Source: Limisphaerales bacterium (GTDB lineage Bacteria > Verrucomicrobiota > Verrucomicrobiia > Limisphaerales > AAA164-E04). From it: 64,000 nucleotides of DNA. Below, one piece after another: positions 1 to 64,000 of this stretch (position 1 is the stretch's first letter; the number at the start of each line of letters is the position of its first letter). The notes beneath the pieces are model-generated. The model ran no database searches. It was given only the letters and a program-made list of their open reading frames with translations, and was not told where the DNA came from. The DNA is taken from assembly GCA_965203425.1 (NCBI GenBank), contig OZ241891.1, forward strand, positions 809,310-873,309, in the 5' to 3' direction. A program made the position numbers and the translations under genes.

Positions 1-614
1 ATTATCTCCCTATATTCCCAATCATCAAATCGCGGAGAGGGAGTTAAAAGAGACGAAAGAGAAATTTCTATACTTCTCACACGATTCTTTCGAGATTCTC
101 TCTTTTCTTCCGCTTGAGGATCGGGCTCGAACCTAACGAGTATTTTTGAAAGTTCCAACACAGTCGATATTTGATTCTCCGCAGTCCAACGAATTAGAAG
201 ATCTGAGTATTTATGTCCTGAAAACTTAATTTTTACCTCTGCACATTCAAGAATCTTTGATTTAAGCCTCGCCGATTGCTCCCCGGAAAGTTGCAATGCA
301 ATATCTAGAATATCATCACAAACTGTTGGATTCTCCATTTTGGGAAGTTTCAAAACCAATTCAATTACCTTCTCCGGCGCATCAACGCACACGTTTTTTA
401 GATATTGAAACTCCGGCCAGAACGGAAACAGAACAGAATTGTCAGGCAATCGTCTAGCCTTGGGAGGTGATTGAAAGCACTTTTTCTCATCCAACGGTTG
501 AATCCACAAAGGATTTTTTAATCGAGAAAAGAAAAACCAACGGTCAGTTTCTTTTCTAACCAACGACAGAGCTTTTTCAACCATTTTAGTGGTTGGTTTC
601 TTCCAATATTTCAT
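1..614 (-). CDS. Hypothetical protein, 5' part only (runs off window start); overlaps the upstream gene
   Basis: Hand translation from ATG at 614: MKYWKKPTTKMVEKALSLVRKETDRWFFFSRLKNPLWIQPL...FWPEFQYLKNV; absent from ORF track, consistent with truncation at the window edge; low GC. Confidence 0.7.
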   Translation of the reverse strand, partial: MKYWKKPTTKMVEKALSLVRKETDRWFFFSRLKNPLWIQPLDEKKCFQSPPKARRLPDNSVLFPFWPEFQYLKNVCVDAPEKVIELVLKLPKMENPTVCDDILDIALQLSGEQSARLKSKILECAEVKIKFSGHKYSDLLIRWTAENQISTVLELSKILVRFEPDPQAEEKRESRKNRVRSIEISLSSLLTPSPRFDDWEYREI

Positions 615-1236
615 TAATCTCCTTTACTCGCTTGAACTCACTGCTTGCAGCGACGTACATCAATTCGTCAAGTGTTTTAAAATGTTTTATAAGTTCAGAT
701 GGCACTTTGTTAGAGAAATTACTCCTTAGATGAGCATATTTAAGAAACCATCCTTTTAATGTCTTCCATTCCTGTAAGAAATTTTCTGGGATTCTATCTA
801 TATCTGAATAATCTAAAAAGGTTGTAAAGAAAAGAGAAGCATGATCTTTTTCTCTACTATCTCTATGTTTATCAATCAGTTTTTGTATTTTCTGAAACAC
901 TCTATAAGGGATCGATCGTTCTTCTTCTCCGCCATCCCTAAGCTCTCTATCCTCACTCGATTTTGTAATATTTAGTGGTGTACCCCATTTATTTTCCCAT
1001 TCTTTTTCTAGTTCATCTAATTGTTGATGATAGTCCACCCTGCTCCTTGACACACCTGCAACCTCCTTGGGTAATATGTTCATCAAATCTCTGCCTGCGT
1101 GGGAAACAAAGGTGATATACCCTGGAGATTTTTCGTTCAAAAGCGACAATGCGCCTTTGTACGCATCTGCAAAAACAGGCTGATTGAGCTTTTTGTTCAA
1201 CCAGTCAAAGACGCATTGTTGTTTTTCCGTGAGCAT
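586..1236 (-). CDS. Hypothetical 216-aa protein, possibly HEPN-like
   Basis: AT-rich ORF; motifs SHAGRDLMN and WFLKYAHLR; 29-nt overlap with next gene. Confidence 0.7.
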   Translation of the reverse strand: MLTEKQQCVFDWLNKKLNQPVFADAYKGALSLLNEKSPGYITFVSHAGRDLMNILPKEVAGVSRSRVDYHQQLDELEKEWENKWGTPLNITKSSEDRELRDGGEEERSIPYRVFQKIQKLIDKHRDSREKDHASLFFTTFLDYSDIDRIPENFLQEWKTLKGWFLKYAHLRSNFSNKVPSELIKHFKTLDELMYVAASSEFKRVKEINEILEETNH

Positions 1237-1912
1237 TTTTCTACGTTAAAAATTTCTTTGAAATCGGATTGAAACGACTGGCAGCGAAGGTGACGTGGCA
1301 GATCGTGCGGTTTGGGAATCCAGATTGGACTCATCGGGCGAGCGTTCAGTGACGCCGGAAATCGTTCCTCGTTCTGCGGATTTGCCGTGCTCATCCAATT
1401 TTTTCGTTGGAGGATATCCTTTCTGTCGGCGGGAGTCAACCTTAATTTTTTCCTAAATCCATTTCCTCGATTGGATACGGACGGCGGGAAAAAGCAAAAA
1501 GATTCCCTTTTTTTGGGGATTACAAGGTTGACAAACCCGGTCTGAACAGGCAAAGTGTGGTTCGTTTCGCCGATTGAACTTCGGGGGATGATCGCAAAAA
1601 TGCGCATTGCATCGATTATTTGGCGGCGAGAAGTTTTGGAATTGCAGAGGAAAGAAAAAATGCGAAGGTTGACAACGATTCAGTGAAGAAGTAAGATTTC
1701 GTGCATAGAAAGCCCAACGGTGAATTTTGTTTTCATTGTTCGGCGGAAGTCGAATGGTGGATGGGATGCCATTTATGGTGGCTCGATTGAAGACCATTGT
1801 GAGAAATTGGAATCCTTACGGCGCGGCGGAGAGTATACTTTCATGGAGGAGTTCCGCTCATTGAAGAGCCACCGACGAGAATCGTTGGAGCATGCCTAGA
1901 AAAGCCGAAATT

Positions 1913-2319
1913 ATGAAAAGACTGATTGTTTTGATTGGGTTTGCCTGTATCCTTGCAAATGGAAACCCGACAGACCCAAGACACGGGGATGTATAACAGG
2001 TTGGAAATTACCTATCGGGTTTGTGGAGGATATCGAAGAACTGCCGCATTTTAAACGAATAGGACATTGGAATCACCCAGATTGTCCCCGTGGCGATTGG
2101 ATTTCATTTCGTGTCGTGAGTACAGTCATCCTTGAAACATCAACAAGTTTGGAAGGTCCTTGGGAGCATGTTGACACAATTCGGTATAGTGACGTATGGA
2201 GGGAAGCTGAGGGGAGAGGCACGAGAGTCTCTCTCCACAACGTTGTCAGTCACAGATCTGTTGAAATAGACAAGAACGAACCTATGCGGTTTTTTCGTAT
2301 AATAAGCACAAGAGAATAG
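1913..2319 (+). pseudogene. Frameshifted small secreted protein with C-terminal 'LETS..L.GPW...FFR' domain
   Basis: Signal peptide MKRLIVLIGFACILANG from ATG 1913 stops near 1996; body continues in another frame (ORF 2023..2319 ending EPMRFFRIISTRE). Confidence 0.6.
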
Positions 2320-2593
2320 AGATATGCCTGAATTAATTCAAGGACAACTAGAGAATTACATTACAACAAAGCGCGTCGTCAGCAAGGCGCCTATGATGTC
2401 AAAGTCACCCCTTATGGTGCTTTGTATGTGGAGCCGTTTTATGGACGGCTATTGAAGACTTTGACCCCGTCGTCGGCGTTTAACGGGCGTCGTGAGCCGG
2501 TCGGCGTTGTTTGGAAATGAATTCCGCATTTGAAAGATTGAGATTTTTGAGAGACAGAACAACTAAGCAAAACAGAAAATCACAATAGAGATA

Positions 2594-3212
2594 ATGAAAC
2601 GAATAATTGGATTATATGAGTTCGCAAGACAAACATCCATCTATGTCCGCAGTATACAACAAGCGGGCTTAACTAAAATACAACGCTTTGTGTTTGTAAT
2701 CGCAGCATCTTGGCGATTGGATGTTTAAATAGCGAAAATAACGCTATTGTAAAGTACAGAGATGGAAAATCATTAATGACAGAGGTAAAAAAGATGAAGG
2801 TAAATCTCACTCGCATCAATTCAATGGTAAAGATAATATTTTAGAGATATTCTTTTTCGGGGATATTCCCAACTCTATAGATCTAAGAAATTGTAGCGTA
2901 ACTAATATTGTATTTTTCGATAATTCTAAACCTCTTCAAATACTTATTAGAGGATCTAAATTAAACACAATACAATGTTCAAAAGATTCATCGTGGGGTA
3001 TCAGTATATACTCTACTAGATATGTAGGATCTTTGATAAATTGGAAACCTTTACTTGGTAATCAAGGTAAATTCCTAAAAATGTGGAAAATTAAAGAAGA
3101 TATAATTATGGCATGGATTGGCGGTGATCTATATCACTCAGACTTAGACTTAAAAAATCCAGAAAAAAGCAAACTGGAGAAAGATTTGGGAATTAATAAA
3201 AAAACCAATTAA
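2594..3212 (+). pseudogene. Very AT-rich degraded gene, probably a secreted protein
   Basis: About 150-codon open frame (~2760-3212, KSHSHQFNGKDNILEI...IMAWIGGDLYHSD) disconnected from an upstream hydrophobic leader by frameshifts. Confidence 0.4.
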
Positions 3213-3342
3213 TAGCAAAAATATACTAATCTGGAAACACTCTGATATATTAGATCATCCAACTCATGTCTTCAGAGTCAATCCATTCAGTAAGTAAGAA
3301 ATACAATTAACAGATTTGCCCGACGAAACAAATAGCGGATAT

Positions 3343-3540
3343 TGGCCGCCGCATGCTTTGCCGGCGGACTCTGGCAAGCAACGCTCACGATTGAATATAT
3401 ATATATATTAGAAGGCATTGAAGGCATTCGCCATGAGTTGCAGGTAGATGCCGATGGAGAGGTTTTGAAATTTGAAGACATCTCCCCTTACCAGCCTGAC
3501 TTTACCTGAAGGATTGAGGAGTTTAAGAATGTTGACATTA
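3343..3540 (+). pseudogene. 5' remnant of LRR surface-protein gene, paralog of 53942..54899
   Basis: Near-identical DNA to ~53980-54170 (gccgcatgctttgccggcggactctggcaa; cgccatgagttgcaggtagatgccgatg); carries (AT)7 at 3395-3408 and indels. Confidence 0.8.
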
Positions 3541-3803
3541 TGGGATCGTAAATTGACTTTGGGTGTTGACTTGATGCAAATTTTGCGCATCAGCTACCAA
3601 CAATCCTAGTACAAAAAACGCAAATGATCCCCAACAAAGTCAGACGAAGTCTGGTAGAAGCGAGAATGGAATCTAGCTGCGCCGTCAACTTAAACTGGGC
3701 AACCTTTCCTGGCTTTCTCAACACAACCTCATTCTCTGGAATCTTCGGCTTCGGCATAAAGCGATCTTCCCCGTCCCAAACACGGCAAGACTCAAAGCAA
3801 ACC

Positions 3804-4379
3804 CTACTCCCTTGGAATCGTGAGATCCAACTCCGCCGCCCTTGACTGCCTCTCTGCTCTTTGCTCCGCCGTCAACAGATTTTCCAAAGCCTCGATGATC
3901 TCGCCCACTTCTTCGTCCCATCGATTTTTGGCCAAGAGAACCCACGCATATGCTTCAATATTGTTCTCCGGCATCCTTTCGCCATAGTAATACATCGAGC
4001 CAAGGCTGAATTGCGCTTCGGCATCCCCTTACTCGGCAGCTCTCCGATACCACTTCGCGGCTTCAACATAACTATGAGGGACGTCTCGGCCATAATAATA
4101 CATCTCGCCAAGTTCGAATTGTGATTCGGCATGCCCTTGCTCGGCAGCTCTCCGATACCACTTCACCGCTTCGACATCATTCTCTGGCACGCCTATGCCT
4201 GTGGAATACATCAAGCCTAGATTGAATTGCGCCTCGGCGTTGCCGGCTTGGGCTTTTTTCTTCAGGGATTCTATGGATTCCTCGGTTCCGCAGGCCGTGA
4301 GCAGGGCAATAATTGTGAGCGCGGCGGCCAACAAAGCCGAGCCTTTCCTATTTGTGAACAGCAACGTTGTTTGCTTCAT
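3804..4379 (-). pseudogene. Sel1-repeat lipoprotein interrupted by a nonsense codon
   Basis: ORFs 4029..4379 and 3804..3995 are in the same frame; TAA at 4029-4031 replaces Q of AAEQG; C-terminus LTAEQRAERQSRAAELD matches 5413..6564. Confidence 0.85.
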
Positions 4380-4502
4380 AACCTGTTTTATTTCTCAAAG
4401 GTTTAATCTGGCATGGGAAGAGTGACATAAAGGAACAAAAAGGAAACGAAACTTTTCCATGGATTTTTCTATCCTGTTTCGATTGTTCGTCCGTGTTTGT
4501 TT

Positions 4503-5309
4503 TTAGATGGTGGGTTCTCCGGGTTTTTTGGGTTGCTGGCGGGCGATTTGGGCGCGAAGGAGGTGAATTCGGCGAGGATTGGCTGAGGTGGCAAAGTCCG
4601 CAGCGCGCAAGCGGCCGGGATTTTCCGTGTTTTTTTGGGCAAAGTGGTCGAGGGCTTGAAGGAGAAGGTCGCCTTCTTCTTCGGAGATTTGCAGGGAAAG
4701 GGATTGGGCTTGACCAAGTTTGAAGCCGCGGCGGGCAAGTTCCAAGAAAAGCGAGCAAGGTTCAAGGCAGACAAGACCGGGTTCGGCAAGATTGGAAGGC
4801 GGTTTGGATTCGCGATTTTCGGCGGCGCTCCAAAGTCTTTGTTTGAAGCAGAGTCGATCATCACAACAAGCATCGGCAACGCATTGCGCTTGCTCGCTGT
4901 TTAGCTTGGCAACGACGCGGAACATGCCGGATTGCCGAGCGACAAATTCGGAGAAATGAACGGCGGTTTTTTTGCGTTGGCGGAAGGCGTGCCAATCGCC
5001 AAGAGCGCCGGGATAAACAGCGTTGAGGATGCGCCAAAGGTCTTCGGAAGAAGAAGCAATAGCGCGCCAGCCGGCGGGAAGATCGGGAGCCGAACGCAAA
5101 GGACGAAAGCGGCCAGATGCGTCTTTGGAAAGGCGGGCGCGGAGTTCTTTGGCGGAGAGAAGTTCCAGTTGCTCGGCGGGAGTTTCGGCATCGTTGCCAT
5201 GGCGAACTTCATAGCGTTCTTCACGGCAAGCAACGACAACTTGGCCAAAAATCCGAGCAGGGCGAAGTGTCTTTATAAAGGAGGCAACTGCAGGATTGAA
5301 AAAGTTCAC
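4503..5309 (-). CDS. DR2241-family (CbiX-associated) putative Fe-S protein
   Basis: GRFRPLRSAPDLPAGW, RQSGMF, CC....C.K.RLW and CLEPC motifs. Confidence 0.7.
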   Translation of the reverse strand: MNFFNPAVASFIKTLRPARIFGQVVVACREERYEVRHGNDAETPAEQLELLSAKELRARLSKDASGRFRPLRSAPDLPAGWRAIASSSEDLWRILNAVYPGALGDWHAFRQRKKTAVHFSEFVARQSGMFRVVAKLNSEQAQCVADACCDDRLCFKQRLWSAAENRESKPPSNLAEPGLVCLEPCSLFLELARRGFKLGQAQSLSLQISEEEGDLLLQALDHFAQKNTENPGRLRAADFATSANPRRIHLLRAQIARQQPKKPGEPTI

Positions 5310-5412
5310 AAAGGAAGTTTTAGCAAAATTTAGATTTTGTTTTTAGCAAATTAGCACGACGATAGAAAACAGCCAAACAGCCGACAATGGTATGCGCTGA
5401 CGGCGACGTTAT

Positions 5413-6564
5413 TTACTGTAAGCTGGGAAGTGAGGAAATAGTTCGATCCAACTCCGCCGCCCTTGCCTGCCTCTCTACCCGTTGCTCCGCCGTCAAACGC
5501 TTATCTAAATCTTCGACGGCCTTATTCGCACCCTCGTCTCCTTGCTCCTTGGCCAAAAGAAACCACGCATAAGCATCAACATAATCCTCCGAAACGCCTC
5601 TGCCTTTGTAATACGCTACACCAAGGTTGTATTGCGCCTCGGCATACCCTTGCTCGGCTGCCTTTCGAATCCACTTTACCGCTTCAACATCACTCTTGGG
5701 CACGCCTCGGCCTCGGTAAGCATATCTCAATCCAAGGTTGTTCTGCGCTTCGGCAAGTCCTTGCTCGGCTGCTTTCCGAATCCATTTTGCCGCTTCAACA
5801 TCACTCTTGGGCACTCCTTCGCCTTTGGTATACGCTACACCAAGGTTGTATTGCGCTCTGGCATTTCCTTGCTCGGCCGCCTTCCGATACCACTTCACTG
5901 CTTCAATATCATCTTTCGGCACGCCTTTTCCTTCGTAATACCTTACGCCAAGATTGTGTTGCGCTAAGTCATCCCCTTGTTCGGCCGCCTTTCGAATCCA
6001 CTTCACCGCTTCAACGACATCTTTTGGCACGCCTTGGCCTTTGGCATACATAGAGCCAAGGAGGTTTTGCGCTTTAGCATGCCCTTGCTCGGCCGCCTTC
6101 CGAAACCACTTCACTGCCTCGAAGTCATTCTGAGGTACGCCTTGGCCACCGCGATACATCCCGCCAAGGTTGAGTTGCGCCAAGACATGCCCTTGCTCTG
6201 CCGCTTTCCGAAACCATTTTGCCGCTTCAGTGTCATTCTTTGGCAAGCCTTCGCCTGTCAAATACCTCCAGCCAAGAGTGTATTGCGCTCCGGCATGCCC
6301 TTGTTCAGCCGCCTTCCGATACCACTTCACGGATTCAATATCATTCTCCGGCACGCCTATGCCTTCATCAAACATGAAGCCGAAGTCGAACTGCGCTTGG
6401 GCATCACCGGCTTCGGCTTTTCCCTTCAGGGATTCTAAATATTCATTAGTTGCTGCGGAGTCTGAGGGTTCGCAGGCTGTGAATATGAGCAGGGCGAGGA
6501 GCGGGATCAACACAATGGCGAATAATCGGGCCAGGCGGTTTGCTAAGCGAATTGTGGATTTCAT
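5413..6564 (-). CDS. Sel1-like repeat lipoprotein (about 8 repeats)
   Basis: 36-aa AQYNLG..Y..G.GVP.....A.KW.RKAAEQG repeats; lipobox IFTAC; ORF track starts at 6603, ATG 6564 preferred. Confidence 0.92.
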   Translation of the reverse strand: MKSTIRLANRLARLFAIVLIPLLALLIFTACEPSDSAATNEYLESLKGKAEAGDAQAQFDFGFMFDEGIGVPENDIESVKWYRKAAEQGHAGAQYTLGWRYLTGEGLPKNDTEAAKWFRKAAEQGHVLAQLNLGGMYRGGQGVPQNDFEAVKWFRKAAEQGHAKAQNLLGSMYAKGQGVPKDVVEAVKWIRKAAEQGDDLAQHNLGVRYYEGKGVPKDDIEAVKWYRKAAEQGNARAQYNLGVAYTKGEGVPKSDVEAAKWIRKAAEQGLAEAQNNLGLRYAYRGRGVPKSDVEAVKWIRKAAEQGYAEAQYNLGVAYYKGRGVSEDYVDAYAWFLLAKEQGDEGANKAVEDLDKRLTAEQRVERQARAAELDRTISSLPSLQ

Positions 6565-6698
6565 AGAAAGGAAAAGATAGCGGCGGTCGCTAGTTTTTGT
6601 CAAAACCGAATTTTATTTTGTCGAAAATCCAAACGGACAAAGTGCGTTCACAAAAGCGGCAACGGGCAACATCTTGGTTTTGTCAAAGCGGGGTTTTA

Positions 6699-9600
6699 TT
6701 AGGCGGGTGACAAGTCTGCGGGCAAGGGATTGGTTTCTTCTTGGGTTTCTTCGGTTTTTTCGGGTTGTTCGGTTTGTGGTGCCGGTTTTTCTTCGGGGGG
6801 GTGGTTGTTGGGTTCTTTTTGGAATTTGACGCTGACCAAACGGCTGACGCCGCGTTCTTGCATGGTGACGCCATAAAGAACGTCGGCGGCGCTGATGGTT
6901 CGTTTGTTGTGGGTGATGATGATGAACTGGGAGTGCTGGAGGAAGCGTTTGAGGATGTTGAGGAAGCGGTCGATGTTGGATTCGTCCAGCGGGGCGTCCA
7001 GCTCGTCCAGCAGGCAAAAGGGGCTGGGCTGGACTTGGTAAATGGCGAAGAGAAGGGCGACAGCGGTCATGGTTTGTTCGCCGCCGGAGAGGAGGCGGAT
7101 GTTTTGGAGGCGTTTGCCGGGCGGGCGGGCGACGATGTCGATGCCGCTTTCTAGAACGTCGGTTTGGTTGCTGAGGTTGAGGTCGGCGTTGCCGCCGGCA
7201 AAGATTTCTTGGAAGAGGATGCGGAAGTTGTCGCGGATGCGGTGGAAGGTTTGGAGGAACATTTCGCGGGTTTGGGCGTGGATGCGGTTGAGGACTTCGT
7301 GGAGTTCGGTTTTGGCTTGGACGAGGTCGTTGTGTTGGTTGGTGAGGAATTGGAAGCGTTGTTCAGTTTCTTGGCATTCTTCGATGGCGACAAGGTTGAC
7401 GGGGCCGATGGAGTCTAGTTTTTGTTGTAGGAGGCGGATTTGTTGGACGACGGCTTCCCAGTTGGTGGCGATGCCGGCTTGTTGCATTTCTTCGGGGGAG
7501 AGGGTTTGGATTCTGGTTTGGCCTTCGAGGGTTTCGGTGATGGTGATGGTTTCGCTGCGGATGTCGAGGAGGTTGGTTTGGTATTTTTCTTCGATTCTGC
7601 GGCAGATGTTTTTGGCTTGGAGTTCGTCTTGGGCGAGGGAGAGTTCGAGTTGGTGTTTTTGTTGGCGGTTTTGTTCGAGTTGATCGCGGAGGGTTTGGAG
7701 TTCGGTTTCGCTTTGGTTGATTTGGGTTTTGTGAACGGCGCTTTGCTGGAGGAGTTGGTTGGTTTTTTGTTGGTTGGTTTTTTGTTGGTTGGCGAGGGAT
7801 TGGAGTTGTTGGCGGCTGTCGGCGAGGGCGTTTTGGCTTTGGGATTGTTTGGCGAGGATGGTTTGGGTTTGGTTGCGGTGTTGGGCGATGGTTTGGGCGA
7901 GTTCTTCCAAGCGTTGTTTGAGGGGTTGTTGTTGGTTGGCGAGGGCGGCGAAGGATTCTTGGCCGGCGGCCAGGTTGATTTTGGCTTGGGTGAGTTGTTC
8001 GTTGGCTTGGGTTTGTTGGAGGCGGGTTTGTTCGAGTTGTTGGGCAAGGTTTTGGAGGGAGGTTTCGGCGTCTGCGGCTTGGGTTTGGAGGCGTTCGGCG
8101 TCTGCGGTCAGTTGATTTTGTTGGGCGAGGGTTTCTTCTTGTTGGCGGGCGAGGGTTTGGATTTCGAAGAGGACGGTTTCGATTTTTTGGCGAAGCAGGG
8201 ATTGGGAGTTGTTGAGGGCGGAGTGTTGGCCTTTGGCAGATGCGAGGGCGACTTCGGCGGTTTTGAGATCGGCTTGGGCTTGCTGCAGTTGGGTTTGCAA
8301 GGCGGTTTGTTCGGCTGTGAGTTCTTCTTTTTGGCAGGTTTTTTGGTCGATAGTTTTTTGGAGTTGGCGTTCGGAGTCGCTTAGTTTGCGGATTTGGTTT
8401 TTGCGGCCGAGGATGGAGGCGGCCGGCTGGTTGGATTTGTCTTTGCGGCCGGCAAGAAAGAGGCCTTGTTGGGTGAGGAGTTCGCCGTCTTGGGTGACAA
8501 AGTCGTATTGGCCTTGGGTTTGTTTCCAGAGGTGGGTGGCTTGCTCCAGATCGGAAACGAGAAAGGTTTGACCGAGTAAGGTTTGAATTACGGGAGTGGC
8601 TGGTGGTTCGGCGGAGATAAGGTCGGCAAGGGGCAATGCGTCTGGTGGCAAGTCGGAGGCGGGATTGGGATTGGTTGGCGGGGTGGTTTTGGCGGCGAAC
8701 AGTTGTAGGGAAAGGAGGCGGGCTTGGCCTTTTTTGGCGTCGCGCAGTTGTTGGATAAGTTGTTCGGCGTCGGTTTGGGATTGCGCAATCAGGGTTTGGA
8801 GGCGGCTGCCGAGCGCGGCTTCGATGGCCGCGAGGTATTCGTCGGGAGCGTGAAGGAAATCTGCCAAAGAGCCGAGGAGATGGGAGGATTGGGCAAGGGC
8901 GGTTGCGGCGGCTTGGTCAAAGCCTTCTCGTTCGGCGTCTAGTTGCCGCAACAAGGCCAGACGGGAACGTTGTTCGGTTTGTTGTTGGAGCAGATTGTCC
9001 AATTGGTTGGTTTGCTCGGCGGATTGGGTTTGCAAGATTTCCCAGCGGCTTTGACGTTGTTGAAGCTCGGCGCGGCGTTGCTGGGCTTGCTGGGTTTGGG
9101 CGGATTGTTCGGTTGCCAGTCGTTCTAGCGAATCGGCCAACTGAATCCGTTCTTCTTCCAACTGGCGCTTTTCGGTGGAAAGCTTTTCCAGCCTTGTTTC
9201 TTGGTTTTTTTTTAGCAAGTCTAATGCGCTTGTTTGGTTGCGGTTTTCCGCTAATTCCTGCGCTTTTGCAAAGGCTTCTTTCTGCATTTGGCGATGCGCT
9301 TCTTCTGTTATTCTCAGGCTTTCTTCGATTTCGTCCGTCTTGCTTTGGCTCTCTTCAAGGAAACTCTTTTGGTCGGCTAAGGTTTGCTCGGCTTCCTGCA
9401 ACTTTGCCCGCAAGGCGTTTTGCTCTTTCTCGCTCTCTTGTAGCCGTTGCTCCGCCCGCTCTATCGCTTCGTTGGCTCGTCGCTCTTCCTCCGACGACTC
9501 TCGTTGTCGCTCTTCCTCAAAGCCAATCCGACTCCTCTGTTGCTCAATCTGGTTCTCTATCGCCAAACCCTCTTCTCTCGCTTGATGAATGCCTCGATCC

Positions 9601-10454
9601 AACCCGGCAGCCGCTTCCCGTTCTTGACGCAAGCCTTCTTCTGCCTCAATCCTCCGCTCCGTTCCCAACGCCATCTCTCCGCTCAATCGTTCCGCCTCCG
9701 CTTTCTTCCCCACAATGCCCGCTTCCAAGCCGTCATATTCATGCCGAGCATGTTGCGTTTCTAAATGTTGCAGCTCCGCCCGAATCTGTTGATACCGACG
9801 CGCCTTTCCCGCCTGCCTTTGCAACGAGCCAATCTGCCGCTTCACTTCCCTAATCAAATCTTCCACTCGCCTCAGGTTCTGCTCCGTTGCCTCCAGTTTT
9901 CGCATCGCCTCCCGCTTCTGCGCTTTAAACCTCGTAATCCCCGCCGCCTCTTCAAACAACATCCGCCGCTCTTCCGGCTTGCTCGACAATATTTGCGTGA
10001 TATGCCCCTGCGCCATGATGCTGTAACTCGCCCGTCCCACGCCCGTCCCCAAAAACAACTGCTGAATATCCTTCAACCGACAAGGCGCTTTGTTAATGAA
10101 GTAATCACTACCGCCGTCGCGAAACACCCGTCGCGTCAAAGTCACTTCGTTGTAGTCCAATGGGATGCCGGCCGCTTCGAGCGACTCCTCGTCTATGCCG
10201 CTCATCGTCAGCGACACTTCCGCCATCCCCAACGCCTTGCGCTGATCAGTGCCGTTGAAAATCACATCGGCCATCTCTCCGCCCCGCAACGCCTTGGCCG
10301 ATTGCTCCCCCAACACCCAACGAACCGCATCCGCCACATTCGACTTCCCACAGCCGTTCGGACCGACAATCGCCGTCATCCCCGCCTCAAAGTCCATAGC
10401 GGTTCGCTCGGCAAACGACTTGAATCCCAACAACGTCAGATTCTTCAACTGCAT
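6699..10454 (-). CDS. smc: Chromosome segregation protein SMC
   Basis: GFKSF, Walker [10 protein letters not shown], hinge, LSGGE signature, LDELDAPLD Walker B. Confidence 0.97.
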
Positions 10455-10977
10455 CGGCAGGCAAAATGCCAGCATTCCCTAGCCAAACAAAGCCAAAAAA
10501 CTACAAACCAAAAAACGCTTAACAAGAACAACAGCGAAACGCCGGGCAAAACTCACGACCAAAACAAACCACTCGGCAGCCTTTCTACATCCCCAGTTCT
10601 TTCTCAAATCATAAAGCGCAATCTTGCCCTCTCCTTATCCCAAGCATCCACAAAATGTTCGCTTGACAGCCGACTGAATAGAGCGGGTTGGATAATATTG
10701 CGGCACAACGAATTAGAAAAGAAAAAGGCGTCAATAACAATTGAAGAGGGAATTCGCTATGTAGGTTTTGATGGATAAGAGGAAAAAGAAGAGGAAACAT
10801 GGTGAATAACAATCTAGATTGTAAAACAAGCCCGGCATGACAATCTTATGATGGCTTTGCTTGTTCCCTGAGAATGAGCACAAGATCCAGAGAACAAGTC
10901 TAGCTTTCTCTTATATGGACAACGACTTAGTCGGTTGTGGAAGCCTAAGCATGTCTATGCAAAGCGGAAAAGATAGC

Positions 10978-12138
10978 TTACTCGCTTTCTGAGGAAGTAG
11001 GCGTTTCTTGCGCTGGCTCTTCGGCTTGGCGGGCTTTTGTGCGTTCTTTGCGCTGGCGTTCTCGCTCCATCTCTTTGAAGACGGGATTGCGCTCCATCTC
11101 TTCTCTATAGCGCCGCTCGTGTTCTTGCTGCGCTCGCTGTTTTCTATCCTGTTTGATTAGCTGGTTGTATTGTGTAGCTACCTCTTTCTCATGGCTGTCC
11201 GGCTCTCTCGCCCAAGCTTCCGCCGCCGCCGCCATTTCTTCGTCAATCTTTTTGAGTTCTTCAATCAAAGGCGCGTCTAAGTCTTGATAGCGTTGTTCTT
11301 TGGCGGCGGCGATTTTCTCTTGAATCCAGCTTTCGTCATCGGGGTTGTCAAGGGGGATGCCGATGGTTTGAGCGGTTTGCTCGATCCATTGGATATGATC
11401 GGCGTGCCAGTTGGGATCTGCGGGGTCGCCTTGGTTGAGTTCTGTTTGAGAGAAGTTGCGGCGATCTCGCAAGAAAGCGGCCACTTCCTGCCAAGGTTCG
11501 GGGTCTGTTTCCCAGCCGGTTTGGATTTTGTTGATCGCATCTTGCGCCTTTGCTTCGGCAATGGTGGCGGTGCTGTTAGGCAGGTCTTGAGGACGAACTA
11601 CATTTCTGTTTAATGTGCGCTCGAATTTTTCCCACATGGCATCCCAAGCCTCATCGCTTCGCCGGCTTGTTTGTCTGGAAATCCAATCGTCCAAGTCGGC
11701 TACGGCCCGGAAGTCTGGATTCGTTTTGTACTTGGCTATTTGTCTCTTGTCGTACCAATCTTCTATCTCGTCCGAACTATCTTGGTATCTTTCCATCCAG
11801 TTGCCGCTTGGGCTGTTGTGATAGGCTTCTTGCTTTTTCCGATAGGCTTCGTTTTCTGCCTCTAATGCTTTGAATTCTTCTTCGGATAAAGGCTCGATCT
11901 CTGAAGTGGATTGCCTTCGCATTCCGGCAAAGGGATCGATTGGTTTCTCCATCTCTGAATCAACCGTTGTTTCTTGGTTTGAGGCTGGCAGTTTGTTGGC
12001 GGCGGTTGAGGTTTCTTCTTTGCCATCCAATTGCGCCAGCCAGAAGATTCCTACCAGCGCCGCCAAACCAATCCCAATAATCACGTAGCTTTGTTTTCTC
12101 ATCGTCAAAGATTCCTTTCCTGCTTTGTTTTCGGTCAT
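10978..12138 (-). CDS. Hypothetical acidic helical protein with N-terminal membrane anchor
   Basis: 386-aa ORF; TM YVIIGIGLAALVGIFWLA; E/D/Q-rich; starts 3 nt after the upstream gene's stop. Confidence 0.75.
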   Translation of the reverse strand: MTENKAGKESLTMRKQSYVIIGIGLAALVGIFWLAQLDGKEETSTAANKLPASNQETTVDSEMEKPIDPFAGMRRQSTSEIEPLSEEEFKALEAENEAYRKKQEAYHNSPSGNWMERYQDSSDEIEDWYDKRQIAKYKTNPDFRAVADLDDWISRQTSRRSDEAWDAMWEKFERTLNRNVVRPQDLPNSTATIAEAKAQDAINKIQTGWETDPEPWQEVAAFLRDRRNFSQTELNQGDPADPNWHADHIQWIEQTAQTIGIPLDNPDDESWIQEKIAAAKEQRYQDLDAPLIEELKKIDEEMAAAAEAWAREPDSHEKEVATQYNQLIKQDRKQRAQQEHERRYREEMERNPVFKEMERERQRKERTKARQAEEPAQETPTSSESE

Positions 12139-12141
12139 TTC

Positions 12142-12840
12142 TTAGTCGTCGTCTCCTTCGTTGTCAAGACAATCTCCGTAATGAGCATCTAGTGCCTCAT
12201 TTTCTTTTCGATGTTTTTCGTTCGCCCACTTGACCATTTTTTCCCACCAATCGCGAATTTTGCCCAAATCATCGACCAACTCGTAAATTTGTTGCCGCAA
12301 ATCATGCATAGCCTTTCTGTGCTTTTTGACTAAATCGTCCAATTGCTTTAGCCGCGGATCATTGACGTTAGGGTAGAGACGAAAATACAGATCCATTTTC
12401 CAGTCTATTGCGCTTATGTATGCCCGCTGGTGGAAATCTATCTGACGCTCTATTCTTTTAATAGCGTCATTGAAAGGTTTGCATTTGGCGTTGTAGGTTC
12501 TTTCGATGGCCTGATAAAAATTCGCCTGCTGATTCTCGAGCATCAATCTTACTGCGTTGTAATACTCGAAACAAGTGAAGGTGCCGGGCGGAACTGGCGG
12601 GAAAGCTGGTTCTGGCACAGGGCCGGGATCGGGCAAATCGGGAAGCTCAGGAATTTCAGCCGATGGTCCGGTGGTTGGGGTTGTCAAGGCAACCGCAATT
12701 ATTGTTGCTATGGCGAGGATCGCCGTTTTTCCGCTGATCGGGGACTGGGATGTCGCCGATTTCACGACTGCTTGGCGGTGCGGGTTGCTTGCTTTGGCTA
12801 CGCGAGCCAACCAGTTCCAATAAAAAGAGGAGTTTTTCAT
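12142..12840 (-). CDS. Hypothetical exported helical-hairpin protein
   Basis: Hydrophobic leader AILAIATIIAVAL, Pro-rich linker, long helices bracketed by CFEYYN and YGDCLD; ORF track start 12897. Confidence 0.7.
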   Translation of the reverse strand: MKNSSFYWNWLARVAKASNPHRQAVVKSATSQSPISGKTAILAIATIIAVALTTPTTGPSAEIPELPDLPDPGPVPEPAFPPVPPGTFTCFEYYNAVRLMLENQQANFYQAIERTYNAKCKPFNDAIKRIERQIDFHQRAYISAIDWKMDLYFRLYPNVNDPRLKQLDDLVKKHRKAMHDLRQQIYELVDDLGKIRDWWEKMVKWANEKHRKENEALDAHYGDCLDNEGDDD

Positions 12841-13203
12841 ATCGTCGAATAAATACACTGTTGTTCTTTCTGATCCGTGGCCGTCAGGCCTGACCAATTA
12901 TTCTCTGTCGGAAAAAAACGCGAAGAACTCCGCCTGTTTGCCGAAGCAACAGGGAAGGAGCATATCGGCTCTCCCAAGTCAAAAATCAAACTATGACATC
13001 TGAGCGGGAGACCCGATTTTCACGGAAACCCACATCAGAAAATAATCGGTCAAGAGCGAGAAAATCACAAAGCAACTTCGCGCGCAAGCTTTTTTCTCGA
13101 TATTCCAAAGAAAAGTTTTGGTTGGAAAAGTGCGATTTTTCTTTGTTATTTCGATGTTTTGAGATTTTTGAGACATCGCCTGGGAAGTTTTTCATTTTTT
13201 TTC

Positions 13204-13240
13204 TTGCCGTGGATTGCCGCGGATTGCCGTGGATTGGCGG
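13204..13240. repeat. 10-bp tandem repeat (TTGCCGYGGA)x3 plus a degenerate copy
   Basis: ttgccgtgga ttgccgcgga ttgccgtgga ttggcgg read directly. Confidence 0.8.
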
Positions 13241-13302
13241 AGTTTGGCGAGGGGGTTGGCTTCGGTTTTTGGGGAAGGGTTCTGTATTTTTCAGCATTGG
13301 TT

Positions 13303-15033
13303 TTATTTTGCGTTGGGGAGGAGGGCGGCGGCGTGTTTTCTGGCGGCGGGGATTTTGCCGCCGAGCATGCGGGCAAGTTCGTCGATGCGTTGTTTGGTTT
13401 TTAGGGGGTGGACTTGGGTGTGGGTGCGGTTGTTTTGGGTGGTTTTGGCGACTTGGAGGTGGTGGTTGGCGTTGGCGGCTACGGGGGCGAGGTGGGTGAT
13501 GCAGAGGATTTGTCGGCGGTTGGCGAGGTGTCGCATTTTTTGGCCGACGGCGTGGGCAGTTTCGCCGCCGATGTTGGCGTCCACTTCGTCGAAGATGAGG
13601 AGGGGGATGTGGTCTTGGGCTGTGAGGACGGTTTTGAGGGCGAGCATAACACGGGCGATTTCGCCGGAGGAAGCGATTTTTTTAAGAGGGTGGAGGGGTT
13701 CGCCGGGGTTGGGGCCGAAGAGGAATTCGATGCGTTCGGCGCCGGCGGGGCGGAGGCGGGCGGTTTCTTCGCTGTTCTTTGGTTCGACGGGTTGGTGGGG
13801 GATGAGTTGGACTTCGAATCGTCCGTTGGGGAAGCCGAGGTCTTTGAGTTGTTTTCGGGCGGCTTTGGAGAGGGATTTGCCTTTTTGGGTGCGGGCGGCG
13901 GTGAGTTTTCGGGCGCTGGCGATGAGTTCTGTTTTCAGTTGGGCGATTTGGCGGTCGATTTGTTGGACTTCGGTGTCTCTGGATTCAAGGGATTTTAGTT
14001 TTTGGCGGGCTTGGTTTCCGAATTGGATGATTTCTTGGATGGTGGATCCGTATTTGCGTTTGAGGGTTTGGAGTCGGTTGATTTGTTCTTCGAGTTCTGC
14101 GAGGTGGTTGGGGTCAATGTGGATGGTGTCTAGGTAGAGGGAGAGTTGGGTTTGCCAGTCGTGGGTTTGTTCGGCGAGTTGGGCGTGGGTGTCGGCGAGG
14201 GGTTGGGTTTGGGGGTCGAGTTGGGTGAGTTGACGGAGTTCTCGGCCAATTTGGGCGAGGGCGTCGGTGAGGGAGGGGTTGGTTGTTGGTTCTCCGCTGT
14301 TCCAGTTGCTTTCTGGGTTGCCGAGGGTGTTGAGGATGGTTTGTCCGAGTTGGCAGATTTGAGCGGCGCTTTGGGCGCGCTGGTAGTTGTTTTCGAGGGT
14401 TTGTTCGTCGAGGCGGGCAAGTTGGGCCTCGTCGATTTCCCGGGTTTGGAAGCGAAGGAGGTCTATTTGGCGGGCGCGGGCTTGTTCGTCGGCGAGGATG
14501 GTTTGTTTTTGATGGAGTAGGGTTTTCCATTGAGTAAATTGCTGGGTGTAGGCGAGTCGGTCGGCGGTGATGCCGGCGAATTCGTCTAGAAGTTCGAGTT
14601 GTTTTTGGTTGTGGAAGAGGGATTGGTGGTCGTGGGGTCCGTGGATGTCGACGAGGTGTTGGCCGAGTGTTTCGAGAGTGGAGAGGGAGGCGGGGGAGTG
14701 GTTGACGAATTGGCGGTTGTTGCCGGCGGTGGTTACGGTGCGGCGAAGGAGAAGTTGGTTGTTTTCGCAAGGTTCGAGGCCGTTTTTGGCGAGGAAAGTT
14801 TCGATAGTTGTGTTGAGGAAGGAGATGTCGAAGATGGCTTCAATGGCGCAGTTTTCGGCGCCGGCGCGGATTAGTTTGCGGTCGGCGCGTTGTCCGAGGA
14901 GCAGGCTGAGTGCGCCGATGATGAGGGATTTGCCGGCGCCGGTTTCTCCCGTTAGGGTGGTGAAGCCTGCCTCGAATTCAAGAGTGACGTCGTCCGCCAA
15001 TCCGAAGTTTTTGATGCGAAGCGCGGTAAGCAT
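13303..15033 (-). CDS. recN: DNA repair protein RecN
   Basis: TGETGAGKS, DIHGPHDHQ, ASSGEIARVMLA, IFDEVDANIGG. Confidence 0.96.
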   Translation of the reverse strand: MLTALRIKNFGLADDVTLEFEAGFTTLTGETGAGKSLIIGALSLLLGQRADRKLIRAGAENCAIEAIFDISFLNTTIETFLAKNGLEPCENNQLLLRRTVTTAGNNRQFVNHSPASLSTLETLGQHLVDIHGPHDHQSLFHNQKQLELLDEFAGITADRLAYTQQFTQWKTLLHQKQTILADEQARARQIDLLRFQTREIDEAQLARLDEQTLENNYQRAQSAAQICQLGQTILNTLGNPESNWNSGEPTTNPSLTDALAQIGRELRQLTQLDPQTQPLADTHAQLAEQTHDWQTQLSLYLDTIHIDPNHLAELEEQINRLQTLKRKYGSTIQEIIQFGNQARQKLKSLESRDTEVQQIDRQIAQLKTELIASARKLTAARTQKGKSLSKAARKQLKDLGFPNGRFEVQLIPHQPVEPKNSEETARLRPAGAERIEFLFGPNPGEPLHPLKKIASSGEIARVMLALKTVLTAQDHIPLLIFDEVDANIGGETAHAVGQKMRHLANRRQILCITHLAPVAANANHHLQVAKTTQNNRTHTQVHPLKTKQRIDELARMLGGKIPAARKHAAALLPNAK

Positions 15034-15139
15034 GGAAAAAGATGAATCCGGGAAACAATTTTATGTTATGTTGACAGGCAGTTTTACCGAGCGGTGAAGT
15101 TCAATCAATCTAAATCCGGCCAACGGCAAAAATCATCGC

Positions 15140-15922
15140 ATGGCGTTTCGATTTATTTTTTTGGGAAGCGGCACTTCCCAAGGCGTGCCGATCATCGGCG
15201 CGGATTATCCGCCGAAGTTTTTGGCGAATCCCAAGAATCATCGAACGAGGTCGTCGATTTATGTGGAGACGGATCATGTTCGGTTGGTGGTGGACACAAC
15301 GCCGGAGTTTCGCTTGCAGATGCTCCGCGAAAAGATTCGGCGATTGGACGCCGTGCTGATTACCCACGGGCATGCCGATCACATTATGGGGATGGATGAC
15401 TGCCGGCGGTTTTGCGAGATGCAAAATTGCCGGATGCCGCTTTACGCCAATGCGGAAACTATGGAGGCCGTTCGGCGGGTGTTTGCCTACGCATTCAAGC
15501 CGAGGCGAAGGTGGCGGGGATATTTTTATCCGGACCCGAAAATCGTGGATGGACCTTTTGAAGTGGGGGATTTGAGGATCACCCCTATTCCGCTTTCTCA
15601 CGGGCGGATGACGGTTTTGGGCTATTTGTTTTGCCAACAAGGAAAGCCGAAGCTGGCCTACTTGACGGATTGTCGAGAAGTCCCGGAAGCCGCCTTCCCG
15701 CAACTGCATAGCCTTCCCGCGCTGGTGCTGGACGCTCTTCGCAAGAGGCCGCATCCAACGCACATGTCTTTGGACGAAGCGCTGGCGGCCTCCCGCCGCA
15801 TTCGGGCGGAACAGACTTGGCTGACGCATTTGACGCACGACTACGATCACGACGTGGATCAAGCGGAACTTCCGTCAACCGTGGCTTTGGCCTACGATGG
15901 CCTTCAAGTGAGCCTGACTTGA
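15140..15922 (+). CDS. MBL-fold metallo-hydrolase (PhnP-like)
   Basis: [26 protein letters not shown] motifs. Confidence 0.9.
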
Positions 15923-16073
15923 TTTTTTGCTTCCTTTGCGCAAAAATTGGAAAATCGATTCGGCAAACGCAACCAATAGCGCAGAAATGCCTTGACCAGA
16001 CAAAACGTTCCTCTTCTTAATCAAGCGCCGACCGCGCCGCTGTTGAAATGTTGAAAACGAGAGAGTTGATTGG

Positions 16074-17774
16074 ATGTTGAATAGGAAAATCGCTTTGAAA
16101 GAATGGAAAAACATGCCGTTAACGGTAGCCGTCGCGTCGTTGAGTGGCGCGCTTTTGGGCAATTCTGTCCCAGCAAGCGAGTCTGCGGAGAGTGAGTCCG
16201 TGGTCGTCGTTTTCAACCAAAACCTTCCCGATTCGGAATCCGTCGCCCAACACTACGCAACCAAACGCCGCATTCCCAAAGATCAGATTCTTGGCTTGGA
16301 CTTGCCAGACAAAGAAACCGTTTCCCGCGCGGTCTTCCAAAAAAAGTTGCAAGGTCCGTTGGCGGCAATTTTTCGGAAACGGGGTTGGTTTGAGTTTGAA
16401 GACGTAGTGAAGGAAAAAGCGGAGGAAGCCGTTCCCAAAGTCAAAAAATCTTCCATCCGCTACCTGACGCTGTGTTATGGAGTACCGCTTCGGATTCAAT
16501 CTGACCGAACAATTCAGGAGGAGGGAATGGAGGAACTTCCGCCCGAAATGCGGCGAAACCAAGCGGCGGTGGACAGCGAATTGGCAACACTCCCCAACCC
16601 CTTGAAGTTGTACGGCTGGCGTCCCAATCCGGTTTACGGGACGACCAACTCGCTGGTAATCCGGCCGGAAAAGGGGATTTTGATGGTGGCTAGACTGGAC
16701 GGCCCCTCGCCGCAAATTGCCAAACGACTCGTGGACAAAGCCATCGCTGCGGAACAAGACGGCCTTTGGGGACGGGCTTACTTCGACCTGCGCGGATTGG
16801 AGAGCGGAGAGTATAAACTGGGCGACGACTGGATTGCCCACGCGGCTGCCCTCAGCCGGCATCTTGGTTTTGAAACCTATGAAGACCGAAAGCCCGAGAC
16901 CTTCCCTGAAACCTTGCCGATCAGCCACGCGGCTTTGTATGCCGGTTGGTATGACGCCCACGTCTCCGGCCCTTTTCGTCGGGAAAAGGTTGAGTTTATG
17001 CCGGGCGCTGTTGCCTATCATCTGCATTCTTACAGCGCGCTGACCATCCGCTCGAAAACCGAACGTTGGGTGGGGCCTTTGCTGGAAGCGGGCGCAACCG
17101 CCACAATGGGCTGCGTTTACGAACCTTATTTAGCACTGTCGCCGCAGCTGCATATTTTCTTTGAAAGCCTATTTCGCGGCTTCAGTTTTGGAGAGGCTGC
17201 ATACGCCTCCCAACTAGCAATCTCTTGGCAGACGACAGTGGTTGGCGATCCGCTTTATCGTCCCTTTGCCAATCTGCCCGCTCTTCAGGCAAAGCTGCAA
17301 CGCGAAAACAGCCCTTTGATCGAATGGCTAATCCTGCTGAACATCAACCGGGCCATCGCCGGCCAAATATCGATGGACCAAATTCTTGAGTCCATCAAGA
17401 ACGACGCCGATGTTCAAAAGAAAATTCAAAAGAGCGCAGTGCTAACCGAGAAATTGGGGGACCTGCACTATGAGCAAGAAAAGCGCGCCGAATCCACCCG
17501 CCTTTATCGGGAAGCGCTGCAACGAAAGCCATCGCCGCAGCAAGATCTTCGAATTGGCCAACGCTTGGCGACGCTTCTTCAGCAAACCGACAAAGAAGCC
17601 GAAGCCGTTTCCGTGTATTTGAACCTGATCGAACGGCATCCGTATTCCGCCGGCAAAACCGAAATGTTGCGCAAAGCCCGAAACCTTGCCGAAAAACTAG
17701 ATTTGCGGGAGAAACTTCGCGAAATACAACGACTCTCCGCCGATGAGGAAAAAACCAAATCCGCCGCTCAATGA
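16074..17774 (+). CDS. TIGR03790-family protein with TPR-like tail
   Basis: AAVDSELA, VARLDGP, YAGWY, PGAVAYHLHSYSA, GCVYEPYL, GDPLYRPF. Confidence 0.85.
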   Translation: MLNRKIALKEWKNMPLTVAVASLSGALLGNSVPASESAESESVVVVFNQNLPDSESVAQHYATKRRIPKDQILGLDLPDKETVSRAVFQKKLQGPLAAIFRKRGWFEFEDVVKEKAEEAVPKVKKSSIRYLTLCYGVPLRIQSDRTIQEEGMEELPPEMRRNQAAVDSELATLPNPLKLYGWRPNPVYGTTNSLVIRPEKGILMVARLDGPSPQIAKRLVDKAIAAEQDGLWGRAYFDLRGLESGEYKLGDDWIAHAAALSRHLGFETYEDRKPETFPETLPISHAALYAGWYDAHVSGPFRREKVEFMPGAVAYHLHSYSALTIRSKTERWVGPLLEAGATATMGCVYEPYLALSPQLHIFFESLFRGFSFGEAAYASQLAISWQTTVVGDPLYRPFANLPALQAKLQRENSPLIEWLILLNINRAIAGQISMDQILESIKNDADVQKKIQKSAVLTEKLGDLHYEQEKRAESTRLYREALQRKPSPQQDLRIGQRLATLLQQTDKEAEAVSVYLNLIERHPYSAGKTEMLRKARNLAEKLDLREKLREIQRLSADEEKTKSAAQ

Positions 17775-17838
17775 AGATAAGCCGGCAGGAGGCAACTGAA
17801 CCTGCGGCCTCTTTGATTTTCGTTTCTCATTTCGGACG

Positions 17839-19020
17839 ATGGAAAATTTCGATTCCCGGCGCGATTTTGCGGCAGTTTTGGCTCGTTTGATGGATCAAGA
17901 GGCGGATCAAGGCTTTGATTCCTCCGCACTGGATGATCGCGCTTTTGGACGACTGGCCATCGCCTTGTTTCGGCTACAAGTTCAATCCAATGAGTGTTAT
18001 CGGCGCTTTGTCGAGTATTTGGCAAAATCCAAGCCCAAAACGCCTGCGTTCCTGACAAGTCAAAAGGCGAATTGGCGGCAGATTCCCTGCGTTCCCACTT
18101 CGGCGTTCAAAGAGTTTGAGATTACTTCCCTGCCGAAGGCTCAACGATCTTTCGTGTTTCAATCCAGCAGAACCTCAGGGCAAAATCCAAGCCGGCACTT
18201 TCATTCCAAAGACTCTCTCGCTCTCTACGAAAAAAGCCTCGCCCATTGGTTTTTCCATCATTTTCCGCCGGCGAATCCAGAGACCGAAAGGCTTTTCATC
18301 TTGACTCCGCCGCCGATTGAAACGCCGAATTCCTCCCTCGTTCACATGTTGGAAACCGTGCGTAGGTGGCAAGGTTTTCCAAAGTCTGTTTTCTACGGCC
18401 GATTAATTACTGGCGAAAAATGGGGAGTGGATGCGGACCGGTTGCTGATAGACTTGCGCCAAGCCAGCCGCCGAAATTCTCCCGCCGCATTGCTGGGGAC
18501 CGCCTTCAACTTCGTGCAATTGCTGGACGCTCTGGGCGCAAGCCGCCAGACGCTGTCTTTGCCACCGGGAAGCCGGCTTCTGGAAACCGGAGGATACAAA
18601 GGACGAACCCGCGAGCTGACAAAAGCCGCGCTTTATCGCCAACTGGAAGCCTGCTTGGGAATTCCTTGCGGTCGGATGATTTCAGAATACGGGATGAGCG
18701 AATTGTCTTCACAGGCCTATGACGGCCGTCTGGACGCCAAAGATCTTTGCCTTTGCGTTCGTAGTGTCCCGCTGTTGAATCCAGCGAGGCCCTTTCGGTT
18801 TCCGCCGTGGGCGCGTTGCCAAGTAATCGTCCCAGAAACCGGGCAAGAAGCGGAAGAAGGCAAGACGGGGTTGATTCGAGTGTTCGATTTGGCAAACGTC
18901 TGGTCCGTCATGGGATTGCAAACAGAGGACTTGGGACGGCGACTTTCCGGAGGCATAGAACTTTTAGGACGGGCCGCCAATGCGGAAGCGCGAGGTTGCT
19001 CCCTGATGCCAGAAACCTGA
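17839..19020 (+). CDS. LuxE-like acyl-protein synthetase
   Basis: VPTSAFK, FQSSRTSG, ETGGYKGR, EYGMSELSSQAY, QTEDLG, GRA..AEARGCS. Confidence 0.88.
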   Translation: MENFDSRRDFAAVLARLMDQEADQGFDSSALDDRAFGRLAIALFRLQVQSNECYRRFVEYLAKSKPKTPAFLTSQKANWRQIPCVPTSAFKEFEITSLPKAQRSFVFQSSRTSGQNPSRHFHSKDSLALYEKSLAHWFFHHFPPANPETERLFILTPPPIETPNSSLVHMLETVRRWQGFPKSVFYGRLITGEKWGVDADRLLIDLRQASRRNSPAALLGTAFNFVQLLDALGASRQTLSLPPGSRLLETGGYKGRTRELTKAALYRQLEACLGIPCGRMISEYGMSELSSQAYDGRLDAKDLCLCVRSVPLLNPARPFRFPPWARCQVIVPETGQEAEEGKTGLIRVFDLANVWSVMGLQTEDLGRRLSGGIELLGRAANAEARGCSLMPET

Positions 19021-19031
19021 AAGATCAAAAA

Positions 19032-20402
19032 ATGACTCTGGAAAAAATGCCGAATTACTTTTTGGCAGACTTGCCGGAAAAGGCCGTCCTAACGCCGGCA
19101 ATCATCACCCAAGCATGCGACGCCCTGAGGGAAAACCGCCGCTGGTATCTGTTAGAACGTCCAACCGAAAGCCTGTTGCGAACGCTGGGATTGGTGGCCG
19201 AAAAGTGGCTCGACAACGATTACCCGATTCGACGAATGGCTTTGGAACACGGAACGCAACAATCAGGCTTTCCGCTTTCCTCAATTCAAAAAGGCTTGGA
19301 TAACCTGTTCCAAGAGATAACTCCAGAAAACCTCAACCTCCTCCTCTTGCAAGATTTAGGCCACGTCCGGCGTCTCGATTGCCCCAGCTCCGCCGAAGCC
19401 GAAAGCCGCACCAGTCGGAAAAGCTTCGCCGTGGGTCCGGAATTGATCGCTCACATAACCGGCGGCGCCATCCCCAACCCAGCGATCCTCAGCATCACTT
19501 TGGGCTTGCTGACCCGCTCCGCTCAATTCGTCAAGTGCGCACGGCATACTTCCTTCTTGCCGCGACTCTTCGCCCATTCGATTTACGAAACCGACGCCAA
19601 ACTAGGCGCCTGCTTGGAAATTGCTGAATGGAAAGGCGGCGACCAAGCGCTAGAAACCCCGCTCCTGCAAAAAGCCGACTGCGTCACAGCAACAGGAAGC
19701 GACGAAACCATCCAAGCGCTGGAATCTCGATTGCCCCGCCAAACGCGTTTCCTGCCCTACGGACATCGAGTCAGCTTCGCCTACGCCACCAAAACCGGCT
19801 TGGAAAACTGCTCTCTCAAAACGCTGGCAGAGCAAATCGTGGACGACGTGACACTCTGGAATCAAAGCGGCTGCCTGTCGCCCCACATCGTTTACGCCGA
19901 AAAAGGCGCCGCCACCAGCCCAGACCAACTGGCTCAAGCAATTGCCGAAGAACTGGATCGCCGCGAACAATCCGAACCACGCGGCCCAATCAGCAACCAA
20001 GCCGCCGCCATCATCGCCAACCGCCGCCGCCTCTACGAAATTCGAGCGGCCAACAGCCGGGAAACTCTTCTATGGTCAAGCCGCAAATCCACCGCTTGGA
20101 CAGTGATCTTCGACCACGATCCTCGATTCCAAAAAAGCTGCCAAAACCGCTTCCTTTACGTCAAAGCCGTCGACGGACTGACCGACGCTTTAAACGGCGC
20201 CGCCGAAATCTGCGGGCAAGTCTCCTGCGTCGGCTTGTGCGCTTCGACGCATGAAGCCCAATCCCTCGTCAAACAACTTGCTCGCTGGGGAGTAACCCGC
20301 ATTTGCCCCCCGGGCAAAATGCAACAACCTTCCATCGCCTGGCGACACGACGGACGCCTCAGCCTGGGCGATTTAATCATCTGGACAGATTGGGAACTAT
20401 GA
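19032..20402 (+). CDS. LuxC-like acyl-CoA reductase
   Basis: TATGSDETI, YGHRVSF, NQSGCLSPH, GVTRICPPGKMQ.P...WRHDG; ATG 19032 preferred over ORF-track start 18807. Confidence 0.88.
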   Translation: MTLEKMPNYFLADLPEKAVLTPAIITQACDALRENRRWYLLERPTESLLRTLGLVAEKWLDNDYPIRRMALEHGTQQSGFPLSSIQKGLDNLFQEITPENLNLLLLQDLGHVRRLDCPSSAEAESRTSRKSFAVGPELIAHITGGAIPNPAILSITLGLLTRSAQFVKCARHTSFLPRLFAHSIYETDAKLGACLEIAEWKGGDQALETPLLQKADCVTATGSDETIQALESRLPRQTRFLPYGHRVSFAYATKTGLENCSLKTLAEQIVDDVTLWNQSGCLSPHIVYAEKGAATSPDQLAQAIAEELDRREQSEPRGPISNQAAAIIANRRRLYEIRAANSRETLLWSSRKSTAWTVIFDHDPRFQKSCQNRFLYVKAVDGLTDALNGAAEICGQVSCVGLCASTHEAQSLVKQLARWGVTRICPPGKMQQPSIAWRHDGRLSLGDLIIWTDWEL

Positions 20403-20761
20403 AGGTGGAACTGCGAAAAACCTTTCAATTCGAAGCGGCGCACCTGCTCCCCTTCCTCCCCAAAAATCACAAATGCCGGCGCCTGCACGGACACAGCTTC
20501 CAAGTGGAAATCACCGTCGCCGGCGAATGCAATTCCCAGCTAGGCTGGCTCATAGACTACGCAGACATCTCCAAAGCCTTCCAACCCCTGTGGGAACAAC
20601 TCGACCATCGCTATCTCAACGAAATACCAGGCCTGGAAAATCCCACCAGCGAAGTCCTTTCCAAATGGATTTGGGATCGCCTGAAACCCAAACTGCCCCT
20701 GCTTACAACCGTCACCGTCGCCGAAACATGCAACGCCGCCTGCGCCTACCAAGGCGCCTAA
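20399..20761 (+). CDS. queD: 6-carboxy-5,6,7,8-tetrahydropterin synthase
   Basis: FEAAH, CRRLHGHSF, LDHRYLNEIPGLENPTSE; ATGA overlap with the upstream stop. Confidence 0.95.
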   Translation: MKVELRKTFQFEAAHLLPFLPKNHKCRRLHGHSFQVEITVAGECNSQLGWLIDYADISKAFQPLWEQLDHRYLNEIPGLENPTSEVLSKWIWDRLKPKLPLLTTVTVAETCNAACAYQGA

Positions 20762-21959
20762 AGCATATTCCCGCTAACCACAAAGATCTGAAAAGAAAAC
20801 ACAGCGAAATTCCTCCTATCACTCACCTCGTCGCCCCAATGATCCACTGCCAACAAACAAAAACTAACGCCAACCATTCTAACACCAGAAACTAGGATCC
20901 GCTTCCGAACAAGAACTCGCCTCCAGCCATTTTGACGACAAACAAGACAAAGTGGACGAAGAATTTTCCCATCCCAAATCCCCTCTTTTCTCACCAAATT
21001 CACCACCAAGCAACCAACAACTATCAATCGACAAAGCAAAACTTCATGCCTGTTGCAAACTCAACAGCCAACCCCTCCCTCTACAACCTCCCCACCAAGC
21101 CAACCACCATACAACCTTAATTAGCATTCAGCAGTTTGCAATTCAAAAACAGCAAAGTCTTCCCCTTTTTTGCAAAGTCATCGCCCAGTAATTTTCCCTT
21201 TCACATCCCACCTTACTTCTCCCTTTCCCCCTCTCATCCGCATCCCAAAAAAACTCCCTCACTTCTCAACAGCTAGAAACCAGCACGTTCCTAGCCAAGC
21301 ATTCCCAATCGGCAAAACCAATCCCCTAGTTGACACCAAAACCATCGAATTCACTCCGCTCTACTACCAACCACAACCCACCAACAACATAAACACATAT
21401 AAAACCCAATCCCACCTTTGCCATCCCATCCTTCTTCCCAATCACCAACGGCCGTCAAAACCAAAAAATCCCCTGCAAACTCACCTACTCCCCCCAATCC
21501 AATAACCATAAATCCCATCTCCCTCCCCCTTTCCCAATCCACAAACTTTGAAAACCCCAACCACACACATACAACCCGCAAAAAAACACTCCTCCTCTCG
21601 CAAACAACCAACACCAGCCCCCAACGCAATCCATAAAATGACCATTCCTATAAAAACCGCCCTTCGCCACCCGACCAACCCCCAATCCACCCTAACCTTT
21701 CTTCCTCTTTTCCTTCTTTTGCATAGACAACCGCCAGCAACAGAAATTCCTTCACCGCATCATTCATTTCACAACATAGCAATCCCCGCAGAATACCCTC
21801 AACCATCCAACCTTTCCCAAACAACAACCCCAACAACTCAAAACCCACCTCAACCATTGACCATAAAGATTACATAAAAACACCCTCTCACCACTAGTCA
21901 CTCCAACAACGGCTCCTTCCCCCTCACCTAACACCAAACCTCCCAGAAACCCTAACCAA

Positions 21960-22400
21960 CAAAACTTTCTTTTCCCACAACGGCAAGCCAAAGGAAGAAT
22001 TTTCCCCTCCGCGATTTCTCTTTTTCCGCTCTTTTGGCGAAGCCAGCCCCAGTAGCCAGTGATTCGCAGTCATGGATTTGCAACCAGCAAGTTGGGATGT
22101 TCCACTCTTCCGAATTCAGCCACTAACCCAGCCGACAATAACCAAGAGAACTTCTTCAAAACTAAAAACCCATCTTCGCACCCTTTGCAGTTTTGCCCTC
22201 CCTTCCCATGCGCCGTTCCTCATTCAAAATTCTCCCCCTCCACAAAACACACTTCCCACACTGACTACTAACCCAACAAAACACCAACCACCAAAACTTC
22301 CTCCCCGCAACGGCAAGATGGAATGGCGCGCTTCTTGGCGCTCTTGGTCGTTTCTAACAAACTTCCTTTCCTCTTCCCCCTTTTCTCCCCTTTTTCCATT
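21960..22400 (+). repeat. Two partial degenerate copies of the non-coding leader found upstream of the PEP-CTERM gene at 58474
   Basis: aaacttcctccccgcaacg (~22294) vs aaacttcctcccccgcaacg (~58104); gcaagccaaaggaagaattttcccctc (~21983) vs gcaagacaaaggaggattttctccctc (~58148). Confidence 0.65.
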
Positions 22401-23118
22401 TTGAGAATGGACGAGGCATCGGCCAGAGACAGCCACCAAGCCAGAACGCATTCCCAAGCATCGCTGGACGACAGACGAATCAGCGTTCCTCCAAAACATA
22501 AATCGCCTTTGTGGATTCCATCGTGGAGTGGTTCGCATCCGCAGTCTCTTAGATTTTGAAACTAGTTCAGATGAAACATGAGGAAGAGCATTCCCTTGTT
22601 TGCGTCAAAACGAAAGCAACCAGCATCATCTAGAAGTCTCTTTTAGCGGCGTTGCTCGTGTCGGCGCTTTCTTCTCTTTTTGTTCCTTTGGAGCAAAGCT
22701 GAGCGCAGTCGTATATTGTCTCTACCATAGCCAAAACAATGCCAATAAGACCCTCTGGATGTTTAACAGTTCTTCCACTGGCCGCAACAACAGGAGCATT
22801 GGCATCCCAACCTCCGCAATCTCCAATCAACTCCCCTAGATGAGACACTTGGGCATTTATGAACTCTTTCAATAACAGATGCGTTGACAACGCCAGCAAG
22901 TCTAAGGATGCGAACCTTCCCCATTCTTTCTGATTGGCGAGCTCTAATATCGAAGACATCGATTCGGCAAGAAAGAGAATTTCGGGCAAAGGCAGAACCA
23001 ACGCCAACATCAACTTTTGCCGCTAGCGCCGCTAATACGCCGATGATTACCATTGTCAGCGCTAACAGCCGAACGATTGAGCATTTTTGGGTGGACTAGG
23101 ATAATCCATACGAGGCCC

Positions 23119-23452
23119 TTGGGAATTCGCATGTTCAGCCGTTTGTTCTATTCTACCAATCCGCCTTCGTCTTGGGTGGGAGCAAGCTGGATCAACAAAT
23201 CCATCGGCGACTTTTATACGTGAAGCGACAATAATTCTGGGGCCTTATTATGTCTCTCCTAATCAAAGAGCAGAGGCTTACGGATCCTTCTTAGCGGTCA
23301 ATTCTCCCAGCTTGGTGCAAGTCAAAGTCAACAGTGCCGTCATCCCCGAACTCAAAGAATGCGCATTTGTGTTTGATTTGTTCGCTTTGGGTTTTATGAT
23401 TTTCTGCCGCTACCTGATGCAAAAGGAACTTCAAGCTGCCGCAACTTCGTAG
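23119..23452 (+). pseudogene. 3' remnant of a PEP-CTERM gene of the 58474 family
   Basis: LGIRMFSRLFYSTNPPSSWVGASWINKSIGDF aligns with VGIRVSGTTPLSYTNGASVSWTGQGTMPYPIGDF; tail VIPELKECAFVFDLFALGFMIFCRYLMQKELQAAATS* at 23339-23452. Confidence 0.8.
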
Positions 23453-23547
23453 CCGTTGCTAGCGGTCGGTGATTTGTAGCCGCTAGTCTCCGCGCTGACG
23501 GGAATTTGTTGTTTTGACTTTGCCGTTTGCTTTGCTTTCATCAATGC

Positions 23548-23985
23548 GTGATCATCCCCGAAGTGGAATAATCTGCATTTGCGTTAGGTTTGTTTGCGCT
23601 GGGTTTTGTGGTTGTCCGCTGCCGCTTTCATAAGAAACGGCAAGCCCAAGCCTCCACTTTGTAGACTTGGTTTGGTGTTAGGGATTTTCTGGTGTATGTA
23701 GCGAGCGACAAAAACGGTAAATCGCCCACAGCTTTGTAGCTTGGGATTTATAGCTTCGCCCGTCTCCAACAGTTAGCGATTGGCGAGGAGGCACGGTTAG
23801 CGATTTGTAGCCGGCTAGTTGCTGTGCAGGCAAACCAGCGGCCAATGCTTTATGGTTTGATGTTTGTGCTTTGTGGTTCGCAAACACGGTTGTGCAGTTG
23901 GGTGTTTGGTTTGTTTGCGCTGGGTTTTATTTTCTTTCATCGCCGTATAACGCAAAAGAAACTTCAAGCCGCCGCAACTTTGTAG
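23548..23985 (+). repeat. Additional orphan PEP-CTERM tail copies
   Basis: 23548-23664 VIIPEVE*SAFALGLFALGFVVVRCRFHKKRQAQASTL*; 23899-23985 WVFGLFALGFIFFHRRITQKKLQAAATL*; weak copy at ~23670-23739. Confidence 0.8.
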
Positions 23986-24431
23986 TTGGTAGCGGGCAAC
24001 TTGTGATTTGCGGGACTATGGTGTGCGGTTGGTGATTAGCAACGGATGGTTTGTAATTGGCCAACGGCGGAAATTGCTTTTTCTAATCTTGTTTCCAAGA
24101 GAGTTCGGAAGCGAGGGGTTGGGAAGTACGAATTTGGAATTGGAAATAATGAATTGGGAATTCGAAATGACGGCTTGGCGGTGAGGGGGCAGCCAGATTG
24201 GATCGTGGAGCGAGGAAGGTTAGCATTGGCTTGTGGTTGGTGTTTTCGGGCTTTTCAGAGTTCCGGCCCAACTTTGCTTCGGGATTTTTCGAGGCGGAGT
24301 TTTTTGTTTTGTAAAGAATGATGGATTTTGAATTGTGGGAACGCGCGCTAGCCGGCGAGAGCCGGCGAGGAGGAAGGTGGGGGAGGAAATGATTTTTCTA
24401 TTCCAATTCACTTGGTAGGCTTTGCCTTTGG

Positions 24432-26618
24432 ATGAACGGAAAATTGTATCGTCTGGAAAGGCAATCTTTGCGAGTGGCGGTTTGGGTTGTGTTTTGTTGG
24501 GCTTGGGCGGAACAAGCGCGCGGGGCCGGCGATTTAGATTGGCGAATTGTTGGCGGGGATGCGGCGAGCTCGCAGTATTCGCCTTTGGCGCAAATTCATC
24601 GAGGCAACGTGGCCGGCTTGAAAGTGGCTTGGCGTTATCAAACCGGCGATGCGAGAGGGGATGGGCGTTCTCAAATCCAGTGCAGTCCCATTATTGTTGG
24701 TCGAGTTTTGTATGGCACTTCGCCGCAGTTGAAGTTGTTTGCGCTGGATGCGGCGACTGGCGAGGAGCGGTGGGTGTTTGATCCGTTTGAGTCCGCCGGG
24801 CAAGGAAAGGCCTTGGGGGTGAATCGGGGCGTGGTTTATTGGGAAGATAGGCGGGGTGAGAATCGGCGGATTTTGTTTACTGCGGGACGCAAGTTATTTG
24901 CGGTGGATGCGGAAACGGGGCGGCTTTTGACTGAGTTTGGCCATCGAGGCTCGGTGGATTTGGGGGAAGGGTTGGGGAGGGATGTTTCGAAGCTTTATTT
25001 GCTTTCCAATTCGCCGGGCGCTGTGTTTGAGGATCTTTTGGTTTTGGGGACTCGTGTTTCTGAAGGGCCGGGTCCGTCGGCTCCCGGACACATTCGGGCC
25101 TGGCATGCGTTGACGGGGAGGCTGACGTGGGTGTTCCGAACCATTCCGCATCCCGGAGAGTTTGGCCATAACACTTGGCCGGCGGACGCTTGGCAAAGAA
25201 GCGGCGGCGCCAATGCTTGGAGCGGCATTACGGTGGACACTCGGCGCGGATTGGTGTTTTGCCCGACGGGATCGCCTTCGTTTGATTTCTGGGGAGGGGA
25301 TCGGCATGGCCGCAATCTTTTTGGCAATTGCTTGCTGGCTCTCAATGCGCGAACCGGCGAGCGGGTTTGGCATTATCAATTCGTCCGCCATGATTTGTGG
25401 GATCGGGATTTGCCCGCGCCTCCGAATCTTGTCACCGTGAAGCGGAATGGCGAAGAGGTTGATGCGGTTGCGCAGGTTACCAAGTCCGGACATGTTTTTG
25501 TTTTTGATCGGGAATCGGGTCTTCCTTTGTTTCCGATGGAGGAGGTGTCGTCGCCGGCTTCTGATTTGGAAGGGGAAGCCGCCTGGCCGACGCAACCCTT
25601 GCCTTTGAAGCCGCCTCCGTTCTCGCGCCAGCAGTTCACCGAAGAAATGGCCACGCGCATTTCGCCGAAATCTCATGAATACGTTGTTCAACGCTTGCGG
25701 GAAGTGCGAACCGGGCGGCAGTTTATTCCTCCGAGCCTTGCTGGAACCGTCATCTTTCCCGGCTTTGACGGCGGCGGGGAATGGGGCGGAGCGGCCTGGG
25801 ATCCAAAGGAAGGCGTCTTGTTCGTCAACGGCAATGAAATGCCGTGGATACTGACGATGGTAAAAGTGAATTCAGAAAAAGACGAACCCTTGAGTCCGGG
25901 AGAAATCGTCTATCGACGCAACTGCGCCGCCTGTCACGGCGTTTCGCGGCAAGGCGATCCCCAGCGCAACGTCGCCAGCCTGCAAGACATTAAACAACGA
26001 ATGCATTGGAACGACGCCCTGGCCATTCTCAATGACGGGAAGGGCAACATGCCGGCCTTTGGATTTCTTTCCACAAAGGAAAAAAACGCGGTGATGAACT
26101 TTCTCTACGGCAAAGAATCCAAAGCAGAGGCGCCGACAAAGCAATCCGAGAAAAAGCGCCGCAACATCGCCGTGCCTTACACGCACACGGGATACAACCG
26201 TTTTTTTGACCCCGAAGGCTATCCGGCAGTGGAGCCGCCTTGGGGAACGCTAAACGCCATCGATCTCAACCGGGGCGAATTGCTCTGGCAAGTTGTCTTG
26301 GGTGAATTCTCCGAATTGACTCGACGCGGCATCCCGCCTACCGGCACGGAAAACTACGGCGGGCCGATTGTGACCGGCGGCGGTTTGGTGTTTATCGGCG
26401 CCACCAAAGACGAACGATTTCGAGCCTTCGACAAGTCTAACGGCAAAATCCTCTTTGAAACCAATCTGCCCGCCGGCGGTTACGCTACGCCCGCCACTTA
26501 CGCTGTCGACGGCCGCCAGTTTGTCGTGATTGCCTGTGGCGGCGGCAAAATGGGCACCAAGTCCGGCGACTCTTACTTGGCCTTCGCTCTGCCGTTGCTG
26601 TCTCCAAACAATTTTTGA
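24432..26618 (+). CDS. PQQ-dependent (glucose/quinate-type) dehydrogenase with cytochrome c insert
   Basis: YSPLAQI...[27 protein letters not shown] haem motif, [16 protein letters not shown]. Confidence 0.92.
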
Positions 26619-26619
26619 T

Positions 26620-27339
26620 ATGAGGAATCGATCTATAAACCCCGTCCCAAAGCGCGCCTTTACGTTGATCGAGTTGCTAGTCGTCATCGCCATTGTCGCT
26701 ATCCTGGCGGGAATGCTCCTTCCTGCTTTGGGACAAGCGAAAGAACAAGCGCGGCGCATTCGTTGCGTTTCCAACTTTCGGCAGTTGGGGCTTGCAATGG
26801 CCATGTATCGCGACGACCACGAGCGAAAGTTTCCGGATCGGCGAGATTTGAAAAGCGCACTTCCCGGAGACTATCGGCCTTGGAGCAATTGGCCGAACTC
26901 CGACCCTAGAACCGGCTGGGCGGGAATTGTGTTTTCCAACTACAACGCTTTGGCCGGCCTTTGGTCTTGTCCCAGCATCGCCCGCTCGCCGCTTGGAAAG
27001 GCGGAGCAGGCGATCCAGCATATTGGAACGACAACCAACGCCCCATTGTCCAACTACTGGATGTGGCGTTTTGATAGGAAGGACGACCCCGTTCCCCTCG
27101 ACAATTTCTGGGGTAAGTCAGAAACCCAACTAGTGCAAAATTTGCGGCAGACGAACAATCCTTTCATAGGAATTCCCCAAGGCCCCTCCGACGTGGAATT
27201 GATCGTGGACGCCTATTTTCCCAACACCATAGATTCTCTTCCGAAGGAAATTCGCGGCCGCTCCGCGCATCCCGGAGGGCGCAATCGGCTTATGCTTGAC
27301 AACCACGTTCAATTTTTGAAAGATGAAAGGACACGGTAA
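26620..27339 (+). CDS. Prepilin-type N-terminal cleavage domain protein (DUF1559-like)
   Basis: [25 protein letters not shown]; C-terminal [14 protein letters not shown]. Confidence 0.9.
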
Positions 27340-27403
27340 AGATTCGCCCAGCTTGCCGTAAAAGAAAAGAGAGAGTGGACGGGAAAGAAAAGGAAGAAAG
27401 TTT

Positions 27404-30400
27404 ATGGAGAAAAGAGAGAGGATAGGGGTTATGGGGGTGCGTTGGGCTTGGCGGGGATGGTGTCTGGGATTATTGGGCGGGGTGATTGTTTACATAGGGA
27501 TGGGTTTGGGGTTGCGCGGGGAGTTGGTGGTATCAGAGCTTTTGTATTCGCCGTCGGAAGAAGAAGGAGGAGAGCGGGGAGAGTATCTGGAGTTGAGGAA
27601 TAGGGGGTATGTGGCGGTGGATGTGAGCGGATGGTATTTTGATCGGGGGATAGAGTTTGTGTTTCCGGCGGGGAGTGTGATAGGGGCGAGGGAGCATTTG
27701 GTTGTGGCGAAGGATGCGGATTATTTAGTGGGTCGATATTATGGGATAGAGGCGGGGAAAGTGGTTGGGGGGTATTCGGGGAGGTTGTCCAATTCTGGGG
27801 AGCGGGTTCGGTTGCGGGATGCGGTTGGGATGGAGCGGATAGATTTTGAGTATGGGGTTGGCGGGGATTGGCCTGCGGTTGCGTTTGGAGGGACGGGGCA
27901 TTCGTTGGAGTTTGTAGGGGATTGGGCGAGGGAGTTGGGGGATGGACGGGCATGGGCAGGAAGTCGGCATCCGAAAGGGGCGCTAAGGGAGAGACCGAGT
28001 TGGTGGACGGCGGAGATGTATGAAGCGATCAATTCGTTGCGCGGGGTGGTGATTAACGAGGTGGGGGCTAGTCATAGTGTAGAGATGGATTATGTGGAGT
28101 TTTACAATCCGACGGGGGAGGCGATAGATATGAGCGGGGCTTTGTTGTCGGATGAGGGGAGTGAGTTGGGGAAGCATCGTTTGCCGGCGGGGAGTGTGAT
28201 TGGGTCTGGGGAGTTTTTCGTAGTAGAAGTTTCTGGGGAGGAGACGGGGTTTGGGTTGAGTTCCGGTGGGGAGACGATTTATTTGGCGGCGCCGGATGGT
28301 TCCTTTGTTGTGGATGCATATGGGTTTGGGCCGCAGGAGAGGGATGTGAGCATAGGGCGGTATCCGGACGGGGGTCGGGATTGGTATCGGAGTGTTGCGG
28401 GTTCGCCGGGGAAGTCGAATGGGCGGTTGTATTCGCCGTTGGTTGGGATTAGCGAGTTGATGTATCATAGTAGGGAGGGGGCGGGCAGAGAGTATTTGGA
28501 GTTGTATGTGTTGGGGGAGGAGGCGGTGGATGTGAGTGGCTGGGAGTTTCGGGGGGTTCGGTTTGAGTTTGGGTTGGGAGTGGTGTTAGAGCCGGGTGGC
28601 TATTATGTGATAGCGGATGAGGAGGAGGGATTGCGGGCGGGTTATGAGTTGCCGTTGGGGAGTTTGTTGGGGGAGTATGGGGGTTCGTTGAGCAATGGGG
28701 GGGAGCGGATAAGTTTGTTGGATGCATGGGATGTGGTTGTGGATTCGGTTCGGTATGAGGATGGTCTGCCGTGGCCGGTGGGGGCGGATGGGTTGGGGTC
28801 GTCGTTGGAGAGGGGATGTTGGGAGTTGTCTTATGATGCGGTTGAGGCTTGGACGGATTCGCCGTTGGGGAGGCCGTCGCCGGGACGGGCGAATTCTAGG
28901 ATGGATTGCGAGGAGGAAGGGGAGAAGGGGTTGGGGATGGTTCGGGTGTCGGAGTTTGTGTATCATCCTGCGTTGCGGGGCGAGGAGGATCGGGGGACGG
29001 AGTTTATAGAGTTAACGAATTACGGGGGAGAGGCGATGTCCTTAGAGGGCTGGTCGTTGGTTGGGGAAGTTTTCTATGAGTTTGGAGAGGGGGTGGTTAT
29101 AAGTTCTGGGGAGAGCATAGTCGTGGCTTGGTCGCCGGAGCGGTTGGGGCGGGAGTATTCGTGGCTAGGGGAAGGAGAGATAGCGGGGGCTTATGAGGGA
29201 GATATGGGGAACGGCGGGGGGCGGATATTGTTAGTTCGGCCGGATGAGAGTTTGGCGGACGGGGTAGTTTATGACGACGATTTTCCTTGGCCTTCGTTGG
29301 CGGACGGGGGTTTGGCGGATGCGGAAGGGGGAGACCTGTCGTTGCGTCGGGTGTGTTGGGAGGGGGTGGGATGGGATGCGTCCAACTGGGTAGCGGAGAG
29401 GGAGCCGTCGCCGGGGAGGATGGAAGGGGAAGAGGGGGCATGCGAGGGGCCGGCGGTGTTGTGGGAGGCGGGGACGGAGCCTGAGAGAGTGATGAGTGGA
29501 GAGGAGCCGTTGTTGTTGGTCAGGTTTGCGAAGGGGGATTTGGTGGATTCGGCAAGGGTAAGATATTGGGTGGAGGATGTGGAGGTGGATGGGGGCGAGG
29601 CGGTGATGAGTTTGACGATGAGCGATTTGGGGAAAGGGAAGTGGAGCGTGCGGATGCCATCGTTGCCGGCCAATTCGATAGTTCGCTATCAAGTGGAATG
29701 GGAAGAGCGTGGGGGGGGGCGGGGCGTTTCGCCTTCGGGGGAGCGGGATGCGTTTGCGTGGCATGGGTATTTTGTGGAGCCGCAGAGCCTAAATGGGCAT
29801 TCTGATGTTTATCATCTATTTCTTTCGGCGGCTAATTGGCGGCGGTTAGAAGAGAACCTCGCTATTGGGCCGGAGATTGACAATCGGGTCAATCCTCGCT
29901 GGAATGAAGAAGTGCCGGCGGTTTTTGTGGCCAATGGAATAGTGCACGACGTGCAAGCGCGTCATCAAGGAAGCAGATTGCGAAGACATGTAAGCGCCGG
30001 GGACATTCCCTTTGAATGCGCATCGAGTCGGAACGACGATCAAGTGCCCTTCCTCAATTGGCGGATTGACTTTCCCTCTTATCGGAAGCCCGACGGCATG
30101 GATGTATTGATCCTTAGAAACTCACATGGTTGGGTGCAACACATCTCTTTCCGGCTGTTTGAGTTGGCGGGAGTGCCGGCGCCGCGCACCGGCTGGGCGA
30201 AGTTGCGCATCAACGGCTGCGACTACAACGACGACGCCTTTCAAGTAGAGCGACCGGGCCGCGACCTCGTGGCTCGATGGTTTGACGAAGTGGGCGACCT
30301 TTTCAAAACGCAGGTCTCTCCTCTTTTCCGAAATGCAAACGCTGATCTTCTTACCGGGCCGATCTACAATTACACGAAGCAGGAACGATATGAACACATC

Positions 30401-31231
30401 TACAACCGCAAGACTTTGGAGTGGAAGAATCATCCCTTTGACGGCGTTGCGGACGCGCCCCAAGCGATGATCGAAGGCCTGCACCAAGCCCGCGCTCAAG
30501 GCCAAGAAGCCCTGCGAACTTGGCTGGCCGAACACTTCGACGTCGACCTCACCTTGCGCTATCTCTGCGCCCAAAATTATGTTGCCACTCGCGATGGGAG
30601 TGTCAATCATAATTATTTTCTCTACAAAAAGGCCGACGACGGCAAATGGTGCCTGCTGCCTTGGGACTTGGACGCCTCGATGCTAACGGAAAACGCCATG
30701 ATGCACCCGTTTTACGGGGGCGATGAATCCCGCATCGGCAATGTCGGCAACCGCTGGGGGAATTGGAACCGGATCCGAGACTCTTTCTTTATCGCATATG
30801 AATCCGAGTATCTAGAAATGCTCTATGAATTTAACAATACGATCTATCATCCGGAGGCGTTGTTGTCCGTTGTTCAGGAAGCCGCTATTTTGGGGGGCTT
30901 TCGCGAGAGTTGGATAGCCTGGATAATGCCTTTCATCTATCAGCGTCACGACTTTCTAAACTGTTACATTGCCGGAACTCAATGCCCGCCTCCCCTGCTT
31001 ACCCTTCGCATCGAGGAAGGCCGAATTCTATTAGAGTGGCCGTCGGATCGAAGCGATTACATATTAGAAACGGCCGCCGCAATAGACTACGAAGAGGAAG
31101 AAGACCGCCATAAAGTCGATTGGATCGAAGTTCCCTCGACCAACAATCGCTACCTCGTTCCTCCCAACCACCTCAGCGCTTTCTTCCGCCTCGCCCCCAA
31201 CAAAAAATCCGCCACTATATCCACTCCGTAA
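27404..31231 (+). CDS. Lamin-tail-domain / CotH kinase family secreted protein
   Basis: Repeated V(I/S)E..Y....EY.EL.N and LSN.GE LTD motifs; CotH-like HNYFLY...W.LLPWDLD; C-terminal ...AFFRL domain. Confidence 0.88.
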   Translation: MEKRERIGVMGVRWAWRGWCLGLLGGVIVYIGMGLGLRGELVVSELLYSPSEEEGGERGEYLELRNRGYVAVDVSGWYFDRGIEFVFPAGSVIGAREHLVVAKDADYLVGRYYGIEAGKVVGGYSGRLSNSGERVRLRDAVGMERIDFEYGVGGDWPAVAFGGTGHSLEFVGDWARELGDGRAWAGSRHPKGALRERPSWWTAEMYEAINSLRGVVINEVGASHSVEMDYVEFYNPTGEAIDMSGALLSDEGSELGKHRLPAGSVIGSGEFFVVEVSGEETGFGLSSGGETIYLAAPDGSFVVDAYGFGPQERDVSIGRYPDGGRDWYRSVAGSPGKSNGRLYSPLVGISELMYHSREGAGREYLELYVLGEEAVDVSGWEFRGVRFEFGLGVVLEPGGYYVIADEEEGLRAGYELPLGSLLGEYGGSLSNGGERISLLDAWDVVVDSVRYEDGLPWPVGADGLGSSLERGCWELSYDAVEAWTDSPLGRPSPGRANSRMDCEEEGEKGLGMVRVSEFVYHPALRGEEDRGTEFIELTNYGGEAMSLEGWSLVGEVFYEFGEGVVISSGESIVVAWSPERLGREYSWLGEGEIAGAYEGDMGNGGGRILLVRPDESLADGVVYDDDFPWPSLADGGLADAEGGDLSLRRVCWEGVGWDASNWVAEREPSPGRMEGEEGACEGPAVLWEAGTEPERVMSGEEPLLLVRFAKGDLVDSARVRYWVEDVEVDGGEAVMSLTMSDLGKGKWSVRMPSLPANSIVRYQVEWEERGGGRGVSPSGERDAFAWHGYFVEPQSLNGHSDVYHLFLSAANWRRLEENLAIGPEIDNRVNPRWNEEVPAVFVANGIVHDVQARHQGSRLRRHVSAGDIPFECASSRNDDQVPFLNWRIDFPSYRKPDGMDVLILRNSHGWVQHISFRLFELAGVPAPRTGWAKLRINGCDYNDDAFQVERPGRDLVARWFDEVGDLFKTQVSPLFRNANADLLTGPIYNYTKQERYEHIYNRKTLEWKNHPFDGVADAPQAMIEGLHQARAQGQEALRTWLAEHFDVDLTLRYLCAQNYVATRDGSVNHNYFLYKKADDGKWCLLPWDLDASMLTENAMMHPFYGGDESRIGNVGNRWGNWNRIRDSFFIAYESEYLEMLYEFNNTIYHPEALLSVVQEAAILGGFRESWIAWIMPFIYQRHDFLNCYIAGTQCPPPLLTLRIEEGRILLEWPSDRSDYILETAAAIDYEEEEDRHKVDWIEVPSTNNRYLVPPNHLSAFFRLAPNKKSATISTP

Positions 31232-31239
31232 AGCCGTCC

Positions 31240-31277
31240 TCCCCCTTGGCGAAAATCATCTTCGTTGTCTAGGGGGA
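31240..31277. terminator. Imperfect hairpin between convergent genes
   Basis: tccccct ... aggggga arms with inner ggcgaa/ttcgtt pairing. Confidence 0.45.
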
Positions 31278-31357
31278 ATGGGGTCTACAAAAATCCTGTG
31301 TCGGTAGCGGTGAGGACTTTGCCTTTGAATTTTGCGCTTTATGGCGTTAGTGATTTT

Positions 31358-32056
31358 CTAATTTTCTTTTTTTAATTTTTCCAATTGGAAGGTTACTTCT
31401 ACTTTTGCGCCGAGGGCGGGAATTTGAGTTTCGTTGGGAAACCAGATTTCGTCGTTTTCGTTGCCGGTTCGGGGGTTGTTGACTAGGGCGTGGACGTCAA
31501 GGATGAGGGCGACGATGGATTGGTCGGCGGAAGCGGTAAACTGCCCGTTTTCGATGCGGGCGCCGTTGTAAATCCACTTGCCTCTGCCGGCGGGAAGTTT
31601 GTTTTCTCCGACGATGATCCAGTCCTCAAGGCGCCTTGTTTGTTCTTTTCCGTTTTGTTGCCAAGAGATGAGAATGTCTATGGCTTGTCCGGGAGGCATG
31701 GGGTTGTCTTTGTTTTTGGATTTTCTCGGCGGGGTTTTGGTTCCAAGCAGGAGCATGGCGAGGTGAATGTGGAGGGGATCGGCTTCGGTCATCAGCAGGG
31801 ATTCGTGTCGTTTGCCTATTTTGCCGACTACGGCGTATTCGATAAGGGCATCGCGAAGGTTGACTTGGGCGGGGAAGGAAACTTTCCGCAAGCGCGAGTC
31901 GAAGCTGACTTTGCCAATTTGGAATTTTCCGAGGCCTTTGGATTGGATGAGGTTTGGGGAGTTTTGGAGTTCTTTTGCCGAGGGAAGTGCAGGCGGCTCC
32001 GCGCTTCGGGTTAGCGCAGCAAGCAGGAGGCCGATGGTCAAGGAAAGGATGCGCAT
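31358..32056 (-). CDS. YdjY-domain exported protein
   Basis: Signal peptide; IEYAVV...GKRHESLL, HLAMLLLG, LVNNPR. Confidence 0.7.
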   Translation of the reverse strand: MRILSLTIGLLLAALTRSAEPPALPSAKELQNSPNLIQSKGLGKFQIGKVSFDSRLRKVSFPAQVNLRDALIEYAVVGKIGKRHESLLMTEADPLHIHLAMLLLGTKTPPRKSKNKDNPMPPGQAIDILISWQQNGKEQTRRLEDWIIVGENKLPAGRGKWIYNGARIENGQFTASADQSIVALILDVHALVNNPRTGNENDEIWFPNETQIPALGAKVEVTFQLEKLKKEN

Positions 32057-32199
32057 GTCTTTTGTCCGCTGAGGATTTTAGCGGCTGGGGATGGAATGGC
32101 AAGTTTGTCGGCCAGAAGATTGGAGGCCGGATGCGGCCGGCGTGGCGTTGCGCGGGGAATGTTTTGCGTTTGGGAGCGGTTTGTGGTTTGCTGTCGGGA

Positions 32200-33414
32200 A
32201 TGACGAAGTTCAAATGCATTTTCACGAGAATGGTTTTGCGGGCGGCGGTTGGAGTTTTGACGATCTTTTGGATCGCTGACGGATTCACCGCTGAGGCTGA
32301 TTGGAAGCCACTGTTCAATGGGAAGAATTTTGACGGATGGACGCAAAAGGGAGGGAAGGCAAAATATGAAATTCGAAATGGCGCGATTGTGGGAACAACG
32401 GTTCCGAGATCTCGAAATAGTTTTCTTTGCACAAATCGGGATTACGGCGATTTCATTTTGGAGTTAGAGTTCAAGGTAAATCCCAAGATGAACGCAGGGA
32501 TTCAAATTCGGAGCGCCAGCATTCCGACTTATCGAAGGGGGATTGTGCACGGCTATCAAGTCGAGATTGATCCCTCCAAACGGGCTTGGTCCGGCGGGAT
32601 TTACGACGAGTCTCGGCGAGACTGGATTCACGATCTCAAAGAAAACGAGCCGGCGCGAAAAGCCTTTCGCCAAAATCAATGGAATCACTATCGGATTGAA
32701 GCTGTCGGAGATCATATTCGGACGTGGATCAACGGAGTTTTGGCGGCCGACTTGCGGGACTCGATGAGCTTGAGCGGTTTTATCGCATTGCAAGTTCACG
32801 GAACGTCGAGCGAAGTTCCTATGGAGATTGCCTGGCGCCATTTGCGCATTCAAGACCTTGGTCGGCATGAATGGGAGCCGATGTTCGATGGGAAAACCTT
32901 GGCGGGTTGGGAACCGAAACCGGGCGGAGAATGGCGCGTCCGCGAAGGAATCCTCCAAGGCCGCAGCAGCAAGGCGGAGCGCCGCCACGGACTGCTTCTG
33001 AGCCGGCAAAGCTTTGGCGATTTTACAGTGCGTCTCCAATTCAAAATTAATCGAGGCGACAGCGGATTTTACTTTCGATCCGAACCGGTTAATCACGCAG
33101 TGGGCGTCCACGGCTTTCAAGTGGAACTGGACACAAGTTATGAGACTGGCGGATTATACGAAACCGGCGGAAGAGGCTGGGTGATCCAACATCCGGCGGA
33201 CAAAAAAACAAAGTGGTACAAGCCGGGAGAATGGAACGAACTCACGGTGTCGGCTTGGGGACGGAGAACGGTCGTCCGAATCAACGGCCGCAAATCCGCC
33301 GAGCTGGTGGAAGATGGCGGACGGGCAGAAGGTCGCTTTGCGCTACAACTGCACGGAGGCCAAGATATGGACGTGGAGTTTAAGGATGTCGAACGGTTGG
33401 CGCCTGTGAAATAG
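32200..33414 (+). CDS. Tandem DUF1080 (3-keto-disaccharide hydrolase family) protein
   Basis: Two LF(N/D)GK...GW ... NAG/DSG ... GY/FQVE ... WN ... ALQ.H domains; start uncertain (ORF track 31954). Confidence 0.9.
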   Translation: MTKFKCIFTRMVLRAAVGVLTIFWIADGFTAEADWKPLFNGKNFDGWTQKGGKAKYEIRNGAIVGTTVPRSRNSFLCTNRDYGDFILELEFKVNPKMNAGIQIRSASIPTYRRGIVHGYQVEIDPSKRAWSGGIYDESRRDWIHDLKENEPARKAFRQNQWNHYRIEAVGDHIRTWINGVLAADLRDSMSLSGFIALQVHGTSSEVPMEIAWRHLRIQDLGRHEWEPMFDGKTLAGWEPKPGGEWRVREGILQGRSSKAERRHGLLLSRQSFGDFTVRLQFKINRGDSGFYFRSEPVNHAVGVHGFQVELDTSYETGGLYETGGRGWVIQHPADKKTKWYKPGEWNELTVSAWGRRTVVRINGRKSAELVEDGGRAEGRFALQLHGGQDMDVEFKDVERLAPVK

Positions 33415-33491
33415 AGCGGCTAGAGAGCCATTTTGCCAAATGATCCGGCTTCCAACGAGCGGAGAGTGTGAAGATGGGATACTGATTTGAT

Positions 33492-34460
33492 ATGTGTTTA
33501 TCTTGGACTAAAGGAGCGGTCGAGGTGGTCTCAGAGCGGGACCGCCAAGGAAATCCTTTGCGTACCGTGCTTTGCACCGAAACCGGACTGGTCCGGAACG
33601 ATCCCGTGCCCGGCGACGAGGAGCTGGCGAAGTTTTACTCCGAGGATTACCGCATCGCATACAAGGGAGCTGATCGTCCGCGCCAGCGCCAGATTCTGAG
33701 AAATTTCCGGCGGGCAACCAGCCACATTCGCCGCTTCCAGGACATCATCGAACCGGCGGAAACAGTGTTGGACGTGGGAGCGGGATCGGGTGAATTCCTC
33801 TTTCTGATGCAGTCTCTGGGCAAGAGAGCTGTCGGGATCGAGCCGAACAGGAGCTATTCCGCTTGGTGCCGTGAGGAACTCAGGATCGACGTGCGCACCG
33901 CCCATCTTGGCCCCGGGTTGTTCGAGGTAGCGGGGGGGGGGGGGGGGGGCTTCGATCTGATCCGGCTCAACCACGTGCTTGAACACCTCAACGATCCGGT
34001 GAAGTACCTCGCCATGATCCGGGATTGGCTGGCGACTGAAGGAGTGCTCTATGTCGAGGTCCCGAACATCGAAGAAGACTGCCGCGTCAAATCACGCGGA
34101 AACTTGTTCCATTACGGGCACATATGGAATTTCAACCCTTGGACGCTGCGCGCCGTGGCGAGTCTGGCCGGACTTGAGGAGCTGGACGCGACCCGGGAGA
34201 GAAGCGCCGGCACGACCGGCGTCGTGTTCCGAAGCGGGCTGATGCGCACAACGGCGGATTTTGTCAACGCGGAGAACGCTGCCCGGGTGCGTAACATGAT
34301 TGCGCGGCATTACGCGGGTGACTTCCGCGAAGGGAAGGTAATGAAGCCGTTGATGAAACTGACGGCGCGGATCGAGGAAGTGGCAAGCAGCCTCTTCGCC
34401 GGCACGCCGCGGGACATCGGAGAGAAAGCGGTCCGCTCTCTTGAATCATATAAAACTTGA
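33492..34460 (+). CDS. Class I SAM-dependent methyltransferase containing a G18 tract
   Basis: VLDVGAGSGEF, HVLEHL.DP, EVPN; G18 at 33932-33949 read in frame as AGGGGGG. Confidence 0.9.
   Translation: MCLSWTKGAVEVVSERDRQGNPLRTVLCTETGLVRNDPVPGDEELAKFYSEDYRIAYKGADRPRQRQILRNFRRATSHIRRFQDIIEPAETVLDVGAGSGEFLFLMQSLGKRAVGIEPNRSYSAWCREELRIDVRTAHLGPGLFEVAGGGGGGFDLIRLNHVLEHLNDPVKYLAMIRDWLATEGVLYVEVPNIEEDCRVKSRGNLFHYGHIWNFNPWTLRAVASLAGLEELDATRERSAGTTGVVFRSGLMRTTADFVNAENAARVRNMIARHYAGDFREGKVMKPLMKLTARIEEVASSLFAGTPRDIGEKAVRSLESYKT
33932..33949 (+). repeat. Poly-G (18) homopolymer
   Basis: Counted directly. Confidence 0.95.
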
Positions 34461-34903
34461 AACTTATATTCCGGAGGGATTTCAATTGCATAGCTCTCTT
34501 AATCTTGATCATTTGTGTGTGCATTACGAGATGAGGGAGTTTTTGATATATTGGCGTGATCTCGCAGACCCAATCGATGCGACAATCCCGGCTGCGAAGG
34601 AATTAATAAAGAATGAAAGCCCTGACAGTCATGGATTTTTCAAGATTGATGTCAAAACTGATTTCGAAGATAGCAGCTCCGTTTCTAGCTCTGTTTTAAT
34701 TGAGGTTTATGGAGCGCCGCCAACAATAAGACTGATCCGCATGAAAGACGGACGCTTAGAAATTGTTTGGGAGGACAGCCTATTGCAAACATCCACAACC
34801 ATAGGCGGACCTTGGGAAGACGTCGCATTTGGCGGAGGAGCATTGCGTTGGCGAATGTTTCCTTCGGCACCTTCCAAGTTTTTTTCGTTTGAAGAAGCCA
34901 TGA
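34441..34903 (+). pseudogene. 3' half of an LRR surface-protein paralog, with frameshifted C-terminus
   Basis: HYEMREF...PAAKELIKNESPDSHGFF...LIEVYG..PT...GGPWEDV matches 54440-54800; T7 at 34879-34885 breaks KFFRLKKP*; no signal peptide or LRR part. Confidence 0.7.
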
Positions 34904-35051
34904 TCCCGACAGCGAGAAGCGCAAACGGCGCAGTCTCGCGAGGCAGGTCGTTGACTGGGCGTCCAACGAAGTTCAGTTTGGAGAAACTCGCGGACGCCGA
35001 TCTGAAAGCAATGGAGTCGAACTTGCGAAGGGCCTTTGCTTTAGGAAAACC

Positions 35052-35840
35052 TTGAATAGAATGTCCGTTTTAAATCTCGTCAACGAGTTTCTAAAAATGT
35101 TGGTCGATCCCGTCGCCATCATTTGGTTGCTTCTCATTGTCTTCGGCGTCTTTTTAATTGCGCGAAAGCGATACCGGCCGGCTTCGATAGTCTTCTCTGG
35201 GGTTGCTTTTTTGACGGTGTTTGGAGGAACGGGAGTTTCCGGCTGGTTGCTGGCGACTCTGGAACGCCCGTATTATAGGGAAAATCCGCTCCATGTGCCG
35301 AATGCGGATGTCGTGTTTGTGTTGGGCGGGCATGTGAAAAGAGGCGACGGAGAATTTCACGGATTCGATGCCAGAGAAAGCGTGGATCGGCTTTTGGCCG
35401 GAGTGGCGCTCTCCCGAGCCGGCAAGGCGAAGGTTCTGCTCATCGGCGGCGGCGCCGCGGGAGACGAAGGGCCCCAAATTTCTGAATACGCCGCAACCAA
35501 AGATTGGCTGGAAAGTTGGAATCTTCCCGTAGCCATCGAGCATCTTGGCATTCTCAAAAATACTTATGAAGAAGTGTGCGCGGCAAAAAGATTAATGAAA
35601 GAGCGCCAATGGCAGAGCATGATCCTCGTAACCTCGGCCTCTCACATACGCCGGGCTGAGGCAGTCTGCCAAAGCATGGGCATTCACAACGCGATCCCGG
35701 TAGCCTGTGATTTTCACACCTTCCCTCCACCTTCCTGGTGTCTTATCCCGGAGCTTAGACATTTGTCGATCCTCCGATTGTATCTCTACGAGCAGGTTGG
35801 CTGGCTCATCTATCGTTGGAAGGGATGGATTGACGTTTAG
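35052..35840 (+). CDS. YdcF/ElyC family membrane protein
   Basis: LERPY, VLGG, DRL, NTYEE, LVTSASHIRRA, YEQVG..IY; likely start ATG 35061. Confidence 0.88.
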   Translation: MNRMSVLNLVNEFLKMLVDPVAIIWLLLIVFGVFLIARKRYRPASIVFSGVAFLTVFGGTGVSGWLLATLERPYYRENPLHVPNADVVFVLGGHVKRGDGEFHGFDARESVDRLLAGVALSRAGKAKVLLIGGGAAGDEGPQISEYAATKDWLESWNLPVAIEHLGILKNTYEEVCAAKRLMKERQWQSMILVTSASHIRRAEAVCQSMGIHNAIPVACDFHTFPPPSWCLIPELRHLSILRLYLYEQVGWLIYRWKGWIDV

Positions 35841-36480
35841 TCCGCTCTTCCTTCGCTTTGTTGAATTTTTGCAACTTCGGGCGAATAACGAAGTAACAAT
35901 AGGAATTTGCCGGGTTGTTGCGGAAAAAGTCCTGATGCTCTTTTTCCGCCGGGTAGAATTTTTCAAAGGGAACAATCTCCGTTACGATGGGATCCACAAA
36001 AGAATCGGCGGCGGCGGCTTTTGATTTTTCGGCGGCGGCTTTTTGTTTGTCGTCGTGGTAGAGAATGATAGAGCGATACTGCGTGCCGACGTCGTTTCCC
36101 TGGCGATTGAGCGTGGTTGGGTCGTGAGATTGCCAGAAATAGAAAAGAATCTCCTCATAAGAGATTGTTTTCGGGTCGAAGACAATTTGCACTACTTCCG
36201 CATGGCCGGTGGTTTCTGAACAGACTTCCTTGTAGGTCGGGTTTTCTTTGTGTCCTCCTGAATAACCCGAAATGACGGACTTTACCCCATCCAAAGTTTC
36301 CAAAAGCGCCTCCGTGCACCAAAAACACCCCGTTCCCAAAGTGGCCAAGCTCATGGATGGTTCATCAACCTGTTTAGGCGAAAGATCACTCACGGATTCC
36401 TCCTTGGCGTCGAGGCACCCCGTCAACAATTGAAGGGCAAAAGCGGCAACAGTAATTCTGCATAAATGTTCCATTGTCAA
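35806..36480 (-). CDS. msrA: Peptide-methionine (S)-S-oxide reductase
   Basis: GCFWCTE, TTGHAEVV, HDPTTLNRQGNDVGTQYRS. Confidence 0.97.
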   Translation of the reverse strand: MTMEHLCRITVAAFALQLLTGCLDAKEESVSDLSPKQVDEPSMSLATLGTGCFWCTEALLETLDGVKSVISGYSGGHKENPTYKEVCSETTGHAEVVQIVFDPKTISYEEILFYFWQSHDPTTLNRQGNDVGTQYRSIILYHDDKQKAAAEKSKAAAADSFVDPIVTEIVPFEKFYPAEKEHQDFFRNNPANSYCYFVIRPKLQKFNKAKEERTKRQSIPSNDR

Positions 36481-37192
36481 AAATTAATTCCTCTCCCGCC
36501 AAAAGTAGATGGAGATTCCAGTTTTGTCAACTTTGCAAATGCTCCACAACGCCGTTTTTTTGCTGAACAGCGGATTTTCAGATAATCCGGCCGTCGTCTG
36601 CATTTCTGAAATTCGCCCCAAACCAATGCCCATACTCGTTCCAATTCGGAAAATCCTCCCCCCAATCAACTCCATTTATCGAGACCGAGAAACCAATCAT
36701 TTGCCCAAAATTGGAAAATCGTTTTGGATTTCGTAAATGATATTTTTCCGTCGATTGAAGACGAGTGTCCCAGAATTCCCAAAGTCCCTAAACTCTTTCG
36801 TTTTTCTTTTTACACAGGAACGTTGCGACGATCTTTCCCCTTAACCAAAGAAGGAGTATTTTCAGAGCCCACGGCTGATCGTATACTTTGAAGGCAGCGG
36901 TTTTTATTGCTTATTTTATAGATATATAATTTGTCGTTTTTGATGTTCGTTGCCCACATGGTTTCAGCGTTAAATTAGAGACTTTATAGGTTGATGTTTC
37001 GAAGGCTTTAAAGCGCTGAATTTATACATGGTCGGTCGCGATCTAATATAGGAGAACCCCTCTTATAGGCAAATTTTTTTGGAATCGACAGGAGAGAAAG
37101 CTGATGAGTTGCGGGGTTTTCTACAATTAGAAGAGGCGACGGTTGTCTGGCTGATAAGATTGACGTTGGGCGCGGTAAACGGGGATTCACGT

Positions 37193-37612
37193 TTATAGAT
37201 TGGTGTTGCCGAGTTTTAGGATTCGTTGGAAGTGACAGGCGGTGAGGGGCATGACGGAAAGGCGGGATTGCTTGAGCAAAGGGATGTCGAAGAGTTGGGG
37301 GTCTTTCTTGATTGTTTCTAGAGAGACGGGGTTGTTGAGGGCTTTGAGGGGTTTTAGATCAACGCAAGACCAGTCGCCTTGTTGGGCAGTTGTGTCTTGG
37401 TAGGCTTCTCTGAGGACTTTAGCGATGCCCATGATTTTTTTGCCGACGACGGAATGGTAGAAGAGGACGATGTCCCCTTTGGACATGGCGCGAAGGTAGT
37501 TGCGCGCTTGGTAGTTTCGGACGCCATCCCATTCGGTTTGGCCTTCTTTGACAAAGTCAAACCATGAGTAGGATTTCGGTTCTTGCTTTACGAGCCAGTA
37601 GTGTGTGGTCAT
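37193..37612 (-). CDS. EVE domain protein
   Basis: YWLVKQEP, WDGVRNYQARN, FYHS, RLSVMP. Confidence 0.93.
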   Translation of the reverse strand: MTTHYWLVKQEPKSYSWFDFVKEGQTEWDGVRNYQARNYLRAMSKGDIVLFYHSVVGKKIMGIAKVLREAYQDTTAQQGDWSCVDLKPLKALNNPVSLETIKKDPQLFDIPLLKQSRLSVMPLTACHFQRILKLGNTNL

Positions 37613-38637
37613 GCTATTTGTATTTGGTGGTATTTCTGGGAGATGTTTGGCCTTAGGGAAGGTTTTGTTGTAGTAGTATTAGGAATGGTAAATTGGTTTC
37701 CCGGCGCGATAGAAAATCCAGCAAGGAAGGCGCCGGCGGGGAGCCGTTTTCCCCCGGCTCTTTGGAGTTTGGTGATTCGGAGATGGTTTTGGCCGCAGGC
37801 GACTATGATGCTGTGTGAAGAAGTTTCAGTGACGGTTCCGGGTTCCAGTTGGGTTCCTGGTTGGGGTTTGGCCTGCCAGAATTTTATAGTGAGGGATTCA
37901 TTGTGTTTTTGCAGATGGCTGAAGGTTCCGGGCCGGGGATGGAGTCCGCGTATTTGGTTGGCGAGTTCGGTCGCTGGTCGGCGCCAGTCGATTTCGCCGT
38001 CGCGCCGGGCGAGTTTGCGGGCGTAGGTGGCGTGTTGGTGGTTTTGGGGGCGGAGCGTTATGTCCCCTTTGAGGTATTTTGGCAGGGTGCGGGCGAGGAG
38101 TTGGGCGCCGAGTTGGGCGAGTCGGTTGTGCAGTTCGCCTTCGGTTTCTGTGGGGGAGATGGAGGTGGTTTCTTGCGTGATGATGTCTCCGGTGTCGAGG
38201 GTTTCGTCCATTTTCATGATGGTGACGCCGGTTTGGGGGTCGCCATTGAGGATGGGCCAAGCAATGGGCGCGGCGCCGCGGTATTTGGGCAGAAGGGAGG
38301 GGTGCAGGTTGAGGCAGCCGAGTGGAGGGATTTCAAGGGCTTCGGGGGGGAGCATTTGGCCGTAGGCGACGACGATGAGGAGGTCGGGGGCCAGATTTTT
38401 TAAGTGTTTGAGCAAGGCGGTGTCTGTTCGCAGAGAGGATGGTTGCCAGACGGGCAGGGAGTGTTGGATGGCTTCGGTTTTGACTGGGGTGGGTTTGATT
38501 CGCAGGCGTCGGCCTTGGGGTTTGTCCGGCTGGCTAATGATTCCGATCAGGTTCACTGTGGGCGAGTGAATTAAGGCTCGGAGCGAGCGTCGGGCTAGTT
38601 CCGCCGTTCCGAGGAAAATTGTGCGAACTGCTTTCAC
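37609..38637 (-). CDS. fmt: Methionyl-tRNA formyltransferase
   Basis: SQPDKPQGR, VAYG, NLHPSLLPKYRGAAPI, LDTGD. Confidence 0.96.
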   Translation of the reverse strand: MKAVRTIFLGTAELARRSLRALIHSPTVNLIGIISQPDKPQGRRLRIKPTPVKTEAIQHSLPVWQPSSLRTDTALLKHLKNLAPDLLIVVAYGQMLPPEALEIPPLGCLNLHPSLLPKYRGAAPIAWPILNGDPQTGVTIMKMDETLDTGDIITQETTSISPTETEGELHNRLAQLGAQLLARTLPKYLKGDITLRPQNHQHATYARKLARRDGEIDWRRPATELANQIRGLHPRPGTFSHLQKHNESLTIKFWQAKPQPGTQLEPGTVTETSSHSIIVACGQNHLRITKLQRAGGKRLPAGAFLAGFSIAPGNQFTIPNTTTTKPSLRPNISQKYHQIQIA

Positions 38638-38675
38638 ATCAGGGTTTTGCGGCCGGCGGTCATGTTTGGCGGCGG

Positions 38676-39632
38676 CTATTTTTCGTTTTTATGCCGCAGG
38701 TTGACTTGAACGATTTCTCCAAAACGCATGGCTGCTTCTTTTTTTCCCGACAGCAGTTGGAGGTGGATTTCGTTGGCGGAGATTCTGGTGATGCGCTTGG
38801 CGACGAGTTCTTTTTTGGTTCCTTTGAATTCGATGACCATGTCTTTGATCGAGGGCGAAGGGACGACGCGGAAAAATTCGGAGAAGGTTGTTTCAAAGAA
38901 GTGGCGGTTGAACTCGGTGTTGCTGCGGGTGTAGAAGGATGGCGTTGCCGCCTGACTACTCTTGGGGGCGGCGGATTGTCGGAGTCCAAGTTTTGAGGGT
39001 TTGTTCGCCGAAATTCCGACTGGGCGCGGATCTTCTTTTGGTTTGGGGGGCGGCGGCGTTTCTTCAGCTTCTTCCCAAGAAGGAGCGGCGTACGAGCCTT
39101 CGGCGGCGGGGAGAGAAAGAAAGATAATGGGGGTCGCCACCGGCGCAATAACCGCCAAACCGCATACAAGAGGAACGGATCGTCCTCGATAAATTGCCGT
39201 TTCGTAGGCCGCCAAAAGGTTGCCTAAGTAAAACGCGAGCAGAAAAAGAACGCCGATGGGACTGGCAAAGGCGGAGAGAAAGGAAGATTCTTGGGTCGCC
39301 CGCGGCAATCGATCCACTGGTTTGGGAACAATCGGCGGCGGCTGTTTCAGATCCTCTTCGGGCATTTCGATGAATGGCGACACAAAGGGTTTGTACTTGG
39401 GTGTTTGCGCCAGCCATTGCAGAGTTTCCTGCGATAGATAAACCAGCTCGATGCGCTCTGAAAAACCGCCGACGTCCTCCATCCGGATCACCAGGCCGTC
39501 TTCATCCAGTTTTGACACTTCGCCGTAAAATGTGTTGCCGTTTTCCAACTCAAAAGTTGCCGCTGCTCCAAAGAGGGCAAATCCAAATAGCAAACAGATG
39601 AACGCGACGAGGCCGGCCTTGCTTCTTTGCAT
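38676..39632 (-). CDS. Hypothetical membrane protein
   Basis: 318-aa ORF with signal peptide and two internal TM segments, co-oriented with nnr and fmt. Confidence 0.75.
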   Translation of the reverse strand: MQRSKAGLVAFICLLFGFALFGAAATFELENGNTFYGEVSKLDEDGLVIRMEDVGGFSERIELVYLSQETLQWLAQTPKYKPFVSPFIEMPEEDLKQPPPIVPKPVDRLPRATQESSFLSAFASPIGVLFLLAFYLGNLLAAYETAIYRGRSVPLVCGLAVIAPVATPIIFLSLPAAEGSYAAPSWEEAEETPPPPKPKEDPRPVGISANKPSKLGLRQSAAPKSSQAATPSFYTRSNTEFNRHFFETTFSEFFRVVPSPSIKDMVIEFKGTKKELVAKRITRISANEIHLQLLSGKKEAAMRFGEIVQVNLRHKNEK

Positions 39633-39722
39633 TCCGCCAGTTTGCGCGCGCCAGAGTATTTCGTAAAGGAAAAATTTCGCGGCGGGATGGAGAACGGAAC
39701 TCCTTGCTTGGAACAGCCGGGA

Positions 39723-41204
39723 TTACAGATGGAGAGCAGCGGGGAGTTCTTCGACAGTCCAGTTATTTCGTGTTTGTTGCAACCGCTCGGAGGCCTCGCC
39801 ATGTCTCCAAACGCCGCAACGCAAGGCCGTCTCTGGGTCGTTTTGGCATCGAGGTTGCGAAAGAAGACCGGCCAAGAATCCGGCAAGAACATCGCCGCTG
39901 CCGCCTTGGGCGAGTCCCGGCGTTCCAGTAGCGTTAAAAAAAACGGGTCCTTGTTTCCGTCCAATCAGGCTGTGAGCGCCTTTCAGCACAACCCAGCAAT
40001 CGCCGAATTGCGACGACAATTCCCGCAGGCAGTCGACCGGATTCTCGTTGACGTCGGCGGGGCCACATTTCAAAAGCCGCGCCGCTTCGCCGGCGTGGGG
40101 CGTGATCCCTCGCAACCCGGCAGTCTCGGCACCTTGCGGTAGCCAATCCAGGGCGGAAGCGTCAACCAAAACCGGACGTTCGTCCTCGCGCCACAGCCTG
40201 CGCAGTTGTTCCATGAGCCGATCTGGAACGTCCTTCCCCACCAAACCGGGTCCGGCAAGAATTCCGGTTGCCTTGGCGGGCGGTTGCCAAAATTCTCCAC
40301 AGGGTTCAACCATGGCTTGTTGCAAGTGAGCCGCCGCCGGCAGATAGCATTCCGGCGTTGTCGAAAGAGTGATAAGCCCCGGGCAAGCCCTCATCGCGCC
40401 GCAAACCGCCAACACGGCGGCGCCGTGATACCCGCGGCTGCCGGCAAGGATGGCCAAGTGTCCAAAACTGCCTTTATGATCCATTGCCCGCCGCGGCGGC
40501 GGAAAGCCCAAAAAATCCTCCTCTTGACTGAAGAAAAGCGAATGGCCGCGGGCCGGCTCTTCGTTCTGGCCGTTCCCCGAATCTCTGCGCTTCGACGGTT
40601 CCCCGAATTGGGATGCGGAGAAGAAGTTTGACAGCAGGCCAACTTCATGAAGAACGCGCACATAGCCGACAAAGGGACGCGCTTGGGAAGTCAACATTCC
40701 CGCTTTCGGAGCGCCGACCGTCAAAGTGTAATCCGCTCGAACGCCGCCGCCCATTGGGAAACCAGTTTGGGCGTTCAAGCCGGAGGGAACGTCGACGGCA
40801 ACGACCATCGCCCCGTCTTGATTGATCCGGCGAATCACAGATTGCCAAGCTGTCGACAAAGATCGATTGAGGCCAATGCCGAACAAGCAATCCAAAATCA
40901 CCGAAGGACGCCGGGACAATGCCTGCTCTAAGCGGCCGGCGGCTTGCTCTGGATTTCGAACCTCCAACAAAGACGTGTCCCGCTCGGCGGACAACAAGCA
41001 TTTGAAGGCATCGCGTCCATCGTCTCCGTTGTGCCCCTTGCCGGCGACAATCAGAATCGAATCCGAAGAATGCGTGCGAGACAAAAGCCAATCCGCAATC
41101 GCCCGTCCCACCCTGCCGATCACCTCAGATTCCCGAATGCCGGCGGCCCAAGTCGCCTCCTCCCACGAGCGCATTTCCGCAACGCTAATTACAGGAATCG
41201 GCAT
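39723..41204 (-). CDS. nnr: Bifunctional NAD(P)H-hydrate epimerase/dehydratase
   Basis: GKGHNGDDG, VDVPSG, HKGSFG, VDASAL, TPHAGEAARL, GGSGDVLAG. Confidence 0.92.
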   Translation of the reverse strand: MPIPVISVAEMRSWEEATWAAGIRESEVIGRVGRAIADWLLSRTHSSDSILIVAGKGHNGDDGRDAFKCLLSAERDTSLLEVRNPEQAAGRLEQALSRRPSVILDCLFGIGLNRSLSTAWQSVIRRINQDGAMVVAVDVPSGLNAQTGFPMGGGVRADYTLTVGAPKAGMLTSQARPFVGYVRVLHEVGLLSNFFSASQFGEPSKRRDSGNGQNEEPARGHSLFFSQEEDFLGFPPPRRAMDHKGSFGHLAILAGSRGYHGAAVLAVCGAMRACPGLITLSTTPECYLPAAAHLQQAMVEPCGEFWQPPAKATGILAGPGLVGKDVPDRLMEQLRRLWREDERPVLVDASALDWLPQGAETAGLRGITPHAGEAARLLKCGPADVNENPVDCLRELSSQFGDCWVVLKGAHSLIGRKQGPVFFNATGTPGLAQGGSGDVLAGFLAGLLSQPRCQNDPETALRCGVWRHGEASERLQQTRNNWTVEELPAALHL

Positions 41205-41417
41205 GGCAAAAAGTGTATTGCCGCGTTTATCGACACGCAGAAAGATTCTTTGAAAACAACGCTCATACAAATCCGCCGAGCAACTAAATTATGCCCGAAT
41301 GCAAAGGCTTTGTTCCACAAAAATCTACTCTTTGCGAAAAAGCGCAATTCATGCAAAACTGCCGCAAAAGCGCGAAGACTACGGACAAGGCGTCTTCCGC
41401 GTGAATTTGTTTTTGCC

Positions 41418-41879
41418 ATGAGAATTCTGTTGCAACGCGTTCGCCGAGCGGATGTGAAAGTGGACGGAGCCGTCTGCGGCGAAATTGGGAGCGGCTTGTT
41501 ACTATTTGTCGGCATGGAGGCCGGAGACGCAAAAGACGATATCCAGTGGATTTGCAAAAAGACTCTTCGAATGCGAATTTTCAACGATTCAGAAGGGAAA
41601 ATGAACCATTCCCTGCTCGACGTTGGCGGGGAAGTTTTGCTCGTAAGCCAATTCACCCTGCACGCTATTACAAAGAAAGGAGATCGTCCCTCGTTTATCC
41701 GCTCCGCTCCGCCGGCAATTGCCCTTCCGTTATACGAACTTCTGGTTCAAGAGCTGGAAAAACGACTGGGATCCCCCATTGCCACAGGCCGGTTTGGCGC
41801 AAACATGCAAGTAAGCCTAATCAACGACGGCCCAGTTACCATCTTATTAGATTCCAAAAATCGCAAAAATCGAAGGTAG
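41418..41879 (+). CDS. dtd: D-aminoacyl-tRNA deacylase
   Basis: MRILLQRV, VSQFTL, RPSF, G.FGA.M.V.L.NDGPVT. Confidence 0.96.
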   Translation: MRILLQRVRRADVKVDGAVCGEIGSGLLLFVGMEAGDAKDDIQWICKKTLRMRIFNDSEGKMNHSLLDVGGEVLLVSQFTLHAITKKGDRPSFIRSAPPAIALPLYELLVQELEKRLGSPIATGRFGANMQVSLINDGPVTILLDSKNRKNRR

Positions 41880-41933
41880 CCCACGCATGTTTTTGCGACG
41901 AATGATTCAGCAGATTTTCCCCTCTAATCAAAG

Positions 41934-42875
41934 ATGAAAAATAACACCCAATCCAATTCCGGCAGCGTTAATATCCCTCGCGCCTGCCCAGGATGCGGCA
42001 ACATCCGCCGGCAACCAGTATGGCGCAAAGACAACCTACACGTAAAACGTTGTCTAAAATGCGATCTCTACTATGCCAGCCCCATAGCAACAGACTTGGC
42101 TTCGGGAAAATTTTACAACCAACTAGCTGTTCCCTTCTACCTCTCGCCAAACAAACTGGAAAGTGACTACGCTCCCGTGCGGTTTGAACGAGAAATACAA
42201 TACTTCCGAAAATGGTGCCCAGCAGGACAAGTGTTAGACGTCGGATGCTCCACCGGCGCCTTCCTCTATCACCTCCAAAAACAAGGAAACTACCAAGGCG
42301 TCGGTGTCGACATCGCCGGGCCTGCCTTGGACTATGCCGAATCCAAAGGCTTAAAAGTCGTCCGAAAGCCATTCCTTATCCATGACTTCGGCAACCAACA
42401 ATTTCACGCAGTCACTTTTTGGGCCATCCTCGAACACTTAATAGAACCTCTTCCTTTCTTGCAAAAAGCAACCAACCTCCTCAAACCTAACGGCCTCTGC
42501 TTCATCCTAGTCCCTAACCGAAAAAGCCTGGCCGTCCGACTTCTAGGAAGTAAATACCGCTATATCATGCCAGAACACCTAAACTACTTTTCCCAACAAG
42601 CGCTCCTCGAATTCATCCAACGCATACCTCATCTCAAAATCATCGACTACTCTACTATAAAATTCAATCCACTCGTCATTGCTCAAGACTTATACCATCA
42701 AAGAAAAAACCGCGTGCCAGACACCGAACGAGCAAAACTGCTCAAAAAAACAACCACTTGGAAACAATCCCCACGACTCGCACCACTGCGTTGGGCTTAC
42801 AACAAAACCGAAGCATTGCTGGGGCGGCTAGAACTAGCGGACAACTTAATCACTATAGCCCGAAAAACTCCTTGA
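41934..42875 (+). CDS. Class I SAM-dependent methyltransferase with N-terminal Cys4 motif
   Basis: CPGC...CLKC, VLDVGCSTG, ILEHL.EP, VPN, PEHLNYFS. Confidence 0.9.
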   Translation: MKNNTQSNSGSVNIPRACPGCGNIRRQPVWRKDNLHVKRCLKCDLYYASPIATDLASGKFYNQLAVPFYLSPNKLESDYAPVRFEREIQYFRKWCPAGQVLDVGCSTGAFLYHLQKQGNYQGVGVDIAGPALDYAESKGLKVVRKPFLIHDFGNQQFHAVTFWAILEHLIEPLPFLQKATNLLKPNGLCFILVPNRKSLAVRLLGSKYRYIMPEHLNYFSQQALLEFIQRIPHLKIIDYSTIKFNPLVIAQDLYHQRKNRVPDTERAKLLKKTTTWKQSPRLAPLRWAYNKTEALLGRLELADNLITIARKTP

Positions 42876-43567
42876 AAATACCCCTCCATATTCCCCAATC
42901 CCTTCCTCCTCATCTGCCTACCTAAACATTTCCACAACCCCAACACGCCCTAACTCTGCTTCTCTCTAAAACCACCAATCCTGAAAAGGCCACCGCCTGA
43001 ATCATTACAAAACATTCTAATACCATTAAGAGAATTAACCTTCCACTTGCTTGACTTCCGCCTCTCATAACAACAAACAAACTCGAACGCAGATTTGCGT
43101 TCATAACCTAGTTTCAGGTGACGAACCTAAATCTCGCCTAGCAACAAAGCGTTTTGTCCAAATGGGAAAGTTAGACGCCCTCTCTCACTTGTTGGAGTCC
43201 TTTGTGAACCAGACTCTTGGAAAGATGCAACGCTGGCAAGATTGAAAAAAACCTGACAACAAGGAAAGCCAGTTTAGACGCCGACCAGCATCAATAACAA
43301 TGCTCCCTGACTGGAAGGGACCGAAACAACTGCGGATCTCAAAACTCCCTTATTCCCTACTTCCTTAGCGCCGTTGGGGGGAGGTTGTTGTTGTTATTGA
43401 AGTCAAGGCGCAAGGCCGGATATTCCTGCCGCTAGCCGAACTCTCATGCCTCTCCCGCATGCCCATCCTTGTCTATATCGACCTTCCAAGTCTCCTAGAT
43501 TGCCCTTCCCAATAACCCAACCCGCTTGCCAAAACCCCCCTGGCCTAGCCGGACGCGCAGCAGCTTG

Positions 43568-43580
43568 CCCCCCCCCCCCC
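43568..43580 (+). repeat. Poly-C (13) homopolymer, intergenic
   Basis: Counted directly. Confidence 0.9.
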
Positions 43581-43656
43581 GCTGCTACGACGTACCATCA
43601 ATAATGAGAATTTTCATTTTGGTTGGCATTCCATCGCGACGCTGCTCGAAAAAAAC

Positions 43657-44217
43657 TTGCTTCCCCGCATCAGTCTGACCGGAGGGGCATCAACAAGCAG
43701 CGAGCAACTGGCCGATCTGATCGCCGATCCAACGCGCATTGCCCGCAATCTGACCGCTAATCTTTCCCAACCCATTTTCCAAGGCGGACGACTCCAAGCC
43801 CAAGCCCGACAAGCAAAAATCCGCAATCAAATCCAAGTGGAATCCTTTGTCGCCACCGCCCTGCAAGCTTTCCGAGAAGTGGAATCAGCCCTTGCCAGAG
43901 ACCGCTCGCTAGCCGCGCAAGAAGCCTTTCTAAAAGTGGAACTAGAGCAGGCCGACCTTGCCGAAACCCAAGCCAACCGCGAGTTTTCAGAAGGCCTCGT
44001 AACCATCATCCAAGTCCTCGAAGCTCAGCGCCGCGCCGTCAACGCCCGCAACGCCATGATCTCCCTCAAAAACCAGCGACTGCAAAACCGCATCAACCTC
44101 CACCTCGCGCTCGGCGGCGACTTCACCACCTCAATCCCCAACCCCAACCAAGAAACCAAACGCCTCGACAAGCCGAGAAATAATCAAAAAGCCGCCGATA
44201 TTGACGGCTCAATTTAG
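43657..44217 (+). pseudogene. C-terminal fragment of a TolC/NodT-family outer-membrane efflux protein
   Basis: LPRISLTG, QPIFQGGRL, AFREVESAL, VLEAQR, NLHLALGG; N-terminal half and signal missing. Confidence 0.8.
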
Positions 44218-44657
44218 CCAGAGAATTCTGCTTTTCGCCATTTCTCTAAATTCGAGAAATAATGAACAAAGGAAGCGCCCAGAAAAGCAGTTATTACCGG
44301 GATTACGGCCAACGCAGTTATCCAAAGAGCCCAGTTTCTAATACTTTCCAAACGAACTACCCGAACATTGAGTCTGTCTTTTCCATTCCCTCGAATATCA
44401 TCGTCGATTTTTTTCAAACCCCCTTCTATCTTATCCAATCCAGTTTCAATCCTATCGAACCGTCCGTCCACTTGATTAAACCGCTCGTCAATCCGCTGAA
44501 ACTCCCCGGCAATGAACACCTTCAATTCTCCAAGGGTCGTTTCTTTCTGCGGTTGGAGCAATTTGGCGGCGGCGATGTAATTCACATGGACGCAGATTAA
44601 AACGACTCCGATCCACGCGAATGGTGTTGTCCAGTTCATTTTCTCGCCCTCCCTCAA
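44214..44657 (-). CDS. Small coiled-coil + TM protein, paralog of 44722..44967
   Basis: ELKVFIAGEF...GNGK...RLE...NW + TM + HYFS.LEK shared with neighbour. Confidence 0.7.
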   Translation of the reverse strand: MREGEKMNWTTPFAWIGVVLICVHVNYIAAAKLLQPQKETTLGELKVFIAGEFQRIDERFNQVDGRFDRIETGLDKIEGGLKKIDDDIRGNGKDRLNVRVVRLESIRNWALWITALAVIPVITAFLGASFVHYFSNLEKWRKAEFSG

Positions 44658-44721
44658 TTTGCGTCATCGCCAAGGATGCCGCCGTTGGTGGTTTCTTCTT
44701 CTCTGCAGCGTCTGACTCTCG

Positions 44722-44967
44722 TTATTTTTCTAACAACGAAAAATAATGAGCAAAGAAACCACCGAGCAAAGCGGTTATCACTATGGACGCCACTATCAAA
44801 ACCCAGTTCTTTAACTTTTCCAAACGATCAATTCGAACTTCCATGCTTGCCTTCCCATTGCCTTGGAGAATCTTGTTTATCTCCTTCAAGTCCTTGTGAA
44901 TCTTGGAAAACTCGCCGGCGATGAAAATCTTCAGTTCGTTAATGGTTTTTATCTCTGGATCTTTCAT
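44722..44967 (-). CDS. Small coiled-coil + TM protein
   Basis: ELKIFIAGEF...GNGK...RLEKLKNW + TM + HYFSLLEK. Confidence 0.75.
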   Translation of the reverse strand: MKDPEIKTINELKIFIAGEFSKIHKDLKEINKILQGNGKASMEVRIDRLEKLKNWVLIVASIVITALLGGFFAHYFSLLEK

Positions 44968-44985
44968 CTCTACTTTTTACGGCGA

Positions 44986-46269
44986 TTACTCTAGTCCACC
45001 GGGAACGGTGGGACTGTTGGGTGTTGCATCATCACCAAGGCCACCGCTAGTGGTTTCTTCCTCACTGCCGGAACTGGGCGGAGGCGTTGGCGAGGTTTCT
45101 TCGCCGGCATCGGTGTTGGTCACCGGAGCGGGAAGAGGCGAGGTTTCTTCCAACAGCAATCCACCGGGATTTTGCGCGGGAGAAGCGGCGGCTTCATTGA
45201 CGCTGGCCCGCCAAAGCGCAAACTTAGCATCATCCAACGCAATGCGCCCTGCCTCTGTCGAAGACCACAATTCTATGTCAATCCAACGGTCCAATTCTTC
45301 TTCAGTCAAGGTGGATACCCGAACTTCTATCATTTCCTGTCCAGCCTTCCATATTTTGAACTCTTGAGATTGTCTGTCCCATATCGCTTGCTCCCGCCGG
45401 TCTGCATTGTTTCTTGCGTCCGTCCATATTTTTAGCAAGGCGCCGTTGTTTAGCGTCTCGTCCTGTTTGTTGACTTCGTCTTCCGGCAGAATGCCCAGAT
45501 GAACCCAAAGCGGTCGGAAGACTTCTAACACCGACTGTTGCTGCGCCAAACGTAGTTCTGACTCCATCCTGAGGTATTTGTAGTTCACGTCGTTTGGATT
45601 CTCCTTTTCCCGCTCCGCATCCCATCTCACGTGTTCTTTCCATTCAGCAATGTTGTTGGTTTGGTATTGATAGGCTTCCAACTCGCGATCCAGAATCTGT
45701 TTCATATCCGCTTCTTCCTGTTGCTGTTGAGTTGGCGTTCCATTTCTCATGCGCTCTATGGCTTTGTCTTCCGCCTCTTTGAAGATCATCATCTGGATGA
45801 AGAAGTTGTTGGTGTCGATGTTCTCATAGTCCACTCCCAAAGTTTCCTCCACGGCCGTGCGAGTACTTTCTGCGCTTTGCGCTATTGCTTCATCCAAATG
45901 TTCATCCCAAAGTTTCGGATTCGATTGAATGAGTTTGACGTACTCGTTTTCCTCCTTGTCCAGTTCTTCGGCTGAGTGGCCGGTCAAAGCCAGAAAGACC
46001 AAAAACTCCTCATCTGACATGAAGTCGATCAATTGAGCGAGGATGGAACGCGGCGGCGCGTTTTCGTCCGCCGTGGTTTCCGTCGCGGTTTCTTCGTTCA
46101 GCAAGCCGCCGAGTGAATCGTCCGCATTTTGTGTTGGCGGTCCGGTCTCCTGCGCGGCCAGAACAGTGGTGACCCGCTAATGCGCAGGCCAGTGGTGTAA
46201 TACAAACAGAGCCAGCATAAATGCCAGCGCAATTCCGCCCCAAAAAATATTGTCAAGTAAAGTTTTCAT
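44986..46269 (-). pseudogene. Acidic helical protein with N-terminal TM, interrupted by in-frame TAG
   Basis: ATG 46269 MKTLLDNIFWGGIALAFMLALFVLHHWPAH* (TAG 46177-46179) is in frame with ORF 44986..46104. Confidence 0.75.
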
Positions 46270-46307
46270 TGTCTTAGTTTCGTAAAAGTGTCGTTCTTAG
46301 TGCGTCG

Positions 46308-46535
46308 TTACTTAGTGCTTGTTTTGTTATCGTTGTTCGTCTGTTTCTTTGATTCTAGTTTCTTGTTCAATTTGCTCAATTGAGAACTAATAATCATCAG
46401 CATGATGAATATTACGCTTAACTGCCAAATCATCCAAGTTAACTTCCAACCCAAATGTCCTATTTGAATTCGAGTTAGATTTGCATCCAGAATTAGACTT
46501 TGTTGCAAATCAGAAATGTAGTCCCCAATTTCCAT
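46308..46535 (-). CDS. Small single-TM hypothetical protein
   Basis: 75-aa ORF tightly packed between cassette genes; one hydrophobic helix and a basic tail. Confidence 0.55.
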   Translation of the reverse strand: MEIGDYISDLQQSLILDANLTRIQIGHLGWKLTWMIWQLSVIFIMLMIISSQLSKLNKKLESKKQTNNDNKTSTK

Positions 46536-46537
46536 GG

Positions 46538-47376
46538 TTAGTCAATTGTTGCGCAGTTTCCGTCTTGGTTTTCGTCTTCTTGGTCTTCAAAAAATTCCAC
46601 GCATCGGTCGTATTGTCTTTTCCAATGGCTGTAGTGTCTGTAATATTTTGCTTTCAGCCGATTTGCTTCGGCTGATAATGCCTTGACATTCGCTGATTTT
46701 TTGCATTGGCTAAATGTAGTCTCCGCTATTGCGTCTTGGATATCTTTGACATCATTGGCCGCTTCTATGACCCTCGCTAGATCGTTGTTCGCCAAAGTTC
46801 GGCAGGCGACAAAGGGGAACCAAGAGCCACGCCGCCGCCGGCAATGCCGCTGATTAATCGACCTGCGGCCACGGCGCCGCCTTTTACCCAGCGAACAACT
46901 GTGCGAGTGCCTACAATGGTCACCCCTGTTGCCGGACCGCCGCCAAAGCCTAGACACCCCCAAAAGTTACTTTCGGCAGCGACGTCTGCTTGGATTATGG
47001 CGAGTTGAAGGTTGGCTTCATTCAGCTGCAGACTCAAATTCCGATTCGTCGCACACAATCCCCAAGCAGCGTCTGCAGCTCTCTGGGCATCTAGGTACTT
47101 CCCCCACTCCAATTCTCTCTTCTTGTTCCAAATTTCGTAGCAATCGGCTTCGCTGCGGGCGTTGTCATAGTCTCCCAGCCCGGTAGGATGATCGGTTGGC
47201 GTCGGAGTGGAGACGCTGTTGGTGGGGCTGTTGTTGGTTGGCGAGTTGCTTTGCGCGGCCAGGTGCGGCAGCAACGGCGCGAACAAGAGGCCGGTGAAGA
47301 GCAAGCCGTAAATCACGGCTACGCCAGCGGTTGCGGCGATTTCCTTCGGTTTCAAGGCTCCGGGCGCGAAGCGCAA
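46538..47376 (-). pseudogene. Frameshifted exported Cys-containing helical-hairpin protein with Gly-rich hydrophobic tip
   Basis: ORF 46777..47376 joins ORF 46538..46963 by one frameshift near 46815; CYEIWN...YDRCVE; start uncertain. Confidence 0.7.
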
Positions 47377-47494
47377 GTGCCACGGTGTTTTGGTTGGTTT
47401 GGCCGGTTGGCTGTCGGTGATTGCGAGTCGCCTAGGGATTGCTTCGCATCGGAGGCTGGTTTGTCGGCAGAAGCGGGTGGTGTTCCGGGCGGAG

Positions 47495-47965
47495 ATGGCG
47501 TCGAAGATGCCGGACGATGGCGAGAAGGATGATTTGGATTTGGAGCGGTTGACTGATGAGTCGATTGAGTCGCTTCGGTCGATACAACCGGACGAGGCGA
47601 TGGAACAAGAAGAGAAGGAAGCGGCGGCGCGTCGGTTGGTTCGGTATTTGGAGCAGTCGGAGGATAGCGCAACGAGGTTACTCTATCGTCGCTACATCGA
47701 GGGCGCGTCTTACGAGAAAATGGCGGAGGAAGAGCATACAACCTGCTCCAATATGCGCCGTCGAGTCAGCCGCGCCCTCGCTTCTGTGCGGCAGACTCTC
47801 ATCCATGTGTATCAGGGGGGACGGTTTGGAATATGCGAAGAAGAAATCCAAGAAGTCTCCGTAGAATTTATGGTTTTGCGGCGGTGGGTTAGAAGCCGTT
47901 TAGAAACCAGCGGAGGAATTGGCCGGGATCGGCGAGGCCGAGCCAGAGGCAAAAGGTTAGGTTGA
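47495..47965 (+). pseudogene. ECF sigma factor region-4-like fragment
   Basis: LLYRRYIEGASYEKMAEE....SNMRRRVSRALASVR; no region 2 recognised. Confidence 0.6.
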
Positions 47966-48287
47966 CGGCAAACACGGCAAAGCGAATTCCATAGGCGGCG
48001 AGGTTGGGATATAAGCGCGCTTGATCTAGAAGGATGAGCCAGGCGATTGGCAGCAGGCTCAACGCAATTATGCTGAGGAAGGCGATAACGGAGTGGAATC
48101 CGAAGAGAGCGGAGGCTTTTTGCGCTTCTTCCATTTGCATTCCTTTTGGGGAAGGCCATTCGCCGGTCAAGAGAGCGGCGTGGCCGATTAGGCTGTAAAA
48201 GACGATTGGGACGGCCAATGGCGACAATGCCGCAAGCCAGTGAAGTTGGTCGAACATTGGGAGTTGGAAGAAGCGGATTGGTTTCAC
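47889..48287 (-). CDS. Small membrane protein
   Basis: 132-aa ORF with about 3 hydrophobic segments; ATGA overlap with the upstream gene. Confidence 0.6.
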   Translation of the reverse strand: MKPIRFFQLPMFDQLHWLAALSPLAVPIVFYSLIGHAALLTGEWPSPKGMQMEEAQKASALFGFHSVIAFLSIIALSLLPIAWLILLDQARLYPNLAAYGIRFAVFAVNLTFCLWLGLADPGQFLRWFLNGF

Positions 48288-48790
48288 GGCAACGAGGCGT
48301 TAGCGCGGCGGCGCTGGCGAAAATGGCGCAACATTCCCAAGCAAAGGCCGAGGCCTAGCAGAAGCCAGCTCGTTGGTTCCGGGATTACGGGAACTTCGGC
48401 AGGGTCAACGGGAGAGAGTCCGGCGCGGTCGAATTGTTCTTTTGTTTCCAAGACGACGGCGCCGGAAACGGAAGTGACCAGCTGGTGTTGGCCGGCCATT
48501 TGCACTGCTTTTTCGCGGTCGCCTGTGGAGGCTAATGTTTCGATTTGATCGGCGGCGTAGAGGCGGCGAACGTGATCGGTGACTTTGGGAACTTTGTCAA
48601 GGTCGGGGATGGCGTCCGGAGAAACGGCGCGACGTTGGAAGCGCCACGGACCTGTTTTGGCGCTGAGTTGGTGGAACCAATCGGCCAAGTCGTTTTCCAG
48701 CGAGTTCCAACGAGGAAGGGATTGAACGGCCCCGCCGGCCAGTTGTTCCAGAAGTTGGTGGGGTGTGACGGCAAAGTTGAGAATTCTCAT
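48284..48790 (-). pseudogene. C-terminal fragment of a VIT-type PEP-CTERM protein
   Basis: QLVTSVSGAVVLET, VIPEPTSWLLLGLGL..RQRRR; lacks signal peptide and N-terminal domains. Confidence 0.7.
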
Positions 48791-49073
48791 TTTAATTAGT
48801 ATACGGCTTTGAGTTAATTGTTGTGCAATATCAGAGTTTGCAAGTTTGCAAGGCGCCTAAGATGGCTTCGGCGATTGATTGGGTTCTGCCATGGAGGATG
48901 GAGGCAGGACAGTTGATCGTGGGTTCTGCGATGTGAGGTGGTTTGCGCTTGGGCGGAAGAGAAGAAGGCGGAGGCCAACATTCCGACGGCCAAGAGCGAT
49001 CAAGTTTTTATTTTCAATATATTTGTCTGCGTCTTTTGATTCTTTATTAAAAAATACGAAGCGATTTGTTTAA

Positions 49074-49116
49074 GAGTCAGACGAGTCAGACAGACGAGTC
49101 AGACGAGTCAGACGAG
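49074..49116. repeat. 9-bp tandem repeat (GAGTCAGAC)x4 with a 4-bp interruption
   Basis: gagtcagac gagtcagac agac gagtcagac gagtcagac gag. Confidence 0.9.
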
Positions 49117-49175
49117 CGTTCTGGCAAGGGAAAAGTTTGGGTTGGGATTGTCGTGGTTTTTGCGAGAGAGGAAGG

Positions 49176-52100
49176 ATGAGTTGGGAGTTGGCAATGGCGC
49201 CGTCGCCTGGGGATCGGCGGGTGGCTTTTGTGGGGGATCGCTTGACTTTTAGGTTGCGGGCGAAAGGCGGGGATGTGGGCAAGTGTGGTGCGCGTTTGCG
49301 GACGACGATTGGGGCAGGGGAGGCTTGGGATGAGGAGGTTGTGCGGGCTTTTGAGGCGTCGGCGCCGATTGGCCGGTCGGCTTGGCAGGATTTGCCGATG
49401 GAGCGGATGGCGGAGGGGTTTCGTTTGAGTTTGGTTTTGGCCGAGCCGGGTTTTTATTGGGCGAAGGCTTATTTGATGGATGAGAGGGGGGTTCAGCATT
49501 GGCCGTCGGGCGAGGACTTTGGGGTTTCGGTGCATCCGAGTGATTGTCGCACGGCGAATTTGGTTTATTGCGCTTGGCCGAGGCTTTTTGGGATGTCTAA
49601 GGAGAGCGCGCGGTTTGTGGATGAAAAGGAGGAGGAGCGGTTGCGGGAGTGGGATCGGCGCGGTTATGCGGTGATTCCGCCTTCGGGGACGTTGCGGGAT
49701 TTGAAGCGGGCGCTTGGGCATATTGTGGAAAGGTTGGGTTGTCGGATTGTGCATCTTTTGCCGGTGAATCCCGCGCCGACGACTTTTGCGCGTTTTGGGC
49801 GTTATGGGAGTCCGTATGCGTCTTTGGATTGGGGGGCGATGGATCCGGCTTTGGTGGAGTTTGACCGTCGAACGACGGGGGAGGAGCAGTTTTGCGAGTT
49901 GACGGCGGAGGCGCATCGGTTGGGGGCGCGAGTGTTTCTGGATTTGGGGATTAATCATACTGGTTGGGGGTCGCGTTTGTATGAGGCGCGGCCGCAGTGG
50001 TTTCGTCGGCAGGCGGGCGGCTGTTTTGCCAGTCCGGGGGCTTGGGGAACGGTCTGGAGGGATTTGGTGGAGTTGGAGCATTGCGACCCTGAGTTGGGCA
50101 AGGAGTTGGCGGAGGTTTTTCTTCTTTGGTGTAGGCGGGGGGTGGATGGGTTTCGGTGCGATGCGGGCTATAAGGTGCCTTTGTCTTTGTGGCGGTATAT
50201 CACGGCGCGGGTGCGCAGGGAGTTTCCGTCAACGATTTTTTTGCTGGAGGGTTTGGGCGGCGCTTGGGAAGTGACGGAGCGGTTGCTTTCGGAGGGAGGG
50301 ATGCAGTGGGCGTATTCGGAGCTTTTTCAAAATTATTCGGGGGAACAGGTTTCTCGGTATTTGGATTATTCGCTGCGGCAAAGCGGTCGCTGGGGTTTGT
50401 ATCTGCATTACAGCGAAACTCACGACAATCCTCGGCTGGCGGCTCGGGGAGCGGCTTGGTCGTTGTTGCGCAATCGTTTGTGCGGGTTGACCAGCGTCAG
50501 TGGAGGGTTTGGTTTTACATGCGGGGTTGAGTGGCTGGCGGCGGAGAAGATTATCGTGCATCAGCGCACGGGATTGAATTGGGGAAGCCAAGAGAACATT
50601 GTCGAGGAGTTGGCCCGGCTCAATCGGCTTTTGGCGGGGCATCCTTGCTTTTTTGACGGGGCGGTTGTGGAGCGTTTGAGCGGTTCCGATTCGGTTGTGC
50701 TGGCTTTGCGGCGGGTGTCTAGGGAGGGGAAGGATTGTGTTTTGGTATTGGTGAACACGGATGTTCGGCGAGCTGCGGGGTTGTTTTTGAGTGCGTTGGA
50801 TTGGGAATCTGTTGGCCAGCCTCGGTTGGATTTGTTGGGGCAGGATTTGCCGCGGGTGGAAGGGCAGTCGGATGGTTCTGTGGAGATTGGGTTGGGGCCG
50901 GGCGCGGCTTATTGTTTGGGTTCGTCGCCGAAGCCGATGGGTTTGTCGGGGACGCGCTATCGCCGGCGGCAAGCGGTCAAGGCGTGGATGGTGGAGGCGA
51001 TTCAAGCGGTGAGGCCGGAAGGATTGCTGGGGGATTTTGACGTGGATGGATTGGCTGAGTTGGCGTCGCGGCAACCTCTTGAGTTTTTGGCGGCTGTGAG
51101 GTCTTTGCCGTCTGGTTCTGCGGTTTCTTGGTGGGATTTGGCGGTAGAGTGCGGAGAATTTCCAAAGGCTTTTCCGGCGGTAGTTTTGTGGGAATTGGGG
51201 GAGGATCGGCGGGTTGTGCAGGCGCCTCCTAATCATTGGCTGGTGTTTCGGGATCGGGAGGCGTTTGAAGTGCGGTTGCGTTGGCCGGGCAAGGAGGTTT
51301 TTCGTGGCGTTGTTTCGACGGAGTTGTCGGGCGGGGTTCATTTGGCGTGTGTGGATGCGGATCGGCAAAGGCCGGGGCGGGCGGTTGTTGAGTTTCGGCG
51401 GCGGGGTAGACCTGCCGGTGTTGTGAGGGGAGAGGTGTTGTTTTTATCCGCTGATTCTGCGGAGGAGACGAGGAAACTCTTCAACGGCGAGGTTGAGAAT
51501 TTGGAGGCGCCGATGGTTTTGTTGACGAACGGTCGTGGCGGCATGGCGCGTTTGGCGGTTGATTTTGGGCGGGTCAAGTCGAAGTATGATTGTCTTTTGG
51601 GGGCGAATTTGGATGGTGGAGTGCCGACGGATCGGCATATTTTGGCTAAGCGGGCGCGGCTTTGGGTGAATGCGGATGGGATGCTTTCCCCGTTGGGCAG
51701 GAGGAATTTGGTTTCGTTTTCTTCCGGTCCGCCGGCGAGGTGGCGGTATCTGGTTTGCGCGGGAAAGGGTCGTTGGGTTCGGCTGGAAGTGATGGCGGAA
51801 ATGATGGATGGTTCCAATACGACGGTGATTCGATGCAGGCGGACGAAGGGGCTGCGTCTTTCATTTCGAGATGTGGAGCGCGTGTATGGTCGGTGCGCTG
51901 TTCGCGCGAAGTCTTTGCCTGCGGATTTTGTTGATTCGATTCCGCTTTCGATGACGATTCGGGTTGATGTGGAGGATCGGAATTTTCATGGGGAAACACA
52001 GAGAAACGAAGATAGCGAGCGGCATTTTGCGCGGCACATTCGTCTGTTGGAGGGGGAAGCGGGTTTTGCATTTCGGCCGGCGGGGTCGCGGTGTTTGCAG

Positions 52101-53591
52101 GTTCTTTGCGATAGGGGGATTTTTCATCCCGAGCCAGAGTGGTGCGTTGGCTTGTCGCATCTGGTGGAGGCTAGTCGTGGTCAAGTTGGTCAAGGCGATG
52201 CGTATAGTCCGGGCTGGTTTGAAGTGCCGATTGGCGCTGGCGAGGCAGCGCATTTAGTTGTGTCTGCCGAGTTGGCTGTTTCTATGGCGGAGGTTTCTCG
52301 GTGTTTTGAACGGCGGAGGCGGCGGGCAAAAGGCCTCTTGCGGCAGGCTGGGATTCATCCGAAAGATCGGTTTGGCGGGAGGTTGGTTCGAGCGGCGGAC
52401 GCATTTTTGGCAAGGCGCGGAAAGGGATGGACAGTGATTGCGGGGTATCCTTGGTTTTTGGATTGGGGGCGGGATGCCTTGATCTGCGCGCGAGGATTGC
52501 TGGCTTGCGGTTACGAAAAAGAGGTGGTTCAACTGCTCCAAGTGTTTGGCCGTTTTGAGGAGTCCGGCACATTGCCTAACAGTCTGCACGGAGAAGACGC
52601 TTCCAATCGGGATACTTCTGACGCGCCGCTATGGTATGGAATGGTCTGCGCGGATTTGGTGGCTTTGCGCGGGGTCTCGTTTCTCGAAACGATTGTCGAC
52701 GGCGCTGCGGCAAAGAAGGCAAAGCCGCGCGCCATCGGGGAAACTTTGCAGCGAATCGCCCTCGGCTATTTGGCCGGAACGCCTAACGGCATTCGAGTGG
52801 ACGCCGATTCGGGTTTGGTTTGGAGTCCTTCGCACTTTACTTGGATGGACACCAATCATCCGCCCGGAACGCCGCGGGAAGGCTACCCAATTGAAATTCA
52901 AGTGTTGTGGATTATGTTGCTCCGCTTGCTCCAAAAAACAGGCGCGCCTTTTGAATCAGAATCGTGGGAAACTTTGGCGGCGCGGGCTTTGGCTTCCTTG
53001 GAAACATTCTACTGGTTGGAAGAAGCGGGATATTACGCCGATTTGATCGTCGCCAAGCCCGGCGTTGGCGCGGCCGAAGGCGTTTTGGACGAGGCTTTGC
53101 GAAGCAACTTTCTTCTGGCGATCAGCGCCGGCCTCGCACGCGGAAGACGAGCGCAACGGGCCGTCCAAGCGGCGATGCGTCATTTGGCGGTTCCTGGCGC
53201 CGTTCGCTCCTTAGCGCCCTTGCCAACCAGCCTTCCCCTGCCGGTGCGCAACGTCGCCGGGCAACTGATCAACGATCCTTGCCGTCCCTATTGGGGACGC
53301 TACGAAGGCGACGAAGACACTCGCCGCAAACCAGCCTATCACAACGGTACCGCGTGGACTTGGACTTTGGGAATCCTCTGCGAAGCATTGATGCGCGCTT
53401 GGGAGTTTTCGCCGCAGTCCAAAGCCGCCGCCCGCGCCTATCTGATAGCGTCCTGCGGCCTGATGCAAACCGGTTGCATCGGCCAAATCCCGGAAATCAT
53501 AGACGGCGACGCGCCGCATACACAGCGCGGTTGCGACGCGCAAGCATGGGGAGTGACCGAAACAATTCGAGTGTGGAAAATGTTAGAATGA
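49176..53591 (+). CDS. Glycogen debranching enzyme (alpha-amylase + amylo-alpha-1,6-glucosidase domains)
   Basis: GRYGSPYA, INHTGW, DGFRCDAG, ETHDN, IAGYPWFLDWGRD, FTWMDT, YHNGTAW, RGCDAQAW; ORF track start 49137. Confidence 0.93.
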   Translation: MSWELAMAPSPGDRRVAFVGDRLTFRLRAKGGDVGKCGARLRTTIGAGEAWDEEVVRAFEASAPIGRSAWQDLPMERMAEGFRLSLVLAEPGFYWAKAYLMDERGVQHWPSGEDFGVSVHPSDCRTANLVYCAWPRLFGMSKESARFVDEKEEERLREWDRRGYAVIPPSGTLRDLKRALGHIVERLGCRIVHLLPVNPAPTTFARFGRYGSPYASLDWGAMDPALVEFDRRTTGEEQFCELTAEAHRLGARVFLDLGINHTGWGSRLYEARPQWFRRQAGGCFASPGAWGTVWRDLVELEHCDPELGKELAEVFLLWCRRGVDGFRCDAGYKVPLSLWRYITARVRREFPSTIFLLEGLGGAWEVTERLLSEGGMQWAYSELFQNYSGEQVSRYLDYSLRQSGRWGLYLHYSETHDNPRLAARGAAWSLLRNRLCGLTSVSGGFGFTCGVEWLAAEKIIVHQRTGLNWGSQENIVEELARLNRLLAGHPCFFDGAVVERLSGSDSVVLALRRVSREGKDCVLVLVNTDVRRAAGLFLSALDWESVGQPRLDLLGQDLPRVEGQSDGSVEIGLGPGAAYCLGSSPKPMGLSGTRYRRRQAVKAWMVEAIQAVRPEGLLGDFDVDGLAELASRQPLEFLAAVRSLPSGSAVSWWDLAVECGEFPKAFPAVVLWELGEDRRVVQAPPNHWLVFRDREAFEVRLRWPGKEVFRGVVSTELSGGVHLACVDADRQRPGRAVVEFRRRGRPAGVVRGEVLFLSADSAEETRKLFNGEVENLEAPMVLLTNGRGGMARLAVDFGRVKSKYDCLLGANLDGGVPTDRHILAKRARLWVNADGMLSPLGRRNLVSFSSGPPARWRYLVCAGKGRWVRLEVMAEMMDGSNTTVIRCRRTKGLRLSFRDVERVYGRCAVRAKSLPADFVDSIPLSMTIRVDVEDRNFHGETQRNEDSERHFARHIRLLEGEAGFAFRPAGSRCLQVLCDRGIFHPEPEWCVGLSHLVEASRGQVGQGDAYSPGWFEVPIGAGEAAHLVVSAELAVSMAEVSRCFERRRRRAKGLLRQAGIHPKDRFGGRLVRAADAFLARRGKGWTVIAGYPWFLDWGRDALICARGLLACGYEKEVVQLLQVFGRFEESGTLPNSLHGEDASNRDTSDAPLWYGMVCADLVALRGVSFLETIVDGAAAKKAKPRAIGETLQRIALGYLAGTPNGIRVDADSGLVWSPSHFTWMDTNHPPGTPREGYPIEIQVLWIMLLRLLQKTGAPFESESWETLAARALASLETFYWLEEAGYYADLIVAKPGVGAAEGVLDEALRSNFLLAISAGLARGRRAQRAVQAAMRHLAVPGAVRSLAPLPTSLPLPVRNVAGQLINDPCRPYWGRYEGDEDTRRKPAYHNGTAWTWTLGILCEALMRAWEFSPQSKAAARAYLIASCGLMQTGCIGQIPEIIDGDAPHTQRGCDAQAWGVTETIRVWKMLE

Positions 53592-53941
53592 AAAAAGCAA
53601 CCCAAAGGAGAAAAACACCGCTCGACCAAAGAAGGAAATCTCCCAACCTCTTGCGCCCTGTCCGAATCGTCCCAACTGCGTTTGCAGCCGGGAAGACTCC
53701 TCCTCTCCCCGCCACCGCATCGAGACCCCCCTCACCGTGAAAGAGGATCAGCCATATGCCCAGCAAAATTGGAATTCTCACCTTTGCCGTCACACCGCAC
53801 CGACAAAGACTGGAAAAACAGCGGAAACAACGCGTCGATGAAGAAGAACTGCTGGATGAATCTGTTAGATTGGCGGAGAAATACGGCATGCTTGATTGTG
53901 GCGGTTCGAAACTTGCCAAATTTGCGTTTTTGGAATCAAAG

Positions 53942-54899
53942 ATGAAATCAATGAAATTTTGGAAACTGATGATTGCGCTGGCTGCCGCATGCTTTGCCGG
54001 CGGACTCTGGCAAACAACGGCGCAGGAAACGCTTACGATTGAATACACCCTAGAAGGTGTCGAAGGCGTCCGCCATGAGTTGCAGGTAGATGCCGATGAA
54101 AAAGTTTTGAAATTTGAAAACATCCCCCTTACCAGCCTAACTTTGCCCGAAGGATTGACGAGATTAAGCGTGTTGAAAGTCGATTTTGGTTTTCGAGGAG
54201 GTAACATGACGAACCTAACCTTGCCTGAAGGTTTGAGGAGTTTAGAAATCTTGGGTTTATGGCGTTGCGGATTGACGAACCTAACCTTGCCCAAGGGATT
54301 GGTGCAGATGAGGGATTTGCGTATTGCCACGCGATACGACACTCCTCTGACAAGCCTGAAACTTCCTGAAGATTTTGGAAAAAATGTAAAGTACCCTTTC
54401 AGAATTGGGTTGCAATTGGCTTCCTCTATTGAGCGATTGTCTATGCATAAAAATATGAGGGAGTTTTGGCTAAGAAAGAGTGGTGAAGAACTTGAAGAAC
54501 TTGACTTTCCGTCTGCGAGGGAATTAATAAGAAACCGAAAGCCTGACAGTTGATGGTGTTTTCAGAATTCAGTCTAGACATAGCCTTATTTCTGGGGGAA
54601 AGATTGTGGTTGGCAGTGACGGCGTTTATAGAATTGAGTCTCGCTATCCTCTTTTGGTGGAAGTTTATGGATTTCAGCCAACATTCACAATAACCCGCAA
54701 AGCAGACGGCGTCGAGATTGGTTGGGAGGCGGGGATACTTCAAAGATCGCTACTCATAGACGGCCCTTGGAGAGACGTCGAATCTGGCGGAACAGAGCGC
54801 AGGCTCTTTTTCGGCCTTCTCATCCTTACGAGTTTTTTCGGGTCAAACCCGTCAGTGAGTGATTTTGAGATTGACAGAAAAGAAAATTGGAGAAATTGA
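53942..54899 (+). pseudogene. Secreted LRR protein (LTxLTLPEGL repeats) with two frameshifts
   Basis: Signal MKFWKLMIALAAACFAGG; +1 T at ~54551 creates TGA; T5 at 54807-54811 disconnects the RPSHPYEFFRVKPVSE* terminus. Confidence 0.8.
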
Positions 54900-55343
54900 A
54901 TGATACATCATCAAGTTGATTGTGAGAAATGCGGCAGCTTAATGGCCGAGTTAATCGACAAGGAAAGCACGAATCTTCGTTCCGCGAAGGAGGTTGCGGT
55001 GGATCACTTTATGCAGTGCCGACACAAAACCACCTTTGATCTTGTTGATTCTAGGATGGATTCAAATAATTGTCCGATTATTTGGACGATTAGTTTAGCG
55101 AGTCCTTCCCCAATCGAAGAAGGAAAGAAGTTCATGCGTATTGAAGTACAGTTCAGGATGCTATTCAGGCAGGAAGTACCACGCTACGGATTGCAGAGAA
55201 AGAGAATAGAAATGCAGAGTGAGGAAAAGTTCCGTTCTAAAATTCTAAACACTTGGATAGAACTTGGGGAAAAGTTGCTTTCTGATGTTCCTCCAGACGT
55301 TCCGGAAGAAATTGCACGTCATTTGAAAAGGAAGAAAGAGTAA
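54900..55343 (+). CDS. Hypothetical protein with possible Zn-binding motif
   Basis: 147-aa lower-GC ORF; CEKC...H...C.H. Confidence 0.6.
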   Translation: MIHHQVDCEKCGSLMAELIDKESTNLRSAKEVAVDHFMQCRHKTTFDLVDSRMDSNNCPIIWTISLASPSPIEEGKKFMRIEVQFRMLFRQEVPRYGLQRKRIEMQSEEKFRSKILNTWIELGEKLLSDVPPDVPEEIARHLKRKKE

Positions 55344-55422
55344 AAGAGAGACAATATCGCTGGACTAGCAACCAATCTTTGTAATGCTTAGCATCGCTTT
55401 GGAAATCCATTGTCTTCCTGTT

Positions 55423-55728
55423 TCATTGGCTCTTTTCGTCTTTTGGCTTGTTGGGCGATTCGAGTGCTTTTCGTAGTTCGGCGATGTCGTTTCGGAGTGG
55501 GACGAGTTCTTCTCTTATCATTTTCCGTGTGTTCTTTTCGAATTTGGCGTCGAGGTAGAGCGTTATTCCTGACAGGCTAATCCAGACGGCGATTGCGATG
55601 TTGACGGCGAATGTGATTTCCATTCGTTGAATTCTGGCTCGCAGTCCACCCCCTTTTGTCAGAGCTCCACCGATGGCTTCTTTGATTTCGGCGATGTCTT
55701 TACTGGTTGTTTCCGTTTCCGTTTTCAT
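55423..55728 (-). CDS. Small coiled-coil/TM protein
   Basis: DIAEIKEAI...GGGLRARIQRME + TM + coiled coil; architecture like 44722..44967. Confidence 0.65.
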   Translation of the reverse strand: MKTETETTSKDIAEIKEAIGGALTKGGGLRARIQRMEITFAVNIAIAVWISLSGITLYLDAKFEKNTRKMIREELVPLRNDIAELRKALESPNKPKDEKSQ

Positions 55729-55943
55729 TTTTTTCTCGTCTCATTTCAAATCGTGCGGAGGTTGCTTTCCTTCCGCTTCATTGATTGATCGTCTTCGACT
55801 TACTCATTTTCCGATTTGGCGTCTTTTGTTTTTTGATTCGTTTGAGGAGGATTTTATAGAAGGCTTTGGCAGCAGCTCGGGTGTAGAGTTGCGCTGTCAA
55901 GGGTTGGTATTCGGGTTTGTTGGCGTAGCCGTGTAATCTCTTT

Positions 55944-57275
55944 TTATTGGCCGGCAGGGCGGCGCGGCTGAGGGCGGAAGGATTCCCATTGTTCCGCGCT
56001 GATTTCTTGGGCTTGGTGTTGGTGAACAAAGACACCTTTTTTGTTACCGACGATGACTTCGAGAAAGCCATCCGCGTTTAAGTCTTTAGCTAACACTTGA
56101 GTGCCGACGCCGGAGTCATCGTCAATAAGAAAGGGGATGAAGTCCACAGCGCCTTGGCGACGGTCGAGTTTGAACCAATACAAAACGGCGGGGGCGTTGG
56201 GCTCGGCGTCTGCTCTTGGCCCGTGCGCCCAAAAGCGTTTTCCGGTGATGATGTCTTTGAGACCGTCTTGATCTATATCGGCCAAGTATAAGGCGTGCAG
56301 TTGGGAAAATTTAACTCCGTAGCGGTTTTCCTCCGGTTCTTTGTTCATAAAAACGCGGGCTTGGAATTGAATGGATCCATCTTGCTGAATGTTTTCATAC
56401 CAAGCCAGGCCATAGCCGTGAGCGGCGAGGCTGGTAATGACGTCGTTGTCTCCATCCCCGTCTACATCGTAGGCATACATTTGCGCGCCGCCGCCGGGAC
56501 TAAAATCCACCGGATGAAACCGCCAAGCCGGGTCTCCGGCCAAAGAAGGCGGTTGTTCCCACCAACCGTTCTTTTCGAGAATGTCCCGCCGTCCGTCACC
56601 ATTGACGTCGCCAACGCCCATGCCGTGCGTAAAGCGTTGCCATGAGCCTTTGGGCGTCACCGGGCGGAACGGCCATGGTTTCGTCGGCTCGTCCCAATCC
56701 GGCGCGGCAAATCCGAAGTAACCGCCTGAGTTGCACACAATCTCCGGCCGTCCGTCTCCGGTCAAATCGGTAAAATGCGGGGATTCATTGTCGGTGACGG
56801 CAAGGGCAACATGCGCCTTCCAAAAGCGCTCGGCGCCGCGGGGATTCTCATACCAAATGGTTTCTTTTCCGGGAAATCCAAAAACCAAAACGTCGTCCCA
56901 TCCGTCTCCGTTAAAGTCAAAAACAAAGATCAGAAAGTTGTTGGAGTAAGCGTTTCTCCCGCTCAATGCGCCGGGATAGCCGGGGATGATTTTGGCAGAG
57001 CCCGCCGCTTGTTTCAAAAGAAAGGACTCTCCATCCGGATAGTAAGTATGCCGCTTAAGAAAATCAGGCCCCTCCCACCAATACGGACCGGAAACCACGT
57101 CCAGAACGCCATCGCGGTTAAAGTCACCGACGCTTGCGCCCTCACTCCAAAACTGATCGCTCAACTGAATCTTATGGAAAACATGGCGATAATGAGCGGC
57201 CTGGCCGCTTACCCCGTGCCAAAAAACAACAAGGAAAAACAAAAACTCGGTAAAACGGAACATCCCCTTAATCAT
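55944..57275 (-). CDS. FG-GAP/VCBS repeat secreted protein
   Basis: Repeated D(F/V/L)NGDG..D(V/I)(L/I) motifs; signal peptide. Confidence 0.9.
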   Translation of the reverse strand: MIKGMFRFTEFLFFLVVFWHGVSGQAAHYRHVFHKIQLSDQFWSEGASVGDFNRDGVLDVVSGPYWWEGPDFLKRHTYYPDGESFLLKQAAGSAKIIPGYPGALSGRNAYSNNFLIFVFDFNGDGWDDVLVFGFPGKETIWYENPRGAERFWKAHVALAVTDNESPHFTDLTGDGRPEIVCNSGGYFGFAAPDWDEPTKPWPFRPVTPKGSWQRFTHGMGVGDVNGDGRRDILEKNGWWEQPPSLAGDPAWRFHPVDFSPGGGAQMYAYDVDGDGDNDVITSLAAHGYGLAWYENIQQDGSIQFQARVFMNKEPEENRYGVKFSQLHALYLADIDQDGLKDIITGKRFWAHGPRADAEPNAPAVLYWFKLDRRQGAVDFIPFLIDDDSGVGTQVLAKDLNADGFLEVIVGNKKGVFVHQHQAQEISAEQWESFRPQPRRPAGQ

Positions 57276-58473
57276 CCTAAAATATTTCCATTAGTCAATC
57301 GAGAATTACGATGGCGGCAAATTTTCCATTTTCTCATCTTCGGCTTCCGAAAAAAGCGCAAATTCACGCCAACCAACCAATCCAAACAAATCCCGACAAT
57401 CTTCTCCTTCACATAAAAGAAAACACCGCAAAATTCCTTTCCCGTCGCCATACCAGCCGATGCTCTTTGACTAATCCGATACTAATCTATCTCAAAACCC
57501 TCATCCAACCGCCAACAAAACAAACAAAAACCTAGAATCCCCAAACCAAAGCCAGCAAACCGCGCGGACACCCGGCTTGGACGCAACCATCCACCAAGCG
57601 AATCCTACTCCCCCATTCGCCCTAGAAAAAAGAAATCACCCCCCTCCCCAACAAACGCCAACCGCTAATCCCATAGACAAATCTTCCCTCCATTCCTCAT
57701 CCCTAATCCTTAATCGACCATCTTCATTCAGCGAATTCCACCTTTGCCTCCCGGCCACCAACCACCGCAGAAGAGAGAAAAGCCAACTCCTCCTCACTCC
57801 CCCAAACAAAAACTTGAGAATGCGCAGATCGCAAACAGTTCCGGCACAATCTCTCGCCCTCTGCTCGCTAATCCCGCATCTCGAATCCATGCACCGCTTA
57901 GCCATCACCTCACAAAACTCCCTTGCCCGCATCGGCAAAGCGGCCCTTTCTTTGCCGACCGCAAGGCGGAGGATTGCGCTTTTGGGGGGATGCGTTGTTG
58001 GGCGGTGGCTTCCGTGTCATTCTGAATTCCAAAGTCTCCGCTTCCAAACAAAACAATCCTCTTTTTGCTCTGGCCAGCCAGCCAGCCAAACTTGCATCCC
58101 CGAAACTTCCTCCCCCGCAACGACAAAGAGGCCATTCTTCGCCAAGCGCAAGACAAAGGAGGATTTTCTCCCTCTTGGATTTCCTTTTGACCATGCTTTT
58201 GGACGAAGGCAACAGCCAGCGGCCGCTGTCCGCAAGGAGGGATTCTCGTCATCAGCAAAGCGCTTTTTCTCTCGTTCTTGTCATCTCCAACGAACTTTTC
58301 TTCATTTTTTCTTCATTTTTTCCTCTTTTTTGTGATTTTCTGCTTGACGCGAGGGGAATGAGAGCGTATTTGTTATTCAAATTGCATTGCGAATTAGGTT
58401 GCATTGCGGATTCGTTTGTGGGAAAGTCAGTTTGTTTTTACGGTGATTTGATTATTTTTTATTATTTTTTGTT

Positions 58474-59358
58474 ATGAAAGAACAAAAACATTTGAACGGT
58501 AGGAAGGCGAATTTGTCAAAATTCGGGCATCGGGCATCGGGCATCGGGCATCGGGCATCGGGCATCGGGCATCGGGCATCGGGCATCGGGCATAAGTCTG
58601 CTCTTTTAGCGGCGTTGATAGTGTCGGCGCTCTCTTTGGTTTCTTTGGAGCAAAGTCAAGCCCAGCTTCTTCTCACCATCAATCCCCTCCAAGGCGATAC
58701 CAACAACACAACCGTCTGGTCTTTCTCTGGCAGCTCCACCGCCTCCCAAACCAGCAACATCTCGGCCTCATCGGCAACATCCTTCGGCAGCAGAGGAAGC
58801 ATTAGCCCTTACGACGCGGTGGCCAATTTAGTGAACCTTCCCAGTGGCGGCACGCAATTCCTCACCTCAAGCGCGCCATCCCGATACTCAAGCTCGGGAA
58901 GTTACCATTCCTTGACGGCCAACTCCGCCAACCGGCCGCAGGTCGCCACGCCTTCCGGCACTAGAACCATCAGCCATATCTACTTGGTTAATGATTTCCA
59001 GTTGGATACGGTGGGCATTCGAGTCTCCGGAACAACTCCGCTCAGCTACACCAATGGAGCCTCTGTTTCTTGGACTGGGCAAGGCACCATGCCTTATCCT
59101 ATCGGCGACTTCAGTGTTACCGCCGCCAACCAGTATTATTACAACTTCCGATTCGGCCCTTATTTTGCGACGGCCGGCACTTTGGGGACGCCGAGTTCTG
59201 GCGGCTTTCGGATAATGGTTTCCAGCATGCCAAAGGCTTTGGTCCCAGAACCAGAGGAATATGCATTTGTGTTAGGTTTGTTTGCCTTGGCTTTTGTCAT
59301 TCTCCGCCGCCACCTCCAAAAGAAACAACGCCAAACCCAAGCCACCCCAACTTCGTAG
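58474..59358 (+). CDS. PEP-CTERM surface protein with heptamer repeat in leader
   Basis: Signal ...SQAQ; Ser/Thr-rich body; VPEPEEYAFVLGLFALAFVILRRH. Confidence 0.92.
   Translation: MKEQKHLNGRKANLSKFGHRASGIGHRASGIGHRASGIGHKSALLAALIVSALSLVSLEQSQAQLLLTINPLQGDTNNTTVWSFSGSSTASQTSNISASSATSFGSRGSISPYDAVANLVNLPSGGTQFLTSSAPSRYSSSGSYHSLTANSANRPQVATPSGTRTISHIYLVNDFQLDTVGIRVSGTTPLSYTNGASVSWTGQGTMPYPIGDFSVTAANQYYYNFRFGPYFATAGTLGTPSSGGFRIMVSSMPKALVPEPEEYAFVLGLFALAFVILRRHLQKKQRQTQATPTS
58523..58592 (+). repeat. (TCGGGCA)x10 perfect tandem repeat inside coding leader
   Basis: Counted directly: 10 units, 70 bp. Confidence 0.97.
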
Positions 59359-59684
59359 CTGTTGTCAAAAGTCGGCGATTTGCGATTTTTTTGAGGTTCG
59401 CAACCGGAGATTGTTGTCGGCAAACCAGCGGCTAGCAGGGGATGGAGGCTTCGTGCGGGCCTTGTTGCCGGCTAGTCCTTCCGCAGTTCTAAAAGCAACT
59501 TCGCTTTCATTTTTTGGAAGCGATGTTTTTGTTCGGCTCCGAATCACGGGGAGGGGATTTTTATTTTGCGGTCGTTGGGAAGGGCCGGGCCGGGCGTGCT
59601 GCGGCCTTGGTCGACATAGTTTTGCAAGAGCCGAAGGAGAGAGCGGGCTTTTTGCGGCGATTTAGGGCATTGTTGAGTTGAAGT

Positions 59685-60143
59685 ATGAAAAAGATTTACA
59701 TCGCGAGTCCGTTGGGGTTTGCGGAATCCACGATGGATTTTCACAAATCCAAAATCATTCCCGCCGTTGCAAGTTGCGGCGTTGAGGTTCTGGATCCTTG
59801 GATGCTTCCGCCATTCCCGCCGTCTTTGAATGCGTCCTTGGAAGAATGGCGGGATTTTTGCGCGGCGAAGGGCGCGGCGAACCTGCGATCGATTGACGAT
59901 TCGGACGGCGTGTTTGCCGTGTTGGACGGCGTGGACGTGGACAGCGGCACGGCGAGCGAGATTGGCTATGCGTTTGCCAAGGGCAAGCGGATTATGGGGT
60001 ATCGGAACGACTTTCGGCGAGCCGGCGACACGATGGCGAGCGTTGTCAATCTTCAAGTGGAGTTTTTTATTAGGAAAGGCGGCGGCGACATTATCCGAAG
60101 CCTTGACTGTATGGACGCCGCTATGGAAAAATTACTGGATTGA
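59685..60143 (+). CDS. Nucleoside 2-deoxyribosyltransferase family protein
   Basis: KIYIASPLGF, DGVDVDSGTASEIGYA.A.GK, NLQVE. Confidence 0.9.
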   Translation: MKKIYIASPLGFAESTMDFHKSKIIPAVASCGVEVLDPWMLPPFPPSLNASLEEWRDFCAAKGAANLRSIDDSDGVFAVLDGVDVDSGTASEIGYAFAKGKRIMGYRNDFRRAGDTMASVVNLQVEFFIRKGGGDIIRSLDCMDAAMEKLLD

Positions 60144-60192
60144 ATTGATGAGAGGCCTTGCGTTTTCCGCTGTTGTCTTTTTTATTTGAGCC

Positions 60193-61197
60193 GTGACAGA
60201 AAATTCTCTTCCTCTTCGTGTGGCCGTCACCGGCGCGGCTGGTCAAATTGGCTACTCCCTTTTGTTCCGAATTGCCTCCGGCCAAATGTTTGGCGACCAA
60301 CGGCCTGTGCGCTTGCATCTGATTGAAATTGAGCCGGCTATGCGCGCTTTGGAAGGCGTTCTTATGGAGTTGGAAGACTGCGCTTTTCCTCTCCTCAAAG
60401 ACATAGAGTCCACTTCGAATTTGGACGCAGGCTTTGACGGAGTGAATTGGGCGATCCTAGTCGGCAGCGTGCCGCGCAAAGCCGGCATGGAACGCAAAGA
60501 CCTCCTTGGAATCAACGGCAAAATTTTTGTGGAGCAAGGCCGCGCCCTTCAGAAAAATGCGGACGACAATGTCCGAACGCTCGTTGTCGGCAATCCTTGC
60601 AACACCAACTGCTTAATCGCCGCCGCCAACGCGCCGGAAGTTCCCCAAAACCGTTGGTTTGCCATGACCCGGCTGGACGAAAATCGAGCCAAGTCTCAAC
60701 TCGCCCGCAAAGCGTCCGCAGAAGTGGCGACCGTAAGCCGTCTAGCCGTTTGGGGCAATCATTCCGCCACGCAGTATCCCGACTTTGCCAACGCCAAAAT
60801 CGACGGACAGCCGGCGGTCTCCATCATCAACGACGACCAATGGCTTCAAGGCGACTTTATCCGGACCGTGCAACAACGAGGCGCCGCCGTCATCCAAGCC
60901 CGCGGCTCTTCCAGTGCCGCCAGCGCCGCCAATGCAATCGTGGACACCGTCCATTCCCTCCTTCATCAGACGCCCAACGACGAATGGCACAGCCTCTGCC
61001 TTGCTTCCAACGGAGAATACGGCGTTCCCAAAGGCCTCGTCTGCTCCTTTCCCGTTCGCGTCCAAAACGCTGGAGGCGAGCCGCAAGTCGTGGAAAACCT
61101 GCCGCTCAACGCATTTAGCCGAGAGAAAATTGGCCTCTCCGTCAACGAACTGAAGGAAGAAAAAGAGGCCGTCCTCGAACATTTGCCCAAAACGTGA
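60193..61197 (+). CDS. mdh: Malate dehydrogenase
   Basis: [37 protein letters not shown]. Confidence 0.97.
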
Positions 61198-61228
61198 ACC
61201 AACTAAAAACACGTTCAAACCAACAAAC

Positions 61229-62713
61229 ATGAAGACAAGGAAAGTAACCACAAAACTATTGCTATCGCCGGACAACGATCCCTCTATGGCGCAACCGCCA
61301 AACTGGAAAAACCAAACCGTTCTAATAGGCGACAACATTGACATCATGCGAGCGATGAACTCGCAAACCTCAGACCTAATCGCAACCGATCCCCCATTCA
61401 ATAAACATAAGAAATTCGACCACATATTCGGCGGGAAAAAGGAATTTGGTTTCGATGACGCCTGGACTTTGCACGCCGAAAGAAACGAAGAGCATAAACT
61501 TCTGGAAAGCGATCACAACGACTTATACGAAGTCTGCAAAATAGGAGGGAAACTCCACTCCAAAGGAATGCTCGGCTACCTTGTATTCATGGGCGTCCGA
61601 CTCATTGAATGCAAAAGAATTCTAAAAGAAACAGGAAGCATCTACTTACATTGCGACCACTCGGCAAATACTTACCTGAGATTGCTGATGGACGGCATCT
61701 TCGGCCAACATAACTTCCGCAACGAAATCATCTGGCACTATGGAAAGACTTCTAACGCGGCGGCAAAGAAGTTTTTGCGCGGCCACGATACCATTCTTTT
61801 CTACGCCAAAAACGCCGAGTTGGCAACTTACAATTCGCAATTCGAAACTAGACTATCCATACGCAAACAGCAGTTAGTCGATTCTGGATACAACACGAAA
61901 AACATGAACGGGCATAGGTATCTCTACATTTACGATGAGGAAAAAGTGGACGCAAAAGTAAAGTCTGGGAAAATCAAAATAAGTGAATTTGACATCATCA
62001 GGCGTGTGGATACGACGAGAGGAAACGCTCTCACGACGGTTTGGGAAATAGATCATCTCAATTCGCAATCCAAAGAAAAATCTGGTTGGGCGACACAGAA
62101 ACCCATCGCGCTTTACTCTCGAATTATTTTGGCAAGCACCAATCCTGGCGACGTCGTCTTTGATCCGTTTTGCGGATGCGCAACTACTCTGGTTGCCGCC
62201 GAAAACGCCGGCCGGCAATGGATTGGCATTGACCGACATCCCGAAGCGGAAAAACAAGTCGTCCAACAACTCAATAAACTCAACAAGGGAACGGAAACCG
62301 AGACGCAAAACGAACTGGGGAAAGATTGGGGAAGAAGAGTAATCATAATTAACACTTACGAAAAAGATAAAGACGGAAAAGTAAAGAAAGATAAGAACGG
62401 GAAGTTTATATCTCTAAAACAGCTGCCCATCGCGCGAACCGATCTGGCCGCAACAATACCCTACAAAAAACATTTTAACGACCTATACACCAATCAGAAC
62501 GGCATATGTAAAGGATGCGGAAGACACGTCGATAAACATATCGCGCACATAGACCACAAAGTTCCCCGAACAAAAGGCGGACAAGATCACTTCGGCAACT
62601 TGCAAATCTTATGCTCCGGTTGTAATACGCTCAAAGGAAATAGAACCATGGCGTGGCTAATGAAAACGCTCAAAGAAAGGGGACTCATGGTTAATCAAAG
62701 CAACGCCTATTAA
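61229..62713 (+). CDS. N6A/N4C DNA methyltransferase fused to a C-terminal HNH domain
   Basis: DPPF (motif IV) precedes TQKP and DPFCGCATT (motif I); CKGC...HIDHKVP..KGG.....NLQILCSGCN. Confidence 0.92.
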   Translation: MKTRKVTTKLLLSPDNDPSMAQPPNWKNQTVLIGDNIDIMRAMNSQTSDLIATDPPFNKHKKFDHIFGGKKEFGFDDAWTLHAERNEEHKLLESDHNDLYEVCKIGGKLHSKGMLGYLVFMGVRLIECKRILKETGSIYLHCDHSANTYLRLLMDGIFGQHNFRNEIIWHYGKTSNAAAKKFLRGHDTILFYAKNAELATYNSQFETRLSIRKQQLVDSGYNTKNMNGHRYLYIYDEEKVDAKVKSGKIKISEFDIIRRVDTTRGNALTTVWEIDHLNSQSKEKSGWATQKPIALYSRIILASTNPGDVVFDPFCGCATTLVAAENAGRQWIGIDRHPEAEKQVVQQLNKLNKGTETETQNELGKDWGRRVIIINTYEKDKDGKVKKDKNGKFISLKQLPIARTDLAATIPYKKHFNDLYTNQNGICKGCGRHVDKHIAHIDHKVPRTKGGQDHFGNLQILCSGCNTLKGNRTMAWLMKTLKERGLMVNQSNAY

Positions 62714-63184
62714 AAGGCGGCCGAATCTCGCTTGGACTTTTTTGAGTTGGAGGCGGTTGTCGGGGTTCTGTTTTTGGTTTGGCGCGAAGGGATTCGCTTG
62801 TTGATTGGATTTGTTTAATAAGGGGCGGGGAAGATGAAGATTGAGTCGGTTTTTTCCACCGCCCGATGTGCGCCGCTTTTTTTGCTTAAACGGCATGCTT
62901 GTTGTTGTTAGGATTGGCTTTGCCGTCGGCGTCGTGAGGCGGGAGATGGGGTTTTATGTGTTTTCTCTTATTCTTCCGCTTGGTTTCATTCACGGCGCCG
63001 GCGGCTTTTCTTCCGCCGGTTTTGAAATGCGCCGATTTTTTGCTTGGCTTTTGATTTATGGACGGACACCGTCGCCGTCTTCGAGGAAGCGAAAGCGGGG
63101 TTGGTTTTCTGGTTTGTTGATCTCGATTTGGCGATGAAGGTTGGGGAATCTTGTTTTTGGACGCAAAATTCTTTTGAATTGGGA

Positions 63185-63213
63185 TTGACTTTGCCGGCGC
63201 GCGGGGTTATTTT
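63185..63213 (+). promoter_or_regulatory. Putative sigma70 promoter for the PEP-CTERM gene
   Basis: TTGACT-N17-TATTTT, 35 nt upstream of ATG 63249. Confidence 0.4.
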
Positions 63214-63248
63214 TCATTTTTTAAACGGCAAATAATTTGCGATTTTTT

Positions 63249-64000
63249 ATGCATGAACAAAAGGACACTTCTCTTGGTCGGGCGGCTTCGAACTGCTCGG
63301 TTTTCTCGCAATCCGCAACACTCTGCCCCCCCCCCCCCCGCGCGCTAGTCGACTGAAACGGCTCTTTTTGGCCGCCGCAATCTTGGCAATCGCCGCCGAA
63401 AGCCAAGCCCAAATGCCGATTACGCTAGACGGCACCAATGGGATGCGGGCCATGAAAATCACTTTTGGAGGCGACGGAAACTATCGGCCTTCGAGAAACG
63501 CTTCGTTCACCAGAGGAAGCAGCGGCGTGGCCAATTCTTCTGATCCAAGTTTGGGATCAAGCACTCAGCTGAACACTCTTTTAGAAGCCCGTCCTTCAAG
63601 CCCATTTCCCTACAAAACAAACATCATAGGCAGTTTTAGCACAGGACAGTACGTTCCTTTCGACAGCGGCCTGCCGATGTCTCGAATCGCCAACGGAGCG
63701 ACAAATAGCTTCAATGTGATCGGCCTTCGCTTCCTCATCTCGAACGACGTTCATTACTGGGACTTTGTCACCGATTCTGCTTCCGCGCTTCCTGCGGGTA
63801 CCGGCCAAACCTACTCTTACACCGCCAACAGCGAACGTTTTTTCAGCTTGGATGCAACGGTGGGCGCCACTTTTGACCAAGCCTTCAACCCCGGCACTTT
63901 TCGGATGGGAGGCGACAGCGATGGCATCCAACTGAGGATTGTGCCGGAACCGGAAGAATACGCCTTGGTTGTCGGCTTGGGTTTGCTGGCCTTTGCGTTC
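63249..64000 (+). CDS. PEP-CTERM surface protein, out of frame at a C14 tract (phase-OFF or homopolymer error); runs off window
   Basis: MHEQK start resembles MKEQK of 58474; that frame stops at 63354-63356; downstream frame RLFLAAAILAIAAESQAQ...VPEPEEYALVVGLGLL is open to 64000. Confidence 0.85.
63326..63339 (+). repeat. Poly-C (14) homopolymer in coding leader
   Basis: Counted directly. Confidence 0.95.

Follow-up and report, generated by a model that had tools for sequence, protein, structure and literature searches.

The asymmetry of replichores, known as GC or keto skew, is among the closest described systems to the pattern reported here, with G in excess over C and T over A on one strand, the same polarity at its switch and, presumably, the same chemistry, in which the strand left single-stranded for longer is deaminated. 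However, replichore skew comprises one switch pair per chromosome with an amplitude of a few percent, whereas the chromosome of the Limisphaerales bacterium studied here (GCA_965203425.1; G000 hereafter) carries hundreds of wedges, each ~2.5 kb long and with a GC skew that can reach 0.6-0.7, which scarcely depend on the replichore and lie atop an ordinary pattern of ~0.02. On the heavy strand of vertebrate mitochondrial DNA, C>T and A>G changes build up in proportion to single-stranded time, and, as in the wedges, both fall on one strand and shift codon and amino-acid usage; unlike the single gradient per 16-kb mitochondrial genome, which is set by strand-displacement replication from defined origins, several hundred short gradients are found here on a 4.2-Mb chromosome with a normal origin. 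Immunoglobulin switch regions are R-loop-prone and GC-skewed, and AID deaminates them. GC-skewed CpG-island promoters and terminators are also prone to R-loops (PMC3787257). These eukaryotic R-loop regions share with the wedges kilobases of G-rich strand starting from a defined site, with the displaced strand open to deamination; their transcription has been mapped, and no sequence-context signature of a deaminating enzyme was seen in the wedges.

Mammalian skew N-domains (PMC2764438, PMC3320577) have the same shape as the sawtooth: the skew jumps up abruptly, in their case at replication initiation zones, and then declines slowly until the next jump. N-domains are megabase-scale and of low amplitude, with mapped origins and co-oriented genes, whereas the teeth described here span kilobases and consist of one-sided elements, with genes that are not co-oriented and jumps at repeat islands. 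Constitutive stable DNA replication, which R-loops prime at oriK sites in rnhA mutants of E. coli (PMC7045392, PMC12000880), resembles the case of G000 in the lack of RNase HI (none was found in G000), in its dispersed non-oriC sites and in its origin-like polarity. It belongs to laboratory mutants, involves few sites and is not known to leave a compositional footprint; unlike in that case, RNase HI is here also missing in relatives without the skew. Genomic islands have been described as insertion hotspots near chromosome-scale ori/ter GC-skew switches (PMC3148964), where, as here, accessory DNA coincides with changes of skew sign; in the present genome, the islands are themselves flanked by local outward wedges. 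We found no bacterial description of a strong local mutation pattern of kilobase wedges.

The window, a stretch of 64,000 nucleotides (OZ241891.1:809310-873309), had been predicted from inspection by eye to carry a kilobase-scale sawtooth of strand skew with many resets, and this is confirmed, genome-wide. Within the window, G+T ranges from 0.26 to 0.74 per kb (1-kb windows), and GC skew reaches +0.61 at 28-29.5 kb and -0.72 at 21-22 kb. Chromosome-wide (4.23 Mb, 4232 windows), G+T has an SD of 0.074, compared to 0.016 expected from binomial chance. The tooth positions read by eye are those of the computed profile, and the five hand counts are all exact (7741, G24/C3; 9661, G7/C29; 28561, G26/C4; 31141, G6/C30; 21481, no G). 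The C-to-G, origin-like polarity proposed for the resets is borne out by the surplus of sharp rises of G+T over sharp falls, 46 vs 5 with 500-nt arms and a threshold of 0.25, 11 vs 0 at a threshold of 0.30, and 34 vs 4 with 300-nt arms and a threshold of 0.30, an upward dominance unaffected by the choice of strand read.

The sawtooth is strong and is no artefact. Logan contigs from three different studies show 0 differences from the window over 6001-10598 and 13322-21173, two independent assemblies of related genomes run collinear with it across the reset at 13.1 kb, where 900 nt align at 85% and 77% identity, and the smc, recN and debranching-enzyme orthologues of two relatives, G001 and G006, have the same skew profile. 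An assembly or sequencing artefact, including a coincidence of resets with assembly joins, is excluded by these identical contigs together with the junction and profiles that recur in independent assemblies. Among the short-read contigs listed, breaks fall inside repeats (10.6-13.3 and 21.2-24.2 kb), where only long assemblies bridge.

Each tooth is composed of two one-sided wedges that start from neighbouring sites and point at each other. A wedge has a sharp onset in an intergenic spacer and fades over ~2.5 kb, the G/T-rich strand being the one that leaves the edge 5'->3'. Averaged over 69 distinct sharp edges, G+T of the outward strand is 0.44 immediately before the edge and 0.70, 0.64, 0.60, 0.56, 0.54 and 0.51 in successive 500-nt bins past it, while GC content remains constant at 0.51-0.54; in this profile, an excess of T over A accompanies that of G over C. 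Most sharp edges (58/72) are intergenic or lie at most 100 nt from a gene end, and no jump above 0.2 was seen at any of 336 gene midpoints. Symmetric two-sided reset sites were also considered and rejected, because the window profiles resolve most teeth into one-sided wedges.

The first reset of the window, at ~6671, lies just beyond a Sel1-repeat gene of multi-copy DNA (5413-6603, minus strand; Pfam Sel1, E=4e-91; 39-44 other BLAST matches). From it, a rightward G/T-rich wedge (6671-9200, plus strand; G+T 0.70-0.74) runs antisense through the 3' half of smc, a gene call that rests on the SMC_N and hinge domains, with the same profile in G001 and G006. A leftward wedge (9900-10600, minus strand; plus strand C/A-rich, GC skew -0.36) enters the 5' end of smc from a low-copy island at 10600-13136 (2-5 other copies in the repeat profile), which holds two genes without Pfam families. 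A conserved element of ~300 nt at ~12900-13136 has 26-27 copies in the genome, and a wedge follows in 26 of 27. In the window, this wedge (13136-15500, plus strand; G+T 0.69-0.71, edge jump 0.31) covers the entire recN gene, antisense; the skew profile of recN, identified by its RecN Pfam domains, is common to the G001 and G006 orthologues and absent in G003 and G004.

Further to the right, a leftward wedge (19000-22400, minus strand) leaves the plus strand C/A-rich; G+T falls as low as 0.26, G makes up 7% at 21-22 kb, and 1.6 kb of the wedge (20.8-22.4 kb), without an ORF of at least 150 aa, is among the most skewed DNA of the window. A high-copy repeat island (21000-24400; 8-30 other copies; its contigs have 5-35 times the depth of the flanks) separates two teeth, and composition places a G/T-rich wedge at 24400-25500 (plus strand), over the 5' part of a PQQ-dependent dehydrogenase gene and running with it. 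The strongest G/T-rich wedge (27416-30000, plus strand; GC skew 0.61) occupies the first 2.6 kb of an LTD/CotH gene, the residues encoded in it (the first ~870) being rich in G, V, E, W and R. The repeat profile shows no repeat at the 27416 edge, and none at that of another G/T-rich wedge recognised by composition (36876-39000, plus strand), which lies antisense over a formyltransferase gene and the genes beside it. The zone of low-copy repeats at 43-48.5 kb sends out a leftward wedge (41500-44700, minus strand; plus strand C/A-rich, G+T 0.37-0.44), and a G/T-rich wedge (49136-52500, plus strand; G+T 0.68-0.69) runs with the glycogen-debranching-enzyme gene over its first 3.4 kb. Another leftward wedge (56500-58300, minus strand; plus strand C/A-rich, G+T 0.35) comes from the island at 57.5-59.5 kb, which contains members of an 89-member paralogue family, and a new G/T-rich wedge begins at 62716 (62716-63500, plus strand; edge jump 0.32), adjoined by repeats at 61.5-62.5 kb.

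That resets tend to sit at accessory islets, as the original prediction held, agrees with the whole-chromosome counts: repeats lie at 250 of 385 edge sides vs 110 of 385 control sites, the other 135 edges being without a detectable repeat. Jumps of skew across spacers are almost confined to repeat-bearing ones. Between unique core genes, spacers of 700-1500 nt show a jump of +0.014 without repeats (n=202) and +0.098 with repeats (n=47), and repeat-bearing spacers of 3-8 kb one of +0.150, with 49% above +0.15 and 1% below -0.15. The two flanks of 497 islands average 45% and 55% G+T, decaying over ~2.5 kb. Wedge strength grows with repeat length (Spearman rho 0.35), with identity (+0.059 at 70-78%, +0.144 at 92-97%) and with copy number; the flanks of a DDE transposase family (17 ORFs) showed no wedge. 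Synteny with a relative at 92% nucleotide identity is restricted, in the window, to 6.7-13.0 kb, and rearrangement at islands is heavy.

The skew is mutational. In the strongly skewed set (385 segments, 445 kb), G+T of the skewed strand at third codon positions is 0.77 where the gene runs with the wedge and 0.80 where it runs against it, compared to 0.58-0.66 at first and second positions; ORF-free DNA, at 0.66, is below third positions, and the skew thus persists at synonymous as well as intergenic sites. Polarised changes were counted in smc, recN and the debranching-enzyme gene, and in smc separately. In the G/T-rich wedges of the G000 lineage, C>T stands at 0.060 vs 0.018 for G>A, A>G at 0.046 vs 0.010 for T>C, and C>G numbers 29 vs 11 for G>C, an asymmetry slightly inflated by the classing of sites by G000's own composition; it is far smaller in the G001 lineage (C>T 0.030 vs G>A 0.027). 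The skew is still building up: on the G/T-rich strand, C>T, A>G and C>G changes are over-represented. C>T and A>G are both raised on one strand and composition is graded from a fixed start, as in a gradient of single-strand time, and the substitution pattern fits the damage that had been proposed for a single-stranded strand leaving the reset 5'->3'. One-sided mutation beside multi-copy accessory DNA makes one strand G/T-rich and shifts even protein composition.

Our preferred reading, in which our confidence is evenly balanced, is that the sawtooth is what a local mutation bias, specific to one strand and one lineage and still active, has left over time on an exposed outward strand, with R-loops favoured over DNA-synthesis bubbles as the source of single-strandedness; the cause of the exposure is the part that we infer. 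Several hundred fixed intergenic sites, mostly spacers full of multi-copy accessory DNA, would each have the strand leaving 5'->3' repeatedly single-stranded, with a probability of exposure that falls over ~2.5 kb. Damage to cytosine and adenine on this strand (C>T, A>G, C>G) would let it drift to G+T and its partner to C+A. The exposure may come from persistent R-loops of untranslated transcripts leaving the islands, as read-through or upstream-antisense RNA. As the displaced strand turns G-rich, the RNA would become G-rich and C-poor, and the process could be self-reinforcing, because such RNA is expected to form more stable hybrids and to be a poor Rho substrate. In single-stranded DNA, cytosine deaminates about 100 times as fast as in the double strand, so that ~1% of time spent single-stranded would give a several-fold asymmetry, a condition that points to a frequent process, transcription for example, and away from rare recombination. 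The missing RNase HI of G000 and the missing endonuclease V are compatible with R-loops, and so are the wedge-free DDE transposase flanks if this family is, as we presume, weakly expressed. A consensus promoter scan, with 6 sites vs 10 +/- 4 expected, is uninformative on outward transcription. Several observations speak against R-loops. Of the 385 edges, 101 lie between two genes that both point at the edge and so have no annotated promoter close by, 135 have no detectable repeat, ORF-free DNA is less skewed than third positions, and tRNA genes and divergent promoters, described below, have no wedges. The rise of wedge strength with repeat length, identity and copy number follows more naturally from a recombination-driven process.

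Such a process is outward DNA synthesis from the islands, primed by a D-loop, a nick or an R-loop, which would peel off the outward strand or leave it unreplicated for a few kb. These abortive mini-origins, as distinct from chromosomal origins, are the nearest surviving form of the idea of dispersed initiation sites in the original prediction; we regard this account as unlikely but credible. It fits the polarity, the dependence on repeats, the heavy rearrangement at islands and the irrelevance of gene orientation inside or just outside the wedge (72, 79, 101 and 133 edges in the four classes of gene arrangement around 385 edges). No RNase HI was detected in G000, and E. coli that has lost this enzyme can prime replication from R-loops. 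However, rare recombination would need implausibly long single-stranded lifetimes by a rough estimate from deamination rates, D-loop forks are not expected to die within ~2.5 kb, and the DDE transposase flanks are without a wedge. Neither a Y1-type HUH nickase nor a reverse transcriptase was found in the genome, and RecG, MutS, Mfd and UDG are all present.

Selection on RNA composition, with transcripts bound for an island kept C/A-rich and G-poor, as good Rho substrates that shield the islands from read-through, and outgoing ones G/U-rich, appears improbable. Rho is present, the coding strand is C/A-rich at gene 3' ends that face large gaps, and third positions are more skewed than ORF-free DNA, as selection at synonymous sites could give. 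However, a Rho loading site needs about 100 nt, far below the 2-3 kb of the wedges; the amino-acid composition is rewritten at a cost, as over the first ~870 LTD/CotH residues; T over A goes along with G over C; the region at 20.8-22.4 kb is among the most skewed without an ORF of at least 150 aa; and the pattern is identical in both orientations relative to genes.

It is very improbable that each reset is a true bidirectional origin of normal replication. The C-to-G polarity of every reset and the likeness in shape to the N-domains (PMC2764438, PMC3320577) would agree with dispersed chromosomal origins, but this part of the original prediction is largely refuted by a single ordinary ori/ter pattern and by the short, mostly one-sided wedges, whose skew is lost by ~2.5 kb rather than extending to the next site. 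Cumulative GC skew has one minimum, at 3.33 Mb, and one maximum, at 1.25 Mb, the two positions at which the predominant gene strand also changes, and the one dnaA is at 3.11 Mb. Across the chromosome, the replicative skew is small (about 0.02), wedge direction is barely linked to the replichore (111:86 vs 89:99), and genes show no co-orientation with the forks that such origins would set up (234 against, 151 with).

It is likewise very doubtful that the skew is the usual asymmetry of transcribed sense genes, which comes from deamination of the non-template strand and transcription-coupled repair of the template. The argument that equal polarity in plus and minus genes excludes transcription is empty, since a tooth running from G/T to C/A is its own reverse complement and a gradient anchored at the ends of genes or operons would give the same picture. 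Mfd is present, and third-position G+T on the coding strand drops along genes of either strand, the mean of 1038 genes of at least 400 aa being 0.535 at the start and 0.409 at the end, a mean gradient that results automatically from wedges anchored at gene boundaries. Tested directly, the sign of the skew is independent of gene strand: the first gene is antisense to the wedge in 234 cases and co-directional in 151, the coding strand is the C/A-rich one in 196 kb of the strongly skewed segments and the G/T-rich one in 130 kb, contradicting the expected sign in most wedges, and the sign flips inside the single gene smc. High transcription alone does not appear to produce wedges: both sides of 48 tRNA/tmRNA genes average 48-50% G+T with no wedge, the 1.5 kb before and 3 kb after tRNA-Trp, where gene order suggests tuf and genes for ribosomal proteins, are near-neutral, divergent promoter regions between core genes jump by merely -0.02 to +0.03, and no effect was seen at tight operon junctions. 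A mosaic in which repeat-mediated inversions shuffle a strongly skewed ancestral chromosome would place sign changes at repeats of a rearranged genome, but it is extremely unlikely and is refuted by the surplus of rises over falls (46 vs 5, and 49% vs 1% at large repeat spacers, where a block gives one of each), by skew that fades with distance rather than staying flat across a block, and by a replicative skew of only about 0.02.

Gene inventories were compared across G000 and 30 relatives. A profile search found no RNase HI (PF00075) in G000 nor in 24 of the 30 relatives, unskewed ones included, and no endonuclease V in any of the 31 genomes; since both are also missing in trait-free relatives, their loss alone cannot be the cause. 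RNase HII is present in G000 along with RecG and Rho. The wedge trait is limited to one subclade: the SD of G+T is 0.069-0.089 in G000, G001, G006, G007 and G004, 0.042-0.048 in G003 and G013, and 0.017-0.029 in five relatives without the trait (G005, G016, G018, G019 and G027).

In the window, the composition of the two strands swings widely, with GC skew per 1-kb window spanning +0.61 to -0.72 and the keto (G+T) fraction reaching 0.26 at its lowest and 0.74 at its highest. C and A drop jointly where G and T climb jointly and G+C remains at ~0.5-0.6, so composition varies along a keto-amino axis, in agreement with the original prediction; the per-line base counts on which that prediction drew were exact on recount (5/5). 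Over the whole 4.23-Mb chromosome (4232 one-kb windows) the standard deviation of G+T is 0.074, compared to a binomial expectation of 0.016, and a deviation above 0.12 is seen in ~10% of the one-kb windows. Sharp rises outnumber sharp falls under all three settings applied to the chromosome (46 vs 5, 11 vs 0 and 34 vs 4), and since the reverse complement of a rise is again a rise, this excess of rises belongs to the duplex itself.

The concern that the resets, the abrupt jumps in skew, are assembly joins is answered by the agreement of independent contigs and assemblies. The stretches 6001-10598 and 13322-21173 show 0 differences in independently assembled contigs of runs from three studies, while a fourth run, X6, labelled as a sponge metagenome, holds a relative that is ~1-4% different. 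At the 13.1-kb reset, the relatives G001 and G006, both independent assemblies, are collinear across the junction of recN with its leader, and their orthologues of smc, recN and the debranching-enzyme gene have the same skew profile as those of G000, the genome holding the window. The proteins crossed by wedges are real, given strong Pfam matches to SMC, RecN, LTD+CotH, GDE, PQQ dehydrogenase and formyltransferase.

The teeth are composed of one-sided wedges. On the outward strand (5' to 3' away from the edge), mean G+T at 69 sharp edges is 0.44 just before the edge and 0.70, 0.64, 0.60, 0.56, 0.54 and 0.51 in successive 500-nt bins past it. Of 72 sharp edges, 58 fall between genes or no more than 100 nt from the end of one, and a jump of more than 0.2 was seen at none of 336 gene midpoints. 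Tight gene junctions carry no skew jump, and divergent promoter regions almost none.

It had been argued that equal polarity in + and - genes excludes transcription as the cause. This argument is void, because a G/T-to-C/A tooth is its own reverse complement and looks the same on the other strand; accordingly, the mean third-position G+T of the coding strand falls from 0.535 to 0.409 along 1038 long genes on either strand. The conclusion itself, that the sign of the skew is not determined by gene orientation, is upheld by direct tests on 385 segments of strong skew (defined by 600-nt windows whose G+T is >=0.66 or <=0.34; 445 kb in total). In these, 196 kb have a C/A-rich and 130 kb a G/T-rich coding strand, the wedge runs against its first gene in 234/385 and with it in 151/385, and all four arrangements of flanking genes occur at the edges (72, 79, 101 and 133). 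Genes were called as greedy longest ORFs, with errors among short ORFs, and the counts that rest on them were limited to ORFs with a minimum length of 100-400 aa. Spurious ORFs of at least 300 aa lie opposite real genes within wedges, as at 7440-8384 (+), 13214-14137 (+) and similar ones, because stop codons are rare there.

Edges are marked by repeats. Another copy exists for 17% of the chromosome (megablast self-comparison), mainly as paralogous families including Sel1 and LRR proteins and, as the largest, 89 ORFs of ~250 aa that match no Pfam family and begin with signal-peptide-like sequences. G000 is very repeat-rich, with expanded Sel1 and LRR families. Between unique core genes, the mean jump across spacers of 300-700 nt is +0.006 without repeats (n=262) and +0.104 with them (n=18); the corresponding values are +0.014 (n=202) and +0.098 (n=47) for spacers of 700-1500 nt, and +0.053 (n=11) and +0.150 (n=143) for those of 3-8 kb, where 49% of the repeat-bearing spacers jump by more than +0.15 and only 1% by less than -0.15. 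Around 497 repeat islands, G+T is 55% on the right flank and 45% on the left, relaxing over ~2.5 kb, and the jump is larger at islands that are longer, have more copies or have copies of higher identity to one another. A more sensitive search found repeats adjoining 250/385 edges, compared to 110/385 control windows beyond the blunt end. The tendency of resets to fall at accessory islets is confirmed, with repeated DNA in all the inter-tooth zones of the window at 5.5-6.5, 10.5-13.5, 21-24.5, 43-48.5, 54-55, 57.5-59.5 and 61.5-62.5 kb; DNA of repeat or paralogue families was located at 57577-59358 and 22072-22404. No repeat lies at the window edges at 27.4 and 36.9 kb, and no wedge was found in the flanks of a DDE transposase family.

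The reset near 13 kb holds a conserved element (12900-13300, - strand sense) of ~300-450 nt with the core motif CTGTGAYATTCAGCRGGMGMCCC. There are ~26 further copies in G000, 27 motif matches in all with one of them doubtful and weak, lying 126-255 nt (in most cases 150-185) upstream of small genes in divergent orientation, whose N-termini vary. A wedge follows the element in 26/27 cases, starting at a T-tract ~100 nt past the core motif. The predicted fold of the consensus scores -14.0 on the gene-sense strand vs -2.6 on the other, and the element may be a structured 5' leader or a regulatory RNA; no Rfam family reached its gathering score anywhere in the window, and in 12700-13400 nothing matched at E<=1.

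The skew of the wedges is mutational and ongoing. Across the 385 segments, G+T on the skewed strand is 0.77 at third codon positions of genes running with the wedge and 0.80 of genes running against it, 0.58-0.66 at first and second positions, and 0.66 in ORF-free DNA. Substitutions were polarised between G000 and G001 with G006 as outgroup in smc, recN and the debranching-enzyme gene; polarisation of the whole window by synteny failed, collinearity with G001 and G006 being limited to 6.7-13.0 kb, and these three genes were used instead for this reason. The smc gene (6676-10499) shares 92.5% nucleotide identity with G001, and the genes on either side of it (3952-6212 and 10817-12131) only ~80%. 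In G/T-rich wedges of the G000 lineage, rates per ancestral base are 0.060 for C>T vs 0.018 for G>A and 0.046 for A>G vs 0.010 for T>C, and C>G was counted 29 times vs 11 for G>C. Substitutions in the G001 lineage are far nearer symmetry, a contrast that may come partly from site classes set by G000's own composition. The central part of smc, with C>T 37 vs G>A 2, is still undergoing conversion. No dinucleotide is strongly depleted in the manner of an enzyme-like deamination context, the largest change being TC at 0.86 of neutral, which speaks for spontaneous damage or polymerase error and not for a context-specific deaminase.

Proteins follow the bias. In the LTD/CotH protein (27404-31231, +), residues 1 to ~870 have a high content of G, V, E, W and R and the final ~400 residues are ordinary in composition, a change that tracks the DNA skew and shows the extent to which the bias reshapes proteins. 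Strongly skewed DNA such as smc may appear more conserved than its surroundings, fewer states being used.

Strong skew occurs in a subclade of one GTDB genus. As estimated from samples of 20-134 kb each for the relatives, the standard deviation of G+T per kb is 0.069-0.089 in G000, G001, G006, G007 and G004, 0.042-0.048 in G003 and G013, and 0.017-0.029 in G005, G016, G018, G019 and G027. G000 has UDG, MutS, Mfd, RecG, Rho and RNase HII. A search of 31 genomes from the order (G000-G030) detected no endonuclease V (PF04493) and found RNase HI (PF00075) in 6 of them but not in the other 25, skewed and unskewed alike; the order as a whole has a gap in deaminated-adenine repair and hybrid removal. 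None of these separates skewed from unskewed genomes, and no gene loss among those searched explains the skew. HUH (Y1) nickases and reverse transcriptases were not found in G000.

Given the polarity of the wedges, the affected strand must have its 5' side at the edge. This geometry would be produced by any of three kinds of process, namely RNA displacing the non-template strand, a strand displaced or left behind by DNA synthesis starting at the edge, or an error-prone polymerase newly making the affected strand. We favour R-loops from untranslated outward transcripts as the cause, because a frequent process alone seems able to hold the strand open for the ~1% of the time needed, as estimated from general rate constants, because G-rich, C-poor RNA would make R-loop formation self-reinforcing, and because the wedge-free transposase flanks, presumed to be weakly expressed, would count in the same direction. 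The dependence of wedge strength on repeat length and identity, together with the complete indifference of wedges to gene orientation, points instead towards recombination-primed synthesis. We propose tentatively, and with more doubt than confidence, that in this Limisphaerales subclade the multi-copy accessory islands are constitutive launch sites of self-reinforcing strand opening, by Rho-evading R-loops or by R-loop- or D-loop-primed strand-displacement synthesis, which would extend kilobases outward and create several hundred 'mini-origin' or switch-region-like domains; these would continuously and strand-specifically hypermutate neighbouring core genes, to the point of remodelling their proteins.

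Other explanations fare worse. Fork stalling at islands, leading-strand gaps, and breaks resected from the 5' end with a deaminated 3' tail are rejected on polarity, because each would expose the strand opposite to that observed, and so are RecBCD/Chi-directed restart and Chi selection, which would expose or enrich it. The dispersed initiation sites of the original prediction, taken as chromosomal origins, are not borne out: cumulative GC skew has a single minimum at 3.33 Mb and a single maximum at 1.25 Mb, half a chromosome apart, gene-strand bias changes over at both, and the single dnaA lies at 3.11 Mb. A sawtooth from Okazaki fragments with fixed priming would give one polarity per replichore and is ruled out because both polarities interleave, wedge direction depending only slightly on replichore (111:86 vs 89:99). 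Polypurine tracts as starters do no better than islands generally (a modest step from 48-49% to 56% G+T at 300 intergenic tracts), and read-through from tRNA genes leaves a mean G+T of 48-50% on either side. A sigma-70 consensus scan gave fewer matches than shuffles, with 6 sites against 10 +/- 4 expected. An inversion mosaic is excluded by the near absence of downward jumps.

A full-text literature search that covered few subscription papers found no bacterial chromosome described as having sawtooth skew on the kilobase scale. The nearest known cases are replichore skew, mammalian N-domains, the mitochondrial heavy-strand gradient, R-loop-associated GC skew and oriK-type initiation in rnhA mutants; the wedges are a new, extreme, island-anchored form of strand-asymmetric mutation. 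Bacterial strand skew is usually regarded as a faint trace of replication on the scale of the whole chromosome. The asymmetry that dominates here acts locally, exceeds that trace ~10 to 30 times in strength and is tied to accessory DNA, and it alters amino-acid composition even inside essential genes, smc and recN among them. Should the cause be R-loops or abortive strand-displacement synthesis, the genome would be a natural long-term record of single-stranded DNA sites in an uncultured bacterium, and accessory islands would burden their neighbours with heritable mutation. Such skew is expected to mislead skew-based origin prediction, composition-based detection of islands and horizontal transfer, gene callers, through the long opposite-strand ORFs, and phylogenetic substitution models. 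Two further contigs of G000, C2 and C3 (22 kb each), have more C than G overall (C 0.28-0.31, G 0.22-0.25), and a selenocysteine tRNA gene is predicted at 154958-155054 of contig C1.

Follow-up and report, generated by a model that had tools for sequence, protein, structure and literature searches.

The window analysed here, a stretch of 64,000 nt, ends within a gene that carries a homopolymer of 14 cytosines (C14) close to its 5′ end (63326..63339; the features of this locus all lie on the plus strand). By base composition (C ~0.258), fewer than 0.001 such tracts are expected per 64 kb, both strands included. Two ATG start codons precede the tract in different frames, start A at 63249..63251, with a TTG at 63237 in the same frame, and start B at 63253..63255, shifted by one frame. 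The tract, which we propose to be a slippage switch, reads as proline in all frames. At C14, translation from ATG 63249 gives MHEQKDTSLGRAASNCSVFSQSATLCPPPPRALVD, that is, 35 codons, and is closed by a TGA stop (63354..63356), and translation from ATG 63253 is closed after 31 codons by a TAG stop (63346..63348). The third frame encodes the body of the protein and is open from 63257 to beyond the window end, with its stop, TGA 64049-64051, 51 nt outside the window. It has no ATG, GTG or TTG ahead of TTG 63368, which itself lies within the hydrophobic core of the signal peptide. Behind both start codons and ahead of the body there is thus a repeat whose unit length is not divisible by three, and the wrong frames are closed by stops. 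The previous sequence-only reading had described the C14 tract and the stops shortly 3′ of it for both ATGs, and the translated frames agree. Its rescue lengths were right but incomplete: tracts divisible by three (C12, C15 or C18) join ATG 63249 to the body frame, as it had stated for C15 and C12, but it overlooked C13 and C16, which join ATG 63253. The gene is OFF only at tract lengths of 3n+2, one length class in three.

A promoter-like site, TTGACT-17-TATTTT, is located upstream of the start codons at 63185..63213. It is the sole sigma-70-like match in L001 1-1300, for which shuffled sequences give a mean of 0.5, and the stretch is kept in the alignment of the five orthologs described below. 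The leader may also form a small hairpin with a 7-bp stem (63279..63299), a weak candidate: its pairs are kept in the five sequences, which are mostly invariant here, and the stem has no compensatory change. At E ≤ 1, Rfam recognised no RNA family between 62000 and 64000. One contig of run X10 (94 letters, depth 3.9) agrees with 30 letters of the leader (63250-63279) and has 64 unlike letters upstream; this contig could represent either a variant junction or a similar leader located elsewhere. Directly 5′ of the gene, a 494-aa ORF (61229-62713) shows, by eye, a DNA-methyltransferase-like part and an HNH-like end.

The body frame 3′ of the tract opens with a putative signal-peptide core (63341..63412), consisting of a basic n-region and a hydrophobic core that ends in ESQAQ, and at C14 this core has no in-frame start. 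Cleavage after ESQAQ is predicted from the small-residue rule. The public gene call for the locus, P0001, starts at the Met after ESQAQ; since P0001 begins 3′ of this motif, the signal peptide is absent from it. The mature body (63413..63937) is an all-beta domain of ~165-175 aa that belongs to no named family, and it is followed by a PEP-CTERM sorting signal with a PEP motif, a membrane helix and an arginine cluster (63938..64000, continuing to the stop at 64049-64051). The part of the tail beyond the window, read from the genome, comprises the membrane helix and six arginines. The tail scores 19.6 bits with TIGR02595, above the cut-off of 16, and 15.9 with Pfam PF07589, under the cut-off of 20.7; the Pfam search of the protein gave nothing besides the tail. 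The floc_PepA model (NF033554) matches only the C-terminal half with 36.1 bits, below its equivalog cut-off of 80. Exosortase genes are present in the genome, as two PF09721 matches of 142.4 and 137.5 bits (cut-off 25.7).

The AF2 model of the protein is all-beta with a C-terminal helix (mean pLDDT 80.4, pTM 0.75). A Foldseek search with the body model against PDB and BFVD returned nothing at E ≤ 0.001, and no fold was named for the body, as the best VIA-align hit among 48,161 chains (3zpe_A, Z 4.4, rmsd 3.2, 103 aligned residues) was too weak. A HMMER scan with the 170-residue body against 1.84 billion representatives found 15 proteins at E ≤ 0.001. Among these, giant proteins of 6375, 3457, 2861 and 1805 aa from other metagenomes (P0016-P0019) contain the body domain three to eight times. 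Small proteins with a single domain and an ordinary short signal peptide are also among the matches, and four of these have a VPEP tail as judged by eye. GEVED, He_PIG and beta-helix domains partner the body domain, which is apparently a repeat module, so far unnamed, of large surface proteins. In the gene studied here, the body may act in binding or adhesion at the cell surface, as a module whose family has no name.

Two related Limisphaerales MAGs (G001 and G006) each hold two orthologous copies of the gene, with 79-83% protein identity. All five orthologs of the three genomes have poly-C at the same site. The tract is C14 and the gene OFF in this genome; in G001, copy 1 has C10 and is OFF and copy 2 has C6 and is ON; in G006, copy 1 has C15 and is OFF and copy 2 has C14 and is ON. 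Two of the five are ON and three OFF, and all five bodies are intact, so that the repeat varies in length among close relatives with the remainder of the gene intact. Both ON orthologs translate the leader in the frame of ATG 63253. The MHEQK start, previously taken as the ON frame, is not the one used by these orthologs, which begin at the equivalent of ATG 63253 instead. Pairwise dN/dS on the downstream body, a check that the sequence-only reading had proposed, is 0.22-0.47 among the five orthologs, and their bodies are under purifying selection.

Further alleles were found in databases. A collection of 5.8 billion proteins contains 15 relatives, each at least 67% identical. A proline-run leader is present in six of them (P3-P7 in P0003-P0007, and interrupted in P0014), and together these six use all three leader frames. 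Another eight of the 15 are gene calls with a shortened N-terminus, which is what OFF alleles should produce. In the JGI metagenomes, a scan for exact occurrences of a 25-letter consensus of the leader gave no match, and a protein-guided scan with P0001 gave no relative. Run X1, labelled as a sponge metagenome, contains a body relative that is 97% identical over 63446-64000, with 15 substitutions and two compensating indels, and an X1 contig with a different leader ends where the tract site begins (63326).

These alleles bear on whether the gene is a decaying pseudogene, in which the frameshift would be a one-way loss and the tract a mutational scar. Decay would fit the OFF state here and in two of the four orthologs of other genomes, the annotated product P0001, which is a truncated call, and the allele P0014, in which the interrupted tract is accompanied by a break further along the body. 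However, a body of 236 codons is kept here without a stop, the dN/dS values given above indicate constraint, ON alleles exist among both the orthologs and the database relatives, and 31 of the 37 OFF repeat genes of the genome are intact except for the repeat. We consider decay highly improbable.

Long homopolymers can provoke transcriptional slippage. This property, and a tract that encodes proline in every frame, would suit an expression dial, in which slippage of RNA polymerase or of the ribosome on the 14 C's would yield some full-length protein at any DNA length, and the tract would only tune the amount. On the other hand, both wrong frames contain stops within 3-5 codons 3′ of the tract in all five orthologs, as at true ON/OFF loci, and start codons are available in two frames, as in the part of the Haemophilus licA account drawn on here (PMC2212159). 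None of the public runs that contain the stretch is an RNA run. A dial of this kind is unlikely in our view; RNA-level slippage could make the OFF state leaky.

The window also contains a comparison gene that belongs to a big family (58474..59358, plus strand). It encodes 294 aa, is in frame, and has 10.1 copies of TCGGGCA at 58523-58593. The sequence-only reading had pointed to a similar start, SQAQ site and VPEPEEYA tail in the two genes, and all of these are found in the translations, with MHEQK in the C14 gene and MKEQK in the comparison gene, ESQAQ and EQSQAQ, respectively, and VPEPEEYA in both. It had also correctly recognised a different repeat type at an equivalent place, as C14 and the TCGGGCA heptamers each lie between the start and the hydrophobic core of the signal peptide, and a dissimilar body, as BLASTP aligns 19/37 residues in the tail only and tblastn and hhalign are likewise limited to the tail. 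With tblastn, the 58474 protein has 95 paralog loci, and the protein of the C14 gene yields tail matches only. When the five orthologs were compared with 42 family members by hhalign, 34 tail columns were aligned and nothing else, which led us to reject a distant relationship between the body and the big family.

Since the repeat is at an equivalent place but the cargo is different, the C14 gene is not a paralog of the 58474 gene, as had been claimed; its body is a different domain in all three comparisons, and it does not join the 58474-type family by a homologous mature body. A shared leader DNA cassette was also considered and rejected, as the blastn matches of the leader in the genome were no longer than 14-16 nt, which is chance level. 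The tail shares 17-25 nt of DNA. The proposed constant-variable-constant gene architecture does not hold for the family either: the leader is not shared DNA, the bodies of the main family are homologous, and only the C14 gene, as an outlier, fits the scheme.

Long G/C homopolymers are abundant in this genome. On the main contig, 89 poly-G/C tracts of 10-32 nt compare with 9 poly-A/T tracts of at least 10 nt. Tracts of at least 13 nt number 68 in this genome, 49 in G001, 61 in G006, 18 in G002 and 11 each in G007, G022 and G034, and 0-7 in the remaining 34 of the 41 genomes searched. The tracts show no replication-strand bias (42 vs 47). We examined 96 loci, namely the 95 paralog loci of the 58474 protein and the C14 gene. 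A leader repeat is present at 55 of them (19 heptamer, 24 poly-G and 12 poly-C, where one heptamer array is perhaps counted twice), and the earlier expectation that other family members have leader repeats is supported, with three repeat kinds; the other 41 loci have no leader repeat, and many of these are fragments. Among the 55 repeat loci, 18 are ON, 31 are OFF yet would open on the gain or loss of one or two units, and the remaining 6 are broken or partial, so that the tally of in-frame and out-of-frame genes, another check proposed earlier, amounts to 18 ON and 31 OFF among 49 intact repeat genes. The ON share is 14/41 for single-start genes and 4/8 for dual-start genes, and starts in two frames occur in 7 of the 12 poly-C genes. 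An ON share near one third is also expected from neutral drift of tract lengths.

Tract length also varies within the genome. Of 9 pairs of copies whose 150-nt flanks are identical, 8 have tracts of unequal length (11/15/16/17, 20/21 and 18/14, with 23/23 equal). A repeated element with 150-nt flanks that are 99-100% identical occurs in four copies, at G000:C1 101043, 2387036, 3018921 and 3218128, with C16, C11, C15 and C17, respectively. MutS and MutL are intact in the genome, and thus no general repair defect raises slippage. The gated set seems to be wider than the PEP-CTERM family.

Several tracts adjoin genes of other kinds. Tracts of 11-13 nt adjoin sequences that, by eye, encode prepilin-type N-terminal motifs (G000:C1 1726647, 3005764, 2329278, 591897 and 3885876). 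Three longer tracts, of 20-24 nt, stand at the start of frames with 1626-1839 codons (G000:C1 584730, 1468142 and 3054517). Inside the window, a G18 tract (33932-33949) lies in frame within a 322-aa ORF (33492..34460), where it encodes six glycines; this ORF resembles a SAM-dependent methyltransferase by eye. A C13 tract (43568-43580) is located just 5′ of an ORF (43657..44217) whose translation, judged by eye, resembles the final part of an outer-membrane efflux factor, and the longest frame downstream of this tract is out of register with the nearest upstream ATG.

The length of the C14 tract was checked on the assembled contigs of public runs. Contigs of X7 (depth 201), which may be the source of this assembly, and of X9 (depth 2.8), from another study, both contain C14, with zero differences over 1201 nt. 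X10 contigs break at 63333 and restart at 63371; this break and the small-share sponge runs X2-X6 were left out of the evidence. If the tract were an assembly or sequencing miscall, its real length would be C13, C15 or C16 and the gene would simply be ON. The relatives are chromosome-level MAG records and the near completeness of this assembly, in 3 contigs, points to long reads, which err in homopolymers. However, C14 is exact in the k-mer contigs of two runs from two studies, one of them deep and possibly the assembly's own source, and a miscall is therefore unlikely at this locus. Three of the five orthologs are OFF, at other lengths. In addition, 13 of the 15 intact heptamer-gated genes are OFF, and heptamer arrays are much less prone to miscalls, so that homopolymer miscalls cannot explain the pattern. 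Taken together, we regard a miscall as very unlikely. Since C14 is seen in both of two near-identical populations, the tract is not wildly unstable.

The long tracts have a polar flank. Read in the C orientation, 52 of the 68 tracts of at least 13 nt in this genome have GC directly after them, against a mirror flank in 4 of 68 and a background of 13.7%, and the same flank follows 43 of 49 tracts in G001 (mirror 2) and 43 of 61 in G006 (mirror 0). It does not depend on which of C and G the sense strand carries, and at the C14 gene it occupies 63340-63341. Outside the family, it accompanies 22 of 33 tracts with unique flanks in unrelated genes. GC after long tracts is far commoner than chance allows. 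The tracts might be products of a lineage-specific, sequence-directed seeding or maintenance, that is, of a programmed hypermutation system, and not passive slippage sites, although we give this idea rather little credence. If true, the system would serve about 50 surface-protein genes together with pilin-like, giant-protein and methyltransferase genes.

For the gene itself, we consider it likely that an exosortase-sorted PEP-CTERM surface protein is gated by a slipped-strand poly-C contingency switch. The hypermutable poly-C, between the start codons and the signal-peptide core, would gate translation, and slipped-strand mispairing in replication, the presumed cause of the length changes, would let the tract gain or lose one or more C's. 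With each start codon in a frame of its own, the full pre-protein would result from lengths of 3n (start A) and of 3n+1 (start B), and lengths of 3n+2, such as C14, would yield only a peptide of 31 or 35 residues. The leader would be removed together with the signal peptide, so that the frame in which it is read would be irrelevant. After signal-peptide cleavage, the protein would be processed by exosortase and displayed on the surface, and switching would presumably be reversible within a population. The C14 gene would be one unit among about 50 independently switching surface-protein genes, and random on/off switching of surface proteins is probable in this Verrucomicrobium.

Repeat-driven surface switching is textbook knowledge for a handful of host-adapted pathogens, and here it would operate on a large scale in an uncultured Limisphaerales bacterium, with 49 intact gated genes in the PEP-CTERM set alone, three repeat types and the little-understood exosortase pathway. 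This scale suggests strong fluctuating selection on the cell surface by phages, grazers or a host. The switching design also offers a natural handle on the function of PEP-CTERM proteins. Since gene callers truncate gated genes, as in P0001, which starts after the signal peptide, the surface repertoires of such genomes are under-annotated.

The layout resembles known contingency loci. In the part of the literature on Neisseria gonorrhoeae opa considered here (PMC3745409), CTCTT repeats lie in the coding sequence of the leader peptide, the gene is present in about 11 copies, and ~1e-3 switches occur per cell per generation. As in opa, the repeat is inside the leader-peptide coding region, the gain or loss of units would set the frame, and a multi-copy family of surface proteins would switch gene by gene. 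Unlike opa as described there, with a pentamer in ~11 genes, the repeats here are homopolymers and heptamers in about 50 genes; the cargo is of the PEP-CTERM/exosortase class instead of beta-barrel outer-membrane proteins; and the bearer is an uncultured Verrucomicrobium instead of a pathogen with a human host. In the portion used of the account of licA (lic1) of Haemophilus influenzae (PMC2212159), CAAT repeats are preceded by start codons in two of the three frames. As in licA, starts in two frames 5′ of the repeat make two length classes ON and one OFF, a layout shared by ATG 63249/ATG 63253 and by the dual-start poly-C genes (7/12) of this genome. In contrast to the C14 gene, licA as described there has a tetranucleotide repeat and is the gene of a cytoplasmic enzyme, without a signal peptide and not part of a gene family.

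The accounts of Campylobacter and Helicobacter considered here, in part, likewise place long G/C homopolymers at the 5′ ends of surface-structure genes, with tens per genome; set against these, the tracts of this genome reach 32 nt and have the polar GC flank. Campylobacter and Helicobacter are not known to have MutS/MutL-type repair, whereas the present genome has both MutS and MutL. The C-terminal PEP motif, helix and basic cluster, together with exosortase genes in the genome, match PEP-CTERM/exosortase protein sorting as outlined for Haft 2006, cited in PMC3048395. In the part of that Akkermansia genome report considered (PMC3048395), homopolymers in 17 genes and 21 PEP-CTERM proteins are treated as separate matters. 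The literature surveyed, represented largely by titles and abstracts, contained no paper that joins PEP-CTERM or exosortase cargo to repeat-driven switching, and at the same level the literature on homopolymers or phase variation in Verrucomicrobia and on sponge Limisphaerales contained no account of such a system. The proposed mechanism is a classical one, that of Neisseria opa and Haemophilus licA, and it is new in its lineage and cargo class.
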